Positions 1-64,000 of a stretch of 64,000 nucleotides of DNA are shown piece after piece. Source of the DNA: Mobula hypostoma (taxonomy: Eukaryota); contig NC_086099.1 of the NCBI RefSeq assembly GCF_963921235.1, positions 26,350,001 through 26,414,000 on the forward strand. Reading direction: 5' to 3'. How positions within the stretch are numbered: the first letter of the stretch is position 1; each line of letters begins with the position of its first letter. The notes beneath the pieces are model-generated. The model was not told where the DNA came from. It did no database searches and was given only the letters and a program-made list of their open reading frames with translations. The translations under genes and the position numbers were made by a program.

Positions 1-660
1 CTATTACTTGCTTGGTGCTGACATAATTCCATATTTCAGATACTCCACACTATACTGTCTACACTTCCTTTTTATTTAGTCTGCTTTTGCCATTTTCATT
101 ATGGATTACTGACCATGGTCAATCACTTATTGCTTAAGTGTCACCTCAAGTGCTGCAATTATTAAAGGGGAAAGTTATGATGTCATAGCTCAGGCAAGAT
201 CTAACTGTCTGCTTAAAGGTGCATAAAGAGGGGCAGTGATATCTTGGTTGGGCCGTGGGTTAGCAAAATGCAGTCATGATCATCTGAAAGAGCAGATTCT
301 GATCTTCACCATACTTTAATTCACAGGAAATGCATCACTGCATGATTAAAGTATAAGAATCATACTAGCTAATACTACACAACAGTAGTGAATGGCAATA
401 TTGTGCCAATGGGTCCAGAAATAAATTTCTGCAGTCCAGATTTCTCATGATGTGTGAAACAGAGAAGAGTAACATTTTTTGAGCAAAGTCAAGGAGAACA
501 GCAGATCAGCAAGAGATGAGGTGATCATGTGATTGTGATCAGTTATAAGGCACTGAGGAAATGCTTCTTAATTTATTGCTTAAATTAAGCTTGCAATCCC
601 TCAGCTAGCCCCCCCCCCTTGCTACCCAGTGCACCCCGCCTTAAGAACTCCCACCGCCCC
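1..660 (-). mobile_element. hAT transposon 5' fragment, same family as 40730-41900
   Basis: Shared blocks such as GGGGAAAGTTATGA..CATAGCTCAGGCAA and CAGTCCAGATTT.TCATGAT. Confidence 0.6.
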
Positions 661-689
661 CAGAGGTGTAGTGACATAACCCACAGTGG

Positions 690-1000
690 GAATCATTGGA
701 GTAGAGAGAGCAGAGCAGTGGGCTAAGCACTCATCTGTGACGTGCGCCGGTGTTGATCGTCATCAAGGAGATGTTATTTCCAATCTGCACCGACAGTGGT
801 CCCCCAGTGAGGAAGTCAATGATCCAGTTGCAGAGGGAGGTACAGAGGCCCAGGTTTTGAAGGATGCTTATTACTGAAGTGATGATAGCGTTGAATGTTG
901 AACTGTAATCAATAAACAGCAGCCTGACATCAGTATTGCTGTTGCTCAGGCAGTCCAAGGCTGAGAGGAGAGCTGGTGAGATTGCATCCACTGTGGACCT
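690..1000 (-). mobile_element. Rex1/Babar-type LINE RT fragment
   Basis: [17 protein letters not shown]...[16 protein letters not shown]...[10 protein letters not shown]. Related 3' fragments at ~8020-8530, ~47540-48240 and ~60090-60930. Confidence 0.75.
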
Positions 1001-1854
1001 GGCGTTCATTTGCTTTCCACTGAAGGTACCTGATTTTACACCCATTTCTGTAGCAATCCTCTAAATAACCTTTTAATAAACTCAATCTGAAAATGTATTC
1101 ACATGACTTAATTATCTATTTGGTCTTTGGTTACTGCCGAAGTTTCAGCTGGAGCTGCATTTATTAATCACATTGTGTTCAAGTGCACCTCAGTGCTTTC
1201 AAGATCAGACTCAATATCCTTGACATCATCTGAGCTACAGACGAGTTATTAAAACAGCCTTTCTCTGCACTTAGCTGGCCACAGCTTTGGAATCCTGTTT
1301 CTAAAATCTTTAGTTCAGTTATGATCTCAGTTATGAAAACTGTTGTCTGCATATTCACGATGTTCTCATGCTTATCCTTTGGGTCACCTGGATTAAACTG
1401 GCAGTGCTAAACAAAGTCAAATGTGTCATTGTTCATGAATTAGAGGGAATGTGGTAGTTTCTATTCAATTTGTACTTTAAACTTCAGTTTTGGGTCATAA
1501 GGCTTGTGAGCATGAGGAACATCCTGAATCCATAAGCACCCATTCCTCCTTGGTCTCAGACCCTATCGAGAGTGAAAACAACAATAGGATAGAAATTGGA
1601 TCATTAGCTTCCATTCCTTACTTTCACATCATACATAAAAGTGTTTTATTCTGGGTGAATTCATGTCCCATTGGGAATTGAACCAGGAATGACATGTACT
1701 AACCAAGCTAGCAGCTCTTTGTTTCTGACATTTCACGTGCAGTTCTTCACACCACTGTTCACATGATTTTAATTTCTACCTTTACTTAAATAACCTGAAA
1801 GTTTTGGGTGCAGCCTATACCTGCTATTGGAAAGTCAAAGCACAACTTACAGAA

Positions 1855-2300
1855 AGACCATAATATATAGAAGCAGAATTAGGCCATTTGGCCCAGCGAG
1901 TCTGCTCCACCATTTCATCATGGCTGCTCTATTTTCCCTCTTAGCCCCAATCTCCTGGCTTCTCTCGGTATCTCTCCATGCCCTGACCAATCAAGAATCT
2001 ATCAACCTCTGCCTTAAATATACATAAAGACTTGGCCTCCACAGCCATCTGCGCTAATGAATTCCACAGATTCACCACTCTGATAAAAGAAAATCGTTCT
2101 CACCTCCATTCTGAAAGGATGCCCCTCTATTCTGAGGCTATGTCCTCTGGTCCTAGATTCTTCCACCATAGGAAACGTCCTCTCCACATCCACTCTATAG
2201 AGGCCTTTCAATATTCGATAGGTTTCAATGAGGTCACCCCTCATTCTTCTGAATTCCAGTGAATATAGGCCCAGCGCCATCAAACGCTCCTCATATGACA
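1855..2300 (-). mobile_element. CR1 LINE 3' fragment
   Basis: SYEERLMALGLYSLEFRRMRGDLIETYRILKG...SRTRGHSL. Confidence 0.85.
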
Positions 2301-3276
2301 AGTACATCCTGCTGCTTTGTTGCATTTATCACATTGCCGTCATTGGCAGGCCAGGAGCTTCAGAAATGATTGCACACTGCTCAAGGAGTTTGGGGTTCAA
2401 TTCTGGCCCCACCTGTCAGAATTTTGTATGTCCTTCCTGTCAGCACGTGGGTTTGCACCAGCTGCTCTAACCTACCGGTTGGTAGGTTAATTGGTCATTG
2501 TAAATTATCCTTCTAAAGCAGGTGGTTTGCTGGGTAGTGTGGCTCATTGGGTCGGAAGGGCCTGTTCCACGTTGCATCTCTAAGTAAATAAATAAATCTC
2601 TACAAAAGCCCCCTTAACGTGCTACGAGTAACCGTGAGTGACCTTTCTGACAGTTAGCTGGTTCAATTATCATTCCAATGGATGCCACATGGATTACGCC
2701 AACATATCACTTCCAACTCTTTTCCCTCGTGCATAGCTTGCTTTGACACATGGCACCTCTCCATTATTAGAGGTATTGTTTTGTCAATGGTTAGATATAT
2801 AGACTGAACTGGGGACCTTGGGAGAGAGCTGTGCCCAGCAAAAGTGTTCAGTAACCCCACATCTTACCTGGATCATTCCAATGAATCTAAAATTTAGAAT
2901 TTTAAAATCCAAGTTCTCTGTATCTAACAATTCCCGTTAAAGTTCTGTTAAATCTTCTTCGATATAATCCTGCACCTTGATGCAGCAATTGAAAGATTGG
3001 GGTTCAATTCCTGCTACTGTCTGTAAGGAGTCTGTACGCTCTCTCCACGGCCACGTGGCTTTGCTCCAGTTTTCTTCCACATTCCAAAAGACATACGAGC
3101 TAGCCAGAACCGTGGCAACACTTGCAAGCTGCCCCCAGCACGTGTTGGTCATTAAGCCTAACAACACATTTCACTGTATGCTTTGGTGCACATGTTTCAA
3201 ATAAAGCTAATCTCACCACAATCAAGAGGAAAAGGAATTTACAAATGAGCAAGGATTAACAACACAAAAACTGCGC

Positions 3277-3282
3277 TTTATT
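3277..3282 (-). terminator. Polyadenylation signal AATAAA of the TRIM-family gene
   Basis: tttatt on the + strand, about 98 nt downstream of the stop codon. Confidence 0.6.
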
Positions 3283-3379
3283 CTCCTCTCAGTTGTAAAT
3301 TTAGTCAATACCCATTAACAATGAGCAGTGGGTCCCTCTGTTGCGATCGCAAACAGCACACACACACTGAACACAATCA

Positions 3380-3933
3380 CTAGTGATACAAATACAATCT
3401 GAAAATAGTGAGTTGCTGGTCAGTTGAAGTCCCCTCCTCCACTATGCATGGGCTGTACAGAGGCAGAAGCTGCTCTGTGAAACATGCTCGGAAAACATGT
3501 AGTGTTTGCATGGTCTCGGCGTCCAAAAACACCACCACACCGCCCTCGTAGTCCACGTAGATACCAATTTGGCCTGGCTTGTGCTGAATTTCAAGCTCAA
3601 TGTCATTCTCGTCACAGGCTTCATAGCAACAGCCATACCGTAATGTCAAACACCAGATGCCTCTACTAGGCTTGTAGATGAGATCCCCGTGACGGGGTAC
3701 GGAACTATAGGCGACACCAAGATCCCACTTGGTCTTATTTCTAACAATCACTTCCCAGTAGTGCTTTCCTGAGGAAATCGGCTCATTACCGAGAACGCAT
3801 AGACAGGTGTCGAATCTCCCATCAGCATAAGGCACCGGCAATGCCTCACGGCGAGTTATCACTGTCCGCTGGTTTGGAGAAACTTCAAGGTGAGGATGAG
3901 AGGTCAAAGGATCAAAGGTGAAGGCTTCAGGCA
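3380..3933 (-). CDS. TRIM-family gene, exon 6 (PRY/SPRY B30.2 domain, stop codon); full CDS 1200 nt = 399 aa
   Basis: ttttctttcag|TG CCT GAA encodes FDPLTSHPHLEVS...RFDTCLCVLG...SGKHYWEV...WDLGVA...IGIYVDYEGGVVVF...FTEQLLPLYSPC. The six exons sum to 1200 nt with no internal stop. Confidence 0.93.
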
Positions 3934-4067
3934 CTGAAAGAAAATGTAACAAAAAAAAAATCACATCAGCAAACATGGAAGAGAGGTCATAAAGCCAACA
4001 TCAGGGAAGCAAGAGATTCTGCAGATAACACAAGTCTTCAGCAATACACACACAAAATACGTGTGGA

Positions 4068-4340
4068 TGGGGTGCTATGGCAGCATAGCAGTTAGTGTGA
4101 TGCTGTTAAAGCTTGGGCATAGGATTTCGGATTCACTTCCAGCTCCATCTGCCATGTGTTTGTACGTCCTCTCGTGAATGCGTGGGTTTCCTCCAGATGC
4201 TCTGCTTTCCTCCCACATTCCAAAGTTAGTAGGTTAGTCATTGTAAATTGTTCAGTGATTAGGTTAAGGTTAAAATAGATGGGTTGCTGGGTGGCACGGC
4301 AAGTTGGGCCGAAAGGACCTGCTCTGTATCTCTAAATAAT
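4068..4340 (+). mobile_element. V-SINE/HE1-like SINE (related copies ~2360-2595, ~2980-3210, ~21090-21340)
   Basis: tRNA-like head plus the TGCGTGGGTTTCCTCC...TTCCTCCCACATTCCAAAG V-domain. Confidence 0.65.
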
Positions 4341-4944
4341 TAGATAAAATGTCTCAACTTCTAAATAAATAGTGCTGGAGGAGCTCAGCAGGGTCTCGGC
4401 CCGAAACAAACTGCAGCTTGACATTTTGCGTGTGTTGCTCAAGGAAACATCAGGACTTTGTAAAAGTGTCCCCACAGCAGTTTATTTCACCTATTGGAAT
4501 TTGAGATGACAGATTTCTCCGTGTAACTGTTATCCAACCTTGGGCAGAGAGAGCTTGAAATCTGTGCATCACCATCTTGAGATATCGTCCAATCAAACTC
4601 AATTTACTTTCATTGGAGCTGTGTACCATGAGCATTATAGATACTGTACCACTGGCCTGGAGATCCTACAGGAATTAACTACCAGGTCATATGTCATAAA
4701 AGTCAAAGAACACTACAGCACAGAAACAAGTCCTTTGGCCCACATGGTTTGTGTTGAACTATCATTCTGCTGTCCCAACAACTTGCAGCCTGACCATAAA
4801 CCTCCATAATCCTCTCATCCATTATGTATCCTAATTCTTTTTAAATGTTGAGATTGAAGCTGCATTCACCAGTTCTGCAGGCATCACATCCCAGCTAATT
4901 CAACATGATCACCAGGGGCAAGAGGGGTTATAAACCGTTGTCAC

Positions 4945-5060
4945 CTGTCTGAATTACTTGAAACATCTTCTTCCATACTTTGTACTGCAGTGGGCCAAGA
5001 AATTTCTCACTCTTAAAACGGACAATGGGCTCATTCACAGTTGCACTCGAGCAGCTCGAT
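4945..5060 (-). CDS. TRIM-family gene, exon 5 (116 nt, linker before PRY)
   Basis: cacag|A TCG AGC...CAG ACA G|GTGACA encodes ...KFLGPLQYKVWKKMFQVIQT, the GPLQYxVWKxM motif typical of fish and amphibian TRIMs. Confidence 0.9.
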
Positions 5061-5311
5061 CTGTGATGAGACAAACAGCCTGTCAAGCTGACATGGACAG
5101 AACCACAGTGAAGTATAGCAGTACAGATATTTGAGATGGGGCAAGTAGTAGTGAATGAGGAAAAAGTCAGATACAGAAGGAAATAGACAAATTGACAAAA
5201 AAATTCCCAATGGGAAAGGCAGAGGTGTACGTGAACACAAAGAGGCACAAAACCTGCAGATATAGACAGAAATAGAGAACACAAAATGCAAATGTTTTAT
5301 TTTAATCTCAC

Positions 5312-5334
5312 CCATCAGAGGAAATATCCAACAC
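5312..5334 (-). CDS. TRIM-family gene, exon 4 (23-nt micro-exon)
   Basis: tttttctctgtttcag|GTG TTG GAT ATT TCC TCT GAT GG|GTGAGA. It is 23 nt, phase 0-2, as in canonical TRIM genes, and restores the frame between exons 3 and 5. Confidence 0.82.
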
Positions 5335-5669
5335 CTGAAACAGAGAAAAATAATTCATTTAGCCAAGTAGGAAACGAAATGTTAAAAGCTTTGTGTGCAT
5401 GCCACCTCCTGATCAGTCCTTTCCTATCTTGCCCATCCCCACAGACCATTAGGACTAGGAACTCTCTGAAGCTTTAAACTGCCAAATGGGGAGGACATTT
5501 AGTACAATATACATTAGAGTACCTCAGCAGATCAGACCTAGCCTTGAATCGACAGCAAATAGATCTTACCGATGGAAGACAAAGTGTCCAGTTCCTTTCA
5601 TTTCAAAAATGTTTGTGGATCATTCTAGCAAAACTAAATTTATTTCCCATTTTTATCTGACCAGAGAGA

Positions 5670-6537
5670 GATAGCATTCACTAGAATATAAAAGTAAGGA
5701 TGTAATGCTGAGGCTTTAAGGTGCATTGGTCAGATCACATTTGGAGTATTGTGAGCAATTTTGGGCTCCTTTCCTTAGAAAGGATGTGCTGGCATTGGAG
5801 AAGGTCCAGAGGAGGTTTACAAGAATTAATCTGGGAATAAAACAGTCAAGGTATGAGGAGTGTTTGATGTTTCTCGGCCTATACTCACTCCAGTTTAGAA
5901 GAATGATGGGGGAACTGACTCCAAGTTGCTCTGGGGATTTGGATCCAAGGACTCAATTTGGTTCAAAATGCTGTTGTTGTTGTTGTTGCTTACTTCTATT
6001 GGTTGCATTTGTTGTGATTTTTTTCCCTCTTTCTCCATGGGCACTGGAGGTTGGTTTATTTTTTTAAAAGTGGGTTGTTTGTGACTGCCAGTAAGCAAAC
6101 AAATCTCAATGTTGTATAATTTGTACGTTCTTTGATAATAAATGCACTTTGAATCTTAGATCTCATTGAAACCTATTGAATATTGAAAGGCTTAGAAAGA
6201 GTGAATGTAGCGAAAATATTTCCTGTAGTGTGGGAGTCTAGGACCAGAAGGCACAGCCTCAGAATAGAAGGATGTCCCTTTAGAACAGAGATGAGAAGGA
6301 ATTTCTTTAGTCAGAAGGTGGTGAATCTGTGTAATTCATTGCTACAGACAGCTGTAGAGGCCAAGTCATTGGGTATATTTAAAGCAGAGATTGACAGGTT
6401 CTTAATAAGGGTGCCAGAGGTTATGGGAGAAGGCAGGAGAATGGAGTTGAGACAGATAATAAATCAGCCATGATGGAATGGAGGAGCAGACTCAATGGGC
6501 TGGATGACCTAATTCTGATCCTGTGTCTTATGGTCTA
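5670..6537 (+). mobile_element. CR1 LINE 3' fragment with an internal insertion (~5915-6160)
   Basis: VRSHLEYCEQFWAP...QRRFTR; SRTRRHSLRIEG...RRNFFSQKVVNL. Confidence 0.85.
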
Positions 6538-7495
6538 TTGAACCACAGAACTCCAACTGTCCATAGTCCATCCACAACACTCTTTGGAAGGGAATGTATG
6601 GTTATTAACCAGTGAAAATGGAAGAATTGTGGTGAATAAGCAGGATGTTGTGCAAATTGCTCAGAACATGGCCCAACACCCAAGATTTGGACTTAATAAA
6701 TTTGGACATTATGCCCTCTACTTCCAAGAATAAGTCATTATATATTACTGAGCCTTGGGGACTCTGCTGTACACAGCTCTCCAGTCTGGAAAACAAGCTT
6801 TTCCTATTGATCTGTTTCCAGTTACACACAGAACAGTACAGTACAGTACAGGCAGTAAAGCCCATGATGTCGTGTCAACCCTTTAACCTTACTCAGGCAG
6901 TGTTCCACCCATGCTGCTATAGGCTCTTCAATCCATTTGTAGACGTTGAAGTTCCAAAAGGCATCTATCAAATGCTGTTTGGATGGAACTTCCAATGCCT
7001 GCATTAACAGGATTTCCTCTATTGGCACTCTGTAATGCCAAATACAATTTGTTTTTAACAAATTCACCTGGGCTTTCCTTCTGAGGAATCAATCAGATTT
7101 TGCCTTCAATGGTGCTGTTGATCTACTCCCATTGCAAAAGCACCGTCTAACTAAACATAAAGGCAAAAAGACACAAAAAAGTTCTCCAAATATCATGAGT
7201 TAATTTTCTTCACAGAACATAACAGCACAGCATATTACAGACTTTTTTTGCCCACGATGTTGGGGCTGGTCATTTAACTCCAAGATCAATCTAACCTTTC
7301 CCTCCTACAGGGCCTTCCACTTTTCTTTCATTCATGTGCCTATCCAAGACTTTCTTAAATACCCCTAAAGTATCTCCCTCCATCACCACCTCTGGCCCCA
7401 CTACATTCGCGCCTGTCTGTGTTTAAAAAAAAAGACTAAATTGAAGAGGCAGAAATAAATTTGTATCTTTACTCAGGCCCACAAAAAATAAACAC

Positions 7496-7729
7496 CTTCA
7501 AGATTTCACTCAGGTTGTCAGTCTGCAGTGCTGAGTGGAGAGGCTCAGCCAGCCCAGTCAGACTTCCCACTCGCTGCAAACATTCCATCTTCAACCTGCT
7601 CAGTTCTTGCAAGATCCCCTGAGCCTCAGCAGATATCTGCTCCGTCAGAGCCTTCTCCTCTGCATCCAGGAAACGCCTCAAAGCGTCAAAATCACCTTCC
7701 ACCTGGCGCTGGAGTGCATCAGCTTCTTC
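7496..7729 (-). CDS. TRIM-family gene, exon 3 (234 nt, coiled coil)
   Basis: tttttccccag|GAA GAA GCT...TTG AAG|GTGTTT encodes EEADALQRQVEGDFDALRRFLDAEEKALTEQI..., a typical TRIM coiled-coil motif (F..LR.FL..EE). Confidence 0.9.
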
Positions 7730-8728
7730 CTGGGGAAAAAATATGTAGAAATCTCCAGTTTATGCTTAATCTGTGTCACAGAGGCTCAATTCTACCAATT
7801 AGTCTGATATCCTTACAGCCTCTCTATTTCCCCAGTCATAATCTTAAGTCCTCTTACCCTGATGCAACTGTGACTAATTCTTACGTTTGTCCTGGCGCTG
7901 GTCTGCATGGACCAATAAGATCATAGGTTCAATCCCTAACTTCTGCTGATATTGCTGATCTCAGCTGGGGCAAGGAAAGTGTGTTTAGTGCCTTAGCTGC
8001 TTCTAAATAATAGGAAAGTGGGGTCAAGCCAGCAACTCTACCTCATTAGGAGCTTGGGACAACTTGGTGTGTCACCAAAGACCTTCACCAATTTCTATAC
8101 ATGTATGATGGAAAGCATTGGCACTGGTTACATCATTGTCTGGTGTGGAGGCTCCAAAACGCAGGATCACAAGAGGCTGCAGAGACTTGTAGACTCAGCC
8201 AGATCCATCAGACGCAAACGTATCTCAGCATATGGACATCTTCCAGAGCTGGTGTATCAAGGCATCCATCAGTAAAGACCTTCACCATCCAGAACATGCT
8301 ATCTTTTTGTTATTACCATTGTCAAGGTGGTACAAGGGCCTGAAGGCTCACTCAACATTTTAGGAACACCTTCTTCCCTTCAGCCATTGGATTTCTGAAG
8401 AGTCCAAGAACCCATGAATGCTATTTCACTATTTATATGTTTTTGTAACTTATCGTAATTTTTCTTTGCACTGTCCTGCGGCTGCAAAACAAATTTCATG
8501 ACATATACCAGTGATAATAAACTCTGATTCTGAATTCCAGTCCTGATCACTCATAAGTTACTTTTGCAGAAAAAAAAATTGAGGGACTGTTCAGCACTTA
8601 CAGTCTCAATTTCTGGGGTCAATATGAAATTTGAGCAACACATTAGATAGGAGTGTGGCTTGCACACCCAGTGGCTGTCCTACTCAGGAGAGGGCGGGAA
8701 GAGAACCTATTCTCACAGAATTCCTTAC

Positions 8729-8824
8729 CTTGGTTTTGGTCACACTTCGCTCAATCTCTTCCAATCTTAAGTTTTGCTCCAAACATTTGGATTCCAAATC
8801 CTTTGAACACACAGACAGCAATTC
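8729..8824 (-). CDS. TRIM-family gene, exon 2 (96 nt, coiled coil)
   Basis: cag|GAA TTG CTG...ACC AAG|GTAAGG encodes ELLSVCSKDLESKCLEQNLRLEEIERSVTKTK. A 96-nt phase 0-0 exon is the canonical size in PRY/SPRY-type TRIM genes. Confidence 0.88.
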
Positions 8825-9210
8825 CTGAGTAGTAATTAAAAAACAATGACATTGTTATTGAAAAAGGTGAACATTGAGAAAGTGTCAGAGACAATAACAG
8901 AAAGGCAGGCCAGGTTTCATTGCGGCATCGTCTTGTGTAAAACACCTAAAAAGACCTAAATATTCCATCCAGACTGGGCAGTGTTATCTGAACTCTTTCC
9001 ACCTACATGCAAAGTTAAAATTCCAGAGAAAAATGGCCAATCGCTTAAGGCACCTACATGTGATCTGCATTGGAACTGGAACCACTTGAGGTGCTTTGAG
9101 TAGAAATGGTCTGCTGTGTCCTTTGAGCAGTATGATACTAATCAATTAAACTAATTTGGCAGGGGGATGGGAACCACAGTGATAGGGCTGAGGATGCAGC
9201 ATGTGGTATA

Positions 9211-10065
9211 CAGGTATGCGTCGCTTTAACGTCCACGATACGTTCTGTGAAATCAGACGTTATGTGATTTGGACATTGTGTGAACACATTATATACTTAG
9301 CGAACCTATATGGAGTACTGTAGTGTACCTGTATGGACTAAATAGCCAAGAACTTACACTAAAACTGTATACTGTACACTATAATACATACACTATAATT
9401 TTTCATTTCATTTTAAACTTAATTTTTTTCACTTTTTAAACTTTTATGTAAACACTTTCTGAGCCTATATCACACAATTTATCAATATCGTGGTTTGGTC
9501 CTGCTTTTTCTTTAATCATTTCGAACAAGCTCTGTGCTTTAGCAGTGATTGTCAATGTGCTGAGAGGGATTCTCTTTTGTGTTTGGTCCTCAATCCATGT
9601 CATTAGCAATTTCTCCATATCCGATATAGGTCCCTCTCACATTTTCTTGAGCCTTGTAGTTTTCAATGAAGCCAATCCTTTAACAACTTCCAGAATTTTT
9701 TCTTCGTTTTTCAGGATTGTCGTGATTGTCGAGTGCGACATGCCTAAATCTCGAGCAATAGCATTCACTGGTTTTCCACCTTCATATTTTTTAATAACCT
9801 TTTTGTTTCACTTCCAAATCAATACTTTTCCTTTGCCTCTTGCTACTGCTGTCACTAGGAGTGGTTTTGCTGCGTTTGGAAGCCATGATGCACTTTATGG
9901 TAATATCTTCGAAAGAAAATTAAACAGAGAGATAACGCTACTACACTCAAGAGACGCACGATACATGAGATTGGTTATGTCCGTTACGTCACATTCTCCG
10001 ATCAGGACTACGGACGTATATGCGGTCGGACGTTGTCCAAATGGACATAAAGCGGCGCACACCTG
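9211..10065 (-). mobile_element. Internally deleted Tigger/pogo DNA transposon
   Basis: TIRs CAGGTATGCGTCGCTTTAACGTCC and CAGGTGTGCGCCGCTTTATGTCC with TA TSD; retains CENP-B-type HTH coding sequence (MEKLLMTWIEDQTQKRIPLSTLTITAKAQSLF). Confidence 0.88.
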
Positions 10066-10241
10066 TATAACTAGATGAAATGTGTAGTGAGACTCTGAGT
10101 AAGGACAAGCAGATGATAGGGTAAAATTAGAGTCAGTGGGATGAGTTGAAGTGCAACATGGGGGCAAAATTGGAAAGGGTGATGAAAACAGGAATGAAAG
10201 TACTATATTTGAATGCACAGATTTTATGGAATCAAGTTGAT

Positions 10242-11710
10242 CAGTGATTCCCAATGGTGTCCAAAGGGGATGCTAGGGGAAACAGAAGTCGTCTAGGGGC
10301 ATTCAAGATTTTTGGGAGGGGTGGTAAGGAACACCCTAACTTCAGGCACGAGACCTGACCAATCGTTAGTAGAGCAAGCTCTTCCAAAATAAAAAGATGA
10401 AGCACCGGAACTCAGGAAGAACCATTGCTCTGGAAGCTGTAAGCACTCGTCAATACAACATGTCTGAAACTCGGCAATCTCATCTGACATTACCAACTAA
10501 ATGGACATTATTGGGAATGCAAAAACTAGCAACCACAGTGCTCAACAGTTCCCCTTGACTCACGGCATGGAATGAGCTCATGCAATTTAACAATTGGCAA
10601 GTCTCTGAACTTTCTCATCATATCTACAGAAAACACAATGATACAAGCGCAGGCTAGAAGTAAATGGTGAAAGAGAACCAATCAGTGAATCTGCCGATCC
10701 CAAAGATTTCTCTTGAGGTGTTCAAAGCGACTTCAGCATCAGATGTGTGGTCAAGAACCATCTTTGGGGATTATGAGACATTACGAGCTCTAACTGGATC
10801 TTGTAACTAATTGTGCTAACTGGAATAATATGAAGGTAGCTTGCTGAACACCAGCTCTATCCTGACTAACATTCAGATTCCAACCTGAATCCTTGTCAAA
10901 GTCATTTTCGCTGCTCTGATCGTCTTCCTCTTCGCCTTGCCGTTCCTTTACATGCTGCTACCATCGTTCCATTCGTGTCAACTTGCTGCCGTCATCAATA
11001 TCCGATGAGCATTCCCAGTTTATGTTAATTTTTAATTTCAATTTAGCCTGGTTAATAATGGATAAATAGGCACAGCGCGATCTCTAGCAGTCTGAAGGTG
11101 GTGAAGCCTTGAATTCTAATCCTGCTAAGGAACAGAAACTACAGAAAAGTGCATCAATACAATGTTACATACCTGGAGTATGGTCTTATTCCACTCCTGT
11201 CAGATTAGCGACACCCGATGTGTCTTATTAATAATACAGTAGTGTTTAATGAAGCCTTTCACAGATGGTGATTTGCAAGAGTACTGCTTAAATTTGCAGT
11301 CACTGAAGGATTTTCAGAATCGATTCAAGGGTTTGAACGATCTGTAAATTCCAGACTGGGTAATTAACCCATTTCTTTGTAAGGTGGAAGAACAAGACGA
11401 GAGCTTGAAAGAAGGATAATAAACCTGATTCTGATTCTGAATTCAGAATGATGAAGAAGCAAAAATGCTTTTCAAATATGTCATATGAACTTTCATGGTC
11501 TTTGGAAAACAGACAAACTGCTCTTCATTCCATTTCCATCATCCTACCTTGTTCAAAGAAGCTTCAGTGCAATGAACTTCATATTCACAAATAACAGAAA
11601 CTGCTTGGACATTGTTACACTTGGGGACTTAAGGCTTTTGCTGTCACAACCTGAATCAGATATTTCAACTCTTGTTAAAAACCATAAGGTCAAGGATCAC
11701 ATTGATATTG
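10242..11710 (+). mobile_element. Decayed hAT (Buster/Charlie, ZBED8/SCAND3-like) transposon
   Basis: Starts CAGTGATTCCCAA; remnants LEYGLIP..HPMCLI and FPSSYLVQRSFSAM...LGDLRLLLS. Confidence 0.65.
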
Positions 11711-13061
11711 AAACTGCTATACAGCGCAAAAAAACTGCTGTACAAGCCATTCAATCCAGAAATCATTTTCGTGTACTTCCTTTGGACCCTCTCCAGTTTT
11801 AGCAAATCCTTTCAAAGATAAGGCACACAAACCTGTTCTCCAACTGAGGTTTCACCAGTGCCTTATAAAGCCTCAATATTACATCCATGCTTTTATATTC
11901 TAGTCTTCTTGAAATGAACGCTAACATTGCATTTGCCTTCCTCTCTCCTTCCTCAAAACTACCTGCCCCTCCAGCTAGTGTCATATTATCTGCAAACTTT
12001 GTAACAAAGCCATCAATTCCATCATCAAAATCAATAACAGATAACATAAAAATTATCATCCCTAACACAGACTCATTGGAACACCAGTCAGCAAAGGTTC
12101 CCTTTATTCCCACTCTTAGCCTCCTGCAAACCAACCACTGCTTTATCCATGCTAGAATCTTTCCATAACACTATGAGCTCGTAGCTTGTTAAACAGCCTC
12201 ATGTGTGGCACATTGTCAAAGGCCTTCTGAAAATCCAAGTACATAACATCACCTGATTCTCCTTTGCCTATCCTGAATCCCAACAGATTTGTTACGCAAT
12301 ATTTTCCCTTGAGGAAACCATACTGACTACAGCCTATTTCATCATTTGCCTCCAAGTACCCGGAGACCTCATCTGGCATAATCAACTCCAACATCTTCCC
12401 AACCACTGAGGCCAGAATAACTGGCCTATAGTTTCCTTTCTTCCGCCTCTCTCCCTTCTTGAATAGTGGAGATACGTTTGCAATTTTCCAGTCATCCAGA
12501 ATCATTCCAGAATCTAGTGATTCTTGAAAGAACGTTACTATTGCCTCCACGATCTCTTCAGCTACCTCCTTTAGAATCCTGAGGTGTATACCATCTGGTT
12601 CAGCTGACTTATTTACCTGCAGACCTATCAGTTTCCCCAAGAACCTTTTCTCTGGTAATGGTAACTGTGCCCCTTGACACCTGGAACTTGCACCATACAC
12701 AGTAAAGACTGATGCAAAATAATTATCCAATTTGTTTGCTATTTCGTTGTCCCCACTATTTCCTTTGCAGCATCGTTTTCCAGTGGTCTGATATCCGCTG
12801 TTGCCTCTCTTTTACATTTAGGTATCTGAAGAAACTTTTGGTATCTTCTTTAATATCATTGGCTAGCTTAATTTCATATTCCATCTTTACCTTCTTAATG
12901 GCTTTTTTTTTTAAAGATTTCTTCTGTTGGTTTTTAAAAACTTCCCAATCCTCTAGCTTCCCACTAATTTTTGCTCTATTATATGATCTCTCTTTGACTT
13001 TTATGTTGGTTTTGACCTCTCTTGTTAGTCATGGCTGTTGTCTTCTTTCTTTTATAATACT

Positions 13062-13912
13062 TGTTACGTACCCCATAACTGGGTTGCCAAACCAGCAGAA
13101 ATGGATCACTCAGTTGGAGTCTGGAGTACTAGAACTAAGAAAGTTTTATTAAAGAAACAAGCAACACAGTAATCGAAAGGATAATAAATGCAACAGTTCA
13201 GTGATGATAAACACACATGTGCACAGAAGTAAGATAACAGCATCAGTCAAGCTCTATCGTTGTCTAGGGGTAAATGACCAATTTCAAAATGACTCAAAGT
13301 TCAGTCCAGTTAGTAGTTCGCAGTAATCGTTGCCATGGCGATGGGCAACGTGGGGGGAGAGAGAGATAGAATAGGAACAACTGATCATTCAGAATACTGC
13401 TTCACTCACAGACCAGCGAGATGGCTCACAAACAGCTTTTGGGCGGGTCATTGGTGATGTCACCTGAGGTCACCGACTGTGACCCCTCCTCCAGATGCGG
13501 TCGATCCTCTGCAGTGAACCCGGCACCCAGGCAAGGGCGGACACACACCGGGTTCCCGCTGATCGTACCTTTCCACCCTTGTCGTTGTCTGGCACTTCTC
13601 ACCCACTCGTGAGAGGCGCACCGCTTCCAGGGTCTCGTTACCTCGGGTGGCGTGTGTCCCTGTCTTAGCGAACCTGTCCCTTTTTATCCCCCTGCTGGGG
13701 TATCGCCTGTCCATCACTTCAAACAGTTCAGGGTTCAAAGGGGGGGAGCCGCTCCAGACAGCTCTCTCTCCCACATCCCTTCATTACACATCTCCAGACG
13801 CTGCTCCATTGTTCCTTATCTCTCCTTCCCCTGAGGGCAGGTGGCAGACCAACTGCTGATGCCACTGATGCTGGCCAGCAAACATCTTAATTTTATGTGT
13901 ATTCTCGTAACA
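13062..13912 (-). repeat. 3' LTR (851 bp)
   Basis: TGTTACG...CGTAACA termini; direct repeat of 17011-17861 with about 4 substitutions by eye; minus-strand AATAAA at 13145-13150. Confidence 0.96.
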
Positions 13913-13924
13913 CTTCCCCCCTTT
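13913..13924 (-). other. Polypurine tract
   Basis: AAAGGGGGGAAG immediately precedes the 3' LTR on the minus strand. Confidence 0.85.
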
Positions 13925-14112
13925 AAGGATTTTTACCGGGAGGTAAAAATTACAAACATGACTACATTATCTGATACATACACAATATACATCTTTAACA
14001 GTTATTTAGCTAATACAGAGAATTTGAAGCTGTCAACACCTTGACAGACAGTCATCACATTTTCTGTTCCTTTTACACGTGTTATTAATAATCCCTTAGA
14101 CCAGGCTCCAAC

Positions 14113-16569
14113 TCAGCAAACTTCATAGTGGCCAAAAACACTGATGAATTGCGACCAATGTAACCTCTCATTTGGTTTTTGTCCCGGACCACACCAACAA
14201 GGGTCGTCCCATTCCGACTCAATTTTCTCTCGCAAGGGCTTAGTAGGAGGGGGACGGGTATTGACCGCAGAGTTATTGCAAAACTTCCTGCAGTACCCCA
14301 CCATCTCCAAGAGCCTTCTGAGGGCCCTCTTGTCTGTCGGGGTTGGGAGGTCAGCGATAGCCTGCACTGTAGCTTGAATCACTGCCAGCTGCCCCTGTGT
14401 CACCACAATTCCCAGGTAAGTGACCCTCGTGTGGCCGAATTCATTTTTTTCAAGGTTCACTATCAAACTGGCTTCAGACAGCCGTATTAAATTGCCAATA
14501 CACACCTCTGTGTTCATCAGCCCTTTAGTCACTGAATTACTCGAAAAATATGGGTGTTGTTTACTTGGCTGCCCTATTGTAACCACAATCACCCAACGTC
14601 CCAGTTCTTTGCATTTCCTCGGGACAATCAAACACATAGGTGCGAGTCGTTTAATTACTCCTTCTAAAGATTCGCTTTGTTTGGGGATTAAAGGAGAGAC
14701 CTTATCAGTAGACCTGGCCAAAACAATAGCCTTCTCCCATCTGACCAATCCCATCCTAATCTTTTCAAAATGGTTTTTTTCTCTTATCAAGGGGCCCCTA
14801 GCTTCATTGATTTCCACGCTAACACCGACTAGGTTTGTTAGCATATCAAAAGCCGGTGACCGTCTCAGTTCGCGTCGGTCATGATCAATAACATTTTTCC
14901 CCCTGGGCAGCCGGTAACTCTCTTTCATGATTCCACCAACTGTTTCCTCCAGCACCGCAAAATGTCCACCGGTGGGTACCTCGTGGGCCATGTTAAAAAC
15001 CTCATCCCCATAACTCTTTTGCACCACCCCCCATTCCTCATCTGCGGGTACTGTACTTGATTTCCCTTTCTTCCTTAGCACTTCCTCATCCGCACAATAG
15101 CCTACTAGTTCCCTTGTCAAGGCTGTGTCAGAGAGAGCTGTCTCTGCAAAACCCATCAGCCCCTCGCCTCGCTCCTGCGTCTGCACAAATTCTTTCCTGG
15201 CTACTGCTACGTCCGTCCCAGCTCCCTCACTACCTCTTATCTCACTACACCCTGTCTCATACAAGGTTGGCAGAAATGTTTCAGCCAAATTCACCATCGC
15301 GGGCGGGGCCTCCATGCTGGCAGGCTGACCCGTCAATCTCACGACTGGGAACACGATTCCTCCGGCGATGTCATTACCGAGCAAGACTTCCACGTCTTTC
15401 ATCGGTAATTCGGACCTCACCCCGATCGTGACTAGTCCAGAGACCAGGTTGCTCTGTAAATGTATCTGGTGCAAAGGGACTGACTCTGTCCCTTCCCCAA
15501 CACCTTTGACCTCTACCTCCCCAGTCTGGGTCTCTGAGCTAAATTCTAATACACTCTTCAGTATTAGTGACTGACACGCTCCCGTGTCTCTCCAGATCCG
15601 CACTGGAACTGGTTTTAACCCCTCCTTCACTGACACCAATCCGGCCGAGATAAACCTCTCGCGCCCTTCCTGGACTTTTTCAGACCTGTCCTTCCCTAGC
15701 GGTTCGCTTAACAGCTCAATACAGCCATTCAAAATTTCCGCTTTTCCTTTCCCCGTCTCCTTCCTTGGGGCAAAGCACCTGGACGCAAAGTGTCCGGCTT
15801 TCCCACAATTATAACAGACGACCCCAGGAGACTTCCTACCAGGCTGCTCCCGGTCTACCTTATCCTTTTCACTAGTCCCCGGCTTACTTTCTGACTTTTC
15901 CGGCGGACTCTCCCCGCCGTCCTGACTACCCTTCTGGTAGCCTTTACTCGGGGCAACCTTCATTTTATGCGTCAACGCATACTCATCCGCTAACTTAGCA
16001 GTTGCGGCTAACGTGGCTGCCTCTTTCTCATCGAGGTAGGGTCTCATACCCTCAGGGACACAACCTTTAAACTGCTCAATCAGAATCAGCTGCAGCAGTC
16101 TGTCATAATCCCCCTCTACCCCCTTCGAGGCGCACCAACGCTCACAATATGTTTGCATCTCACGGGCAAACTCCAAATACGTGCGGTCCCACTGCTTCCT
16201 CGCATTCCGGAACCTCTGCCGGTATGCCTCCGGGACCAACTCATAAATCCTGAGGATGGCCTCCTTCACCACCTCATACTTCTGGGCATCTTCCGCGGAT
16301 AAAGCGGAGTAAGCTTGTTGGGCCTTCCCTTTCAGTACACTCTGAAGTAAGACAACCCACTTATCCCTCGGCCATTCCTGACTTATAGCCACCTTTTCGA
16401 AGTGGAGAAAGTACCGATCCACGTCGGTATCGTCAAAAGGGGGAACCAGCCTTACCTCCTGGGTCGCCCGGAACCCTCCACCTTGGTTCGGCACGAGCCC
16501 CTGCTCGGCCCTTATCTTTAACTTCTCCAGCTCAAATTCCCTTTCCCTCTGTTTCTCCTCTCTCTCCAA
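14113..16569 (-). CDS. Gag (SCAN-like capsid, CCHC zinc knuckle) + aspartic protease + deleted integrase/RT remnants
   Basis: LVPPFDDTDVDRYFLHFEKVA...YELVPEAYRQRFR...LILIEQF (capsid/SCAN-like), CYNCGKAGHFASRC, RDTGACQSL...LLGNDI (protease), AHEVPTGGH (integrase Zn-finger His pair), PSKQHPY and LIVNLEKNEF...VTYLG...PTPTDKRALRRLLEMVGYCRKF (RT ends). No YxDD motif. Confidence 0.85.
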   Translation of the reverse strand: MEREEKQREREFELEKLKIRAEQGLVPNQGGGFRATQEVRLVPPFDDTDVDRYFLHFEKVAISQEWPRDKWVVLLQSVLKGKAQQAYSALSAEDAQKYEVVKEAILRIYELVPEAYRQRFRNARKQWDRTYLEFAREMQTYCERWCASKGVEGDYDRLLQLILIEQFKGCVPEGMRPYLDEKEAATLAATAKLADEYALTHKMKVAPSKGYQKGSQDGGESPPEKSESKPGTSEKDKVDREQPGRKSPGVVCYNCGKAGHFASRCFAPRKETGKGKAEILNGCIELLSEPLGKDRSEKVQEGRERFISAGLVSVKEGLKPVPVRIWRDTGACQSLILKSVLEFSSETQTGEVEVKGVGEGTESVPLHQIHLQSNLVSGLVTIGVRSELPMKDVEVLLGNDIAGGIVFPVVRLTGQPASMEAPPAMVNLAETFLPTLYETGCSEIRGSEGAGTDVAVARKEFVQTQERGEGLMGFAETALSDTALTRELVGYCADEEVLRKKGKSSTVPADEEWGVVQKSYGDEVFNMAHEVPTGGHFAVLEETVGGIMKESYRLPRGKNVIDHDRRELRRSPAFDMLTNLVGVSVEINEARGPLIREKNHFEKIRMGLVRWEKAIVLARSTDKVSPLIPKQSESLEGVIKRLAPMCLIVPRKCKELGRWVIVVTIGQPSKQHPYFSSNSVTKGLMNTEVCIGNLIRLSEASLIVNLEKNEFGHTRVTYLGIVVTQGQLAVIQATVQAIADLPTPTDKRALRRLLEMVGYCRKFCNNSAVNTRPPPTKPLREKIESEWDDPCWCGPGQKPNERLHWSQFISVFGHYEVC

Positions 16570-16912
16570 CTGTCTGTCCCTCTCTCTCTCTCTCTTGCCT
16601 TTCTAACTCTCTCTCTTTCTCTTCGTGTTCTAACTGCCGTACCCGGAACTCGTGCTCGAGTCTCAGTTTTTCAAGCTGTACCTGTACCGCGTCTCCAGCA
16701 GGTTTTTCAATAGACACCTCCCCCAGCTCACCTTGGGGAAACACACCTTTAGATACATAGTGCTCTACAATAGCTCTGTGTATCTCCTCTCTCCTCATTG
16801 TCGACTTCACCTTAGCAAGATTCACCCGTTTGGCCACAGCTATCAATTCCGATTTCCTGGCATCCTCTAATGCCTCCAAGGTCGGCGCCTTTATAAATTC
16901 CTCAACCTCCAT
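16532..16912 (-). CDS. Gag N-terminal part, frameshifted from the downstream ORF in a (GA)n tract
   Basis: ATG about 75 nt after the PBS; MEVEEFIKAPTLEALEDARKSELIAVAKRVNL followed by an E/R-rich coiled coil; overlaps the next ORF. Confidence 0.75.
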   Translation of the reverse strand: MEVEEFIKAPTLEALEDARKSELIAVAKRVNLAKVKSTMRREEIHRAIVEHYVSKGVFPQGELGEVSIEKPAGDAVQVQLEKLRLEHEFRVRQLEHEEKERELERQEREREGQTVGERGETEGKGI

Positions 16913-16987
16913 TTCTGCTGTTTGTCTTTTCTTTCTTTCGGGAATTTTAACCCAATCAATTACTCCGTCCCAAATTTAGCGTTCAAA

Positions 16988-17006
16988 ATCGCGGACGAGA
17001 ACCCCA
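16988..17006 (-). other. Primer-binding site, degenerate tRNA-Pro type
   Basis: TGGGGTTCTCGTCCGCGAT lies 4 nt inside the 5' LTR and resembles the tRNA-Pro PBS TGGGGGCTCGTCCGGGAT. Confidence 0.7.
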
Positions 17007-17010
17007 CTTA

Positions 17011-17861
17011 TGTTACGTACCCCATAACTGGGTTGCCAAACCAGCAGAAATGGATCACTCAGTTGGAGTCTGGAGTACTAGAACTAAGAAAGTTTTATTA
17101 AAGAAACAAGCAACACAGTAATCGAAAGGATAATAAATGCAACAGTTCAGTGATGATAAACACACATGTGCACAGAAGTAAGATAACAGCATCAGTCAAG
17201 CTCTATCGTTGTCTAGGGGTAAATGACCAATTTCAAAATGACTCAAAGTTCAGTCCAGTTAGTAGTTCGCAGTAATCGTTGCCATGGCGATGGGCAACGT
17301 GGGGGGAGAGAGAGATAGAATAGGAACAACTGATCATTCAGAACACTGCTTCACTCACAGACCAGCGAGATGGCTCACAAACAGCTTTTGGGCGGGTCCT
17401 TGGTGATGTCACCTGAGGTCACCGACTGTGACCCCTCCTCCAGATGCGGTCGATCCTCTGCAGTGAACCCGGCACCCAGGCAAGGGCGGACACACACCGG
17501 GTTCCCGCTGATCGTACCTTTCCACCCTTGTCGTTGTCTGGCACTTCTCACCCACTCGTGAGAGGCGCACCGCTTCCAGGGTCTCGTTACCTCGGGTGGC
17601 GTGTGTCCCTGTCTTAGCGAACCTGTCCCTTTTTATCCCCCTGCTGGGGTATCGCCTGTCCATCACTTCAAACAGTTCAGGGTTCAAAGGGGAGGAGCCG
17701 CTCCAGACGGCTCTCTCTCCCACATCCCTTCATTACACATCTCCAGACGCTGCTCCATTGTTCCTTATCTCTCCTTCCCCTGAGGGCAGGTGGCAGACCA
17801 ACTGCTGATGCCACTGATGCTGGCCAGCAAACATCTTAATTTTATGTGTATTCTCGTAACA
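17011..17861 (-). repeat. 5' LTR (851 bp)
   Basis: Direct repeat of 13062-13912; followed on the minus strand by the PBS. Confidence 0.96.
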
Positions 17862-20199
17862 TACTTCTTCCTCTTTGGGATATACACATACTGTGCCATC
17901 CGAATTGCTTCCGGATATTACAGACATTGCTGCTCTGCTGTCAACCCTGCCAGTGTTCTTTACCAAACAACTCTGGCCAACTCCTCTCTCATGGTTCTAA
18001 TTCCCTTACTCCACTATAATACTGATACGTCTGGCTTTACCTTCTCCTTCTCAAATTTCAGGGTGAACTCGATCATATTACAATCACTTTCCCCTAAGGG
18101 TTCTTTTACCTTAAGCTCTCTAATCAATCCAGAATAGCTGGTCCACTAGTGGGCTCAACCACGAGCTGTTCTAAAAAGCCATCTCGTAGGCACTCTAGAA
18201 ATTATCCATCCTGTAATCTAGCACCAACCTGATTTTCCCTATCTACCTGCATATTGAAATCCCGCCACGACTATTGCAACATTGCCCTTTTGGCATGCAT
18301 TTTTAATCTCCTGTTATCATTTGTGGGCTACATCCTTACTACCGTTTTGGGATCTGGATACAACTCCCATCATAGTTTTTACCCTTACAATTCCTTAGCT
18401 CTATCCACAATAATTCAACACCGTCCGACCACATGTCACCTCTTTCTAATGATTTGATTTAATTTTTTAAACAACAGAGCAATACCGCCCCCTCTGCCTT
18501 CCTGCCTATGCTTTCGATGCAATGTGTCTCCTTGGACATTAAGCTCCCAGCTATAGTCTTTCAGCCATAATTCAGTAGTGCCTACATCATACCTTCCAAT
18601 CTGCAACTGCGCTGCAAATTCATTTACCTTATTCCATATACTGTGTGCATTCAGATATTGTATTCAGTCCTGTATTCACCCTTTTCAATTTTGTCTGCCT
18701 TTTAAGTTGCAACTCAAACTGCAATTTTGCTGTATCCACAGCCATTCCTCTATAGATTGTCTCTGTTTGCAAACTTGCTACCTCATCTTCAGCGCTATTA
18801 CCCGCCTTTCCTAAGATACTTCCTACAGCTCAGGACACTAGTCGCACCATGCTCAACCTCTTGGTTCCTGACTTAGTCTGAGGTCTTAACAACACCTGCC
18901 ACCACAGCCTCTCCTCCAACTGTTCTGCTTCCCATCCCCCTGCAACTCTAGTTTAAATCCCACCCTGCAACATTAACAAACACTCCCGCTATGATATTAG
19001 CTCCCCTCCAATTTATGTGCAAATCATCCTTTCTGTACAGGTCCCACCTTTCCTGGAAGAAAGCCCAATGATCCAAAAATCTTATGCCTTCCCTCCTGCA
19101 CTAACTCCTTAGCCACGTATTAAACTGCATAATCTTCCCAGTTCTGGCCTCACTAGCACATGGCATGGGTAGCAATCCTGAGATCACAACACTGGAGGTC
19201 CTGCCTTTTAACATAGCACCTAACTCCCCAAACAGAACCTCACCCACTCGACCTACCCATCTCATTGGTACTTACATGGACCATGACTTCTGGCTATTTA
19301 CTCTCTCATTTAAGAATGCTGAAGACTTGATCCGAGATATCCCTGACACCCAGGAGGTAATATACCATCCAGGAATCTCGTTGTCGCCCACAGAACCTCC
19401 TGTCCATTCCCCTAACTAATAAATCCCCTATCACCACAGCACGCCTCTTCTGCATCCTTTTTTGCCGAGTCACAGAGGCAAACCCAGTGCCAGAGACAAA
19501 ACCACTGTGACTTTCCTCTGTTAGATCATTCCTCACTGCCCCCCCCCCACCCACAGCATCCGAAGTGATACACCTGTTGTTGAGTGAGATGGCCACAACA
19601 GTATTCTACACTGGATCCTTAACCCCTTTCCTCTTCCTGACTGTCATCCAGTTTCCTGTGTCCTGCACCAAAGGTGAACTACCTCTCCTTATGTTTTATC
19701 TGTCAGCCCTTTAGCCTCCCAAATGACCCAGAGTTCATCCAGTTCCAGCTCCAACTCCTTAATGTGGATTTTTAGGAGCTGCAGCTGGATGCACTTCTTG
19801 CAGTTGTAGTCATCAGGGACACTGGAGGTCTCCCTGCCTTCCTGCATCCCACAAACTATCCTGCCTGGCATGTCAACTGACCTAACTGAGTAGATATAAA
19901 GAAGAGAAGGAAAAAAAAACTTGGTTTTCTTCCTCTGAGTGAAGCCTCGAAGAGCTAAGGCCTTAAGATCACCACTCTGACATGCCTACTCTGGTGATGG
20001 CCACTGTGCTTGCCCCTGCCTTCCTTAATTTGCTCTTGCGAATCAATCCCAAACGCTGACTGGCTGCTGGTCAAAACTCTATTATGCTGCAGTGACCTAC
20101 TCCTGCCTTTTAGCCTCGGGCAGCAGACCTGACTGGAGTCTGCTCCTCTCCAAACTTCCGATGTCCGGACTGGTTGCTGATCAAAGCTCTAGCCTACAG

Positions 20200-20513
20200 A
20201 ACTGCCACTCACTGGATGTTTTTTGTTTACCTCACCATTCCATAAAACCTATAGAGACTGTTGTGTGAAAATCTCAGGAGATTAGCTCTTTCGGAGATAT
20301 TCAAAACACTGTGTCTGGCACCAACAATCATTTCACAATCAAATTCACTTAGATCATATTTCTACACCATTCTGATGTTTGGTCAGAACAACAACTGAAC
20401 CTCTTGACATTGTCTGCATTCTTTATGTATTGAATTGCTGCCACATAATTGGCTGATTAGATATTTGCATTAATGAGGTTTGTAGCTGTACCAAATAAAG
20501 TGGCTACTAAGTG
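20200..20513 (-). mobile_element. Tc1/mariner-family non-autonomous element end
   Basis: Terminal CACTTAGTAGCCACTTTATTTGGTAC on the minus strand resembles the common fish Tc1 TIR CACTCAGTGGCCACTTTATTAGGTAC. Confidence 0.55.
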
Positions 20514-23177
20514 CATACTAACTACTAGACACATTCTTAAATCTTTGCTGGATCAGTATCCTGTTCTCGCTTGCTCAATGTCATCATGGGAGCTTCCTGG
20601 GCAGTCTGACTGTAGTGCTCCAGGGACAAGATCTCCCAAACCTTAGCAGGTCAGGTGCAGACAGCCCATGTCCACTGGGCACAAGAAGAGGTGGTTGTAG
20701 AGTTTATGGCATGGTGAAGATCATGTCTATGGTACCTCTAGACAGATTCAGGAAGCAGCACTTTGCTCATTGTATGGAGAGGATCTGAGGGTGGATTTGG
20801 ACAAAGAACGGGAAAAAAATCATTGAAATTACTAATTAGTTTAGCACACATTGTGGACCAAATAGCGTGTTGTTGTGCTGTATGAGTCTTCCTGTTGTCT
20901 GCTACAAGGGAAGAACCACTTCTGATTTGGAGGTTGTCTCTCCCCATGGCAGACAGCACAAATTACAGTGAGGTAATCACCATCAATTAGATCAATTTTT
21001 TAAAATGCTTTTTTGTAATTTGCACATCACTGGCAGGGCCACCAATTATTGTCCAAATTGTCCCTGAGGTGGCAATGAAAAGATTTTTTAAAAATAGCTT
21101 TATTTGCCACATGTTCATAAAACATCGAAACATACAGTGAAATGCATTGTGTCAACAACCAACATACTCCGAGGAGCAGCCTATCACGACAGTTCTGGTA
21201 CTGACATGGCATGCCCCTAACTTACATCTTTGGAACGTGGGAGGAAACTGAAGCACGGGAAGAAACCCCTGCAGTCGTGGGAGAACGTAGAAACTCCTTA
21301 AAGACTGCAGCGGGAATCAAACTCCTTTTGCTGGTACTATAAAGCTCTACATTACCTGACACCAAAGAGCTGCTTTCTTAGCCCTTAAGACATAGGAATA
21401 CAATTAGGCCATTTGGTCCATTGAGCCTACTCTACCAATCAATGGTGGCTATTTATTTACCTCTCAATCGCATTATCCTCCCTTCTCTCCATAATCTTTG
21501 ACACACTTACTAATCAAGAACTTATCAACCTCCACTTTAAATATACCCAATAATTTGATCTCCATAGTCATCTGTGGCAATAGATTCCACAAGCTCACCA
21601 TCTTCTGGCTTAGGAAATTAACACTTTGTCTCTGTTTCAAAGGGACATCCTTCTATTGTGAGATGATGTTCTCTGGTCCCAGACTCACCCAATTGGAAAC
21701 ATTCTCTCCACATCCACTCTTTCAATATTCAGTAGGTTTCAATGAGATTGCACCTCTCATTATCCTAAACTCTGATGAATACAGGCCAAGAATCATCAAG
21801 TGCTCCTCAAGCATTCCCAGATCATTCTCATAAGCCTCCTCTGGACCCTCTCCAATGGAAGCACATCCTTTCTCAGAAATGGAGCCCAAAACTGCTCACA
21901 ATATCCCAAGTGCAGTGTGGTCAGGCCATTGCCTTGAATTACTCTGGGCCTTCAGCTGAATATATGCCAGACTGCTGCTATGTAGGGAATTCCAACATTT
22001 AGAACCAGTGCTGATGAAACAACAACTACAAACTTCCAAGTCAGGGTGGTGCATGAGTTGGAGGGGAAGCTGCAAGTGGTATTGCTTCTGTGCACCTGAT
22101 GCCCTGAACCTTTTTGGTGGCAGAGATCAGAGATTTGGGAGGTACTGTCAAAATAACCAGGGTTGTAACTGTGATAATATTTCATAGATGGCACAGGTTG
22201 CCAGTGGTGAAGGGAGATGACAGTGAGAGTTAATAGGCTGCTTTTGTCTTGGATGGAGTTATTTTATATTACTGTCGGATTTGTGCTTATTCAGACAAAA
22301 AGTCAATATTCCTTCCCACTTCTTGCAGATGGTACAAAGAGAATAACTTGCCATAGCATAGTCAGCCTCTGAACTGCTCCAGAGGCCGTGATATTTCCAG
22401 GACTGGTCCAGTATTTTAAAAAAATTTTTCTAGTTGAATTTATTGTCAGTAGTGACCCCTCAGCACATAGATGCGTAATGACTCTGATGAAAACATCAGG
22501 CATAGGTGCGAGACTCTCCCTTCTTGCTAATGGTCATTGCTTGGTAGATGTGCAGCACCAATGTTCTTGCCCCTTACAAGCCATGTCGGAATGTCGTGGA
22601 GAACTTTTTGTACGTGGACGTAATTTATTTTTCCATTTGCTGTGGTGTTTAACATAGTCAAGTCTCTGGCACCCCTGGGTTCTTAGGTATGTCTCGCTCT
22701 TCCTATATCACAAAGATATAAGAAGTGCTTTTTGAAAAAAATCATGAGAATTTCCACACAGACGCCATCGTTAAAATCGGCACATAATTGCTTTTGAGTA
22801 CAAAATCAAATGCCTCTCCATTTTCCATACTGTACTTCAAAAAGAAATGGGAGAATGAAAAACTAAAGAAGACAGGAAAAAGGGCAAAGAACCTACTGAA
22901 AGATGGATAATTATTTTTCTTTCACATAGTCTACACCTTTGGAATCATAGTCATAGAAAAGTACAGTCCATCTGATCCATGCTGAAACTATTCAAACTGC
23001 CTACTCCCATTGACTTGCACCACGATCATAACCCTCCATACCTGTACCATCCATGTACCTATCCAATCTTCGCTTAAACATTGAAATCGAGCTTGCATGC
23101 ACCGCGTGCTGGCAACTCATTCCACACTCTCACAACCCTCTGAGTGAAGAAGTTTCCCCTCACATTCCCCTTAAACT

Positions 23178-23300
23178 GAGTCCTGCCAAATGGTTTCAGC
23201 CTGAAACGTCGACTGTACTTTTTTCCACAGATACTGCCTGGCCTACAGAGTTCCTCCAGCATTTGCTCAGATTTCCACATCCGCAGATTTTCTGTTGTTT
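23178..23300 (+). mobile_element. Penelope terminal-repeat insert with mutated hammerhead core
   Basis: AGTC-CTGCCAA-...-GAAAC-GTC-GACT; TSD CC(C/A)CTTAAACT (23167-23177 and 23301-23311). Confidence 0.75.
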
Positions 23301-24256
23301 CCACTTAAACTTTTCACCTTTCACCATAAACGCATAACCTCTGGCTGTAGTCCCACCCAACATCAGTGGAAAGCGCCTGCTTTCAGATACCCTATCTATA
23401 CCCCTCATAATTTTGTATAACTATCAAATCTCCTCTCAGTCTTCTACGTCCTAAGGAATAAAGTCCTAACTGATTCAATCTTTCCTTATAACTCAGGTCC
23501 TCCAGATCCAGCAACATGCCTGTAATTTTCTCTGTACTCTTTCAACCTTATTTACATCCTTCCTGTAGGTACTTGAACAAAACTGCACACAATACTCCAA
23601 ATTAGGCCTTACCAATATCTTGTACAACTTCAACATAACTTCATCCCATCTTCTGTTCTCAATACTATGAAGATATGAAGATCAATGTGCCAAAAACTTT
23701 CTTCATAATCCTACCTACCAATGATGCCACTTTCAATGAATTACGGACCTGTATTTCCAGATCCCTTGTTTAATAACACTCCTCAGTGCCCTACGGTTGA
23801 CTTTGTAAGACCCACCCTGGTTGGTCCTATTGAAGTGTAACACCTCACATTTGTCTGCATTAAATTCCATCTGCCACTTTTTCAGTCCATTTTCCCAGCT
23901 GATCCAGATTCCTCTGCAAGCTATAATAGCCTTCCTCACCGTCCACTACATCCCCAATCTTTGTGTCATCTGTAAACGTGCTGATCTAGTTAACCACATT
24001 ATCATTCACATTGTTGATATAGATGGCAAACAGCAATGGACCCAGCACCGATCCCTGCAGCACTCCACGACTCACAGGCCTCCAGTCAGTGAGGCAACCA
24101 TCTACTACCACTCTCTAGCTTCTCTCTCAAAGCCAAAGTCTAATCCAGTTTACTATCTTATCTTGAATGCTGAGCGACTGGATCTTCTTGACCAACCTCC
24201 CATGCAGGACCCTATCAAATGCCTTGCTGAAGTCTGTGCAGACAACATTCACTTCA

Positions 24257-24458
24257 CACATCAAAGGTGCTGGTGAACGCAGTAGGCCAGGCAGCATCTC
24301 TAGGAAGAGGTAGTCGACATTTCAGGCCGAGACCTTTCGTCAGGACGAAGGGTCTCGGCCTGAAACGTCGACTGTAACGCATGCCTGGCCTGCTGCGTTC
24401 ACCAGCAACTTTGATATGTGTTGCTTGAATTTCCAGCATCTGTAGAATTCCTCGTGTT
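24257..24458. mobile_element. Fold-back (inverted-dimer) Penelope terminal-repeat insert with hammerhead motifs
   Basis: Arms 24257-~24345 and ~24345-24420 are reverse complements; 13-bp TSD AACATTCACTTCA (24244-24256 and 24459-24471). Confidence 0.85.
24312..24346 (-). ncRNA. Hammerhead motif, near intact
   Basis: GUC-CUGACGA-AAGGUCUCGGCCU-GAAAU-GUC^GACU; one change in stem III (C to U). Confidence 0.55.
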
Positions 24459-25665
24459 AACATTCACTTCATCTTTTTTCCTGGTAACTTACTCAAAAAA
24501 AAAACTCTGAGATCAGTTAGACATGACCTACCATGCACGAAGCCATGCTGACTATCCTTAATCAGTCCATGAATATCCAAATACTTACATATCCGATCCC
24601 TTAACTTTCCCACTACTGATGTCAGACTCTACAGGCCTATAATTTCCTGGTTTATGTTTACAGCCTTTCTTAATCAGTGGAATAACATTATCCATCCTCC
24701 AATCTTCTGGTACTTCTCCCATTGCTAAGAAAGATTAATTATCTCTGCTAAGGACTCCGCCTACGGTCAGGTCCGAGGGACCACCTTGTCAGCCTCTGGA
24801 GATTTAGCCACCCTGATTTGCCTCAGGACTGCAAACACCTCCTCCTCTGTAATCTGTAAGGGGTCTATGAAGTTGATGCTGCCTTGCCACACTTCTATAA
24901 ACTTTGTGAGTAAATAAAGATGCAAAAAAAAATTAAAAGACCTCCCCCATCTGTTTTGGCTCTACACATGGATGCCAATTTTGATCTTCCAGAGCACCAA
25001 TATTGTCCCTTACAATCCTTTTGCTCTTAACATATCTGTAGAATCCCTTAGGATTCTCTTTCACCTTGTCTGCAGGGGCAACTTCATGCCTTCTTTGAGC
25101 TCTTCTGATTTCTTTTTTAAGTGTTCTCTTGCACTTCCTGTACTCCATAAGCATCTCATTTGTTCCTATCTGCCTATGGCACTTTTTTTTTCTTAGCCAG
25201 GGTCTTAATCTCCCTTGAAAACCAAGGTTCCCTACACTTATTATTGTTACTTTTTAATCTGACTGGCTTTGTACTCTCAAAATTTCACTTTTGAAGGCCT
25301 TCCACTTACCAAGTACACCTTTGCCAGAAAACAGCCCCACCTAATCCAGATCATGTCTGACACCATCAAAATTGGCCTATCTCCAATTTAGAATCTCAAC
25401 CCGCAGTCTAGACCTGTTTTTTTTTGCATATTTTGAAACTAATGGCATTATGATCATTGTGATCAAAGTGTTCCCCTACACAAAATTCTTTCATCTGCCC
25501 TGTCTCAGTCCCAAATAGCAAATCAAGTATTGCAAACTCTCTCGTTGGGACTTCTACGTACTGATTAAGGCAACTTTTCTGAACACGTTTGATAAACTCT
25601 ATCCCATTTAGTCCTTTCACAGTGTGGGAGTCCCAGTCAATGTAAGTTAAAATCACCTACTATAA

Positions 25666-25786
25666 GGGTCTCGGCCTGAAACGTCGACTGCGCCTCTTCC
25701 TATAGATGCTGCTTGGCCTGCTGCGTTCACCAGCAACTTTGATGTATGTTGCTTGAATTTCCAGCATCTGCAGAATTCCTGTTGTT
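25666..25786 (+). mobile_element. Penelope terminal-repeat insert, 5'-truncated inside the hammerhead
   Basis: GGGTCTCGGCCTGAAACGTCGACTG...CCAGCATCTGCAGAATTCCTGTTGTT; TSD TACTATAA (25658-25665 and 25787-25794). Confidence 0.8.
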
Positions 25787-26303
25787 TACTATAATAACCT
25801 TATGGCAACTCTGCAAATTTGTTCCTCCAAATTCCTCGGATTGTTGGTGGTCTGTAATATAGCCCCATTAACGTGGTCATACCTTTCTTATTGCTCAGTC
25901 CCACCCATAACGCCTCACTAGAGGAGTTCTTCTGCGTGTCTTGATGGAGCACTGCCGTGACATTATCCCTGAGAAGTAATCCCTCCCGCTCTAACACGTC
26001 TAAATCAACGGAACCCCGGAATATTGAGCTGCCAATCCTGCCCCTCCTGCAACCAAGTCTCATTAATGGCTACAATATCATAAATCCAGGTGTTGATCCA
26101 TGATCCATGCCCTGGGCTCATCTACCTTCTACCATACTTCCCGCACTTTCTGCAGAGCGCCTTTTCGCATTAAGAATTATATCACCAGGGCGGAATTTAA
26201 AGCCACTGTCACATCGTTCCCACTTTCAACGCCATTCATTCATTGTATTTCACGTACTTAGGACGCGATTAAAGCACAGAATAAACTCACAGGCGCTCTG
26301 TAC

Positions 26304-26480
26304 CTTCAGCTCACTTAATGCTTCAGCCACTGGAACCACGGGATGCTCTCGGTGCGATCCCAGGATCACGCACTTGCTGCAAACTCTCAGCTTCTCCTGC
26401 TTGCAGAAGTACGCTAGCTTCTTGCCATGCTCGGCACACCTCCCCACTCCCGCCGCGGCCGCACCGGCACTCGCCTCCAT
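26304..26480 (-). CDS. RING-less TRIM-family gene, exon 1 (B-box type 2; 59 codons)
   Basis: MEASAG...CAEHGKKLAYFCKQEKLRVCSKCVILGSHREH...LSELK matches the B-box2 C-x2-H-x7-C-x7-C-x2-C-x5-H-x2-H pattern. Ends at AAG|GTACAG, a phase-0 donor. In-frame TGA lies 6 nt upstream of the ATG. Confidence 0.88.
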
Positions 26481-26640
26481 CCTTCACCTCCGTCGACAAC
26501 CGCAAACACTTGCCAAGTTCCCTTTCTTGGCGGGAGAAGTCACCCCCTCGGCGCCTCAATGCGGAAGTGGTCTTCTTCTTAGGAAAGTCCCGCCTTATTA
26601 TTTAATTGACAGCAGAGCCAACCAACCAGAAATCAAATTA
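26481..26640 (-). promoter_or_regulatory. CpG-rich promoter/5' UTR of the TRIM gene with NF-kB site (GGGACTTTCC, 26582-26591) and ETS/GABP site (CGGAAGT, 26562-26568)
   Basis: Exact 10/10 canonical kB motif and an ETS core within about 110 bp of the ATG, in a locally CpG-rich stretch. Confidence 0.6.
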
Positions 26641-28001
26641 TGAGACGCTAGAAAAAAGTTACCGATATCAAGAGATGAAAGCTGTCCGAACTTCCCCCCT
26701 CAATCTACGAGGTATCATTTTTCTGTTCCCAAACGGTAGATTATCTAATCATCTTTCAATACGGCTGCACTGAGTGAATGAGCTTGATTTCTCTCAAATA
26801 TTAAATTAACCACCAGTCAAAATAACCGGGTTGTTCAGTTGGACAGAGGCTGAAATCTGCAGGAAGTGCCGGACGAACTCAGTGGGTCATGTAGTCCTAA
26901 TGAAGGGTCTCGACCCGAAACGTCCACTCTCCTTCTCGGCCCCACCCCCCACTGAATTCGTCCAGCGCTTTGATTTTCTTCAATTACAGTAACGTCGATG
27001 TCTTAAGGCAGCATCTGTATAATCAAAATCAGCTTTAATATCATTGTCTTATACGGCACGCTGTCTTGCAGCAGTAGTACAGTGCAAGGACATAAATTCA
27101 TTATGAATTACAAACTAAATAGCGCAGAAGGGAAAAGAACAACGATGCAGTGCTCAGGGACCTTTCAGAAATCTGAAGACAGAAGCGGGAAAAGAAGCTG
27201 TTCCTGAAATCGTTGAGTGTGAATCTTCAGGCTCTTGTACCCTTCCTGTTATCTGAGCCGATGAGTACATCCGGCACTTCGTTATTTTATTCGGAGTTTT
27301 AGGGCCGGAGAATTAAGAATTTTGAGTTGAGAGTTGTAAAAGAAACGTGAGAAAGCAAACAAATCATTTATATCGCGTGCAAGTGAGCAGGCGGACATCC
27401 AGATACTGTTTAAACTCAACGACTACAATCAAGGCCTCCTAACTATCTGTTAGAATGCTTCAGTTGTCGTTTCTTAAATTAACATTATAGAAGGTATCAT
27501 GTATCCTACAGCTCCGAGGGCTCCGCTGTGTCTCCCTCCTAACCAAATGGTACCGCCGTAAATTATCTTCACTTCAAAAGTTGATGGGCTAAATTGCTTG
27601 GAGACACAAGACTATAGGTGCAAGTGTCTGGAGTACAGTACTGATTTGCTGGGTCAGCTCAATAAGTCAAGCAGCATCTGTGCGAAGAACGAAATTTACG
27701 TTTCGGGTCGGAACTATTTAGGGATCAGAGCTGAAACTGCTCCCCACCCTCGGGCCAATGTTGGTCGCCCCACTGAGCTCCTACAGCAGATTATTTGTTT
27801 AATAAATTGTTGTTTTTAGCATTGATAAGATCAATTTAAGGCGAAGTAATTTTAAATTTTATGGTGACAGGATAAATCCACACTTCCCCATATCTGTTCT
27901 GCAATTTTATTGTATCATCACTGCTTAGCCTCTAATTTAAGCTTTACCTGCCTGCCTTAGTTTCATACCCATTAATAACCTCACCAAATCGTCAGCTATG
28001 T

Positions 28002-28312
28002 GTGGGCACGTGGCCAAGTGGTTAAGGCACTGGACTAGAGATCTGAAGGTTCTGCGTTCGGGGCCCAGGCGAAGGCCTATGTTGTGTCCTTGAGCAAGGC
28101 ACTTAACCACAGAGTGCTCTGCGATGACACTGGTATCAAGGTGTATCGGCCCTTGCCCTTCCCTTGGACAACATCGGTGTCGTGGAGAGGGGAGACTTGC
28201 AGCATGGGCAACTGCTGGTCTTCCATACAACCTTGCCCAGGCCTGCGCCCTGGAGAGTGAAGACGTTCCAGGCACAGATCCATGATCTCGTAAGACTAAT
28301 GGATGCCTTTAT
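28002..28312 (+). mobile_element. tRNA-derived SINE with CORE-like box
   Basis: A box TGGCCAAGTGG, B-box-like GTTCG, GTGTCCTTGAGCAAGGCACTTAACC core, short TTTA tail. Confidence 0.7.
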
Positions 28313-28813
28313 TATTTAAACAGTCAGCTATCAACCTCAATTTTCACAATTTCAAACTGACTTACTTTGGGCCAAGGTTCAAAGTAAATTTTATTATCAA
28401 AGTACAAGTCATCATACCCACCCATGAGATTCATTTTCTTGTGGCCATAGTCAATCTATAGGCTAGTAACTATAACAGAATAAATGAAAGACCACCCAAC
28501 TAGGACATTCAACTAGAGTGTAAAAGACAACAAAGTGTGCAAATGTGAATATAAATAAATAACAATAAATAAAGAGAACAAGAGATGAGTACCTGAAAGT
28601 TAGTCCATTGGTGTGGGAACATTTCAATGAAATGGGTTGAGTCTATGTAGTAAATCCTTCTAACCATTAGGTCTCCCAGCTAATTATCTACTGTGGCATT
28701 GTCAAGTATGGAAGACGGTAGCAATTGATCAGCAGCTTTAAGTTGTTGCATGCTAACTAAAATGAAAGCAGTACTGAACCAGGTAAGCACCAGGTCAGTG
28801 GTTCAATCAAGAC

Positions 28814-31800
28814 TTTATTCTACAACCATTGCTTCAGCTAAGACAAAAACAACCATTAAAGAAAAGGAATGAATTACTTGAAGCAGATCTTTTTTTATTT
28901 TTATGTTCATTCCCACAAAATGCACAAATTGTTTAATTTTGCAAGACAAATGGTTTACAGTTTACTAATCTGTGACAGTTTCAAATAGACTAGGATATAA
29001 ATTAATATATGTATTTCATAAGGCCCTTGGTGATATTTCCATAAATCATTGACAAAACATTTTTTCAGCACAGTTAATTTTCTTTTACAGAGCACATCAT
29101 TAAAGCTTCAAACCACAGCATTTTGGGTTCATTAAAGCACAAAATTCAATTAACACAAATTAAAGAATGTTACTCTTGTACCATGTAAACTTTTCATTTT
29201 TGCACTCTTTACAAACATTTCCACATGGGAAATGTAAAAACATAATATTATTGGGCTCTGGATTAACTTTAGGAATGACAACTTATTAGTTGCAAACTCA
29301 TTCAAAACAAATTGTATAACTTCATGGTACTTAATTCCTTCATGCCATTATAAAAAGCAGAATAATTTAACTTTGAAAAGTATATCTTTTAAAAATCTAA
29401 ATGGAATGCTAAATGGAAGATCAATGTAGAATTCCTGAAGGTCCAATTCATTATAATCTGACATCTATGCCTTTTAAATTCTGCAGTAAAGTGCTAGTCT
29501 GTTACAGTCTCCAAGTTCAAATGCACAATATTAAACTGTATTTGAAGATACTCAGCCACAGAAACCTCAAGATGCAAACCAAGGCAAATTTACAGCTGCA
29601 GTACACAAAATGTTCCAAAATAATACTTTTCATGAATAAATCATTTTGTAGCTATTGCTGGTAGAATTATCACCATGATTCTCACTCAAATAAATAATTA
29701 GGTTGTTTTAGAACTTCCATTGGTTTCCATCTTCATGATTTAGTTATTCTGTACAATTTAACCGTAGCTTGTAGTTAAGAATGCAAAATTCTGCATACAA
29801 ATTTTAAAATTCACCAATGCCTAGGGGACAAGGAAAAAAAATAGTAATTTAATGTTTTTTCCAAAATTATATTGATTCTGTAAAGGGCTATTTAGAAAAA
29901 GATGAAAATTAGTACTAGCCTGTTGACCTTCCCAGTTTTTTTTTTATAAATTTGATTTTGTTTTTGTCAGATTCAAAGGCCTTTACTTATTGGACCTTAA
30001 AGAGCCATTATCCCACCATGATCTATGAAACTACGATCCTGAAAAATGGGTGTAATCCAACATATGGAGATTTCACTGAAATGACTTAATTATGACTGGC
30101 AGTAGAATAAAAATATTTTGTTTGAATTTAATTTGTCCTCTAATATTTAATGAAGAACAATAAAAAAACTTTGCTGTAATGAAGATACCAAGAAAAAAAA
30201 CATACCTTCTCCCATTACCTGCATCAACAAACAAGACCAAAGCAAAATCCTGCATCACTTGATTATATTTACCAGCTTTTGAACTAGGGCTCACGGGGAG
30301 AGAAAAGAGTAAAGTTGGTATCAAAGTCAATATCACATCAGCCACCATATTCTAAAACAGAAAAGGCTCAAGAAGCCCATCACTACCAGCTTAAAGTAAT
30401 CACTTATTTGAAGTTACATATTTAACATTGAAATTCCTCAATTTAAACACCTCTAATGCACCACTCAAAGTTTTCCATGGTCTTGGGAGCATCACTTTAG
30501 TTCAGACTATAAAGTTTGACTGTCTGTAGTAACAACAGTGTCAGTCAGTTAACAGCTGATCATTTAATTCAGTGAGTTAGTTACTAGCAGGAAATATGTT
30601 TTTGTTTTAACTCCATATCAATGACAGTGGACAAGAAAACTTGCCTCCTCTTTTCTCAACCTCATCTGTCTGACTGTAACATACCAAACTGGCATTCTTT
30701 CATCAAACAGGGCCAGGGGAGCTGTGATGATTTCGCCAATGACCAAATTTGCCAGGAACAGATTAAGGACCAGAGGCAAAGAGATTTAACAACAATTTAA
30801 AATCCATTCCCAGCTTCCTTCTATCCCTCATCCTTTTCTTTCTGCAACTATTTATCAATCCCAACTCTCACCACTTCCCCAAATGCTGGGAATAGTTGTA
30901 GATTTAACTGCTAGTCACCTCTAGACCAAACTCCTACTAATGAGCCAATGATTCCCAACTGGCTCAGGGTAAAATCAGAATCGGTGTCTAAACAGAGTAA
31001 AGCAAAGGACGTCCATACATGCAACTAGGAGTAAAGTTGTATGTGGTAAATAAAATTGTCGGATACTCCTTTCAAAATTCAGTTCCACTGGCTTCAATAC
31101 AGTCATTGGAGCTGCAGTAGCAGTATGCAATACTGAACATTTGAGCATACAGGGGAAGCTTCCACAACAGTATCTCAGAATGAGTTTGTTGCTTGATCAG
31201 ACACTGATGCATGCACCAATCCTGCCCAACTTCAAAATGGAACCTCAGTGTCAACGAAGCAGCTGAAATCAGCATTATTGCGGAACAGAAATGAGAAGAA
31301 ATATAAAACTGAACCATGTGCCTATTGGAACAGAGACAATTTAATATCGGGATAATACTTCTAAGGACTAGTAACGATAAGCAGAAACCTTTGAGCCCGA
31401 CCAAAACAGATTTAACAAAAACCTGGGGAGGTCAAGAGCTTAATAATAACTTCCTTATATTTCTGAGAATAGCTTTTGATTTCAGTAAAAGGTAGTCACA
31501 TTATTTTTACAGTTAATTTGTACAGTTTGTCACTTTGCTAACCAGATGTAGATGATGTGTGCGCGCGCGCACACCTCCAAAGCTGAGACATCCAACTTAA
31601 AACAAAATCTACAATCTTATAGACTTATTTTCTACTTCCACAAACAAAATTATATTATTCTTTTCACTGACCCTAAACCAGAAGTAACACATCTTAGACA
31701 GAAGCTTTGCAGATTTCCATAAAGGTGAATTTAAACACACAAATCACTTAATACAACTTATTGCTCTTTTTGATAAAAGTTTTTCCCATCCACCTATTGA

Positions 31801-34069
31801 ACCAAAGCAAATTTATTAGTTGGTTACAATAACACAAAAAAAATAAAAACAACTGGCTATGCTTAACTAGCTTTTAAAGGTGCTTCTAGATTCATTCTAA
31901 TATGTTGAATCTACACCAGCAAAAAAGAGGACTTTGTCTCAAAATACATTCACATTCCAAATCTTGACAGGAGCTCACTTAAAATATAGTTAGCTTTAAT
32001 TTTCATAGATATATTGTACTGCAAGAAAGTGTTTTTCTTAAAAGAGTACAGTGCATTTTGTATATGTTGGTGGTCTCTTTTAATGAATAAAAAAACATGC
32101 AAAACAAAAAGGAAATGTAAAATGTAGTATTTATTCAGTGAGAAGGACGTCCCCTGCAAGACACACTCCCTTTATTTAAAAAAAAGCATGAAGTAAAGGA
32201 CACATTTGGGAAATCTGATTCTTCATTATGCTTTTCTCAGTGAATCCTTTCAAATACAACCAATGGTTGTGTAGTAAATCAAACAGATCTATAATCATGG
32301 AGGCAATCTTTAAAAAGGATTTTATTCCAAGATTTTAAATCTAGTTGTTCAAAAAAAAAAAGGCTTTCCAACTCCCCAATCTCCTCAAATCAAGTCAAAA
32401 ACCAAGTCAAATTTATGGTAGTTGTATGAAGTTCATAACTAATCCTTAAAAACTGCGAAACAATGGGCAGCTCCACAGGATGGTTTTTCAACTTTATGCA
32501 AGGAATACATGTGACATGGCACATCTAACGTTGCTTTAAGTTGCACTATTGGACCACCAGAGATGAAAATATGATCATTCCAGATTTTCCACAGGTCAAG
32601 TGTAAAAATAATTACTATTGTTCTTGATAGTACTAATAGATATCCTCCATTGAAGATAAATTAACAGATGTAAATCCTCTACACAAGGAGCAATATTTCC
32701 ACCCTTTTACTGCTGGCAGAAAAGAATTCACAAAGTAAATTAGAAGTAAATTTTAAAATCAAATGAAATACAATCATTAGCACCATGACCAAAGCTGGAC
32801 CTTTCCTGTAAATGAAAATCCAAACTGCAGATGCTGGAAATTTCAAATTCAAAGAAAATGCTGGAAATACCCAACATGAAGCTGTGGAAGGAGACTTAGT
32901 TTCAGGTCAGAGGCTCTTTGTAGGAACTGTCATGATGAAGGCTCTGATTTGAAATGTTCCACATATTCTTTCTCGTTTTTCGTTCCACATATAATTTTTG
33001 ATTTGCTGATTACTTCCAGCATTTTCTGTTTTTATTTAATGTTCACATGATTTTTACGTTCTTTTTTTAAACCAGCATTCAGTGAGAAATACAATTCTTC
33101 CTCTCTGATGCAAACATAGCTAAGCAAGTGGCTGGGCTGTCTAGAACCAGTAGCAGCAGCAAACGCAGGGATGATGTGCTTAAGAGCCCCATTCTCATGA
33201 CATTTGCTGACCAAAATGGTCAGTTGACTTGAACCAGCAATTCAGCCAGAAACATCAACCAGTGCAGCAGCCTTCCTTGAGACTTGAGGAGATGATAGAG
33301 GTAGTTACCCAGTGAACATTAGATTACTAATCTGGGATGTCACTGGCTGCCAATAGAAAGTGAATAAGAAAAATGCCCATTTGCACAATTCCCAAAATTC
33401 AAAAAAAAGTCTTCCAAGTTGCCTGCAGTCAAATTACACTTGACTTTTAGTAATTATATATTCAAAGAGATTCTCATTATACATTACATCACACCACTTT
33501 GATGTACAAATGCATCAAAAATTGGACTTTCAGGATTAGGAATAATGATGAACACAATGAAGTTGTACAAGGTCCATTTGTTATAAGCACACCAATTTTA
33601 ACTAATTAGGCTGCATTACCAGTCTGGTCATACCTGATTCAAAAATTGGATTCACAGAAGTAAGAAGGTGGTCTTCAACCAACAGGTTCAGATCAAAGCA
33701 ATATCACACTAAAACATGGTAATTTGAAGAGGTACAATAATCATGTTCAAAATCCTGATTTCTCAATTTACCTTCCAAGATGATTCCAATAGATTTAATC
33801 AATGATTAATGTTTAAATTGGTTGTGCCCAACAAGAAAGATTACGCAAAAACTCAAATGTGAAGTTCTGTTTTTGTTTTTTTCAACAGTACTTGAAGTGA
33901 TAATCTTCAGTAAAGGAAAAAGTTGGTATTTTCAAAACTTGCATTATACAAATATAAAGTTTTCAGGACTGTTGGCATGGATACAACTTTCAACTCCATT
34001 AAGTAATGTAAACTGACATCAAACAGACACTTGTAATATTTAAAATTGCAAATAAGTCTTCACTGAGCT
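28814..34069 (-). other. SIGMAR1: Putative long (~5.2 kb) SIGMAR1 3' UTR with several AATAAA signals (e.g. 33031-33036, 28894-28899, 28814-28819)
   Basis: AT-rich and almost free of repeats, unlike all flanking intronic and intergenic DNA. It ends at clustered minus-strand AATAAA just before repeats resume. Confidence 0.5.
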
Positions 34070-34299
34070 TCAAAAGAAGCCAGCTCCAGTGAGGTACGTA
34101 TTGGCTTCCAGAATGAGTGCTTTTACGTAGACTGATAATGTATAATAGAGAGTAACAAAATCCAGTGTGCTGAAGATTGTATCTGATAGTGCAAACCCTA
34201 ACATAGATGGAATAAAGCCTCGGCCATATTCTACCATCCAAGTCCCCGAACTCCAGCGGACAGCCGTGGCTTCGCCAACAGAATGGACTATCGTGTCAC
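34070..34299 (-). CDS. SIGMAR1: SIGMAR1 exon 4 coding part; full CDS 663 nt = 220 aa
   Basis: cccacag|GT GAC ACG ATA encodes [75 protein letters not shown]. The ligand-binding Glu in WMVEYGRG is retained. Confidence 0.96.
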
Positions 34300-35742
34300 C
34301 TGTGGGAACAGATTATACTTCATGAGTTCTTTTTTTAAAAAAAAACCTAAACTAGTCTTAAAACCAAGCACTCAAAACAATTGGAATTCAGATGATCCTC
34401 CATTCGAAATAAAGAATTAGTAAACCTTTACAACAGTTAGTTGCTGCTGAGACTCCAGATTATCCATAACACATGAACAAATAAAAGGTATACATTGACT
34501 TCTGGCTTTGACAACTTAGATTTTCTGCCTTCTCCAATTGTCCTGAGAAGGTGGCACTGGCTACTTTTTTGTATGTACAGGATGGCATCTGCACAAGCAG
34601 GTGAACAACTGGAATCACATGCAAGCCAAGTTCATTGTGTAAAGAGGACAGGTCTTTTAATAACAACAGCTTCTAGGTTGTTCATTTCAAATAGAGTTTT
34701 ATAATTAGAATAAAAGTTTTCATGCTGAAATCTAACCTCATCCACTTGATTATTAGTGCCTGGTATAAATAGGTTGTCCTGTCTGGAATTAATTGTTTCA
34801 GCTTTTTGCTATAAATGAGTTATAATTTAATAGATGGACACTGAAATCTTGGAAGTGGCCAAGCAGTGAATAACTCGCATCAAACTTAAAACAGATAGCT
34901 CTACCTTGGCTGGCAGTACATAATGAGGATGATAAATGGCTTACTTATCCTGTAGAAGTCTGCGGGATCTTATCAACAATCCTGCAGACTTCAAGAAAAA
35001 TCTTATCATTTCATTCTAATTCAGTTAAAACATTAGTTTCTTGTGAATTACTCCACCAGCATATTGACATATAGTCTCATGAACTCAGTCATAGGGTATG
35101 AGGTATCAATATATCAGCTCTGCTTTGAGGAGACAGCTTGTTGGTAAGTGATTACCTCTGTTGTACAGTGCTGAGTGAAAAAAAGTTTGTGAAAAACTTC
35201 AGATTTACTTAATGAATACAAAATTATATTTGCTATTACCAGCATATGTTGTGAAGTTTGTTAACTTAGCAGCAGTACAATGCAATAAGTAAATTACAGT
35301 AAGCATATCTATATTGAATAAACTAAAAATAGTGCAAAAACAGAAATAATAAAAAAGTGAGAGTGTTCATGGGTTCAATGTCCATTTCGAAATCATTTGG
35401 AGAGAAGAAGCTATTCCTGAACTTCTGAGTGTGTGCCTTCAGGTTTCTGTACCTCCTTCCCAACGGTAAAAATGAGAAGAGGGCATGTCCTGGGTGATGG
35501 GGGGGGTGGCTTTAATAATGACAATGGACATTGCCTTTTTGAGGCACTGCTCCTTGAAAATGTCTTGGATACTACAAAGGATAGTACCCACTATGGAGCT
35601 GACAAATTTTACAACTTTCTGTAGCTTCTTTCAGTCCTGTGTACTATCATCACCACCTCCCCCCCGGCAACCCCATACCACATGGTGATACAGCTTGTCA
35701 GTGTTCTCCACGGTACATCTGTAGAAGTTTGAGTGTTTTAGG

Positions 35743-36352
35743 CAGACATCCCACCCTGCAAAAACTCATTTCAGGGAGGCAGCACCATCAATTTGCGGGA
35801 GACTTCCGGGAGAGGTGGGATGTCTGCAATAGAGTAGCTCCTTAGCAGCCAGCCAGCTAGCTTAAATAACATTAGCTATGCTAATGAACGAATGACACCT
35901 GTTAAACTCACCTCAACATGTCTTTTATAGTCTTAACCCACCATGGGCAATAGAAAAGTCACCGTTGCAAACAATGCAGCGAGCAACACTGTCATTATTT
36001 TTGACTCCTATTAGGCAGGGGTACACTTTAGTGTAGTCTGGGGTGACGTACTGTACGTTTCATATTTTCTTTTTTTTTTGGAACACTCTGCCATGGGACG
36101 CTCTTGCTCTCTCTCGTGGTCGCTCACCTGCTCTCGCTTGCTTTCTCTCTCGCCTGCCCCCCCCCGTGCTTTCACCTGCCCTCTCCCCCTCTCGCGCTTT
36201 CGCCTGCTCTCTCCCCCTCTCGCGCTCTCACTTGCTCTCTCTCGCTCTCAAAAAATTGATTTCCATGATATTGTATATAATTTGCAGGCATCAGGGAGCC
36301 ACTATTAATATGCGGGAGACTCCAGGATCTTCCGGGAGAGGTGGGATGTCTG
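35743..36352. mobile_element. Non-autonomous hAT-like element with 13-bp TIRs
   Basis: CAGACATCCCACC ... GGTGGGATGTCTG; TTTAGG on both flanks; internal CT-rich microsatellite. Confidence 0.7.
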
Positions 36353-36619
36353 TTTAGGTGACAATCCAAATCTCTTCAAGCTCCTAATGAAATATAGCCG
36401 CTGCTTTGCCTTCTTTATAGCTGCCTCAATATGTTGGGACCAGCCAGATACTCCCCCCACCCCAATTCTTCATGGCTTATAGGATTGTGGATGTTGTACC
36501 ATTATGGGACAGTGTAATTCAAGTACTCATCAACCATGATTAGGTTAATGAGGTAATGGAATACACTGCTGAAGACAGTAGTGGAAGCAGAGTTGCTGAT
36601 AGCTTTTAAGCGTCTAGAC

Positions 36620-36699
36620 CAGGGGTTTCCAACCCTTTTTTATGCCATGGACCCCAACCATTAACCAAAGGTCCATGGATCCCAGGTTGAGAACCCATG
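36620..36699. mobile_element. 80-bp hAT-Charlie MITE (second copy ~50831-50916)
   Basis: CAGGGGTTTCCAACC...GGTTGAGAACCCATG; TSD GTCTAGAC/GTCTGGAC. Confidence 0.75.
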
Positions 36700-37513
36700 G
36701 TCTGGACCAATACTGGATTTGGGTAGAAAGAGAATGCTATGAGCCAAGTGCTAGAAGATGGGAAGATGAGATTAACATGTACTGGGGGGGTGGGGTGGGA
36801 GGAGGAACCAACCATTTGATGGAAGAACTTAAGCAACACCTGTGGGAGGAAAGGAATTCTTGACCACCTGGGTTGAAATCTACATCAGGACTGAGAGTGG
36901 AGAGGCATGATGGTCAGTATGGGAGAAAAGGAGTGGTAAGAAAGGACTCCAAGGTGGATGATGGAAATGAGGAGGGGTGCAAGATGGCAGGCAGGTAGCA
37001 CCATGTAAGTAGGTGAGTAGGAGTTGTGTTTGACTACTAACTGGGCAGCTTTTTGCAATGTGCAGAACCATACACAAAATGACCCACTTCTGTAACATAC
37101 AATTCTCGATCAATTAAAATGAATACGACACTGATCAGTAGGCTTTTAAAATCACAATATCAGATCTTCTGATTAGCACTCCCATTCCTTGAACACCCAC
37201 CCTCCTCCTCATCAGTCCCTGGAGACCAGTCACCCCTATAGTTTTCTGTTTTAATTTATCACAATCGAAAATAATTACAGAATAGCAACGCTTAAATGAT
37301 AGTCTACAATTCTGTCTGTCTTGACCTGAACTCAACTACATTAAGTTGAGGTTCAGCTGTTATCTCAGCAGGGAGCCAACAATGGTGATAGAGCACAGGT
37401 AGAAACCTGTAGGAATATGTTCAGGCTAGTAAATAAAACAATGCACATACAGAGACTAAAAAGGTGGGATTCTGCATTTATCAATATCTACAAAAACAAA
37501 GTATAGAAACTAA

Positions 37514-38186
37514 AGCAACATACATCAAAGTTGCTGGTGAACGCAGCAGGTCAAGCAGCATCTGTAGGAAGAGGTGCAGTCGACGTTTCAGGCCGAGACC
37601 CTTCGTCAGGACTAACTGAAGGAAGAGTGAGTAAGGGATTTGAAAGTTGGAGGGGGAGGGGGAGATCCAAAATGATAGGAGAAGACAGGAGGGGGAGGGA
37701 TAGAGCCAAGAGCTGGACAGGTGATAGGCAAAAGGGGATACGAGAGGATCATGGGACAGGAGGTCCGGGAAGAAAGACAAGGGGTGGGGGTGACCCAGAG
37801 GATGGGCAAGAGGTATATTCAGAGGGACAGAGGGAGAAAAAGGAGAGTGAGAGAAAGAATGTGTGCATAAAAATGAGTAACAGATGGGGTACGAGGGGGA
37901 GGTGGGGCCTTAGCGGAAGTTAGAGAAGTCGATGTTCATGCCATCAGGTTGGAGGCTACCCAGACGGAATGTTGTTCCTCCAACCTGAGTGTGGCTTCAT
38001 CTTTACTGTAGAGGAGGCCGTGGATAGACATGTCAGAATGGGAATGGGATGTGGAATTAAAATGTGTGGCCACTGGGAGATCCTGCTTTCTCTGGCGGAC
38101 AGAGCGTAGGTGTTCAGCAAAGCGGTCTCCCAGTCTGCGTCGGGTCTCGCCAATATATGAAAGGCCACATCAGGAGCACCGGACGC
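37514..38186 (-). mobile_element. 5'-truncated Penelope-like element (GIY-YIG endonuclease C-terminal part + terminal repeat)
   Basis: Minus strand reads YCVRCS*CGLSYIGETRRRLGDRFAEHLRSV...PVATHFNSTSHSHSDMSIHGLL (PLE GIY-YIG). Flanked by the 14-bp direct repeat AGTATAGAAACTAA (37500-37513 and 38187-38200). Confidence 0.88.
37577..37614 (-). ncRNA. Minimal type I hammerhead ribozyme motif (intact core, loop-less palindromic stem III)
   Basis: UAGUC-CUGACGA-AGGGU CUCG GCCU-GAAAC-GUC^GACUG: stem I UAGUC/GACUG, conserved CUGANGA and GAAA boxes, stem II hairpin, GUC cleavage triplet. Located in the PLE terminal repeat. Confidence 0.75.
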
Positions 38187-38201
38187 AGTATAGAAACTAA
38201 C

Positions 38202-38294
38202 CTGGGTAAAATATTTCACTTTTGGTTGTCCCTTCTTTCCATTGTTGAAAAGTTCCTGAAATAATCGTGTCAGACACTTCAGCCCAATATCGTC
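38202..38294 (-). CDS. SIGMAR1: SIGMAR1 exon 3 (93 nt)
   Basis: ttctag|GA CGA TAT TGG...TAC CCA G|GTTAGT encodes [31 protein letters not shown]. Not listed in the ORF track; found by motif. Confidence 0.96.
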
Positions 38295-38469
38295 CTAGAA
38301 AGTCAAGTCAAAATAATTTAAATATATTCACATTATTATCTGTACTTGCAACAAATGGCAAGCTTGACCCATTTAAAAATGCAAAAAAAAGCAACATTTT
38401 AAATATCTTTTATATAAAGAGAAAGTTTTCTATGCATTATTCTAAAGCAGTAAGTATATATAATAACTT

Positions 38470-38802
38470 CAGTGGAGTGATGCAGTGGAGATGCATCTCT
38501 ACCAGAGGAGGTGTTGGGAACGCCTTCCCTCTACTAGCCTGAAGGTAACCCTTGGGCAAGATGTAGTACTTGTACAGCCCTCCTCAATCAGGGTCATGCG
38601 AAGACATGGGAGCAGCCGACGGACAGTCGTACGAGCAGCTGGTGTACATCACAAGTCCTAGTTATGGGACCACTGATGCCAGCACAGTTGGAGTAACCAA
38701 AATTGTAAAGCCACTGGCCAGGAGAAGGCAATGGCAAACCACTTCCGTAGAAAAATTTGCCAAGACCATGATCGACCACATCATACAACATGGCACATAA
38801 CG
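38470..38802 (+). mobile_element. RTE-related non-autonomous retroposon (second copy ~57745-58100)
   Basis: Shared TCTACCA.AGGAGGTGT...CTAGCCTG.AGGT head and BovB-like GAAGGCAATGGCAAACCACTTC tail. Confidence 0.6.
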
Positions 38803-39190
38803 AACAAATTGCTTCCAGGTTCAAAGGTCAAAGTAAATTTTATTATCAAAGTACGTATGTGCCACTATATTCTACCCCGAAATTTATTTTCTTGTGACAG
38901 TCACAGCAAATACAAAGAAACACAATAGAGTCAATGAAAAACTGCACACAACCAAAGAAAAATAACTAATGTGCAAAATACAACAAATTATGTAAATACA
39001 AAAAAAACACAAAATAATAATATAACAAACAAATAATAAATATTAAGAACACAAGTTGTAAACTTTGAAAGCGAGTCAATAGGTTGTGGAATCAGTTCAG
39101 TGATGAGGCAAGTGAAGTTATCCACTGATTCAGGAGCTTGACGGTTGAGGGTAATAACGGTTCCTAAACCTGGAGGTGTAGGATCTAAGG

Positions 39191-40209
39191 CAGGGGTCCC
39201 AAACCTTTTTTGTACTGCGGACCGGTTTATTATTGACAATATTCTTGCGGACCGGCCGACCCAGGGCGGGGTGGGGGCGGTGTTAATCACAATCGGAATA
39301 TAGGTGATAAGTGGCTAATAATTTTGTTTCTAAAAGGGTTTATCTAACGAATTTAATATTAAACACACAGCACATATTTTCCTCGCATGAATATAGTTAT
39401 AAGTCAATTATCAGAGGAGGACGGGAGCTTGAAGTAAGTGTTGAAGGAACTGCCAGTAGAAGTGGTAGAGGCAAGTTAGATACTATCATTCAAAGAAAAA
39501 TTGGACAGCTATATGGACAGGAAAGGAATGGAGGGTTATGGGCTGAGTGCAGATTGGTGGGACTAGGTAAGAGTAGCGTTCGGCACAGACTAGAAGGGCC
39601 GAGACGGCCTGTTTCTGTGCTGTAATTGTTATATGGTTATATAAGTCACTTATAAGTCAATAGCATCATAACATTTTAAGTAACGTTTGGATATTAAACA
39701 CACAGCACATATTTTCCCCATATGAACATATAAAATGATTGCAACACACCAATATCGCTGAATCAGTGGGAGCCCTGGGCTTCTTTCCCTGCAACAACAC
39801 GGTCCTCTCGAGGGGTGATGGGAGACAGCGATACTCGAAAGGGGTTCTTTGTGTCCAGTCTATTCTGCAATTTAGTTTTCATTGCAGAGATATGTTGGAA
39901 ATGGAAGCAACGTTTTCAGTGCTTTCATGGCTATCTCAGGATATTCAGCCTTGACTTTGATCAGAATGCCAGCAGAGATGTTATGTCAAACATACTTTTC
40001 AGCCCACCGTCATTTACAAGCTCGAGTTGATGATCTCCTTCCCACGCTGACGTAGATGACGCGCGGGTAATGACCTCGCATGTGTTCAAGCTCCACAGTG
40101 GGCGTGACAGGGAATGGGGAAAGGTGCAGCTGACTCATATCGCCAAATCATATCGTTTCTTCGCAGCCTGGTAGCACATGCTTTGCAGCCCGGTGGTTGG
40201 GGACCGCTG
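39191..40209. mobile_element. Non-autonomous hAT (Charlie-like) element
   Basis: TIRs CAGGGGTCCCAAACC and GGTTGGGGACCGCTG; 8-bp TSD ATCTAAG(G/A). Confidence 0.8.
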
Positions 40210-40729
40210 ATCTAAGATTCCTGTAGCTCCTTCTTACTGGCAACAAAAAGACAGCATGGCCTGGATGGTGGGGATCCTTGATGGTGGACACTGCTTTCCT
40301 ACAACAGCGCTCCTTACAGATGCTCTCAATGGTGGAGAGAGCTTTGCTTGTGAAGAACTGGGCTGCAACTAATACTTTTGTAGGCTTTCCATTCAAAGGC
40401 TTCGGTACACATACAATCAAACTTTCCATTCTTTCCAATGTAGCCAGCCATTTCTGCTCTTTTTAAAAAAATGATTATTATGACCTGGTATTCAATGTTC
40501 ATGAACCCGTAAATTTTATTTTTTTTGCCTCTGTTTTGAGCTGGCCTGTCTGCATTTTTTACTCGCTGTTCCTCACTGCACTTTTTTAAACTTGAATGTT
40601 TCACTCTGCTTCAACTGAATTAAGCTAATTCAAAGGAAGGTACGGTAGTCCAAAATGTGACATTCTCAGACATTTCATCTATTCTTCCTTGAACAGAGTT
40701 TTCATTGAATGGAATCACTTTAATTATTT

Positions 40730-41900
40730 GTCAGGTGACTTATGCAAAACATTACTCAGAATCTCCCTTACTGCTAGCAGAAGCAGTCCTTCTCCAATTG
40801 TAAGGGGTTTTCCAGATTTAACAATGAAATGTTATATGAAACATGCAAAACCACTTCTGTTCTGTTGTGAAGTGCTGGCAAACAATAAGTGTTTTCCATT
40901 TGAGAGCTTCCAAGAAGTAACAGAAAATAAGCCAAGTTCTTCTTTGGTTTATCAAAGTGTATTCTCTTCAAATGTTCAAGGAGCCTAGATAGTTTCATTG
41001 TCTCATTTGAAAAAACATTTTCACACAACAGGCACATTGGCTGCTGTTGGTTTGCTTGGTGCTGGTATAAACCATACTTCAGACATTCCACATTATACTA
41101 ACTACACTTCTTTTATGTTTGGTCGCTTCTGCCACTTTCATTATGGATTAACAACCAGAGTCAACCTAGTGCCTATTGCTTAAATCCAACTTCAAGTGTT
41201 GCAATTATAGAGGGGAAAGTTATGACATCATCATCGCTCAGGCAAAACATGACTCTCTGCCCAAAGGTAAATAAAATGATATCTCAGTTGGGCCTTGGGC
41301 TAGAGAAATGAGATCAAGACCATTTCAAAAGGGCAAATTCTGAGCTTTACCCCATTGAAAGCCACACAGGAATTGTGTCACTGCATGATAGAAGTATGGG
41401 AATCGTACATACTAACACTGTACTACTATAGTGAACAGCATAAATGTGTGGGCCAGGCCAGGAAACAACACAATTTATTCAGTCCAGATTTATCATGATA
41501 TGCTAGTGTCACATTGCTTTTCAACAACTACAATGCGCTTCGAGAAAAGTCTAAGAGAATAGAGGGAGTTAGATATGGCCCCTGTGGCTAAAGGGACCAG
41601 GGGTATCGAGGGAAGGCTGGTACAGGGCTCTGAGTTGGATGATCAGCCATGATCATACTGAATGGTGGTGCAGGCTCAAAGGGCCGAATGGCCTACTCCT
41701 GCATCTATTTTCTATGTTTCTATAGCATGTCAGCAAGACAAGAGTGATTATAATCAATTATGGAGGCACCGAGGATTAAATTCGTATAAGCAATTAATTG
41801 TTTAATTTAAGCCTGTAATCCCTCAGCTGCCCTCCCCCCCCCAGCTACCAAGGGCACCCCTACCACCTCCTTTATCTTTATTGCACCCTTAGAAGCTCCC
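40730..41900 (-). mobile_element. Decayed hAT (Buster/Charlie-like) transposon fragment, homologous to 1-~660
   Basis: CLKYGLY...PMCLLCENVFSNETMKLSRLLEHLKRIH (BED-type zinc finger); 41040-41880 aligns by eye with 1-660. Confidence 0.7.
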
Positions 41901-42599
41901 AATGCTCCCAATGGGAGTAATTGCTTTATTGTCACATGTACCAAGATACAGTGGAAAGCTTTGTGTGCCAGTCCCACGCAAACCATAGAAACATAGAAAA
42001 TAGGTGCAGGAGTAGGCCATTCGGCCCTTCGAGCCTGCACCGCCATTTATTATGATCATGGCTGATCATCCAAGTGATATCACCCACTTTTGGAACAACT
42101 TGTGTAGATGATGTTGACAAAGTGGTGTCCATTGAAGGTAGGTGGTGACAGAGGACCAGTTTGAGGTGAGGATTATTAACATAGAAAAAACAGCCATGCT
42201 CTTTAAATTGCTCCTAGAGTAGTCGATGATTTTAACAGGGATAATAAAAAGAGATTTAATCAAGGTTTACATGCACTGAAAAAGACAAAATACCAAGGGG
42301 CAGCACCTCTTAGGCATGAAACATTCTTTCCAGGAGATGTTTCCTTCAGGAAAATGTGGGGAAAATACTTAGAAGACCACTATTAAAACCAAATTAGCTG
42401 ACAGAACTTGGACATTCTTGGCATTCCAGAGTACCTAGGTATTTAATTATGATCTCCGGTAAATCTTAATCCCATGTTCAAGGTGTGGCAAGTATTACAT
42501 TTGAAAGGCAAGAAAAATATAAAACAAAAAACATCTATACCATGTCCTGCATATTTGAGCAAAATTCCATCTCCATTAGAGGGTGAATGTAATCTAATA

Positions 42600-45020
42600 C
42601 AGGTTGAGCATCCCTCATCTGAAAATCAAAAATCTGAAAACTTCCAAAGTCTAAACTTTTTTTTTTGGAGAACTGACATGACCCCACAAATGGAAAATTC
42701 CACAAGGCACTGAGGAGGTACCCAGGTGATGCATAGGTCTCTGTGCACCACAGACCTTTCTGAGAAGTGACTTCACATAAGTGGGCCCGGTTGGCGCCAA
42801 TTTGTTCTCAGCAGTTGTCATAGTTAGACTTTCGTGTTTACTCACAGTGAATCTTGTGCTTATTCCTTGCTCTGTGCCATGAAGATATTGCTGAAAATGT
42901 CAAAAAGGCCTACAATTACCTCCATTGTAATAGTGAAAAGAAAAGAAATAGTGAACAGGAAGTCAAATTGTTGTAAACTTTGACAGTGATTTAAGAGTGA
43001 AGTATCTGACAGGAGTATGGTGTTGGAACAGAACGACAAACTGTTAAAAGTTCTATGCTGAAAGTAATGAACAGCACTTAATGAAATTTTTTTTTTAAAC
43101 TGCATAAAGCGAAGTTCTCCATCATGAATTGAAAGTAGATTAATCAGTGTTGCAGTGAGCACATGCTGCTTTAACTATATGCTGATCATGAAAAAAAGCA
43201 AAGTTCTATCATGACAAACTGAAAATTGAAGGAGGCTATGTACAGTCAGAAGGCTGGTTGCAGAAATTTAAGAAAAGGCACAGTATTAATTTTTTTTTAA
43301 ATATAAAAAGGCTTGTGGTGATAGAGTGTCTGCTATTCACATGCAGATGAGAAATTCATTGTTGAGTTTGCCGAGATCATTGCTGATGAAAACCTAACAT
43401 GCTGAACAGCTGTATGAGTACACATGTGAGATGAACTAGTGCGAGAGAAAAACTGCTTACTGGGAGCTCATGAATTCCAAGTCGGGAATAACAGTGATGC
43501 CAAACAGCTACTGACTGTTCACTTGGGTTGCTGAGGTAGTGATAGCTTACCTTTCCGATGGTTCAAATGTACACAATGTGACTAAACACATTGATAAAGG
43601 AAGAGCAGTAGAAGTAGTGTATATGGATTTCAGTAAGGAATTTGATAAGATACACCATGCAAGGCTTATTGAGAAAGTAAGGAGGCATGGGATCCAAGGA
43701 GACCATGCTTTGTGGATCCAGAACTGGCTTGCCCACAGAAGGCAAAGGGTGGTTGTAGACAGGTCATATTCTGCATGGAGGTTGGTGACCAGTGGTGTGC
43801 CTCAGGGATCTGTTCTGGGACCTCTACTCTTCGTGATTTTTATAAATGACCTGGATGAGGAAGTGGAGGGATGGGTTAGTAAATTTGCTGATGACACAAA
43901 AGGTTGGGGGTGTTGTGGATAGTGTGGAGGACTGTCAGAGGTTACAGAGGTACATCGATAGGATGTAAAACTGGGCTGAGAAGTGGCAGATGGAGTTCAA
44001 CCCAGATAAGTGTGAGGTCATTCATTTTGGTAGGTCAAATATGATGGCACAATATAGCATTAATGGTAAGACTCTTGGCAGTGTGGAGTATCAGAGGGAT
44101 CTTGGGGTCCGAAGCCATCAGATACTCAAAGCTGCTGTGTAGGTTGACTCTGTGGTTAAGGCGGCATATGGTGCACTGGCCTTCATCAATCGTGGGATTG
44201 AGTTTAAGAGCCAAGAGGTAATGTTGCAGCTATATAGGATCCTGGTCAGACCCCACTTGGAGTACTGTGCTCAATTCTGGTCACCTCACTACAGGAAGGA
44301 TGTGGAAACCATAGAAAGGGTGCAGAGGAGATTTACAAGGATGTTGCCTGGATTGGGGAGCACGCCTAATGAGAATAGGTTGAGTGATCTCTGCCTTTTC
44401 TCCTTGGAGCGACAGAGGATGAGAGGTGACCTGATAGAGATATATAAGATGATGAGAGGCATTGATCGTGTGGATAGTCAGAGGTTTTTTCCCAGGGCAG
44501 AAATGGCTAGCACGAGAGGGCACTTTTTAAGGTGCTTGGAAGTAGGTACAGAAGAGATGTCAGGGGCAAGTTGTTGTTGTTGTTGTATTTTCTTTTAAAA
44601 TGCAGTGGTGAGAGTCTGGAATGGGCTGCCGGTGGTGGTGGTGGAGGAGGAAATGATAGGGTCTTTTAAGAGACTCCTGAATAGGTACATGGAGCTTGGA
44701 AAAATAGAGGGCTATGGGTAACCCTAGGTATTTTCTAAGGTAAGGATATGTTCAGCACACCTTTGTGGGCCAAAGGGCCTTTATTGTGCTGTAGGTTTTC
44801 TATGTTTCTATTATTGTTTCATGCACTGTTATTAAAAGTATTATAAAAACTACCTTAGGGTATATATACAATATGTACATGCAACGTAAATGGATTTAAT
44901 GTTTAGATTTGGGACCCATCCTCAAGCTTCCTTATTACATAGATACAAATACTCCAAAATCCAAAAAAAATCTAAAACACTTCCAGCCCCAAGCATTTTG
45001 GATAAGGAGTTCTCAACCTG
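42600..45020 (+). mobile_element. Tigger (Tigger4/Zombi/MER46-like) element containing a CR1 insertion
   Basis: TA-CAGGTTGAGCATCCCTCATC ... GATAAGGAGTTCTCAACCTG-TA; transposase remnant SEGWLQKFKKRH...EFAEIIADENLT at ~43240-43410. Confidence 0.8.
43575..44810 (+). mobile_element. 5'-truncated CR1 LINE nested in a Tigger element
   Basis: [11 protein letters not shown]...[22 protein letters not shown]...SKFADDTK; LVRPHLEYCAQFWSP; ends in the TTCTATGTTTCTA tail. Confidence 0.9.
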
Positions 45021-45497
45021 TACAGGTAAATGTTCCAAGACTGACTTCCAACTTTGGAAAGCTCTAAATTATGTGAAAAATGAAAGCATTTGGAAAGAAA
45101 TGGTGAGCGAAGAGGACCAAGGAAGTTTTAGAGTTAAAAACTCCAATTAGAGACAACATTTACACAAGTACAATGGTCTTGTTTCAATGATTCATCCTAA
45201 AGGCAATTCATTATTTTCTTCCAAGCAAGATTTGAACTCGACAAGAATAGAATATTTGTGAAGTTTGCACTCTCAGTTTATGCACACACCTTTATTTCTT
45301 CTATGTTTCACTCTAGCTCAAGTATACCCCCAATTAGTTTTACTGTTTTAAGTATAAATATCAATTTCTATGTCTAATAAAATAATGCATAACAGAAGAG
45401 CAATCTATAAACTTAATATTGATTTCCTACTGAGTTCACGTTATATATGGAAACATTTTAAAAGCTTTACATAATGTAATTAGCAAGCATATCATAC

Positions 45498-45698
45498 CCG
45501 AATGCCCTCCAGTGTCCACTGCTGTTCCAAACAGCAGCACATATTCAGTTAAGGATGCATGCAGAAGACACATGGACCCCATCCAGCCACCGGCATTCAC
45601 AAAGACCCACTGCAGGTCCTCATCTGGAAGTATGTGACCAGGGTACATTTTCCTCAGTTCAACCACAATCTTGGTGAATGCCTGCTCATGATTGAGTC
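45498..45698 (-). CDS. SIGMAR1: SIGMAR1 exon 2 (201 nt)
   Basis: tttcag|GA CTC AAT CAT...CAT TCG G|GTATGA encodes [67 protein letters not shown], the ERG2/sigma-1 signature. Confidence 0.97.
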
Positions 45699-46744
45699 CT
45701 GAAACAAGACCATTTTATATCACTGTGTTATTGTAAAGTAAATCTTATTCAGTAAAGGAATTCATCACATCACAACAACTCCACAAAATATCACTTACAC
45801 ATTATTGCTATAAACAGTGAATTCGTACATGGATAGAGAGGTGATAAATACACTGCAAATAAGCAGCATATTATGTGCAGCAAAGAAGATGGTCACACTA
45901 TAGTTGTTGAACACCACAGCACAGAAACAGGTTCTTCTGTCCATCTAGTCCATGCCAACGCGTTCATCTGCTTACTCCCATCTCCCCATCCTGGACCATC
46001 GCTCTCCATATCCCCCTCATCCATGTACCTATCCAAACTTTTTTTTTTAATATTGCAATTGAAACAATACTCCTCACTGAATCTTCAACTGCCCACCCTA
46101 GATTCTTCAGTTACATTAATTCATATACTGTGACACAGAATGCATTAACATTAGACTCAAGTGTTCATATGGACTCTGGCACATTAATCCTGTTCCTCTT
46201 CACCTCACATGTCTATCAATTCTTTATTTTTGTTTATTTTGCAATAAAGGGGAAAATTACAGTTGAGAATGAAGTTGCCAGCCTATCTTTGGAAGGTGGG
46301 GGAAAGAAAAAAGCACCCGGAGAATCCCACGCAGTCACAAACCTAATGCCACACAGACAGCACTCAAGGTCAGAACTGAACCACTGTTATTCTATGGCTT
46401 CACTGCTAAACATTGGTTCAGAGTAAATATTCCATTCTTGGCCAGGGACTTCAGTGGTTTTTATACAGCAGGTTGTCGTGTACAGATAAGCGGCCAGGCG
46501 GTTTTGTAGATCACCTTCTACATAATATGGCACCAATTTTGTTATTTCTTAACCAGATTATAGAACCTTTCTTGGGTAACACAGATAGAAATAGGAAGTC
46601 CGAGACTGATCAGAAAATTGATTGTCATCAAGTACAATTAGCCCGCCTCAGGCAGATTTCAGATTTTTTGCCTGCAACTCCCTGTTGGAAATGTCCAAGT
46701 TTCAATGTACATACTGTAGCTTCATCGTTAAAAGGGGCAGCCAC

Positions 46745-47148
46745 TGGGTTCCATCACCTCCAACTGGACCACACCACCAAACACATCTCGCCCCACACTT
46801 TCTGCTTTCCAAGGGATCTCTCCCTACGCGACTCTCTTGTGCATGTGTCCTTCCCCACTGATCTCTCTCCTGGCACTTATCCTTGTAAGCAGAACAAGTG
46901 CTACACCTCCTCCCTCACTACCATTCAGGGCCCCAGACAGTCCTTCCAGGTGAGGCGACACTTCACCTGAGAGTCTGCTGGGGTCATTTACTGTGGTCAG
47001 TGCTCCTGGTGTGGTCTCGTGTATCAGTGAGACCTGACGTAGATTTGGAGACCGCTTTGCCGAGCATCTGGCAGATGGAGTGTAGAATAAGCTGGATCTC
47101 CCAGTGGCCACGTATTTTAATTACTCTTCCCATTGCAATATGTCCCCA
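46745..47148 (+). mobile_element. Penelope-like element GIY-YIG region fragment running into the assembly gap
   Basis: LRDSLVH...PGTYPCKQNKCYT...TIQGPRQSFQVRRHFT*ESAGVIYC. Confidence 0.75.
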
Positions 47149-47358
47149 NNNNNNNNNNNNNNNNNNNNNNNNNNNNNNNNNNNNNNNNNNNNNNNNNNNN
47201 NNNNNNNNNNNNNNNNNNNNNNNNNNNNNNNNNNNNNNNNNNNNNNNNNNNNNNNNNNNNNNNNNNNNNNNNNNNNNNNNNNNNNNNNNNNNNNNNNNNN
47301 NNNNNNNNNNNNNNNNNNNNNNNNNNNNNNNNNNNNNNNNNNNNNNNNNNNNNNNNNN
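47149..47358. other. Assembly gap (210 N)
   Basis: Run of N in SIGMAR1 intron 1. Confidence 1.
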
Positions 47359-48284
47359 GGCACTGCCTCTCTGGCGCAAGGATGAAGCTCAGATGCTAGT
47401 TCCAGTGTTAACAGAGAAGAATAACCAAATTCTAGTACTAACTGCAGCTCCAATACATGGGATAGAAGATTCCACATTCCATCTTAGACCTTCTGCAATT
47501 CTTTCAACTCCCAAGTTACATCCAAATACAGGCTCCCACAGTGCACCTCTCCCTCAACGTCACAGAAACAAAGGAGCAGGTTGTGGACTACAGGAGGAAT
47601 GGAAACAGGCTACCCCCTATAGACATCAATGGATCTGGGGTTGAGAGGGTGAAAAGCTTTAAGTTACTCGGCATAAGCATCACCGAGGATCTCACGTGGT
47701 CTGTACATACTGGCTGTGTGGTGAAAAAGACACATGGCTGAAGAAGTGTGATATGCACCCCCCCCACCCCCAAATTCTAATAGGCATCTATAGGGCCACA
47801 ATTGAGAGCACCCTGACTGGCTGCATCACTGCCTGGTATGGGAGATGTACTTCCCTCAACCGCAAAACTCTGCAGAGTGGTGCAGATAGCCCAGTGCATC
47901 TGTAGATGTGATCTTCCCACTACTGAGGAAATTTATAAAGACAGGTGTGTAAACAGGGCCCGAAGGACAATTGGAGACCTGAGTCACCCCAACTGTTGCA
48001 GCTGCTACCATCTGGGAAACAGTACCGCAGCATGAAAGCCAGGACCAATGGGCTCCAGGACAGCTTCTTCCATCAGGCTGCTTAATTCATACTGACACAA
48101 CTGTAGTTTTATGTTATATTGACTACCCTGTTGTACTTATTTATTATAAATGACTATACTTGCACATTTGAATGGAGATGCAAAATAAAGATTTTTATTC
48201 TATATATAAAGGATGTAAGTAATAAAGTCAATTCAAATTCAATTCAATACACCAGCCAAGAGCAGCCGTACAGTTGGAGTAGAT

Positions 48285-50370
48285 CATTAGGACATTCAGC
48301 CATCTAGTATGCTCCACCATTCCATCATGGCTGATCCATTATCAATCCTAACTCCATTTTCTTGCCTCTCCTTTTAATTTTTCACACCCTTACTAATCAT
48401 GAACTTATCAATTTCCACTTTAAATATACCTAAAGACTTGGATGTCTGTGGCAGTGAATGCCACTGATACATCACCTCTGGCTAAAGAAATTCCTCCTCA
48501 CCTCTGCTCTAAAGGGATTTCTAGACTCCTCCACAATCGGGAGACCACTCCATCCAGACCTTTCAACATTAAATATAGGTGTCCATGATAACCCCCTCAT
48601 TCTTCTAAACTCCAGTAAGAGGCAAAGGCGGGTTACTGGCGCCTTAAAACCAGTCGCTTTGGGCAGATGGTGCTTGTCAGCTGTGGCTGCTGCTCATCTA
48701 GGGGAAAGAAAACTCTGATCTCAAAGCCCCGCTGCCCTGCGGTTATACCACTCACGGGGAAGACTCTGGAGCTGGAGTCCCTAACGCAGTCCTACATCGA
48801 GTCCAATGTTGACTGGCAGCTGCTGCGATATTCCTGGAACCAAACTCTATCAGTCTCTGCTGTTCCTTTAGATTCGTCAGATACGTGGAGAGGGGGAAGC
48901 TTGCCACACTGGTGACTGCTTGCTCTCCATATCGTACTGCCCAGCCTTGTGTAACCAGACAGCTCAGACGCAACATCCATGTTCAACGCTGACTGACGGA
49001 GGCCCCCACTCGCAGTTCCAGAACCATCAAATGCTCCTCAAATGTCAACTCTTTCATTCCGGAATTATTCTCGCAAACCTCCTCTGGACCCTCTCCAATG
49101 AAGACACATCATTTCTTAGAAAACAGACCCACAACTGCTTACAATACTCCTAGTACAGCCTGACCAATGCCTCATTAAACCTCAGTATGACATCTCTGGT
49201 TTTATATTCTAGCCCTCTTGAAATTAATGCTAAAATTGCTTCCTTACCAACACTACCTGAAAATTAGCCTTCAAGGAATCCTTCATGAGGAGTTTAAAGT
49301 ACCCTTGCACCTTTGATTTCTGAATTTTCTCTGCTTAGAAAATCTTCTAAGCCTTTATTCCTCCTACCAAAGTACGTGAACATACACTTACCGACACTAT
49401 ATTTCATCTGCCACTTCTTTGCCCATTCTCTCTATCTGTCCAAGTCCTTCCACAGACTCCCTGCTTCAACACTACCTGTTTCTCCAGGTTTCTTATTACT
49501 CTCCGCAAACCTAGCCACAAAGCCATCAATACCGTCATCCAAATCATTGACATATAATGTGAAAAGAAGCAGTCCCAACACCGACCCCTGCAGGCCACCA
49601 CTAGTCACCAGCAGCCAACCAGAAAAGGCTCCCTGTATTTTCACTCCTACATCTTCTGATCCTATGTCATCTCTAACAAATTCATTTCATTTTATTTCAC
49701 CAGAGTCATCCTAACTCCTCTGCCTATCTGTCTGTATTTTTGAATCCCACTACAACCTTCTTTCAGCCATGACTGAATGATGCCTCCAGCTCAATTCCTG
49801 CCAATCTCTAACTGCACTACAAGATCATCTACCTTATTTTGCATACAAATATTCACCTTCTGTCCTCTATTTATCCTTTTTGATTTTGCCCCTATGTAAC
49901 ACTTCAAACTCATCCCACTGACTGCAATTTCACCCTATCATCTGTCTGTCCTTCCTCAGTCTCACTACACACTGCACCTAGTTGTACACCAACTGCCCCA
50001 TCCTCAGCCCTACCACTCCAGTTTGCATCCCCCTGCAAAGTTAGTTTAAAGCCTCCCCAACAGCTCCAGCAAACCTGCTGCAAGGACATCGGTCTCCCTT
50101 GAGTTTAGGTGTAACTTGTCCTTTCTGTACAGGTCATACCTTCCCCAAAGAGATCCCAACAATCCAGAAAACTTAAACCCTGCCCCCTGAACCAACTCCT
50201 TAGCCAGACTTTCATCTGCCAATCTTCCCCCCGCTGGCACGGTGGCACAGGCAGCAGTTCTGAAATTACTACCTTCTTCAGCTTTCCACTTAACTCCCTA
50301 TATTCTCTCTCCAGGCTCCATCCCTTTTCCTACCTATATCATTGGTACTAAGTACCACAACTTCCAGCTG
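48285..50370 (-). mobile_element. Decayed, internally deleted CR1 LINE with an RTE-related insert at ~48615-49005
   Basis: SGGLQGSVLGLLLFTLYVNDLDDG...FA; WGRYDLYRKDKLHLN (ORF1 esterase C-terminus). Confidence 0.75.
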
Positions 50371-51019
50371 TTCACCTGAGCTGAAGATAATTATCTTAAC
50401 TATACATATTTACAACAAACGAAATAACATTCATCTGGACCACAGTGCACCCACAAGACACATCACACATAACTCATAAAACAAAATACACTACCACAAA
50501 TGTGTTAATAAAATATAATTTAAAGCGCATGTAGGGCACAGCACAGGTAAATAGGGAACAGCTGAATATCCTAGTGATGAGATCTCGGTTGTGGCAGGAT
50601 ATTCGTTAGTCTCACAGCCTGAGGGAAGAAGCTATTACCTAGTCTGCTAGCCCTAGTCCTGATACTTCTGTATCTCCTTCCTGACGGTAGTGAGTCAAAG
50701 AGATGGTGGGATGGGTGGTAGGGATCTTCAGCAATGTTTGTCCCTTCGTATACAACGGTCTCGATAAACATCACTTATAGGAGAGGGGGACCCCAGCGAT
50801 CATCTGGGCAGTTTTTACAATCCTTTATACCAGGAGTTCCCAACCTTTTTTCCCCCAATGTTATGGACCAATACCATTTAAGCAAGAGGTCCATGAACCC
50901 CAGGTTGGGAACCCCGGCTCTTGCAGCCCAACGCCTTGCACACATCGATGCGACCGGACAGGACACCCCCAACGGCGTTACAATGCGAGGAGATGGTATA
51001 ACAGAGCCCAGATCAGACA

Positions 51020-51465
51020 CAGGCGGGTGCGGCAGCCAGCGCCGACTTGCCGGCCCAGCAGACCGCGCACCCCCGCCGCCACTCACCTGCGTACTGCCGC
51101 GCCAGGCGCGAAAGCTCCTGTCCATCGAACACGTACCGCTTGCTGCCCATCCAGGCGCTGATCGCCATTATCCCGAGCCCGAGCACCGTCACCAAGGCGG
51201 TGGTCCAGCACAACGCGCGCTTCATGGCTGGGTCGCTTTCCCGCTGAGTGACGCGCCGCTTCCGGACCCCGCGACTGATAACGACGCGCCGTCAAACGCC
51301 AATCCCCAATCCCCAGCCAGCCTCCTCCCTGACGGACAGCTCGATTCGCCTATCGGCGCTCTCCGGCGGACCCGGCCGTGGAATCGCCAATCAGCCCAAC
51401 GGCCAGGGTTGTGACGCAGCGAGCAGGTTGTGGAGTCCGCTGCAGGCCGACTAAAACTCGGCCGG
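51020..51465. promoter_or_regulatory. CpG island at the SIGMAR1 5' end with CCAAT boxes (~51299, ~51308, ~51387) and TGACGC CRE-like half sites; possibly shared with the divergent gene
   Basis: High GC and CpG density around exon 1; repeated GCCAATC motifs. Confidence 0.7.
51087..51225 (-). CDS. SIGMAR1: Sigma non-opioid intracellular receptor 1, exon 1
   Basis: MKRALCWTTALVTVLGLGIMAISAWMGSKRYVFDGQELSRLARQYAG is an N-terminal TM helix followed by the conserved LARQYAG. Donor GCAG|GTGAGT. Confidence 0.93.
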
Positions 51466-52934
51466 AATTGAAATTGGTTTATTATTGTCACATGTGCGAG
51501 ATACTGCGCAAATCATGTCCTGGATTCTGTTCCAACAGATCAAATCGATACACAACACACTGAGGAAGAACAAAGTCAATCAATAAACGACTGCAGAATC
51601 ACACTGTTCATACAGATCAATTCGTTACAATAGTGCATTGAGGGAGTAAGACAATAACAATGCATAATAAAATATTACACTTAGAGAGAAAGTGCAGTGC
51701 AGGTAGGCAATACGGTCAAGATCATAATGAGGTGGATTGTAAGGCCAAGAGTCAATTTTCATACAAGGGAACCGTTCAATAGTCAAATCAGGCTGCCCTT
51801 GAGATATGCTTTCAGGCTTTTGTATCTTCTGACCAGTGGATGAGGGGGAAAGAGAGGATATCTGGGCTGGGTGGATTCTTTTATTCTGCTGGTGATTTAC
51901 TGAGGCAGCACGAGGTGTAGACAAAGTGGATGGAGCCTGACAACATTCAGACAATCTTGGAAATACTCAACAGGTCAAGCAGCTTATTTGGGAACGGAAC
52001 TATTGAAATGTCATTAATGCAAAATAGATTTTTTTTCTATTTTAGATTGACAGTATAGACAGAGTCCATGGAGAGGAGGCGGATTTTTATGATGGACTGA
52101 GCTGTGACCATAATGTGCAATTTCTTGCAATCCTGGGCAGAGTCGTTCCCATACCAAGCTGTGACACGCTTACATATAGTATCAGTAAAGAAAATAAATC
52201 AGAACCAGGTTTATTATCACTAACATATGTTGTGAAATAGTTGTTTTTGCTGCAGCAGTACAGAGCAACACATAAAAATTACCATAAATTACAATTTAAA
52301 AAGTTATAAAACTAAATCGAGAACAAATGGCGAGGCAATGTTCATGGTCCATTCAGAAATCTGACGGCAGAGGGGAATAAGCTGTTCATATAATGTTGAG
52401 TCTTTGGATTTAGGTATAGACTCTGAAGGGAAGTTGATATTCGTGATGGGGAGAGCTGCGTCCACAACTCTTGCAAGTTCTTGCCAGAGGAGCAGTTCCC
52501 ATACCAAACTACGATGCATCTGGATAGGATTTTCGGTAAAGAACGCACTATCGTAATGTTTATTTTAGGTTATTTATAGTGTAAATCAACCACTTGTTGA
52601 TTTAAATTTATTTTAAATTTAATGTTTGTAATGTTGCTGCAAAACAAGCTTACTTTCCTGATACTTATACCCTCGGTACCTGAAGAAACAGGTGGAAGAA
52701 ATTAGAGCTAAATCAGGAACATTCAGTCAAATCCTAGGGTTCGTTTATGGTTGGCCTGTCAGAAATCCTGGCACAGCGGAGTCCAAATAGCAAACGCGGG
52801 AGATTAATTTAGTCTTATTGTTTTATAAGTGATGACATGTGTTATCTGCAATTAAAATAAGATGTTAAAAGTAAAGCGGTAGAAGTAAAGCTATGTATCG
52901 CCTTTAACCTCGCTGTGGAACTGAGGACTGGCTG

Positions 52935-53004
52935 ATGGAAGGGAGTGAAAGAAACTCCAGCGTGGAACCAAAGGTCCCTGCAAAGCCGACTTTCGACCCC
53001 AGTG
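52935..53004 (+). CDS. GALT: Probable first coding exon of galactose-1-phosphate uridylyltransferase; remaining exons not seen in window
   Basis: ATG GAA GGG...ACT TTC GAC CCC AGT G|GTAATT encodes MEGSERNSSVEPKVPAKPTFDPS+G with a phase-1 donor. Human GALT exon 1 ends TFRAN-D in the same phase before HQHIRYNPL, and GALT is the divergent neighbour of SIGMAR1 in human. Confidence 0.5.
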
Positions 53005-54486
53005 GTAATTTACACAAAGATTTACTAATTTTGCTAGAAATGGTGAAGTTGGTCTAATTAATACTGAAACATCACTGCCTGATCTATTCATTTAGTGGCT
53101 GCTTGTCTTGTGTTAGATGCCGTTTAATCTAATTCTATTCTGGCGGAAGTATGTTTCTGTTTATCGGATCATAATCTTCCTTTGCCCACTGTGTGTGCTA
53201 TCCTTCAAAATCCCAATGTATACGTTTTGCTGGGCACGTTACTAAACGTACACATTGAATTTTGAAGTGAGGGAAAACTTGGGGTCGAAAGAGGGTTTGT
53301 TTTAACATAATGAAACGGGGTAAGGATTGGGACAGAAGTCCAAAGTTAAACAGGTGAAATTCGTGCTAAATAAGAAGACTGAATCAAAGTTGAAAAAATA
53401 TCTATGGTTAATAAAATTTAAAGTGACAGGGCTTTACGTTTGAACGTTAAAGCGCACTTATCTCCCATTTACTGTACAGCTTAGACGGTTGGAATACTTT
53501 AACTGTATGATTTGACAATTCAAATCAACCAAGAAACTTGCGGTTTATGAATGCATTTTAATGGCGAGGCAGATACAGCAAATACATTCTGTGAACATCA
53601 GAGAATGATCTTGAGGTTTCTCTTTTGTGCATCTATGCTTTGTTCATTATTGGTTAGTATTCTTGTTATCATTGGTTAACTCGGAATTAGATAAACTTAG
53701 GACTTTGGTTGGTTGCTGTCTGAAAAAGTTCTAATTTTCTTACCACACAACTTTTACTGGTTCAGTTTTTATTTAAAAAGAAAAACTAATTAAATACTAA
53801 ATCACAGATAAGAATAAGAAGACCCCCTCCCTCCCCCACGAGCAAAAAAGCATCTTCCCCACCAGCAAAAATGATTCCTCCTTCTCCATTCATTTACCTT
53901 ATCCACCCATTTGGCTTCACTTATCACCTTCTAGCTAGCCTCCTTCCTCTCCCTCTACCTTTTTATTCTGGCATCTTCCCCCTTCCATTTTACTCGCGAA
54001 GAAGTGTCTTGGCCTGAGACGTTGACTATTTATTCCTCTCAATTTATGCTTCTTCACCTGCTGAGTTCCTCTATCATTTTGTGTGTGTTGCCTTGGATTT
54101 CCGGCATCTGCAGAATTTCTCATGTTTGTGATTCACTTTCCCTGCCTAAAGATTGCCTTGTTGCTTGTGTTTAGTTTCTATTCTCTTTTGTTTTGTGGTC
54201 CCTAATGCCTTGTTATTTTGCGGTCTATTATTAAAGTTATTGCTTACTGCTGCATCATCTCCTCTGCTGTTGGGCCAAGCTTCTGCTACAAAGTTCTAGT
54301 GATATCATTGGAGTATTCAGTTATTAGAACTTTCAGTTCTTTTCAGCAGTTAACTGTTGTAGATAACTATGTTTAGGACTTGAATGGGAAGCTGGAATGA
54401 AAATCTGCAGACTGTGGATAAGCAAGAACAGAATTGGGGATTATTGGACCATGAAAATAAGAATGTGGTTTTAAAATAGACGTACA

Positions 54487-54707
54487 TTCAAGAGAATCTG
54501 CAGATGCTGGAAATTGTCAGGAACGCACACAAAATGCTGGAGGAACTGAGCAAGTCAGGCAGCATCTGTGGAAGGGAATAAACAACTGCCATTTTGGGCA
54601 GAAACAGTCCGGATGAAGGGTCTTGGCCCAATATGTCCACTACTGATTCTTTTCCATAGATGCTGCCTGAATTGCTGAGTTCCTCCAGCATTGTGAGTGT
54701 GTTGCTT
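54487..54707. mobile_element. Fold-back Penelope terminal-repeat insert with degenerate hammerhead
   Basis: AAAATGCTGGAGGAACT...AGTTCCTCCAGCATT inverted arms; central CAGTC-CGGATGA-AGGGTCTTGGCCC-AATAT-GTC; flanking AAAATAGAC repeats. Confidence 0.7.
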
Positions 54708-55049
54708 CAAAATAGACAAATTTTAGGTGTAATATGTCTGGCACCAGAGTGACAGTGTGGGTATTTGTACATGCAGAAGTCTTCTGAACCTATATGTATG
54801 CTCTTTTCCACACTGTTTTTCAGTCTTGTATCATTTTCTCCAGGCATCCTTTCCCCTCTATCTTCTCCCCTAAATGCCCTCCTCCTTTTTGTATTTTCAA
54901 TTCTACCCTGGCCTTGTTCTAGCCATTGGCCTCTTCGTTCTCTCCTGGGTGAGACTGCCTCACTTGCACAGTCCTCTTTACTCAGTGGCAAGGGACTGCC
55001 CATGGATGATGTTATGCCAAGACTGTTCTCTAACTTTATCACATCAAAC

Positions 55050-55965
55050 TTAGCGCTCACTTCCGCTCATTCCCATTCCGACATGTCGGTCCATGGCCTC
55101 CTCTACTGCCATGATGAGGCCATTCTTGGGTTGGAGGAGCAACACTTTCTATTCTGTCAAATAGTCTCCCCTCGTACAGTTAATTCTATAAAACACAATG
55201 CAATGGGAAAGAAGCAAGTCTGAAAAGAACACTGATATACAGAGGGGCCAGTACCTCATTTTCCATCTGGATTCCCACCAACCTGATGGCACGAACATTG
55301 ATTTTTAAAACAACACACACAAAATGCTGGAGAAACTCAGCAGGCCAAGCACCATCTAAGGAAAAAGGTATAGTCGATGTTTTGGGCCGAGAATAGAGTA
55401 TAGTCGATGTTTCTGTAAATGGTGCCTCGTCTGCTGAGTTCCTCCAGCAATTTATGTGTATTGATTGGATTTCCAGCATCTGCAGATCTTTTCTTGTTTA
55501 TGATTGATTTTTTAAAAAAATTTCTTTAATTTCCGCTCCCTCCCCTTTCACTCTTTTTCAATTTCCCTTCTAGCTCCTTTTCAACCCTTCCCTTCTCCTC
55601 ACCAGCCAATCACCTCCTTCTGGTGCCCACTTCCTTCCCTTTCTCCCATGGTCTACTCTCCTCTCCTATCAGATTCATCCTTCTACTGCTTGTCACCTCC
55701 CAGCTTCTCACTTCATTACCCCTCCCACCCCACCTATCCATCTTCCCCATTACCTGGCTTCACTTGTCACACGCTACCTTGTACTCATTCCCCTCTCCCC
55801 CCACACATTCTGGCTTCTTGCCGCTTCCTTTCCAGCCCTGAGGATGGGCCTCAGCCCGAAGCATTGACTGTTTCTTCCTGTGTTTAGGTGCTGCCCAACC
55901 TGCCGAGTTCCTCCAGCATTTGGTGTTTGTTTTTCTGGACTTCCAGCGTCTGCAGATTCTCTTGT
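55050..55965 (+). mobile_element. Composite decayed Penelope-like fragments
   Basis: HSHSDMSVHGLLYCHDEAILGLEEQH; a fold-back insert at ~55310-55500; pyrimidine-rich spacer and terminal repeat with CAGCC-CTGAGGA-TGGGCCTCAGCCC-GAAG. Confidence 0.65.
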
Positions 55966-57030
55966 GATTATGGTCTCACTGCTACTGCTGGGACAGAAAG
56001 AGATATTACATCCAGTAACTCAGAGACTTCCTTTGTCCAAAGCCTAAAGGTCCCAACATGCTTTCAGTTGGCCTGGCAGTTTAATTACCGAAGTTTATTA
56101 TCAAAGTATATATAAATAAACAACCTTGAGATTTGTCTGTTTATAGGCAGTCACAAAACAAGAAACCCGAAAGAACCCGTTTTAAAAAGAGACTATAACT
56201 ACCACTCAATGAGCAGACGGAGAAAAATGCAAATCAGGCGAACGCTAAAAAGCAAGCAATAGCATTCGGAACAGATGTAAGTCCGTAGACATGAAGCCCA
56301 GAGCAGCTGGATCAGGCCCACAGCGTTCGGCCTCGGTTATTCACAAAGCGGGGCAAGTTGCCGCGAAGCTTGCAAACACAAGCTCGGAGCAGCTGGGGCA
56401 GGCCATGGCCTAAGTCTCGGTGTTGTGGAGAGCGGAGATCGAAGCTAACAATCCAGACGTATAAAATTCAAATCCAGCTGCAGCAGTTGTGGAATTTGAA
56501 AATCAGTGTTTCACCTGGAATTTGTTAAAAAATAGAGCTACTATGTTATATAAAAAAAAATGCATCTGGTTCACCAACGACCTTCAGAGAAGGAAATCCG
56601 CCATCTTTATCTGGTACAGGACTTCAGCCTCACCAATGAGATGAAGTCAGGAAAGGCCTAGTGAGCCACTTACTTCAAGGACATTTAAGGGTGGACAATA
56701 AATGCTGGCAATACTGGGTTCCATTTTTATTTTAAACAGAACTGTCAATAAGCAGCTTCACTGCTTTTGGGAGAATCGGGCCTCTCCCAGAAACTCCCAA
56801 CCCTGTGTTTCATTTGACACCTGCGCTCTCCTGGAGCAAGGTGAGCTCCCCTCTGTCATTGCTTTTCCTTCCACCTCTCACTGATCTCAGCAGCCATTTC
56901 ACGGGAGACCTCTGGCCTCCTTAGGACCGCTCCTACCCTGAACGCTTCCCCAGCGAGTAACTTTGCAGGAGGTCTGCTTGCCTGGCGTCACATTTATTAT
57001 TGTCACATGTACTCAGGTACAGTGAAAAAC

Positions 57031-57126
57031 AAGCAACACACGCAAAATGCTGGTGGAATGCCGCAGGCCAGGCAGCATCCACAGGAAGAAGCACGGGTGA
57101 CGTTTCAGGCTGAGACCCTTCGTCAG
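57031..57126 (-). mobile_element. Penelope terminal-repeat insert; hammerhead core intact (57099-57126) but stem I lost by truncation
   Basis: CTGACGA AGGGTCTCAGCCT GAAAC GTC on the minus strand; direct repeat CAGTGAAAAAC (57020-57030 and 57124-57134). Confidence 0.78.
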
Positions 57127-58107
57127 TGAAAAACTTTGTTTTGCATGCCGTCAATACAGATCAGCTCCTCGCATCAGTACATCAAGCTAGTACAAGGGAT
57201 AAAAAACAACTGAACACAGAACACAGTTACAGGGAATGGGTGTGCTGCAGACAATAATTTGCAAGGCCATAACGAAGTAGATTGTGAGGTCAGAAGTCCA
57301 CCTTATTGTACAAGAGGTCCTTTCAATTGTCTTATACTGGTGGGGTAGAAGTTGTGCTTAAGCCTGATGATGTAAGTTTTGCAGGCTTTTCTATCTTCTA
57401 CCGGGCCGGGGGGGGGGGGAGTTATAATAGAGAATATCCGGAGTGGGAGGAGTCTTTGTTTATGTTGGCTGCTTAACCAAGGCAGTGTGACGTGTAGCAG
57501 AATCCATCGAGGGGAGGCTGGTGTCCTGTGTCCTCGTCTCTCTGCAGTTTCTTGTGGTCCCATGCAGAGTAGCTGTCATATCAAGCCATGATGCATCTGG
57601 TCTGGATAAGATGCTTTCCATGGTAGGTCACTTGGCCATCATTTAAGAACAGCTGCTTCACAATATGTCACCTCCAGCAGTCTCTATTTGTGTTTCATCA
57701 GTCCTTGCCAATCCACTTCTTATACATTTCTTATAGAAAAACATGAGGTGGCGGGATGGAGGTATACCTCTACCAAAGGAGGTGTGAGGTGCTCCTTCCC
57801 TCCACTAGCCTGCAGGTCACCTTTGGCGGAAGTGAAGAACCTGTTTAGTGCCCCCCCCCCCCCCAATCAGGGTCACTTGTCGGATGGTTGTATGAGTAGC
57901 TGGTGTATATCACAAGTCCTGGTTATGTAACCACTGACGCCAGGCAGACAATCTCTGGCCAGATTTCCCCCGGGATCAATAAAGTATGACTATGACTATA
58001 GAAGAAAGCAATGGCAAACCACTTCTGTGAAAATTTGCCAAGAACAATCATGGTGATGGGACCGTGATTGCCTATGTCATATGACATGGCACATACCGAA
58101 TGAAGAT

Positions 58108-58487
58108 GATGAAATGTATAAAATTCTAAAGGGATTGGACAGGCTAGATGCAGGAAGATTGTTCCTGATGTTGGGGAAGTCCAGAACGAGGGGCCACAGT
58201 TTGAGGATAAAGGGGAAGCCTTTTAGGACCAAGATGAGGAAAAACTTCTTCACACAGGGAGTGGTCTATCTGTGGAATTCTCTGCCACAGGAAACAGTTG
58301 AGGCCAGTTCATTGGTTATATTTAAGAGGGAGTTAGATATGGCCCTTGTGGCTAAAGGGATCAGGGGGTATGAAGGGAAGGCTGGTGCAGGGTTCTGAGT
58401 TGGATGATCAGCCATGATCATACTGAATGGCGGTGCAGGCTCGAAGGGCCGAATGGCCTACTCCTGCACCTATTTTCTATGTTTCTA
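58108..58487 (+). mobile_element. CR1 LINE 3' end, well conserved
   Basis: YKILKGLDRLDAGRLF...SRTRGHSLRIKG...RKNFFTQ; TTCTATGTTTCTAT tail. Related tails occur at 41560-41722 (+) and 41984-42072 (-). Confidence 0.85.
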
Positions 58488-59440
58488 TCAAAAGCCAACA
58501 TGAATGGGATTGTAAGATTCAATTTTACTGCTTGTTTCCAGCAGGTATTTTTCTTTCTGTTACAGACCATTGGCTTTACTGCACTTCTGGTATTTTGCAG
58601 TTTTAAAGTTCAAAGTTTGACGTACTGAACATTTATTATCAAAGTTAGTATGCAGTATACAACCCTGAAATTTGTCTTGCCCATAGCGACGAAACAAAGA
58701 GAAACCATAGAACCAACCCACCCAGGGAAAAACATCAGACATCAAACTCCCCTCCCAAGGCAAAATATATCGTCAAATGGCTCCAAGAAAACCGAGGAAA
58801 TACAGCATATAAACACACGCTATCAATAAGCATATTTCAGTAGAGTACTGTCTCTATGGTAATACTAGAAATATAACTGCCAATTTATATCTAAATGGCA
58901 TTAGGAAAATAACCAGATAATAGTGTTTAAAAGTCAAGATTGAGAGATCACAAGTATTGGCCAAGGCTTCTGTGGATAATGTCTTTGGATTTTCTCCAAA
59001 TGATACCAGCAGAGTTTTATGACCACCTGAGTAAACTGTAGGAGCTTGGATTTTTTTTAATATTCAAGTTCCTAGTGAGCTCATAAGCTCTGGCCTGGAT
59101 GACCGCACCAGCTGATTCCTATTGCTGGTTTTCCTATGTGAATTGGTTCTTCTCCGAAATGCATCACTTTTTTTGCTTAATTATGTAAATTTTGGCCAGA
59201 ATTTGCATACAGCTGAAGTGCAACTGTAGGGGAGAATGGAATTTTTGATGTTTCGGGTTGAATCCTGCACCCAGCATCTGCAGTTTCTTGCGTCTCCTTT
59301 AAATCGCATAGACTTCAGAGTAATGGATAGTTCTCATGAGATGAGAATTGGTTAACAGTAGAATGAGTGAGAAGAAGTGAGTCTTTCTCAGATTGCCAGG
59401 CAGTGGTTGGTAGGGTACCACCAGGATCAAGGGTTGGGAT

Positions 59441-59640
59441 AGCACACAAAATGCTGGAGGAACTCAGCAGGCCAGGCAGCATGTATGGAAAAGAGGACAG
59501 TCAAAGTTTCAGGCCGAAACCCTTCAGCAGGACTGACCTGAAATGTCGACTGTACTCTTTACCAGAGATGTTGCCTAGTCTGCTGAGTTCCTCCAACATT
59601 TTGTGTGTGTTGCTGGGAAATCTGCAGATTTTCTCGTTTG
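59441..59640. mobile_element. Fold-back Penelope terminal-repeat insert in a CR1 fragment
   Basis: Inverted arms; minus strand CAGTC-CTGCTGA-AGGGTTTCGGCCT-GAAAC-TTT-GACTG; imperfect TSD TCAA(G/A)GGTTGGG. Confidence 0.72.
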
Positions 59641-62216
59641 TCAAAGGTTGGGGTGCAAAGTTTTCATGGTCCATCTCAATGATTTGGCTGAGGTGACCAA
59701 ATGTCATCTCTCCAGGTTTGCTGATGATACTAGGGTGGATTAAGGAGGAGCATATAAGGAGGCTTCTAGACCATTATAGACAAGCTAAGTGAGTGGTGAG
59801 AAGAAGGCAGAGGAAAACTAATGTGGAAAATTTGAGGGCACCCACTTTGCTGTATAAAACAAAAACATTCCACTTGTCTAGCTGATGAGAGATGCAGAAA
59901 TATTGATGTTCCAAGGGACCTATGTATACTACAACACAAGTCACTGAAAGCCAGCAAGCAATTAGGAATGCAGTCAGTGTGTTGGTCTTTTATTGTGGAA
60001 GTATTTGATGCAGGAGTGAGGACATATTACAGCAATGTATATTGGACTTTAATGAGGTGGTGAATGAGTGCAATGATGATTTTTGCCAGATTCCGAGTTG
60101 TGCAATAACAACAACCTCTTACTCAATGTCAGCAAGACCAGGGAGCTGATTATTGACATCAGGAGGAGGAAACCAAAGGTCCATGAGCCAGTCCTCATGG
60201 AGGATCTGAGGTGGAGAGGGTCAGCAACTTTAAATTCCTTGGTGTTATTAACTGTCCTGGGGCCAGCTCGGAAGTGCAATTACGAAGGAAGCACGGCAAA
60301 GCCTCTGCTTCCTTAGGAGCTTGCAAAGATTCAGCATAACATCTAAAACTTTGATAAACTTCTATATATGTGTAGTGGAGCGTATATTGACTGGCCGCAT
60401 CACAGCCTGGTATGGAAATACCAATGCCCTTGGAAGGAAAATCCTACAAAAAGTAGTGGATACAGCCCAGTCTATCACAGGTAAAGCCGTTGCCATAGAG
60501 TCAGAGACCCCCACCACCCAGGGCATGCTCTCTTCTCACTGCTGCCATCAGGAATAAGGCACAGGAGCCTCGAGACTCACACCACCAGGTTCAGGAGCAG
60601 TTACTACCCTTCAATCATTCGTCTTTGAACCAAAGGGGATACGTTTACTCAACTTCACTTGCTACATCACTTAAATGTTCCCACAACCTATGGCCTCACT
60701 TCCAAGGACACTTCATTTCATGTTCTCGATACTTATTGCTTTTTTTTAATTATTATTTATTTTTGTTTATGCACACTGGTTGAACACTCAGTCAGTGTGG
60801 TCTCTCATTGATTCTATCATTGTCAATATTCTGTTAATGATTTATTGATTATGCCCACAGGAAACTGAATCTCAGGGTTGTATATGGTGACATATAGGTA
60901 CTTTGATAATAAATCTACTTTGAACTTTGAGATATTTGGTTTGCTGTATGCTTAGAGATTGAATAGACCAGGTATTGAGCGTTAAGAAGAATAAAAGGTG
61001 AATTCAGTTGAACTTACAGAATTTTTATAGGGTATCTTAGCAGGTAGAATGTTTCCCCAACTGTGCCGAATAAGGATTCTCAGAATACAGGGAAGACTGT
61101 TTAAGACTGAAATGAGGAGAAATCTCTTCATTCAGAGGGTAGTAAATGTCTGGGATTTTTTTGTCCTGGATTACCGTAGAGGGTCAGTCAGAGTTGATGA
61201 TAGATTTTGGGGAGATGGAAATAGTACAGGAAAACAAAGCCAAGGTAGAAGCATGAACATCAGCAGTGGATAGGGCAGCATGCTCAAACGACCAGAATCT
61301 CATCCTAACCTGCTTTGGACCTTTGTATTATGCCAGCAGGTTGGGTAGGATCTGATCCTGGTGTTACAGATATGCCTGTTTAGCTCTCACTGCCCGGTTC
61401 CTATTCACCTGTGGCTTAGTATTTTGTTCAGACATTCTGAACCAGGGTCCTATTTTCCCCAATTTCTAGCCGATCCAACAACTCCTTTTCTGTTATCTTC
61501 AAAAGCCCCTTTCTTCTCTTCCACCATGTTTTCTTTAATTTCTCCGTGTATGATCCTTCCTCTTCCATAATCTGTCAGTGATCTTTATCTTCCTATGTCT
61601 ACTTCTGTATTGGACAAGACCATATTGCCTTCCTCATAGTGTTTTCATTTGATCCTGCTACCTTACAGCAACAGCCATAGCTTGTCCCTCCAACTCTTGG
61701 CGGTTTGTCTGCTCAGTGTGCCTGCTGATGGCTAATTTTGCTCATCAAATTCCCCTTCCAGCTATGTGACTGGGTTATCAATTGCTGTCTCATTCCTGTG
61801 TTTCACTGTATGTTTTTCATATTCTTGTGATAGGTGAACTTGAATCTTGACGCTTGAATTTTGAATCTTGACTATCCATTCATGTGAACTAGATTTTTCC
61901 ACCAACAAGGAGCCTCATCCCCCTTCTCCAATTTCATGATGTACTTCTATCTGGCTTAATTCCTTCACGTTTGCTACTCCGCTTTCCCCCTGAGAATTTA
62001 GCCCTGATCTCCTATTTCTTTTCACTTCCTTAATACATCTCAGTTAAGAATCAGAATAGTATTGGATTCTATATTTACGTTTTGTGTCAACAGAATGAAA
62101 ATAACTTATGCTTGCAATACATGTGATGCATTTATCTCCAGTCATTTTCCTACTGGTGTGTTATACCAGCCTGTACTTGTTTGCTTTGACTTTTGGATGG
62201 CTTTAACTCTACCTAC

Positions 62217-63206
62217 TGTTAATGCCCAATCAGTAAAGACCAGTTTTTCTTTTGTGTAAACAATTTTACTTTCAATTTCTCAATTCAATACATGAGGGCC
62301 ACCATCTTTTCGTCCCACAAATTTCCCCTTTTCCTCTGGCGTGCATGCGCATAATAGGGAAAGTGAGCGTGCCTACTAAATACTTGTATAGTCCAAGTGA
62401 AGAGAACTCAACAATCTCCCAACCTTGTTTTATGTCTATATTTTTAAAAAATTAAATTAAAAAAATTTAAAGACAATTCAAATGTCCACTAGGATATGAG
62501 AATTAGTTCTAACCTTTGATGTTAATACAATCCTTAAGGTACTAAGTGCCTTTAACAGCACAAGAGCTGGCACCCCCTTCTTTGTAAGACAGTCAGCTCA
62601 TTGTTCCTTTGCTGTTGACCATAGCACATAATGAATTTTCTGTGCTTGGACACGTACTTTGATGCTGCTTATCTTTAGATGAAGCCTCTTCTCTAACTGA
62701 CTTGGTGGATTTGATGGCATCAACCAAAGAGTAGTTGTCTGTAACACATGTTATTTATAGACTATTCTAGAAAAGCTCAGAAAAGAGTGTGGCCAGATAA
62801 GCAGCATTGTCAATACCTTCAGACATAGCAAGGGTTTCTCCTGCCAGTGTACTCTGTACAACTCTTCGAATCCTTTTTTGATTGTCAATAGAGAGGTGAA
62901 AATCTTCCCTTTTCTCCCATCAGTCCAATAAAATGTCCCCCTTGGGAAGATTTCCAAGTGAGGCATCTCTGAAGACAACAAGCCTCAGTGAGCTATCTTT
63001 TCCAAGCTGTTGAAACTTCAAGACTACCTTTTCTGAGTGAATTATGCACACTATATTGTTTGCCTCTTAAAGTTTGTACTGTGGCATTTTTTTTTGTGCT
63101 GGATGCCAAGTTGCAGGCATCAAACATGATGTCAGGTTGCTCTGCCTTGCCACCCATAGAATCTGACCTATCTTTGACCTGAGTTGTTCAGCTTCAGCTT
63201 CACTAA
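62217..63206 (-). mobile_element. Ty1/copia retrotransposon remnant (RT C-terminus, RNase H, PPT, 3' LTR)
   Basis: Frameshifted minus-strand translation: EQLRSKIGQILWVARQS.PDIMFDACNLASS; LRLVVFRDASLGNLP..GHFIGLMG..SPL..QSK.IRRVVQSTLAGETLAMSEGID; CVTDNYSLVDAIKSTK; W..KEQ*ADCLTK. GGGAGAT precedes a 197-bp TGTTGA...TTAACA segment (62217-62413). Confidence 0.8.
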
Positions 63207-63997
63207 GGCTGCGTCCACACTAGACGGATAAATCCGTGACCGAAGCTTTTTCTCTTCATTTTGACCCTCCATCACACTGAAACGGTGTTTTCCTCCCCCG
63301 AAAATGGAGCTTTTCTAAAACACTCCCCAGAGTGTGTAAATCTGAAAACGCCGGTTGGCTATTGTAGTGTGTATGGGGTAACTGGCTAATTTTAAAAACA
63401 CTGTCATGACATGCCGGAACAAATGGTGGCAGCAGTGCAGTATTTTACTGTTTTCTTGAATGCAACCTCCAACAGCAATATCTGACAATAGATGTGTAAC
63501 ATCCTAATGTAACATTGTATGGAATTACAAGATAACACTGATACCGACATGTTTTATACATTTAACATGGTGCTTTATTAATGTATTGCTTGTGCAAACA
63601 TTCAATAGATGCAATTGTCATTTTTGCCCAGTAACTCGTTTTATGGCACGTTTAATACACAAGGACATGGCAAAAGTAAAGGCAAACAAATGAGGTAACA
63701 GCAAATTTCACTTTTGCCCAGTAACAAGCCTTATTGCATTTAGTTGTAGCTGTTGTCCCTTCCATCGGTGAAGAGACTATGGGTGTAGGAAATGTTTCTG
63801 GACAAACACGCACCAAGTGTACCGTTTCCTCTTCACTTGTTTTCTGTGTGTCCTGTGCATGCCCAGTAGGAGGAGATTCACTCAAAATCCGTTTTAATGT
63901 GGACGGAGGTATTTTCAAAAACGCCTAGTGTGGACGCCTATAGTTTTTACGCGAAACCGGCGTTTTCAAAATTATCCGGTCTAATGTGGACATAGCC
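63207..63997. mobile_element. PIF/Harbinger-type MITE inserted in the copia element
   Basis: TIRs GGCTGCGTCCACACTAGAC-GGATAA and GGCTATGTCCACATTAGACCGGATAA; flanked by TAA and TGA (TWA-type 3-bp TSD). Confidence 0.8.
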
Positions 63998-64000
63998 TGA

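What the first reader, a model, noticed from the sequence alone, without database searches (positions are those of the whole stretch)
23178..59640. Dispersed family of minimal, probably dimer-dependent hammerhead ribozymes carried by Penelope-derived mini-elements
Seen: about 12 inserts (~4390, 23178, 24257, 25666, 26890, 32900, 37514, 53990, 54487, 55310/55835, 57031, 59441) share the consensus CAGTC-CTGACGA-AGGGT CTCG GCC(C/T)-GAAAC-GTC-GACTG. This maps onto a type I hammerhead: stem I CAGUC/GACUG, CUGANGA and GAAA boxes with one extra A, a stem II hairpin, and a GUC cleavage site. Stem III has no loop (GAAAC-GUC), so a monomer cannot close it, but the ACGU palindrome lets two copies form a shared 4-bp stem III. 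Established: Penelope-like elements carry minimal hammerheads with short stem III that can cleave as dimers; the GIY-YIG remnant at 37990-38186 ties this repeat to PLEs. Inference: at roughly 1 copy per 5 kb, this genome may hold a very large reservoir of intronic self-cleaving RNA motifs that standard repeat annotation would label only as SINE or LINE.
Basis: partly seen in the sequence, partly recalled or inferred. Interest (0 to 1): 0.8.

Follow-up and report, generated by a model that had tools for sequence, protein, structure and literature searches.

The report
Decayed Penelope retrotransposon tails with hammerhead motif
The repeats are short, mostly broken end-pieces of a Penelope-like jumping gene that carry that element's already described minimal hammerhead ribozyme motif, so this is an ordinary new family of a known kind and not a new class of ribozyme.

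Summary
The window has at least 14 insertion events (about 20 repeat arms, roughly 1 per 4.6 kb) of a 100-130 nt unit. The unit begins with AGTC-CTGACGA-A-GGGT-CTCG-GCCY-GAAA-CG-TC|GACT.

The motif fits the minimal hammerhead ("min-HHR") that Cervera and de la Pena (2014) described in Penelope-like elements (PLEs). It has no helix III loop, a palindromic ACGU, an extra base after A9, G10.1-C/U11.1 and a 4-5 bp helix I.

The PLE link is confirmed:
- Two long copies run endonuclease remnant, then a ~270-300 nt spacer, then the hammerhead, then the tail.
- The endonuclease remnant matches the C-termini of RT+GIY-YIG proteins.
- A full-length relative from another source carries a differently spelled min-HHR in both terminal repeats, with every pairing kept.
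- Fold-back pairs sharing one 12-14 bp target duplication, with a ~30 nt tail on one end only, are the usual PLE insertion signature.

The "reservoir of self-cleaving RNAs" is overstated. Only 1 arm of about 20 (37613-37578, minus strand) is intact. About half lack the CUGANGA box, and six events are fold-backs in which one or both arms lack that box or would be locked in a long hairpin. Cleavage was not tested.

The N gap touches no repeat arm. A third PLE fragment runs into it. Earlier notes of this scan record the same family elsewhere in this genome.

The parts
37578..37613 (-). The only intact minimal hammerhead in the window. Helix I AGUC/GACU, C3-A9 = CUGACGA, extra A, helix II GGGU/GCCU with loop CUCG, G12-A14, A15.1-C15.2-G16.2-U16.1 with no loop, C17. 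Predicted cut between 37582 and 37581.
   Evidence: strict descriptor: 1 hit in the window, 0 in 300 shuffles.
37502..38196 (-). Long 5'-truncated PLE copy. GIY-YIG endonuclease remnant 38196-37916 (one in-frame stop, one frameshift), CT-rich spacer 37915-37614, hammerhead, then a short-type tail ending near 37502. It lies in sense orientation in the last intron of a sigma-1-receptor-like gene.
   Evidence: intron context.
55058..55966 (+). Older long PLE copy (endonuclease C-terminus remnant, spacer, decayed hammerhead at 55835-55871, long tail). It is interrupted by the later fold-back insertion at 55307-55497.
   Evidence: tblastn 55059-55311; collinear with the 37502-38196 copy once the nested pair is removed; score 161 against shuffle maximum 64.
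23179..23298 (+). Single short copy starting at GAGTCC, with a long tail and a 13-bp target-site duplication (1 mismatch). Core mutated at A6>C and G8>A.
24257..24458 (.). Fold-back pair. The minus arm has a short tail, an intact core and a weakened helix I. The plus arm has a long tail and has lost C3 and U4. A perfect 13-bp duplication (AACATTCACTTCA) flanks the whole pair.
   Evidence: (hairpin -127 kcal/mol, z = -14).
25664..25786 (+). Single short copy truncated inside the hammerhead, lacking the CUGANGA box. Long tail, 8-bp target-site duplication.
26843..26988 (.). Fold-back pair. The plus arm starts at AGTCC and carries G5>A. The minus arm is truncated to the tail only.
27647..27718 (-). 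Old single arm, truncated inside the hammerhead, about 33% diverged from the consensus.
32800..33030 (.). Very decayed inverted pair (approximate limits), seen by eye only.
   Evidence: no profile hit.
4369..4439 (.). Weak, short inverted pair lying outside the finding's span.
53998..54125 (+). Single arm with a long tail; core decayed.
54491..54710 (.). Fold-back pair. The plus arm has a short tail, starts at AGTCC and has 4 core changes. The minus arm has a long tail and is 5' truncated. Target-site duplication of about 12 bp.
55307..55497 (.). Fold-back pair nested in the older long copy. Both arms lack the CUGANGA box. Target-site duplication of about 14 bp.
57010..57127 (-). Single arm with an intact core but no helix I: the 3' strand is mutated and the 5' strand is absent.
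59440..59639 (.). Fold-back pair. The minus arm has a short tail, starts at AGTCC and carries A6>C and G16.2>U. The plus arm has a long tail and is truncated at helix II. 12-bp target-site duplication with 1 mismatch.
46785..47133 (+). Third PLE ORF remnant (end of RT, linker, first half of the endonuclease). It runs into the assembly gap, so its 3' end, and any hammerhead there, cannot be seen.
47149..47358 (.). Assembly gap (N). Not filled. No repeat arm touches it.

Best explanation
These are dead insertion products of a canonical, endonuclease-bearing Penelope-like retrotransposon (PLE).

Shown here:
- Each unit is the stretch of the element's terminal repeat from the first base of hammerhead helix I to one of two alternative 3' ends about 25-38 nt apart.
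- Two copies continue upstream through a ~270-300 nt spacer into the GIY-YIG endonuclease coding region.
- Six of 14 events are head-to-head pairs. The four best-preserved pairs are each bounded by a single 12-14 bp target-site duplication and have the longer tail on one end only.
- The motif at the head of the unit meets every sequence criterion of the published PLE min-HHR.

Inferred from published PLE work:
- In the parent element's RNA the motif cannot close helix III on its own.
- It is expected to cleave after GUC only when two copies pair through ACGU and swap their helix I strands, probably helped by the element's own protein.
- The short copies arise because PLE reverse transcription starts internally, about 70-100 nt downstream of the hammerhead, and usually aborts within or at the hammerhead.
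- The pairs arise because both target strands are cut and extended.

After insertion the copies decay neutrally, with CpG sites going fastest. The hammerhead is conserved only in the source-element lineages.
For: Repeat and its significance.

Anatomy and ends. Target-site duplications were found around four of the pairs and two of the single copies. In 4 of 4 clear pairs, one arm has the short tail and the other the long tail.

PLE link:
- The endonuclease piece has 986 homologues.
- The long homologues have RVT_1 followed by a C-terminal GIY-YIG, located where the piece aligns.
- There are three separate PLE ORF remnants in the window.
- A second long copy is collinear with the first.

Independent relative (L001): a 924-aa PLE ORF lies between ~1.1-kb direct repeats, each holding the same min-HHR, GCAC-UUGAUAA-A-GGGU..ACCC-GAAA-AU-UU|GUGC. 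Compared with the window's motif:
- all four helix I pairs differ yet still pair;
- 15.2-16.2 is A-U instead of C-G, so the palindrome is kept;
- the core pair is U3-A8 instead of C3-G8, the covariation reported in PMC4209133;
- the extra A and G10.1-C11.1 are retained.

Literature:
- PMC4209133 lists the same four unsought features and also mentions dual motifs on opposite strands.
- PMC8557442 describes heavy 5' truncation, an adjacent inverted 5'-truncated copy, and a 30-40 bp tail often at one end only.
- PMC11167929 shows two internal reverse-transcription start sites, cutting and extension of both strands, and a protein-assisted hammerhead.

Conservation and decay: non-CpG mismatches are 10.1% in the core against 19.4% in the tail (Fisher p = 0.0085). 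CpG positions show 27% mismatch.
Against: - No cleavage was measured. The nearest-neighbour model prefers an inactive monomer hairpin in which GACG of the core box pairs with CGUC at the cleavage site (-11.9 kcal/mol). It gives the domain-swapped double hammerhead only -12.9 against -23.8 for two monomers.
- Within the window there is no significant stem covariation: 201 of 500 shuffles reach the observed score.
- Rfam hammerhead models do not hit the motif, even at E up to 10 on a 91-nt slice. The control motif from the full-length PLE is missed as well, so this result is uninformative.
- Pfam does not call GIY-YIG on the 77-aa remnant itself.
- The sharp 5' limit of the short copies at helix I is not explained by simple random truncation, nor by hammerhead cleavage. 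Cleavage would give copies starting at GACTG, and none does.
Confidence: 0.88

Rival explanations
1. The 100-130 nt unit is a self-standing, non-autonomous mini-element: a ribozyme-headed, SINE-like or retrozyme-like parasite of the PLE machinery. On this view it has its own defined RNA, whose 5' end is the first base of helix I, and it amplifies as a unit. It would not be an aborted copy of full-length PLE RNA.
For: - The 5' terminus is discrete. Four arms start exactly at (G)AGTC and three more within 3 nt.
- No arm ends between 130 and 700 nt upstream; there are only two long copies.
- There are at least two subfamilies whose tails differ while the hammerhead is identical.
- Non-autonomous derivatives of PLE terminal repeats are known (bioRxiv 10.64898/2026.07.22.740005).
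Against: - There are no head-to-tail arrays, which define retrozymes.
- No tRNA, 7SL or 5S-type promoter head is present.
- Fold-back junctions differ from pair to pair, at consensus positions 2, 13, 18, about 35 and 54. Each pair is therefore a separate event and not a copy of one master.
- Half of the arms are truncated further in.
- Heavy 5' truncation is normal for PLEs (PMC8557442).
Confidence: 0.08
2. The hammerhead likeness is incidental. On this view the conserved head of the unit is a protein-binding or reverse-transcription signal of the PLE, and no RNA cleavage occurs in vivo.
For: - Published min-HHRs cleave very weakly in vitro (PMC4209133).
- In the Anolis PLE, hammerhead mutants did not affect insertion in vitro, and no RNA-seq reads ended at the cut site (PMC11167929).
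- The predicted monomer minimum-energy fold here is inactive.
Against: - The strict descriptor gives 0 hits in 300 shuffles.
- A relative with a different sequence keeps every pairing and both core boxes, including the U3-A8 swap.
- C3G/G8C rescue experiments show true ribozyme chemistry in a PLE hammerhead (PMC11167929).
Confidence: 0.03
3. The fold-back units are DNA transposons of the MITE type, with terminal inverted repeats and target-site duplications.
For: The pairs are about 200-bp near-perfect inverted repeats flanked by 12-14 bp duplications.
Against: - Single arms also carry target-site duplications (23179-23298 and 25664-25786).
- The arms are unequal, and the junctions vary between pairs.
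- The same sequence continues into an RT/GIY-YIG ORF in two copies.
- Duplication length varies from 8 to 14 bp.
Confidence: 0.01

Closest known systems
min-HHR of metazoan Penelope-like elements (Cervera and de la Pena 2014, PMC4209133; Lunse, Weinberg and Breaker, RNA Biol 14:1499, cited through PMC6765202 and not readable here)
   Same: - Type I hammerhead with no helix III loop.
- Palindromic 15.2-16.2 positions.
- One unpaired base between A9 and 10.1.
- G10.1-C11.1 in the older copies.
- Helix I of 4-5 bp with no defined loop 1.
- Sits in the PLE terminal repeat and is mostly dispersed as single truncated motifs, sometimes as dual motifs on opposite strands.
   Different: - Helix II is only 4 bp with a tetraloop, against 7-8 bp in Schistosoma and 6 in D. 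virilis.
- The young subfamily has G10.1.U11.1.
- The host is a cartilaginous fish (a devil ray according to an earlier scan note). No paper in the searchable library links PLE hammerheads to elasmobranchs.
Poseidon PLE of Anolis carolinensis (PAc; Frangieh et al. 2024, PMC11167929)
   Same: - The hammerhead lies a short distance upstream of the point where genomic copies end.
- There are two alternative 3' ends a few tens of nt apart (the 'tail').
- Both target strands are used.
- Copies are 5' truncated.
   Different: - In PAc the ORF start overlaps helix II. Here no ORF start is evident in the unit.
- The distance from the cut site to the copy ends is about 60-100 nt here, against about 85-92 nt in PAc.
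- Activity was not tested here.
Double hammerheads of newt satellite 2 and ASBVd (Forster et al. 1988, cited in PMC4209133 and PMC6765202)
   Same: Helix III is too weak for a monomer; activity comes through an extended intermolecular helix III.
   Different: Those have a short helix III with a small loop and occur in tandem transcripts. Here there is no loop at all and no tandem arrangement.
Non-LTR retrozymes of animals (Cervera and de la Pena 2020, PMC7229834; bioRxiv 10.64898/2026.07.22.740005)
   Same: Type I hammerhead, derived from PLE terminal repeats, non-autonomous.
   Different: Retrozymes are head-to-tail tandem arrays that yield circular RNAs. The copies here are dispersed singles or inverted pairs, and no arrays were found.

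Membership tests
PLE min-HHR (Cervera and de la Pena 2014) | Conserved core boxes CUGANGA and GAAA, with a UH cleavage site. | tested here: met
   Present in the family consensus and in arm 37578-37613. The core is also intact in 24312-24346(-) and 57093-57128(-). The other arms are mutated or truncated.
PLE min-HHR (Cervera and de la Pena 2014) | No helix III loop, and positions 15.2-16.2 palindromic, so that two copies can build helix III. | tested here: met
   GAAA-CG-UC. The ACGU stretch is self-complementary. The 29-32 and 30-31 pairs hold in 88% of cells.
PLE min-HHR (Cervera and de la Pena 2014) | One unpaired nucleotide between A9 and 10.1. | tested here: met
   An A in nearly all arms that cover this position (column 13 of A1, at least 90%).
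PLE min-HHR (Cervera and de la Pena 2014) | G10.1-C11.1 base pair. | tested here: met
   In A1 the pair is G-C in 4 arms, G.U in 6 and A-U in 1. Across all arms, C11.1 occurs in 7 and U in 9. The C sits in a CpG, so U can arise by deamination. The young subfamily carries U.
PLE min-HHR (Cervera and de la Pena 2014) | Located in the terminal repeat (pLTR) of a PLE. | tested here: met
   It lies about 270-300 nt downstream of the endonuclease stop codon in two long copies. The full-length relative L001 has the motif in both pLTRs.
PLE min-HHR (Cervera and de la Pena 2014) | Families within a genome rich in compensatory changes. | tested here: inconclusive
   Within this window only one-sided, pair-preserving changes are seen, and there is no excess over shuffles. 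Between this family and L001, six pairs change on both sides and remain paired, but that compares only two lineages.
PLE min-HHR (Cervera and de la Pena 2014) | Self-cleavage after H17 as a dimer. | not testable with these tools
   Only energy models were available. They do not favour the active fold, which is normal for hammerhead cores.
Canonical EN+ Penelope-like element insertion | One ORF with RT followed by a C-terminal GIY-YIG endonuclease. | tested here: met
   Only remnants are present in the window. The endonuclease piece aligns to the C-terminal GIY-YIG of RVT_1+GIY-YIG proteins. The remnant at 46785-47133 also covers the RT end and linker. No intact ORF is present.
Canonical EN+ Penelope-like element insertion | Heavy 5' truncation, an adjacent inverted 5'-truncated copy, and a 30-40 bp tail often at one end only (PMC8557442). 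| tested here: met
   Six inverted pairs. In 4 of 4 clear pairs the extra ~25-38 nt tail is on one arm only. One target-site duplication flanks each of those four pairs.
Rfam hammerhead families (type I, type III, HH9, HH10, II) | Score at or above the family gathering threshold. | tested here: not met
   No hammerhead hit at gathering threshold or at E up to 10, even on a 91-nt slice. A bona fide pLTR min-HHR control is also missed. These models require a closed helix III.
Non-LTR retrozyme | Head-to-tail tandem repeats, each with a hammerhead. | tested here: not met
   Tandem Repeats Finder reports only two unrelated short arrays. All arms are dispersed or inverted.
Classical SINE | A tRNA-, 7SL- or 5S-derived head carrying a pol III promoter. 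| tested here: not met
   ARAGORN finds none, and there are no Rfam hits.

The most novel reading that the evidence does not exclude
The segment from hammerhead helix I to the reverse-transcription start may be a discrete mini-template, not a random abort product. It would be an RNA whose 5' end is fixed at the first base of helix I, perhaps by a start site or a splice-related event. A 3'-splice-site-like tract lies 2-4 nt upstream of helix I both here and in L001. The PLE enzyme would copy this RNA preferentially, which would make it a ribozyme-headed parasite of the PLE. A side possibility is that the one intact copy, which sits in sense in the last intron of the sigma-1-receptor-like gene, occasionally cuts that pre-mRNA.
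Probability: 0.1. Interest if true: 0.5.

Novelty: new member of a known kind. Interest (0 to 1): 0.2.

Why it matters
The main value is for annotation. Standard tools miss the motif: Rfam finds nothing, even for a control from a full-length element. Pfam also fails to call the remnant endonuclease. Such repeats will therefore be labelled as unknown or as SINE/LINE.

Recognising them as Penelope tails explains three things:
- the 200-bp fold-back hairpins;
- the odd asymmetric ends;
- probably at least one assembly gap.

It also gives a clean natural data set for studying how these elements start and stop reverse transcription, because the 5' limits, the two 3' ends and the target duplications are all visible. 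It does not change what is known about hammerhead ribozymes.

Tried and rejected
- Rfam at gathering threshold on the whole window, at E up to 10 on 23-60 kb, and on a 91-nt slice: no hammerhead hit. I rejected this as evidence against the motif, because the control min-HHR from a full-length PLE is also missed.
- My first pattern, with a fixed 15-nt spacer, was mis-specified and found only chance matches.
- Pfam on the 77-aa endonuclease remnant: no family. A library-wide phmmer search plus Pfam on the full-length hits replaced it.
- Fetching DNA for the closest protein relative (P0001, 69% identical) failed because the sample file is too large.
- The covariation test inside the window was not significant.
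- RNAcofold: the first structure string was pseudoknotted and invalid. After correction to the domain-swapped form it still does not favour the active dimer.
- The Lunse et al. paper could not be read.
- MITE, SINE and retrozyme readings were considered and rejected on anatomy.
- Hammerhead cleavage as the origin of the short copies' 5' ends was rejected, because no arm starts at the cut site.

Full report
**Gap first.** The window has one N run, 47149-47358. No arm of the repeat lies within 4 kb of it. The finding is a list of dispersed places, so nothing in it depends on continuity or reading frame across the gap. A Penelope ORF remnant at 46785-47133 (+) does run straight into the gap, and the sequence to the right of it is unrelated. 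The 3' end of that copy, and any hammerhead it may have, cannot be seen, and I did not try to infer it.

- A 16-nt core pattern gives 11 matches where 0.17 are expected by chance.
- A profile built from eight copies finds about 19 arms at E<1e-5, plus weaker ones.
The one near 32900 falls below the profile threshold, but by eye it is an old inverted pair.
- Counting each pair as one event gives at least 14 insertions in 64 kb.
- The consensus head is AGTC-CTGACGA-A-GGGT-CTCG-GCCY-GAAA-CG-TC|GACT.
- A strict descriptor required a 4-bp helix I, CUGANGA, 0-1 extra base, helix II of at least 3 bp, GAAA, a Watson-Crick 15.2-16.2 pair and UH. It hits the window once, at 37578-37613(-), and never in 300 dinucleotide shuffles.

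**What the unit is.** The repeat is 100-130 nt long and begins with the hammerhead.
- Copies end at one of two places. The short end is around ...GTGTG/GTTGCTT and the long end is 25-38 nt further on.
- Six events are head-to-head pairs whose arms meet in or near the hammerhead.
- Each of the four best-preserved pairs is bounded by a single 12-14 bp target-site duplication. Two single copies have duplications of 13 and 8 bp.
- In all four clear pairs, one arm has the short end and reaches the start of the hammerhead. The other arm has the long end and is further 5' truncated.
- The junction position differs from pair to pair, so each pair is its own insertion event.
- If transcribed, the pairs would fold into roughly 90-bp hairpins of -72 to -127 kcal/mol, with z between -7 and -17. 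That would lock the motif against its antisense copy.

**Link to Penelope-like elements.** Upstream of the best copy, the minus strand reads a broken endonuclease domain (a Cys motif, then ..YIGET.., then the ORF end) from about 38196 to 37916.
- Pfam does not call the 77-aa piece.
- phmmer finds 986 relatives. The long ones carry RVT_1 followed by a C-terminal GIY-YIG, exactly where the piece aligns. RT followed by a C-terminal GIY-YIG is the canonical PLE architecture (PMC8557442).
- tblastn with those proteins finds two more remnants: 46785-47133 (+), and 55059-55311 (+).
- The second of these belongs to an older long copy. Once the nested later pair is removed, it is collinear with the 37.5-38.2 kb copy: endonuclease end, about 270-300 nt of CT-rich spacer, hammerhead, tail.

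**An independent relative.** L001 is a 5.3-kb metagenome contig.
- It encodes a 924-aa RT+GIY-YIG protein that is 48% identical to the window's remnant over 63 aligned residues.
- Its ORF is flanked by direct repeats of about 1.1 kb, spaced about 3.95 kb apart.
- Each repeat contains the same loop-less hammerhead, 65 nt before the ORF start: GCAC-UUGAUAA-A-GGGU..ACCC-GAAA-AU-UU|GUGC.

Compared with the window's motif, all four helix I pairs differ and still pair. The 15.2-16.2 pair is A-U instead of C-G, so the palindrome is kept. The core pair is U3-A8 instead of C3-G8, which is the covariation Cervera and de la Pena reported. The extra A and G10.1-C11.1 are retained. This is the best comparative support I obtained for the fold, although it rests on only two lineages.

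**Comparison with what is known.** Cervera and de la Pena (PMC4209133) defined this 'min-HHR'. They listed four features that emerged without being searched for:
- covarying families;
- G10.1-C11.1;
- palindromic 15.2-16.2.

They also described a 4-5 bp helix I, location in the PLE terminal repeats, thousands of dispersed truncated copies in fish, coelacanth and frog, and dual motifs on opposite strands. They found weak cleavage only as dimers or trimers, or with an extended helix III.

Craig et al. (PMC8557442) describe heavy 5' truncation, an adjacent inverted 5'-truncated copy, and a 30-40 bp tail often at one end only. Frangieh et al. (PMC11167929) showed that a PLE enzyme cuts and extends both target strands and starts reverse transcription at two internal sites, which accounts for the tail. 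They also showed that its hammerhead cleaves only with the protein present.

Every structural feature seen here fits these descriptions. I found no paper linking PLE hammerheads to elasmobranchs. A 2026 preprint does report PLEs and retrozymes in one chondrichthyan.

**State of the copies**. Of about 20 arms:
- one is fully intact (37613-37578, minus strand);
- two have an intact core but a defective helix I (24346-24312 minus, and 57128-57093 minus);
- seven carry 1-4 substitutions at essential positions such as G5, A6, G8, G12, A14 and 15.1;
- about ten are truncated and lack the CUGANGA box.

CpG positions mismatch the consensus at 27%. Non-CpG mismatch is 10.1% in the core against 19.4% in the tail (p = 0.0085). 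This largely reflects subfamilies whose tails differ while the head is identical. In other words, conservation acts in the source elements, not at the inserted copies.

Within the window there is no significant stem covariation. Rfam does not detect the motif, but it also misses the control. Energy models favour an inactive hairpin in which GACG of the core box pairs with CGUC at the cut site. None of this tests catalysis.

**Mechanism, with shown and inferred steps kept apart.**
- Shown: the anatomy, the PLE origin, the target duplications, the two end classes and the decay.
- Inferred from the literature: cleavage is dimer- or protein-dependent in the parent RNA; internal initiation about 60-100 nt downstream of the cut site explains the 3' ends; extension of both strands explains the pairs.
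- Unexplained: the sharp 5' limit. Four arms start exactly at (G)AGTC and three more within 3 nt. None ends between 130 and 700 nt upstream. No arm starts at the hammerhead cut site, so cleaved RNA was not the template. A 3'-splice-site-like tract lies just upstream of helix I both here and in L001, and PMC4209133 notes that the D. virilis Penelope intron ends at helix I. I could not test this in one window.

**Verdict.** The 'reservoir of self-cleaving intronic RNAs' is overstated for this window. Only the intact copy is shown to be intronic: it lies in sense in the last intron of a sigma-1-receptor-like gene. Earlier notes of this scan record the same family many times elsewhere in this genome. 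My independent tests agree with them.

Noticed in passing
window 38200-38295 (-) and 34073-34312 (-): These are two exons of a sigma-1-receptor-like gene (Pfam ERG2_Sigma1R, E = 1.2e-5 and 6e-21). The 5'-truncated Penelope copy begins about 4 nt after the donor GT of the upstream exon (CAG|gttagt) and lies in sense orientation in the ~3.9 kb last intron.
   Followed up: partly
window 46785-47133 (+), next to the gap at 47149-47358: A Penelope ORF remnant (RT end, linker and first half of GIY-YIG; 73% identical to P0001) runs straight into the assembly gap, and the sequence after the gap is unrelated. PLE tandem and inverted structures are known to break assemblies (PMC8557442).
   Followed up: partly
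window 23799-24210 (-), 43650-44061 (+), 49351-49644 (-): Three reverse-transcriptase remnants, 33-43% identical to the RVT_1 part of P0003. Whether they are Penelope or LINE was not determined. The first lies just beside the fold-back pair at 24257-24458.
   Followed up: no
window 37614-37640 (-) and L001:1100-1119: A polypyrimidine tract ending in cag/tag, resembling a 3' splice site, sits 2-4 nt upstream of hammerhead helix I in both the ray copy and the unrelated full-length PLE. The D. virilis Penelope intron is reported to end at helix I (PMC4209133).
   Followed up: no
window 24257-24458, 54491-54710, 55307-55497, 59440-59639: The fold-back insertions would form ~90-bp near-perfect RNA hairpins on either strand (-72 to -127 kcal/mol, z from -7 to -17). 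Transcribed copies could feed dsRNA pathways. That is speculation and was not tested.
   Followed up: partly
window 14000-20000 and 48000-50000: These stretches have raised GC content (0.43-0.50) and a strongly negative GC skew (-0.21 to -0.34). A CT-rich 27-28 nt tandem repeat lies in or near them, at 16580-16635 and 36157-36249. I did not examine them.
   Followed up: no
P0060 (594 aa, from the protein library): A RecQ5/SRI-domain protein model carries a match to the PLE endonuclease piece at its C-terminus (residues 492-558). This is probably a gene model that reads into a Penelope insertion.
   Followed up: no
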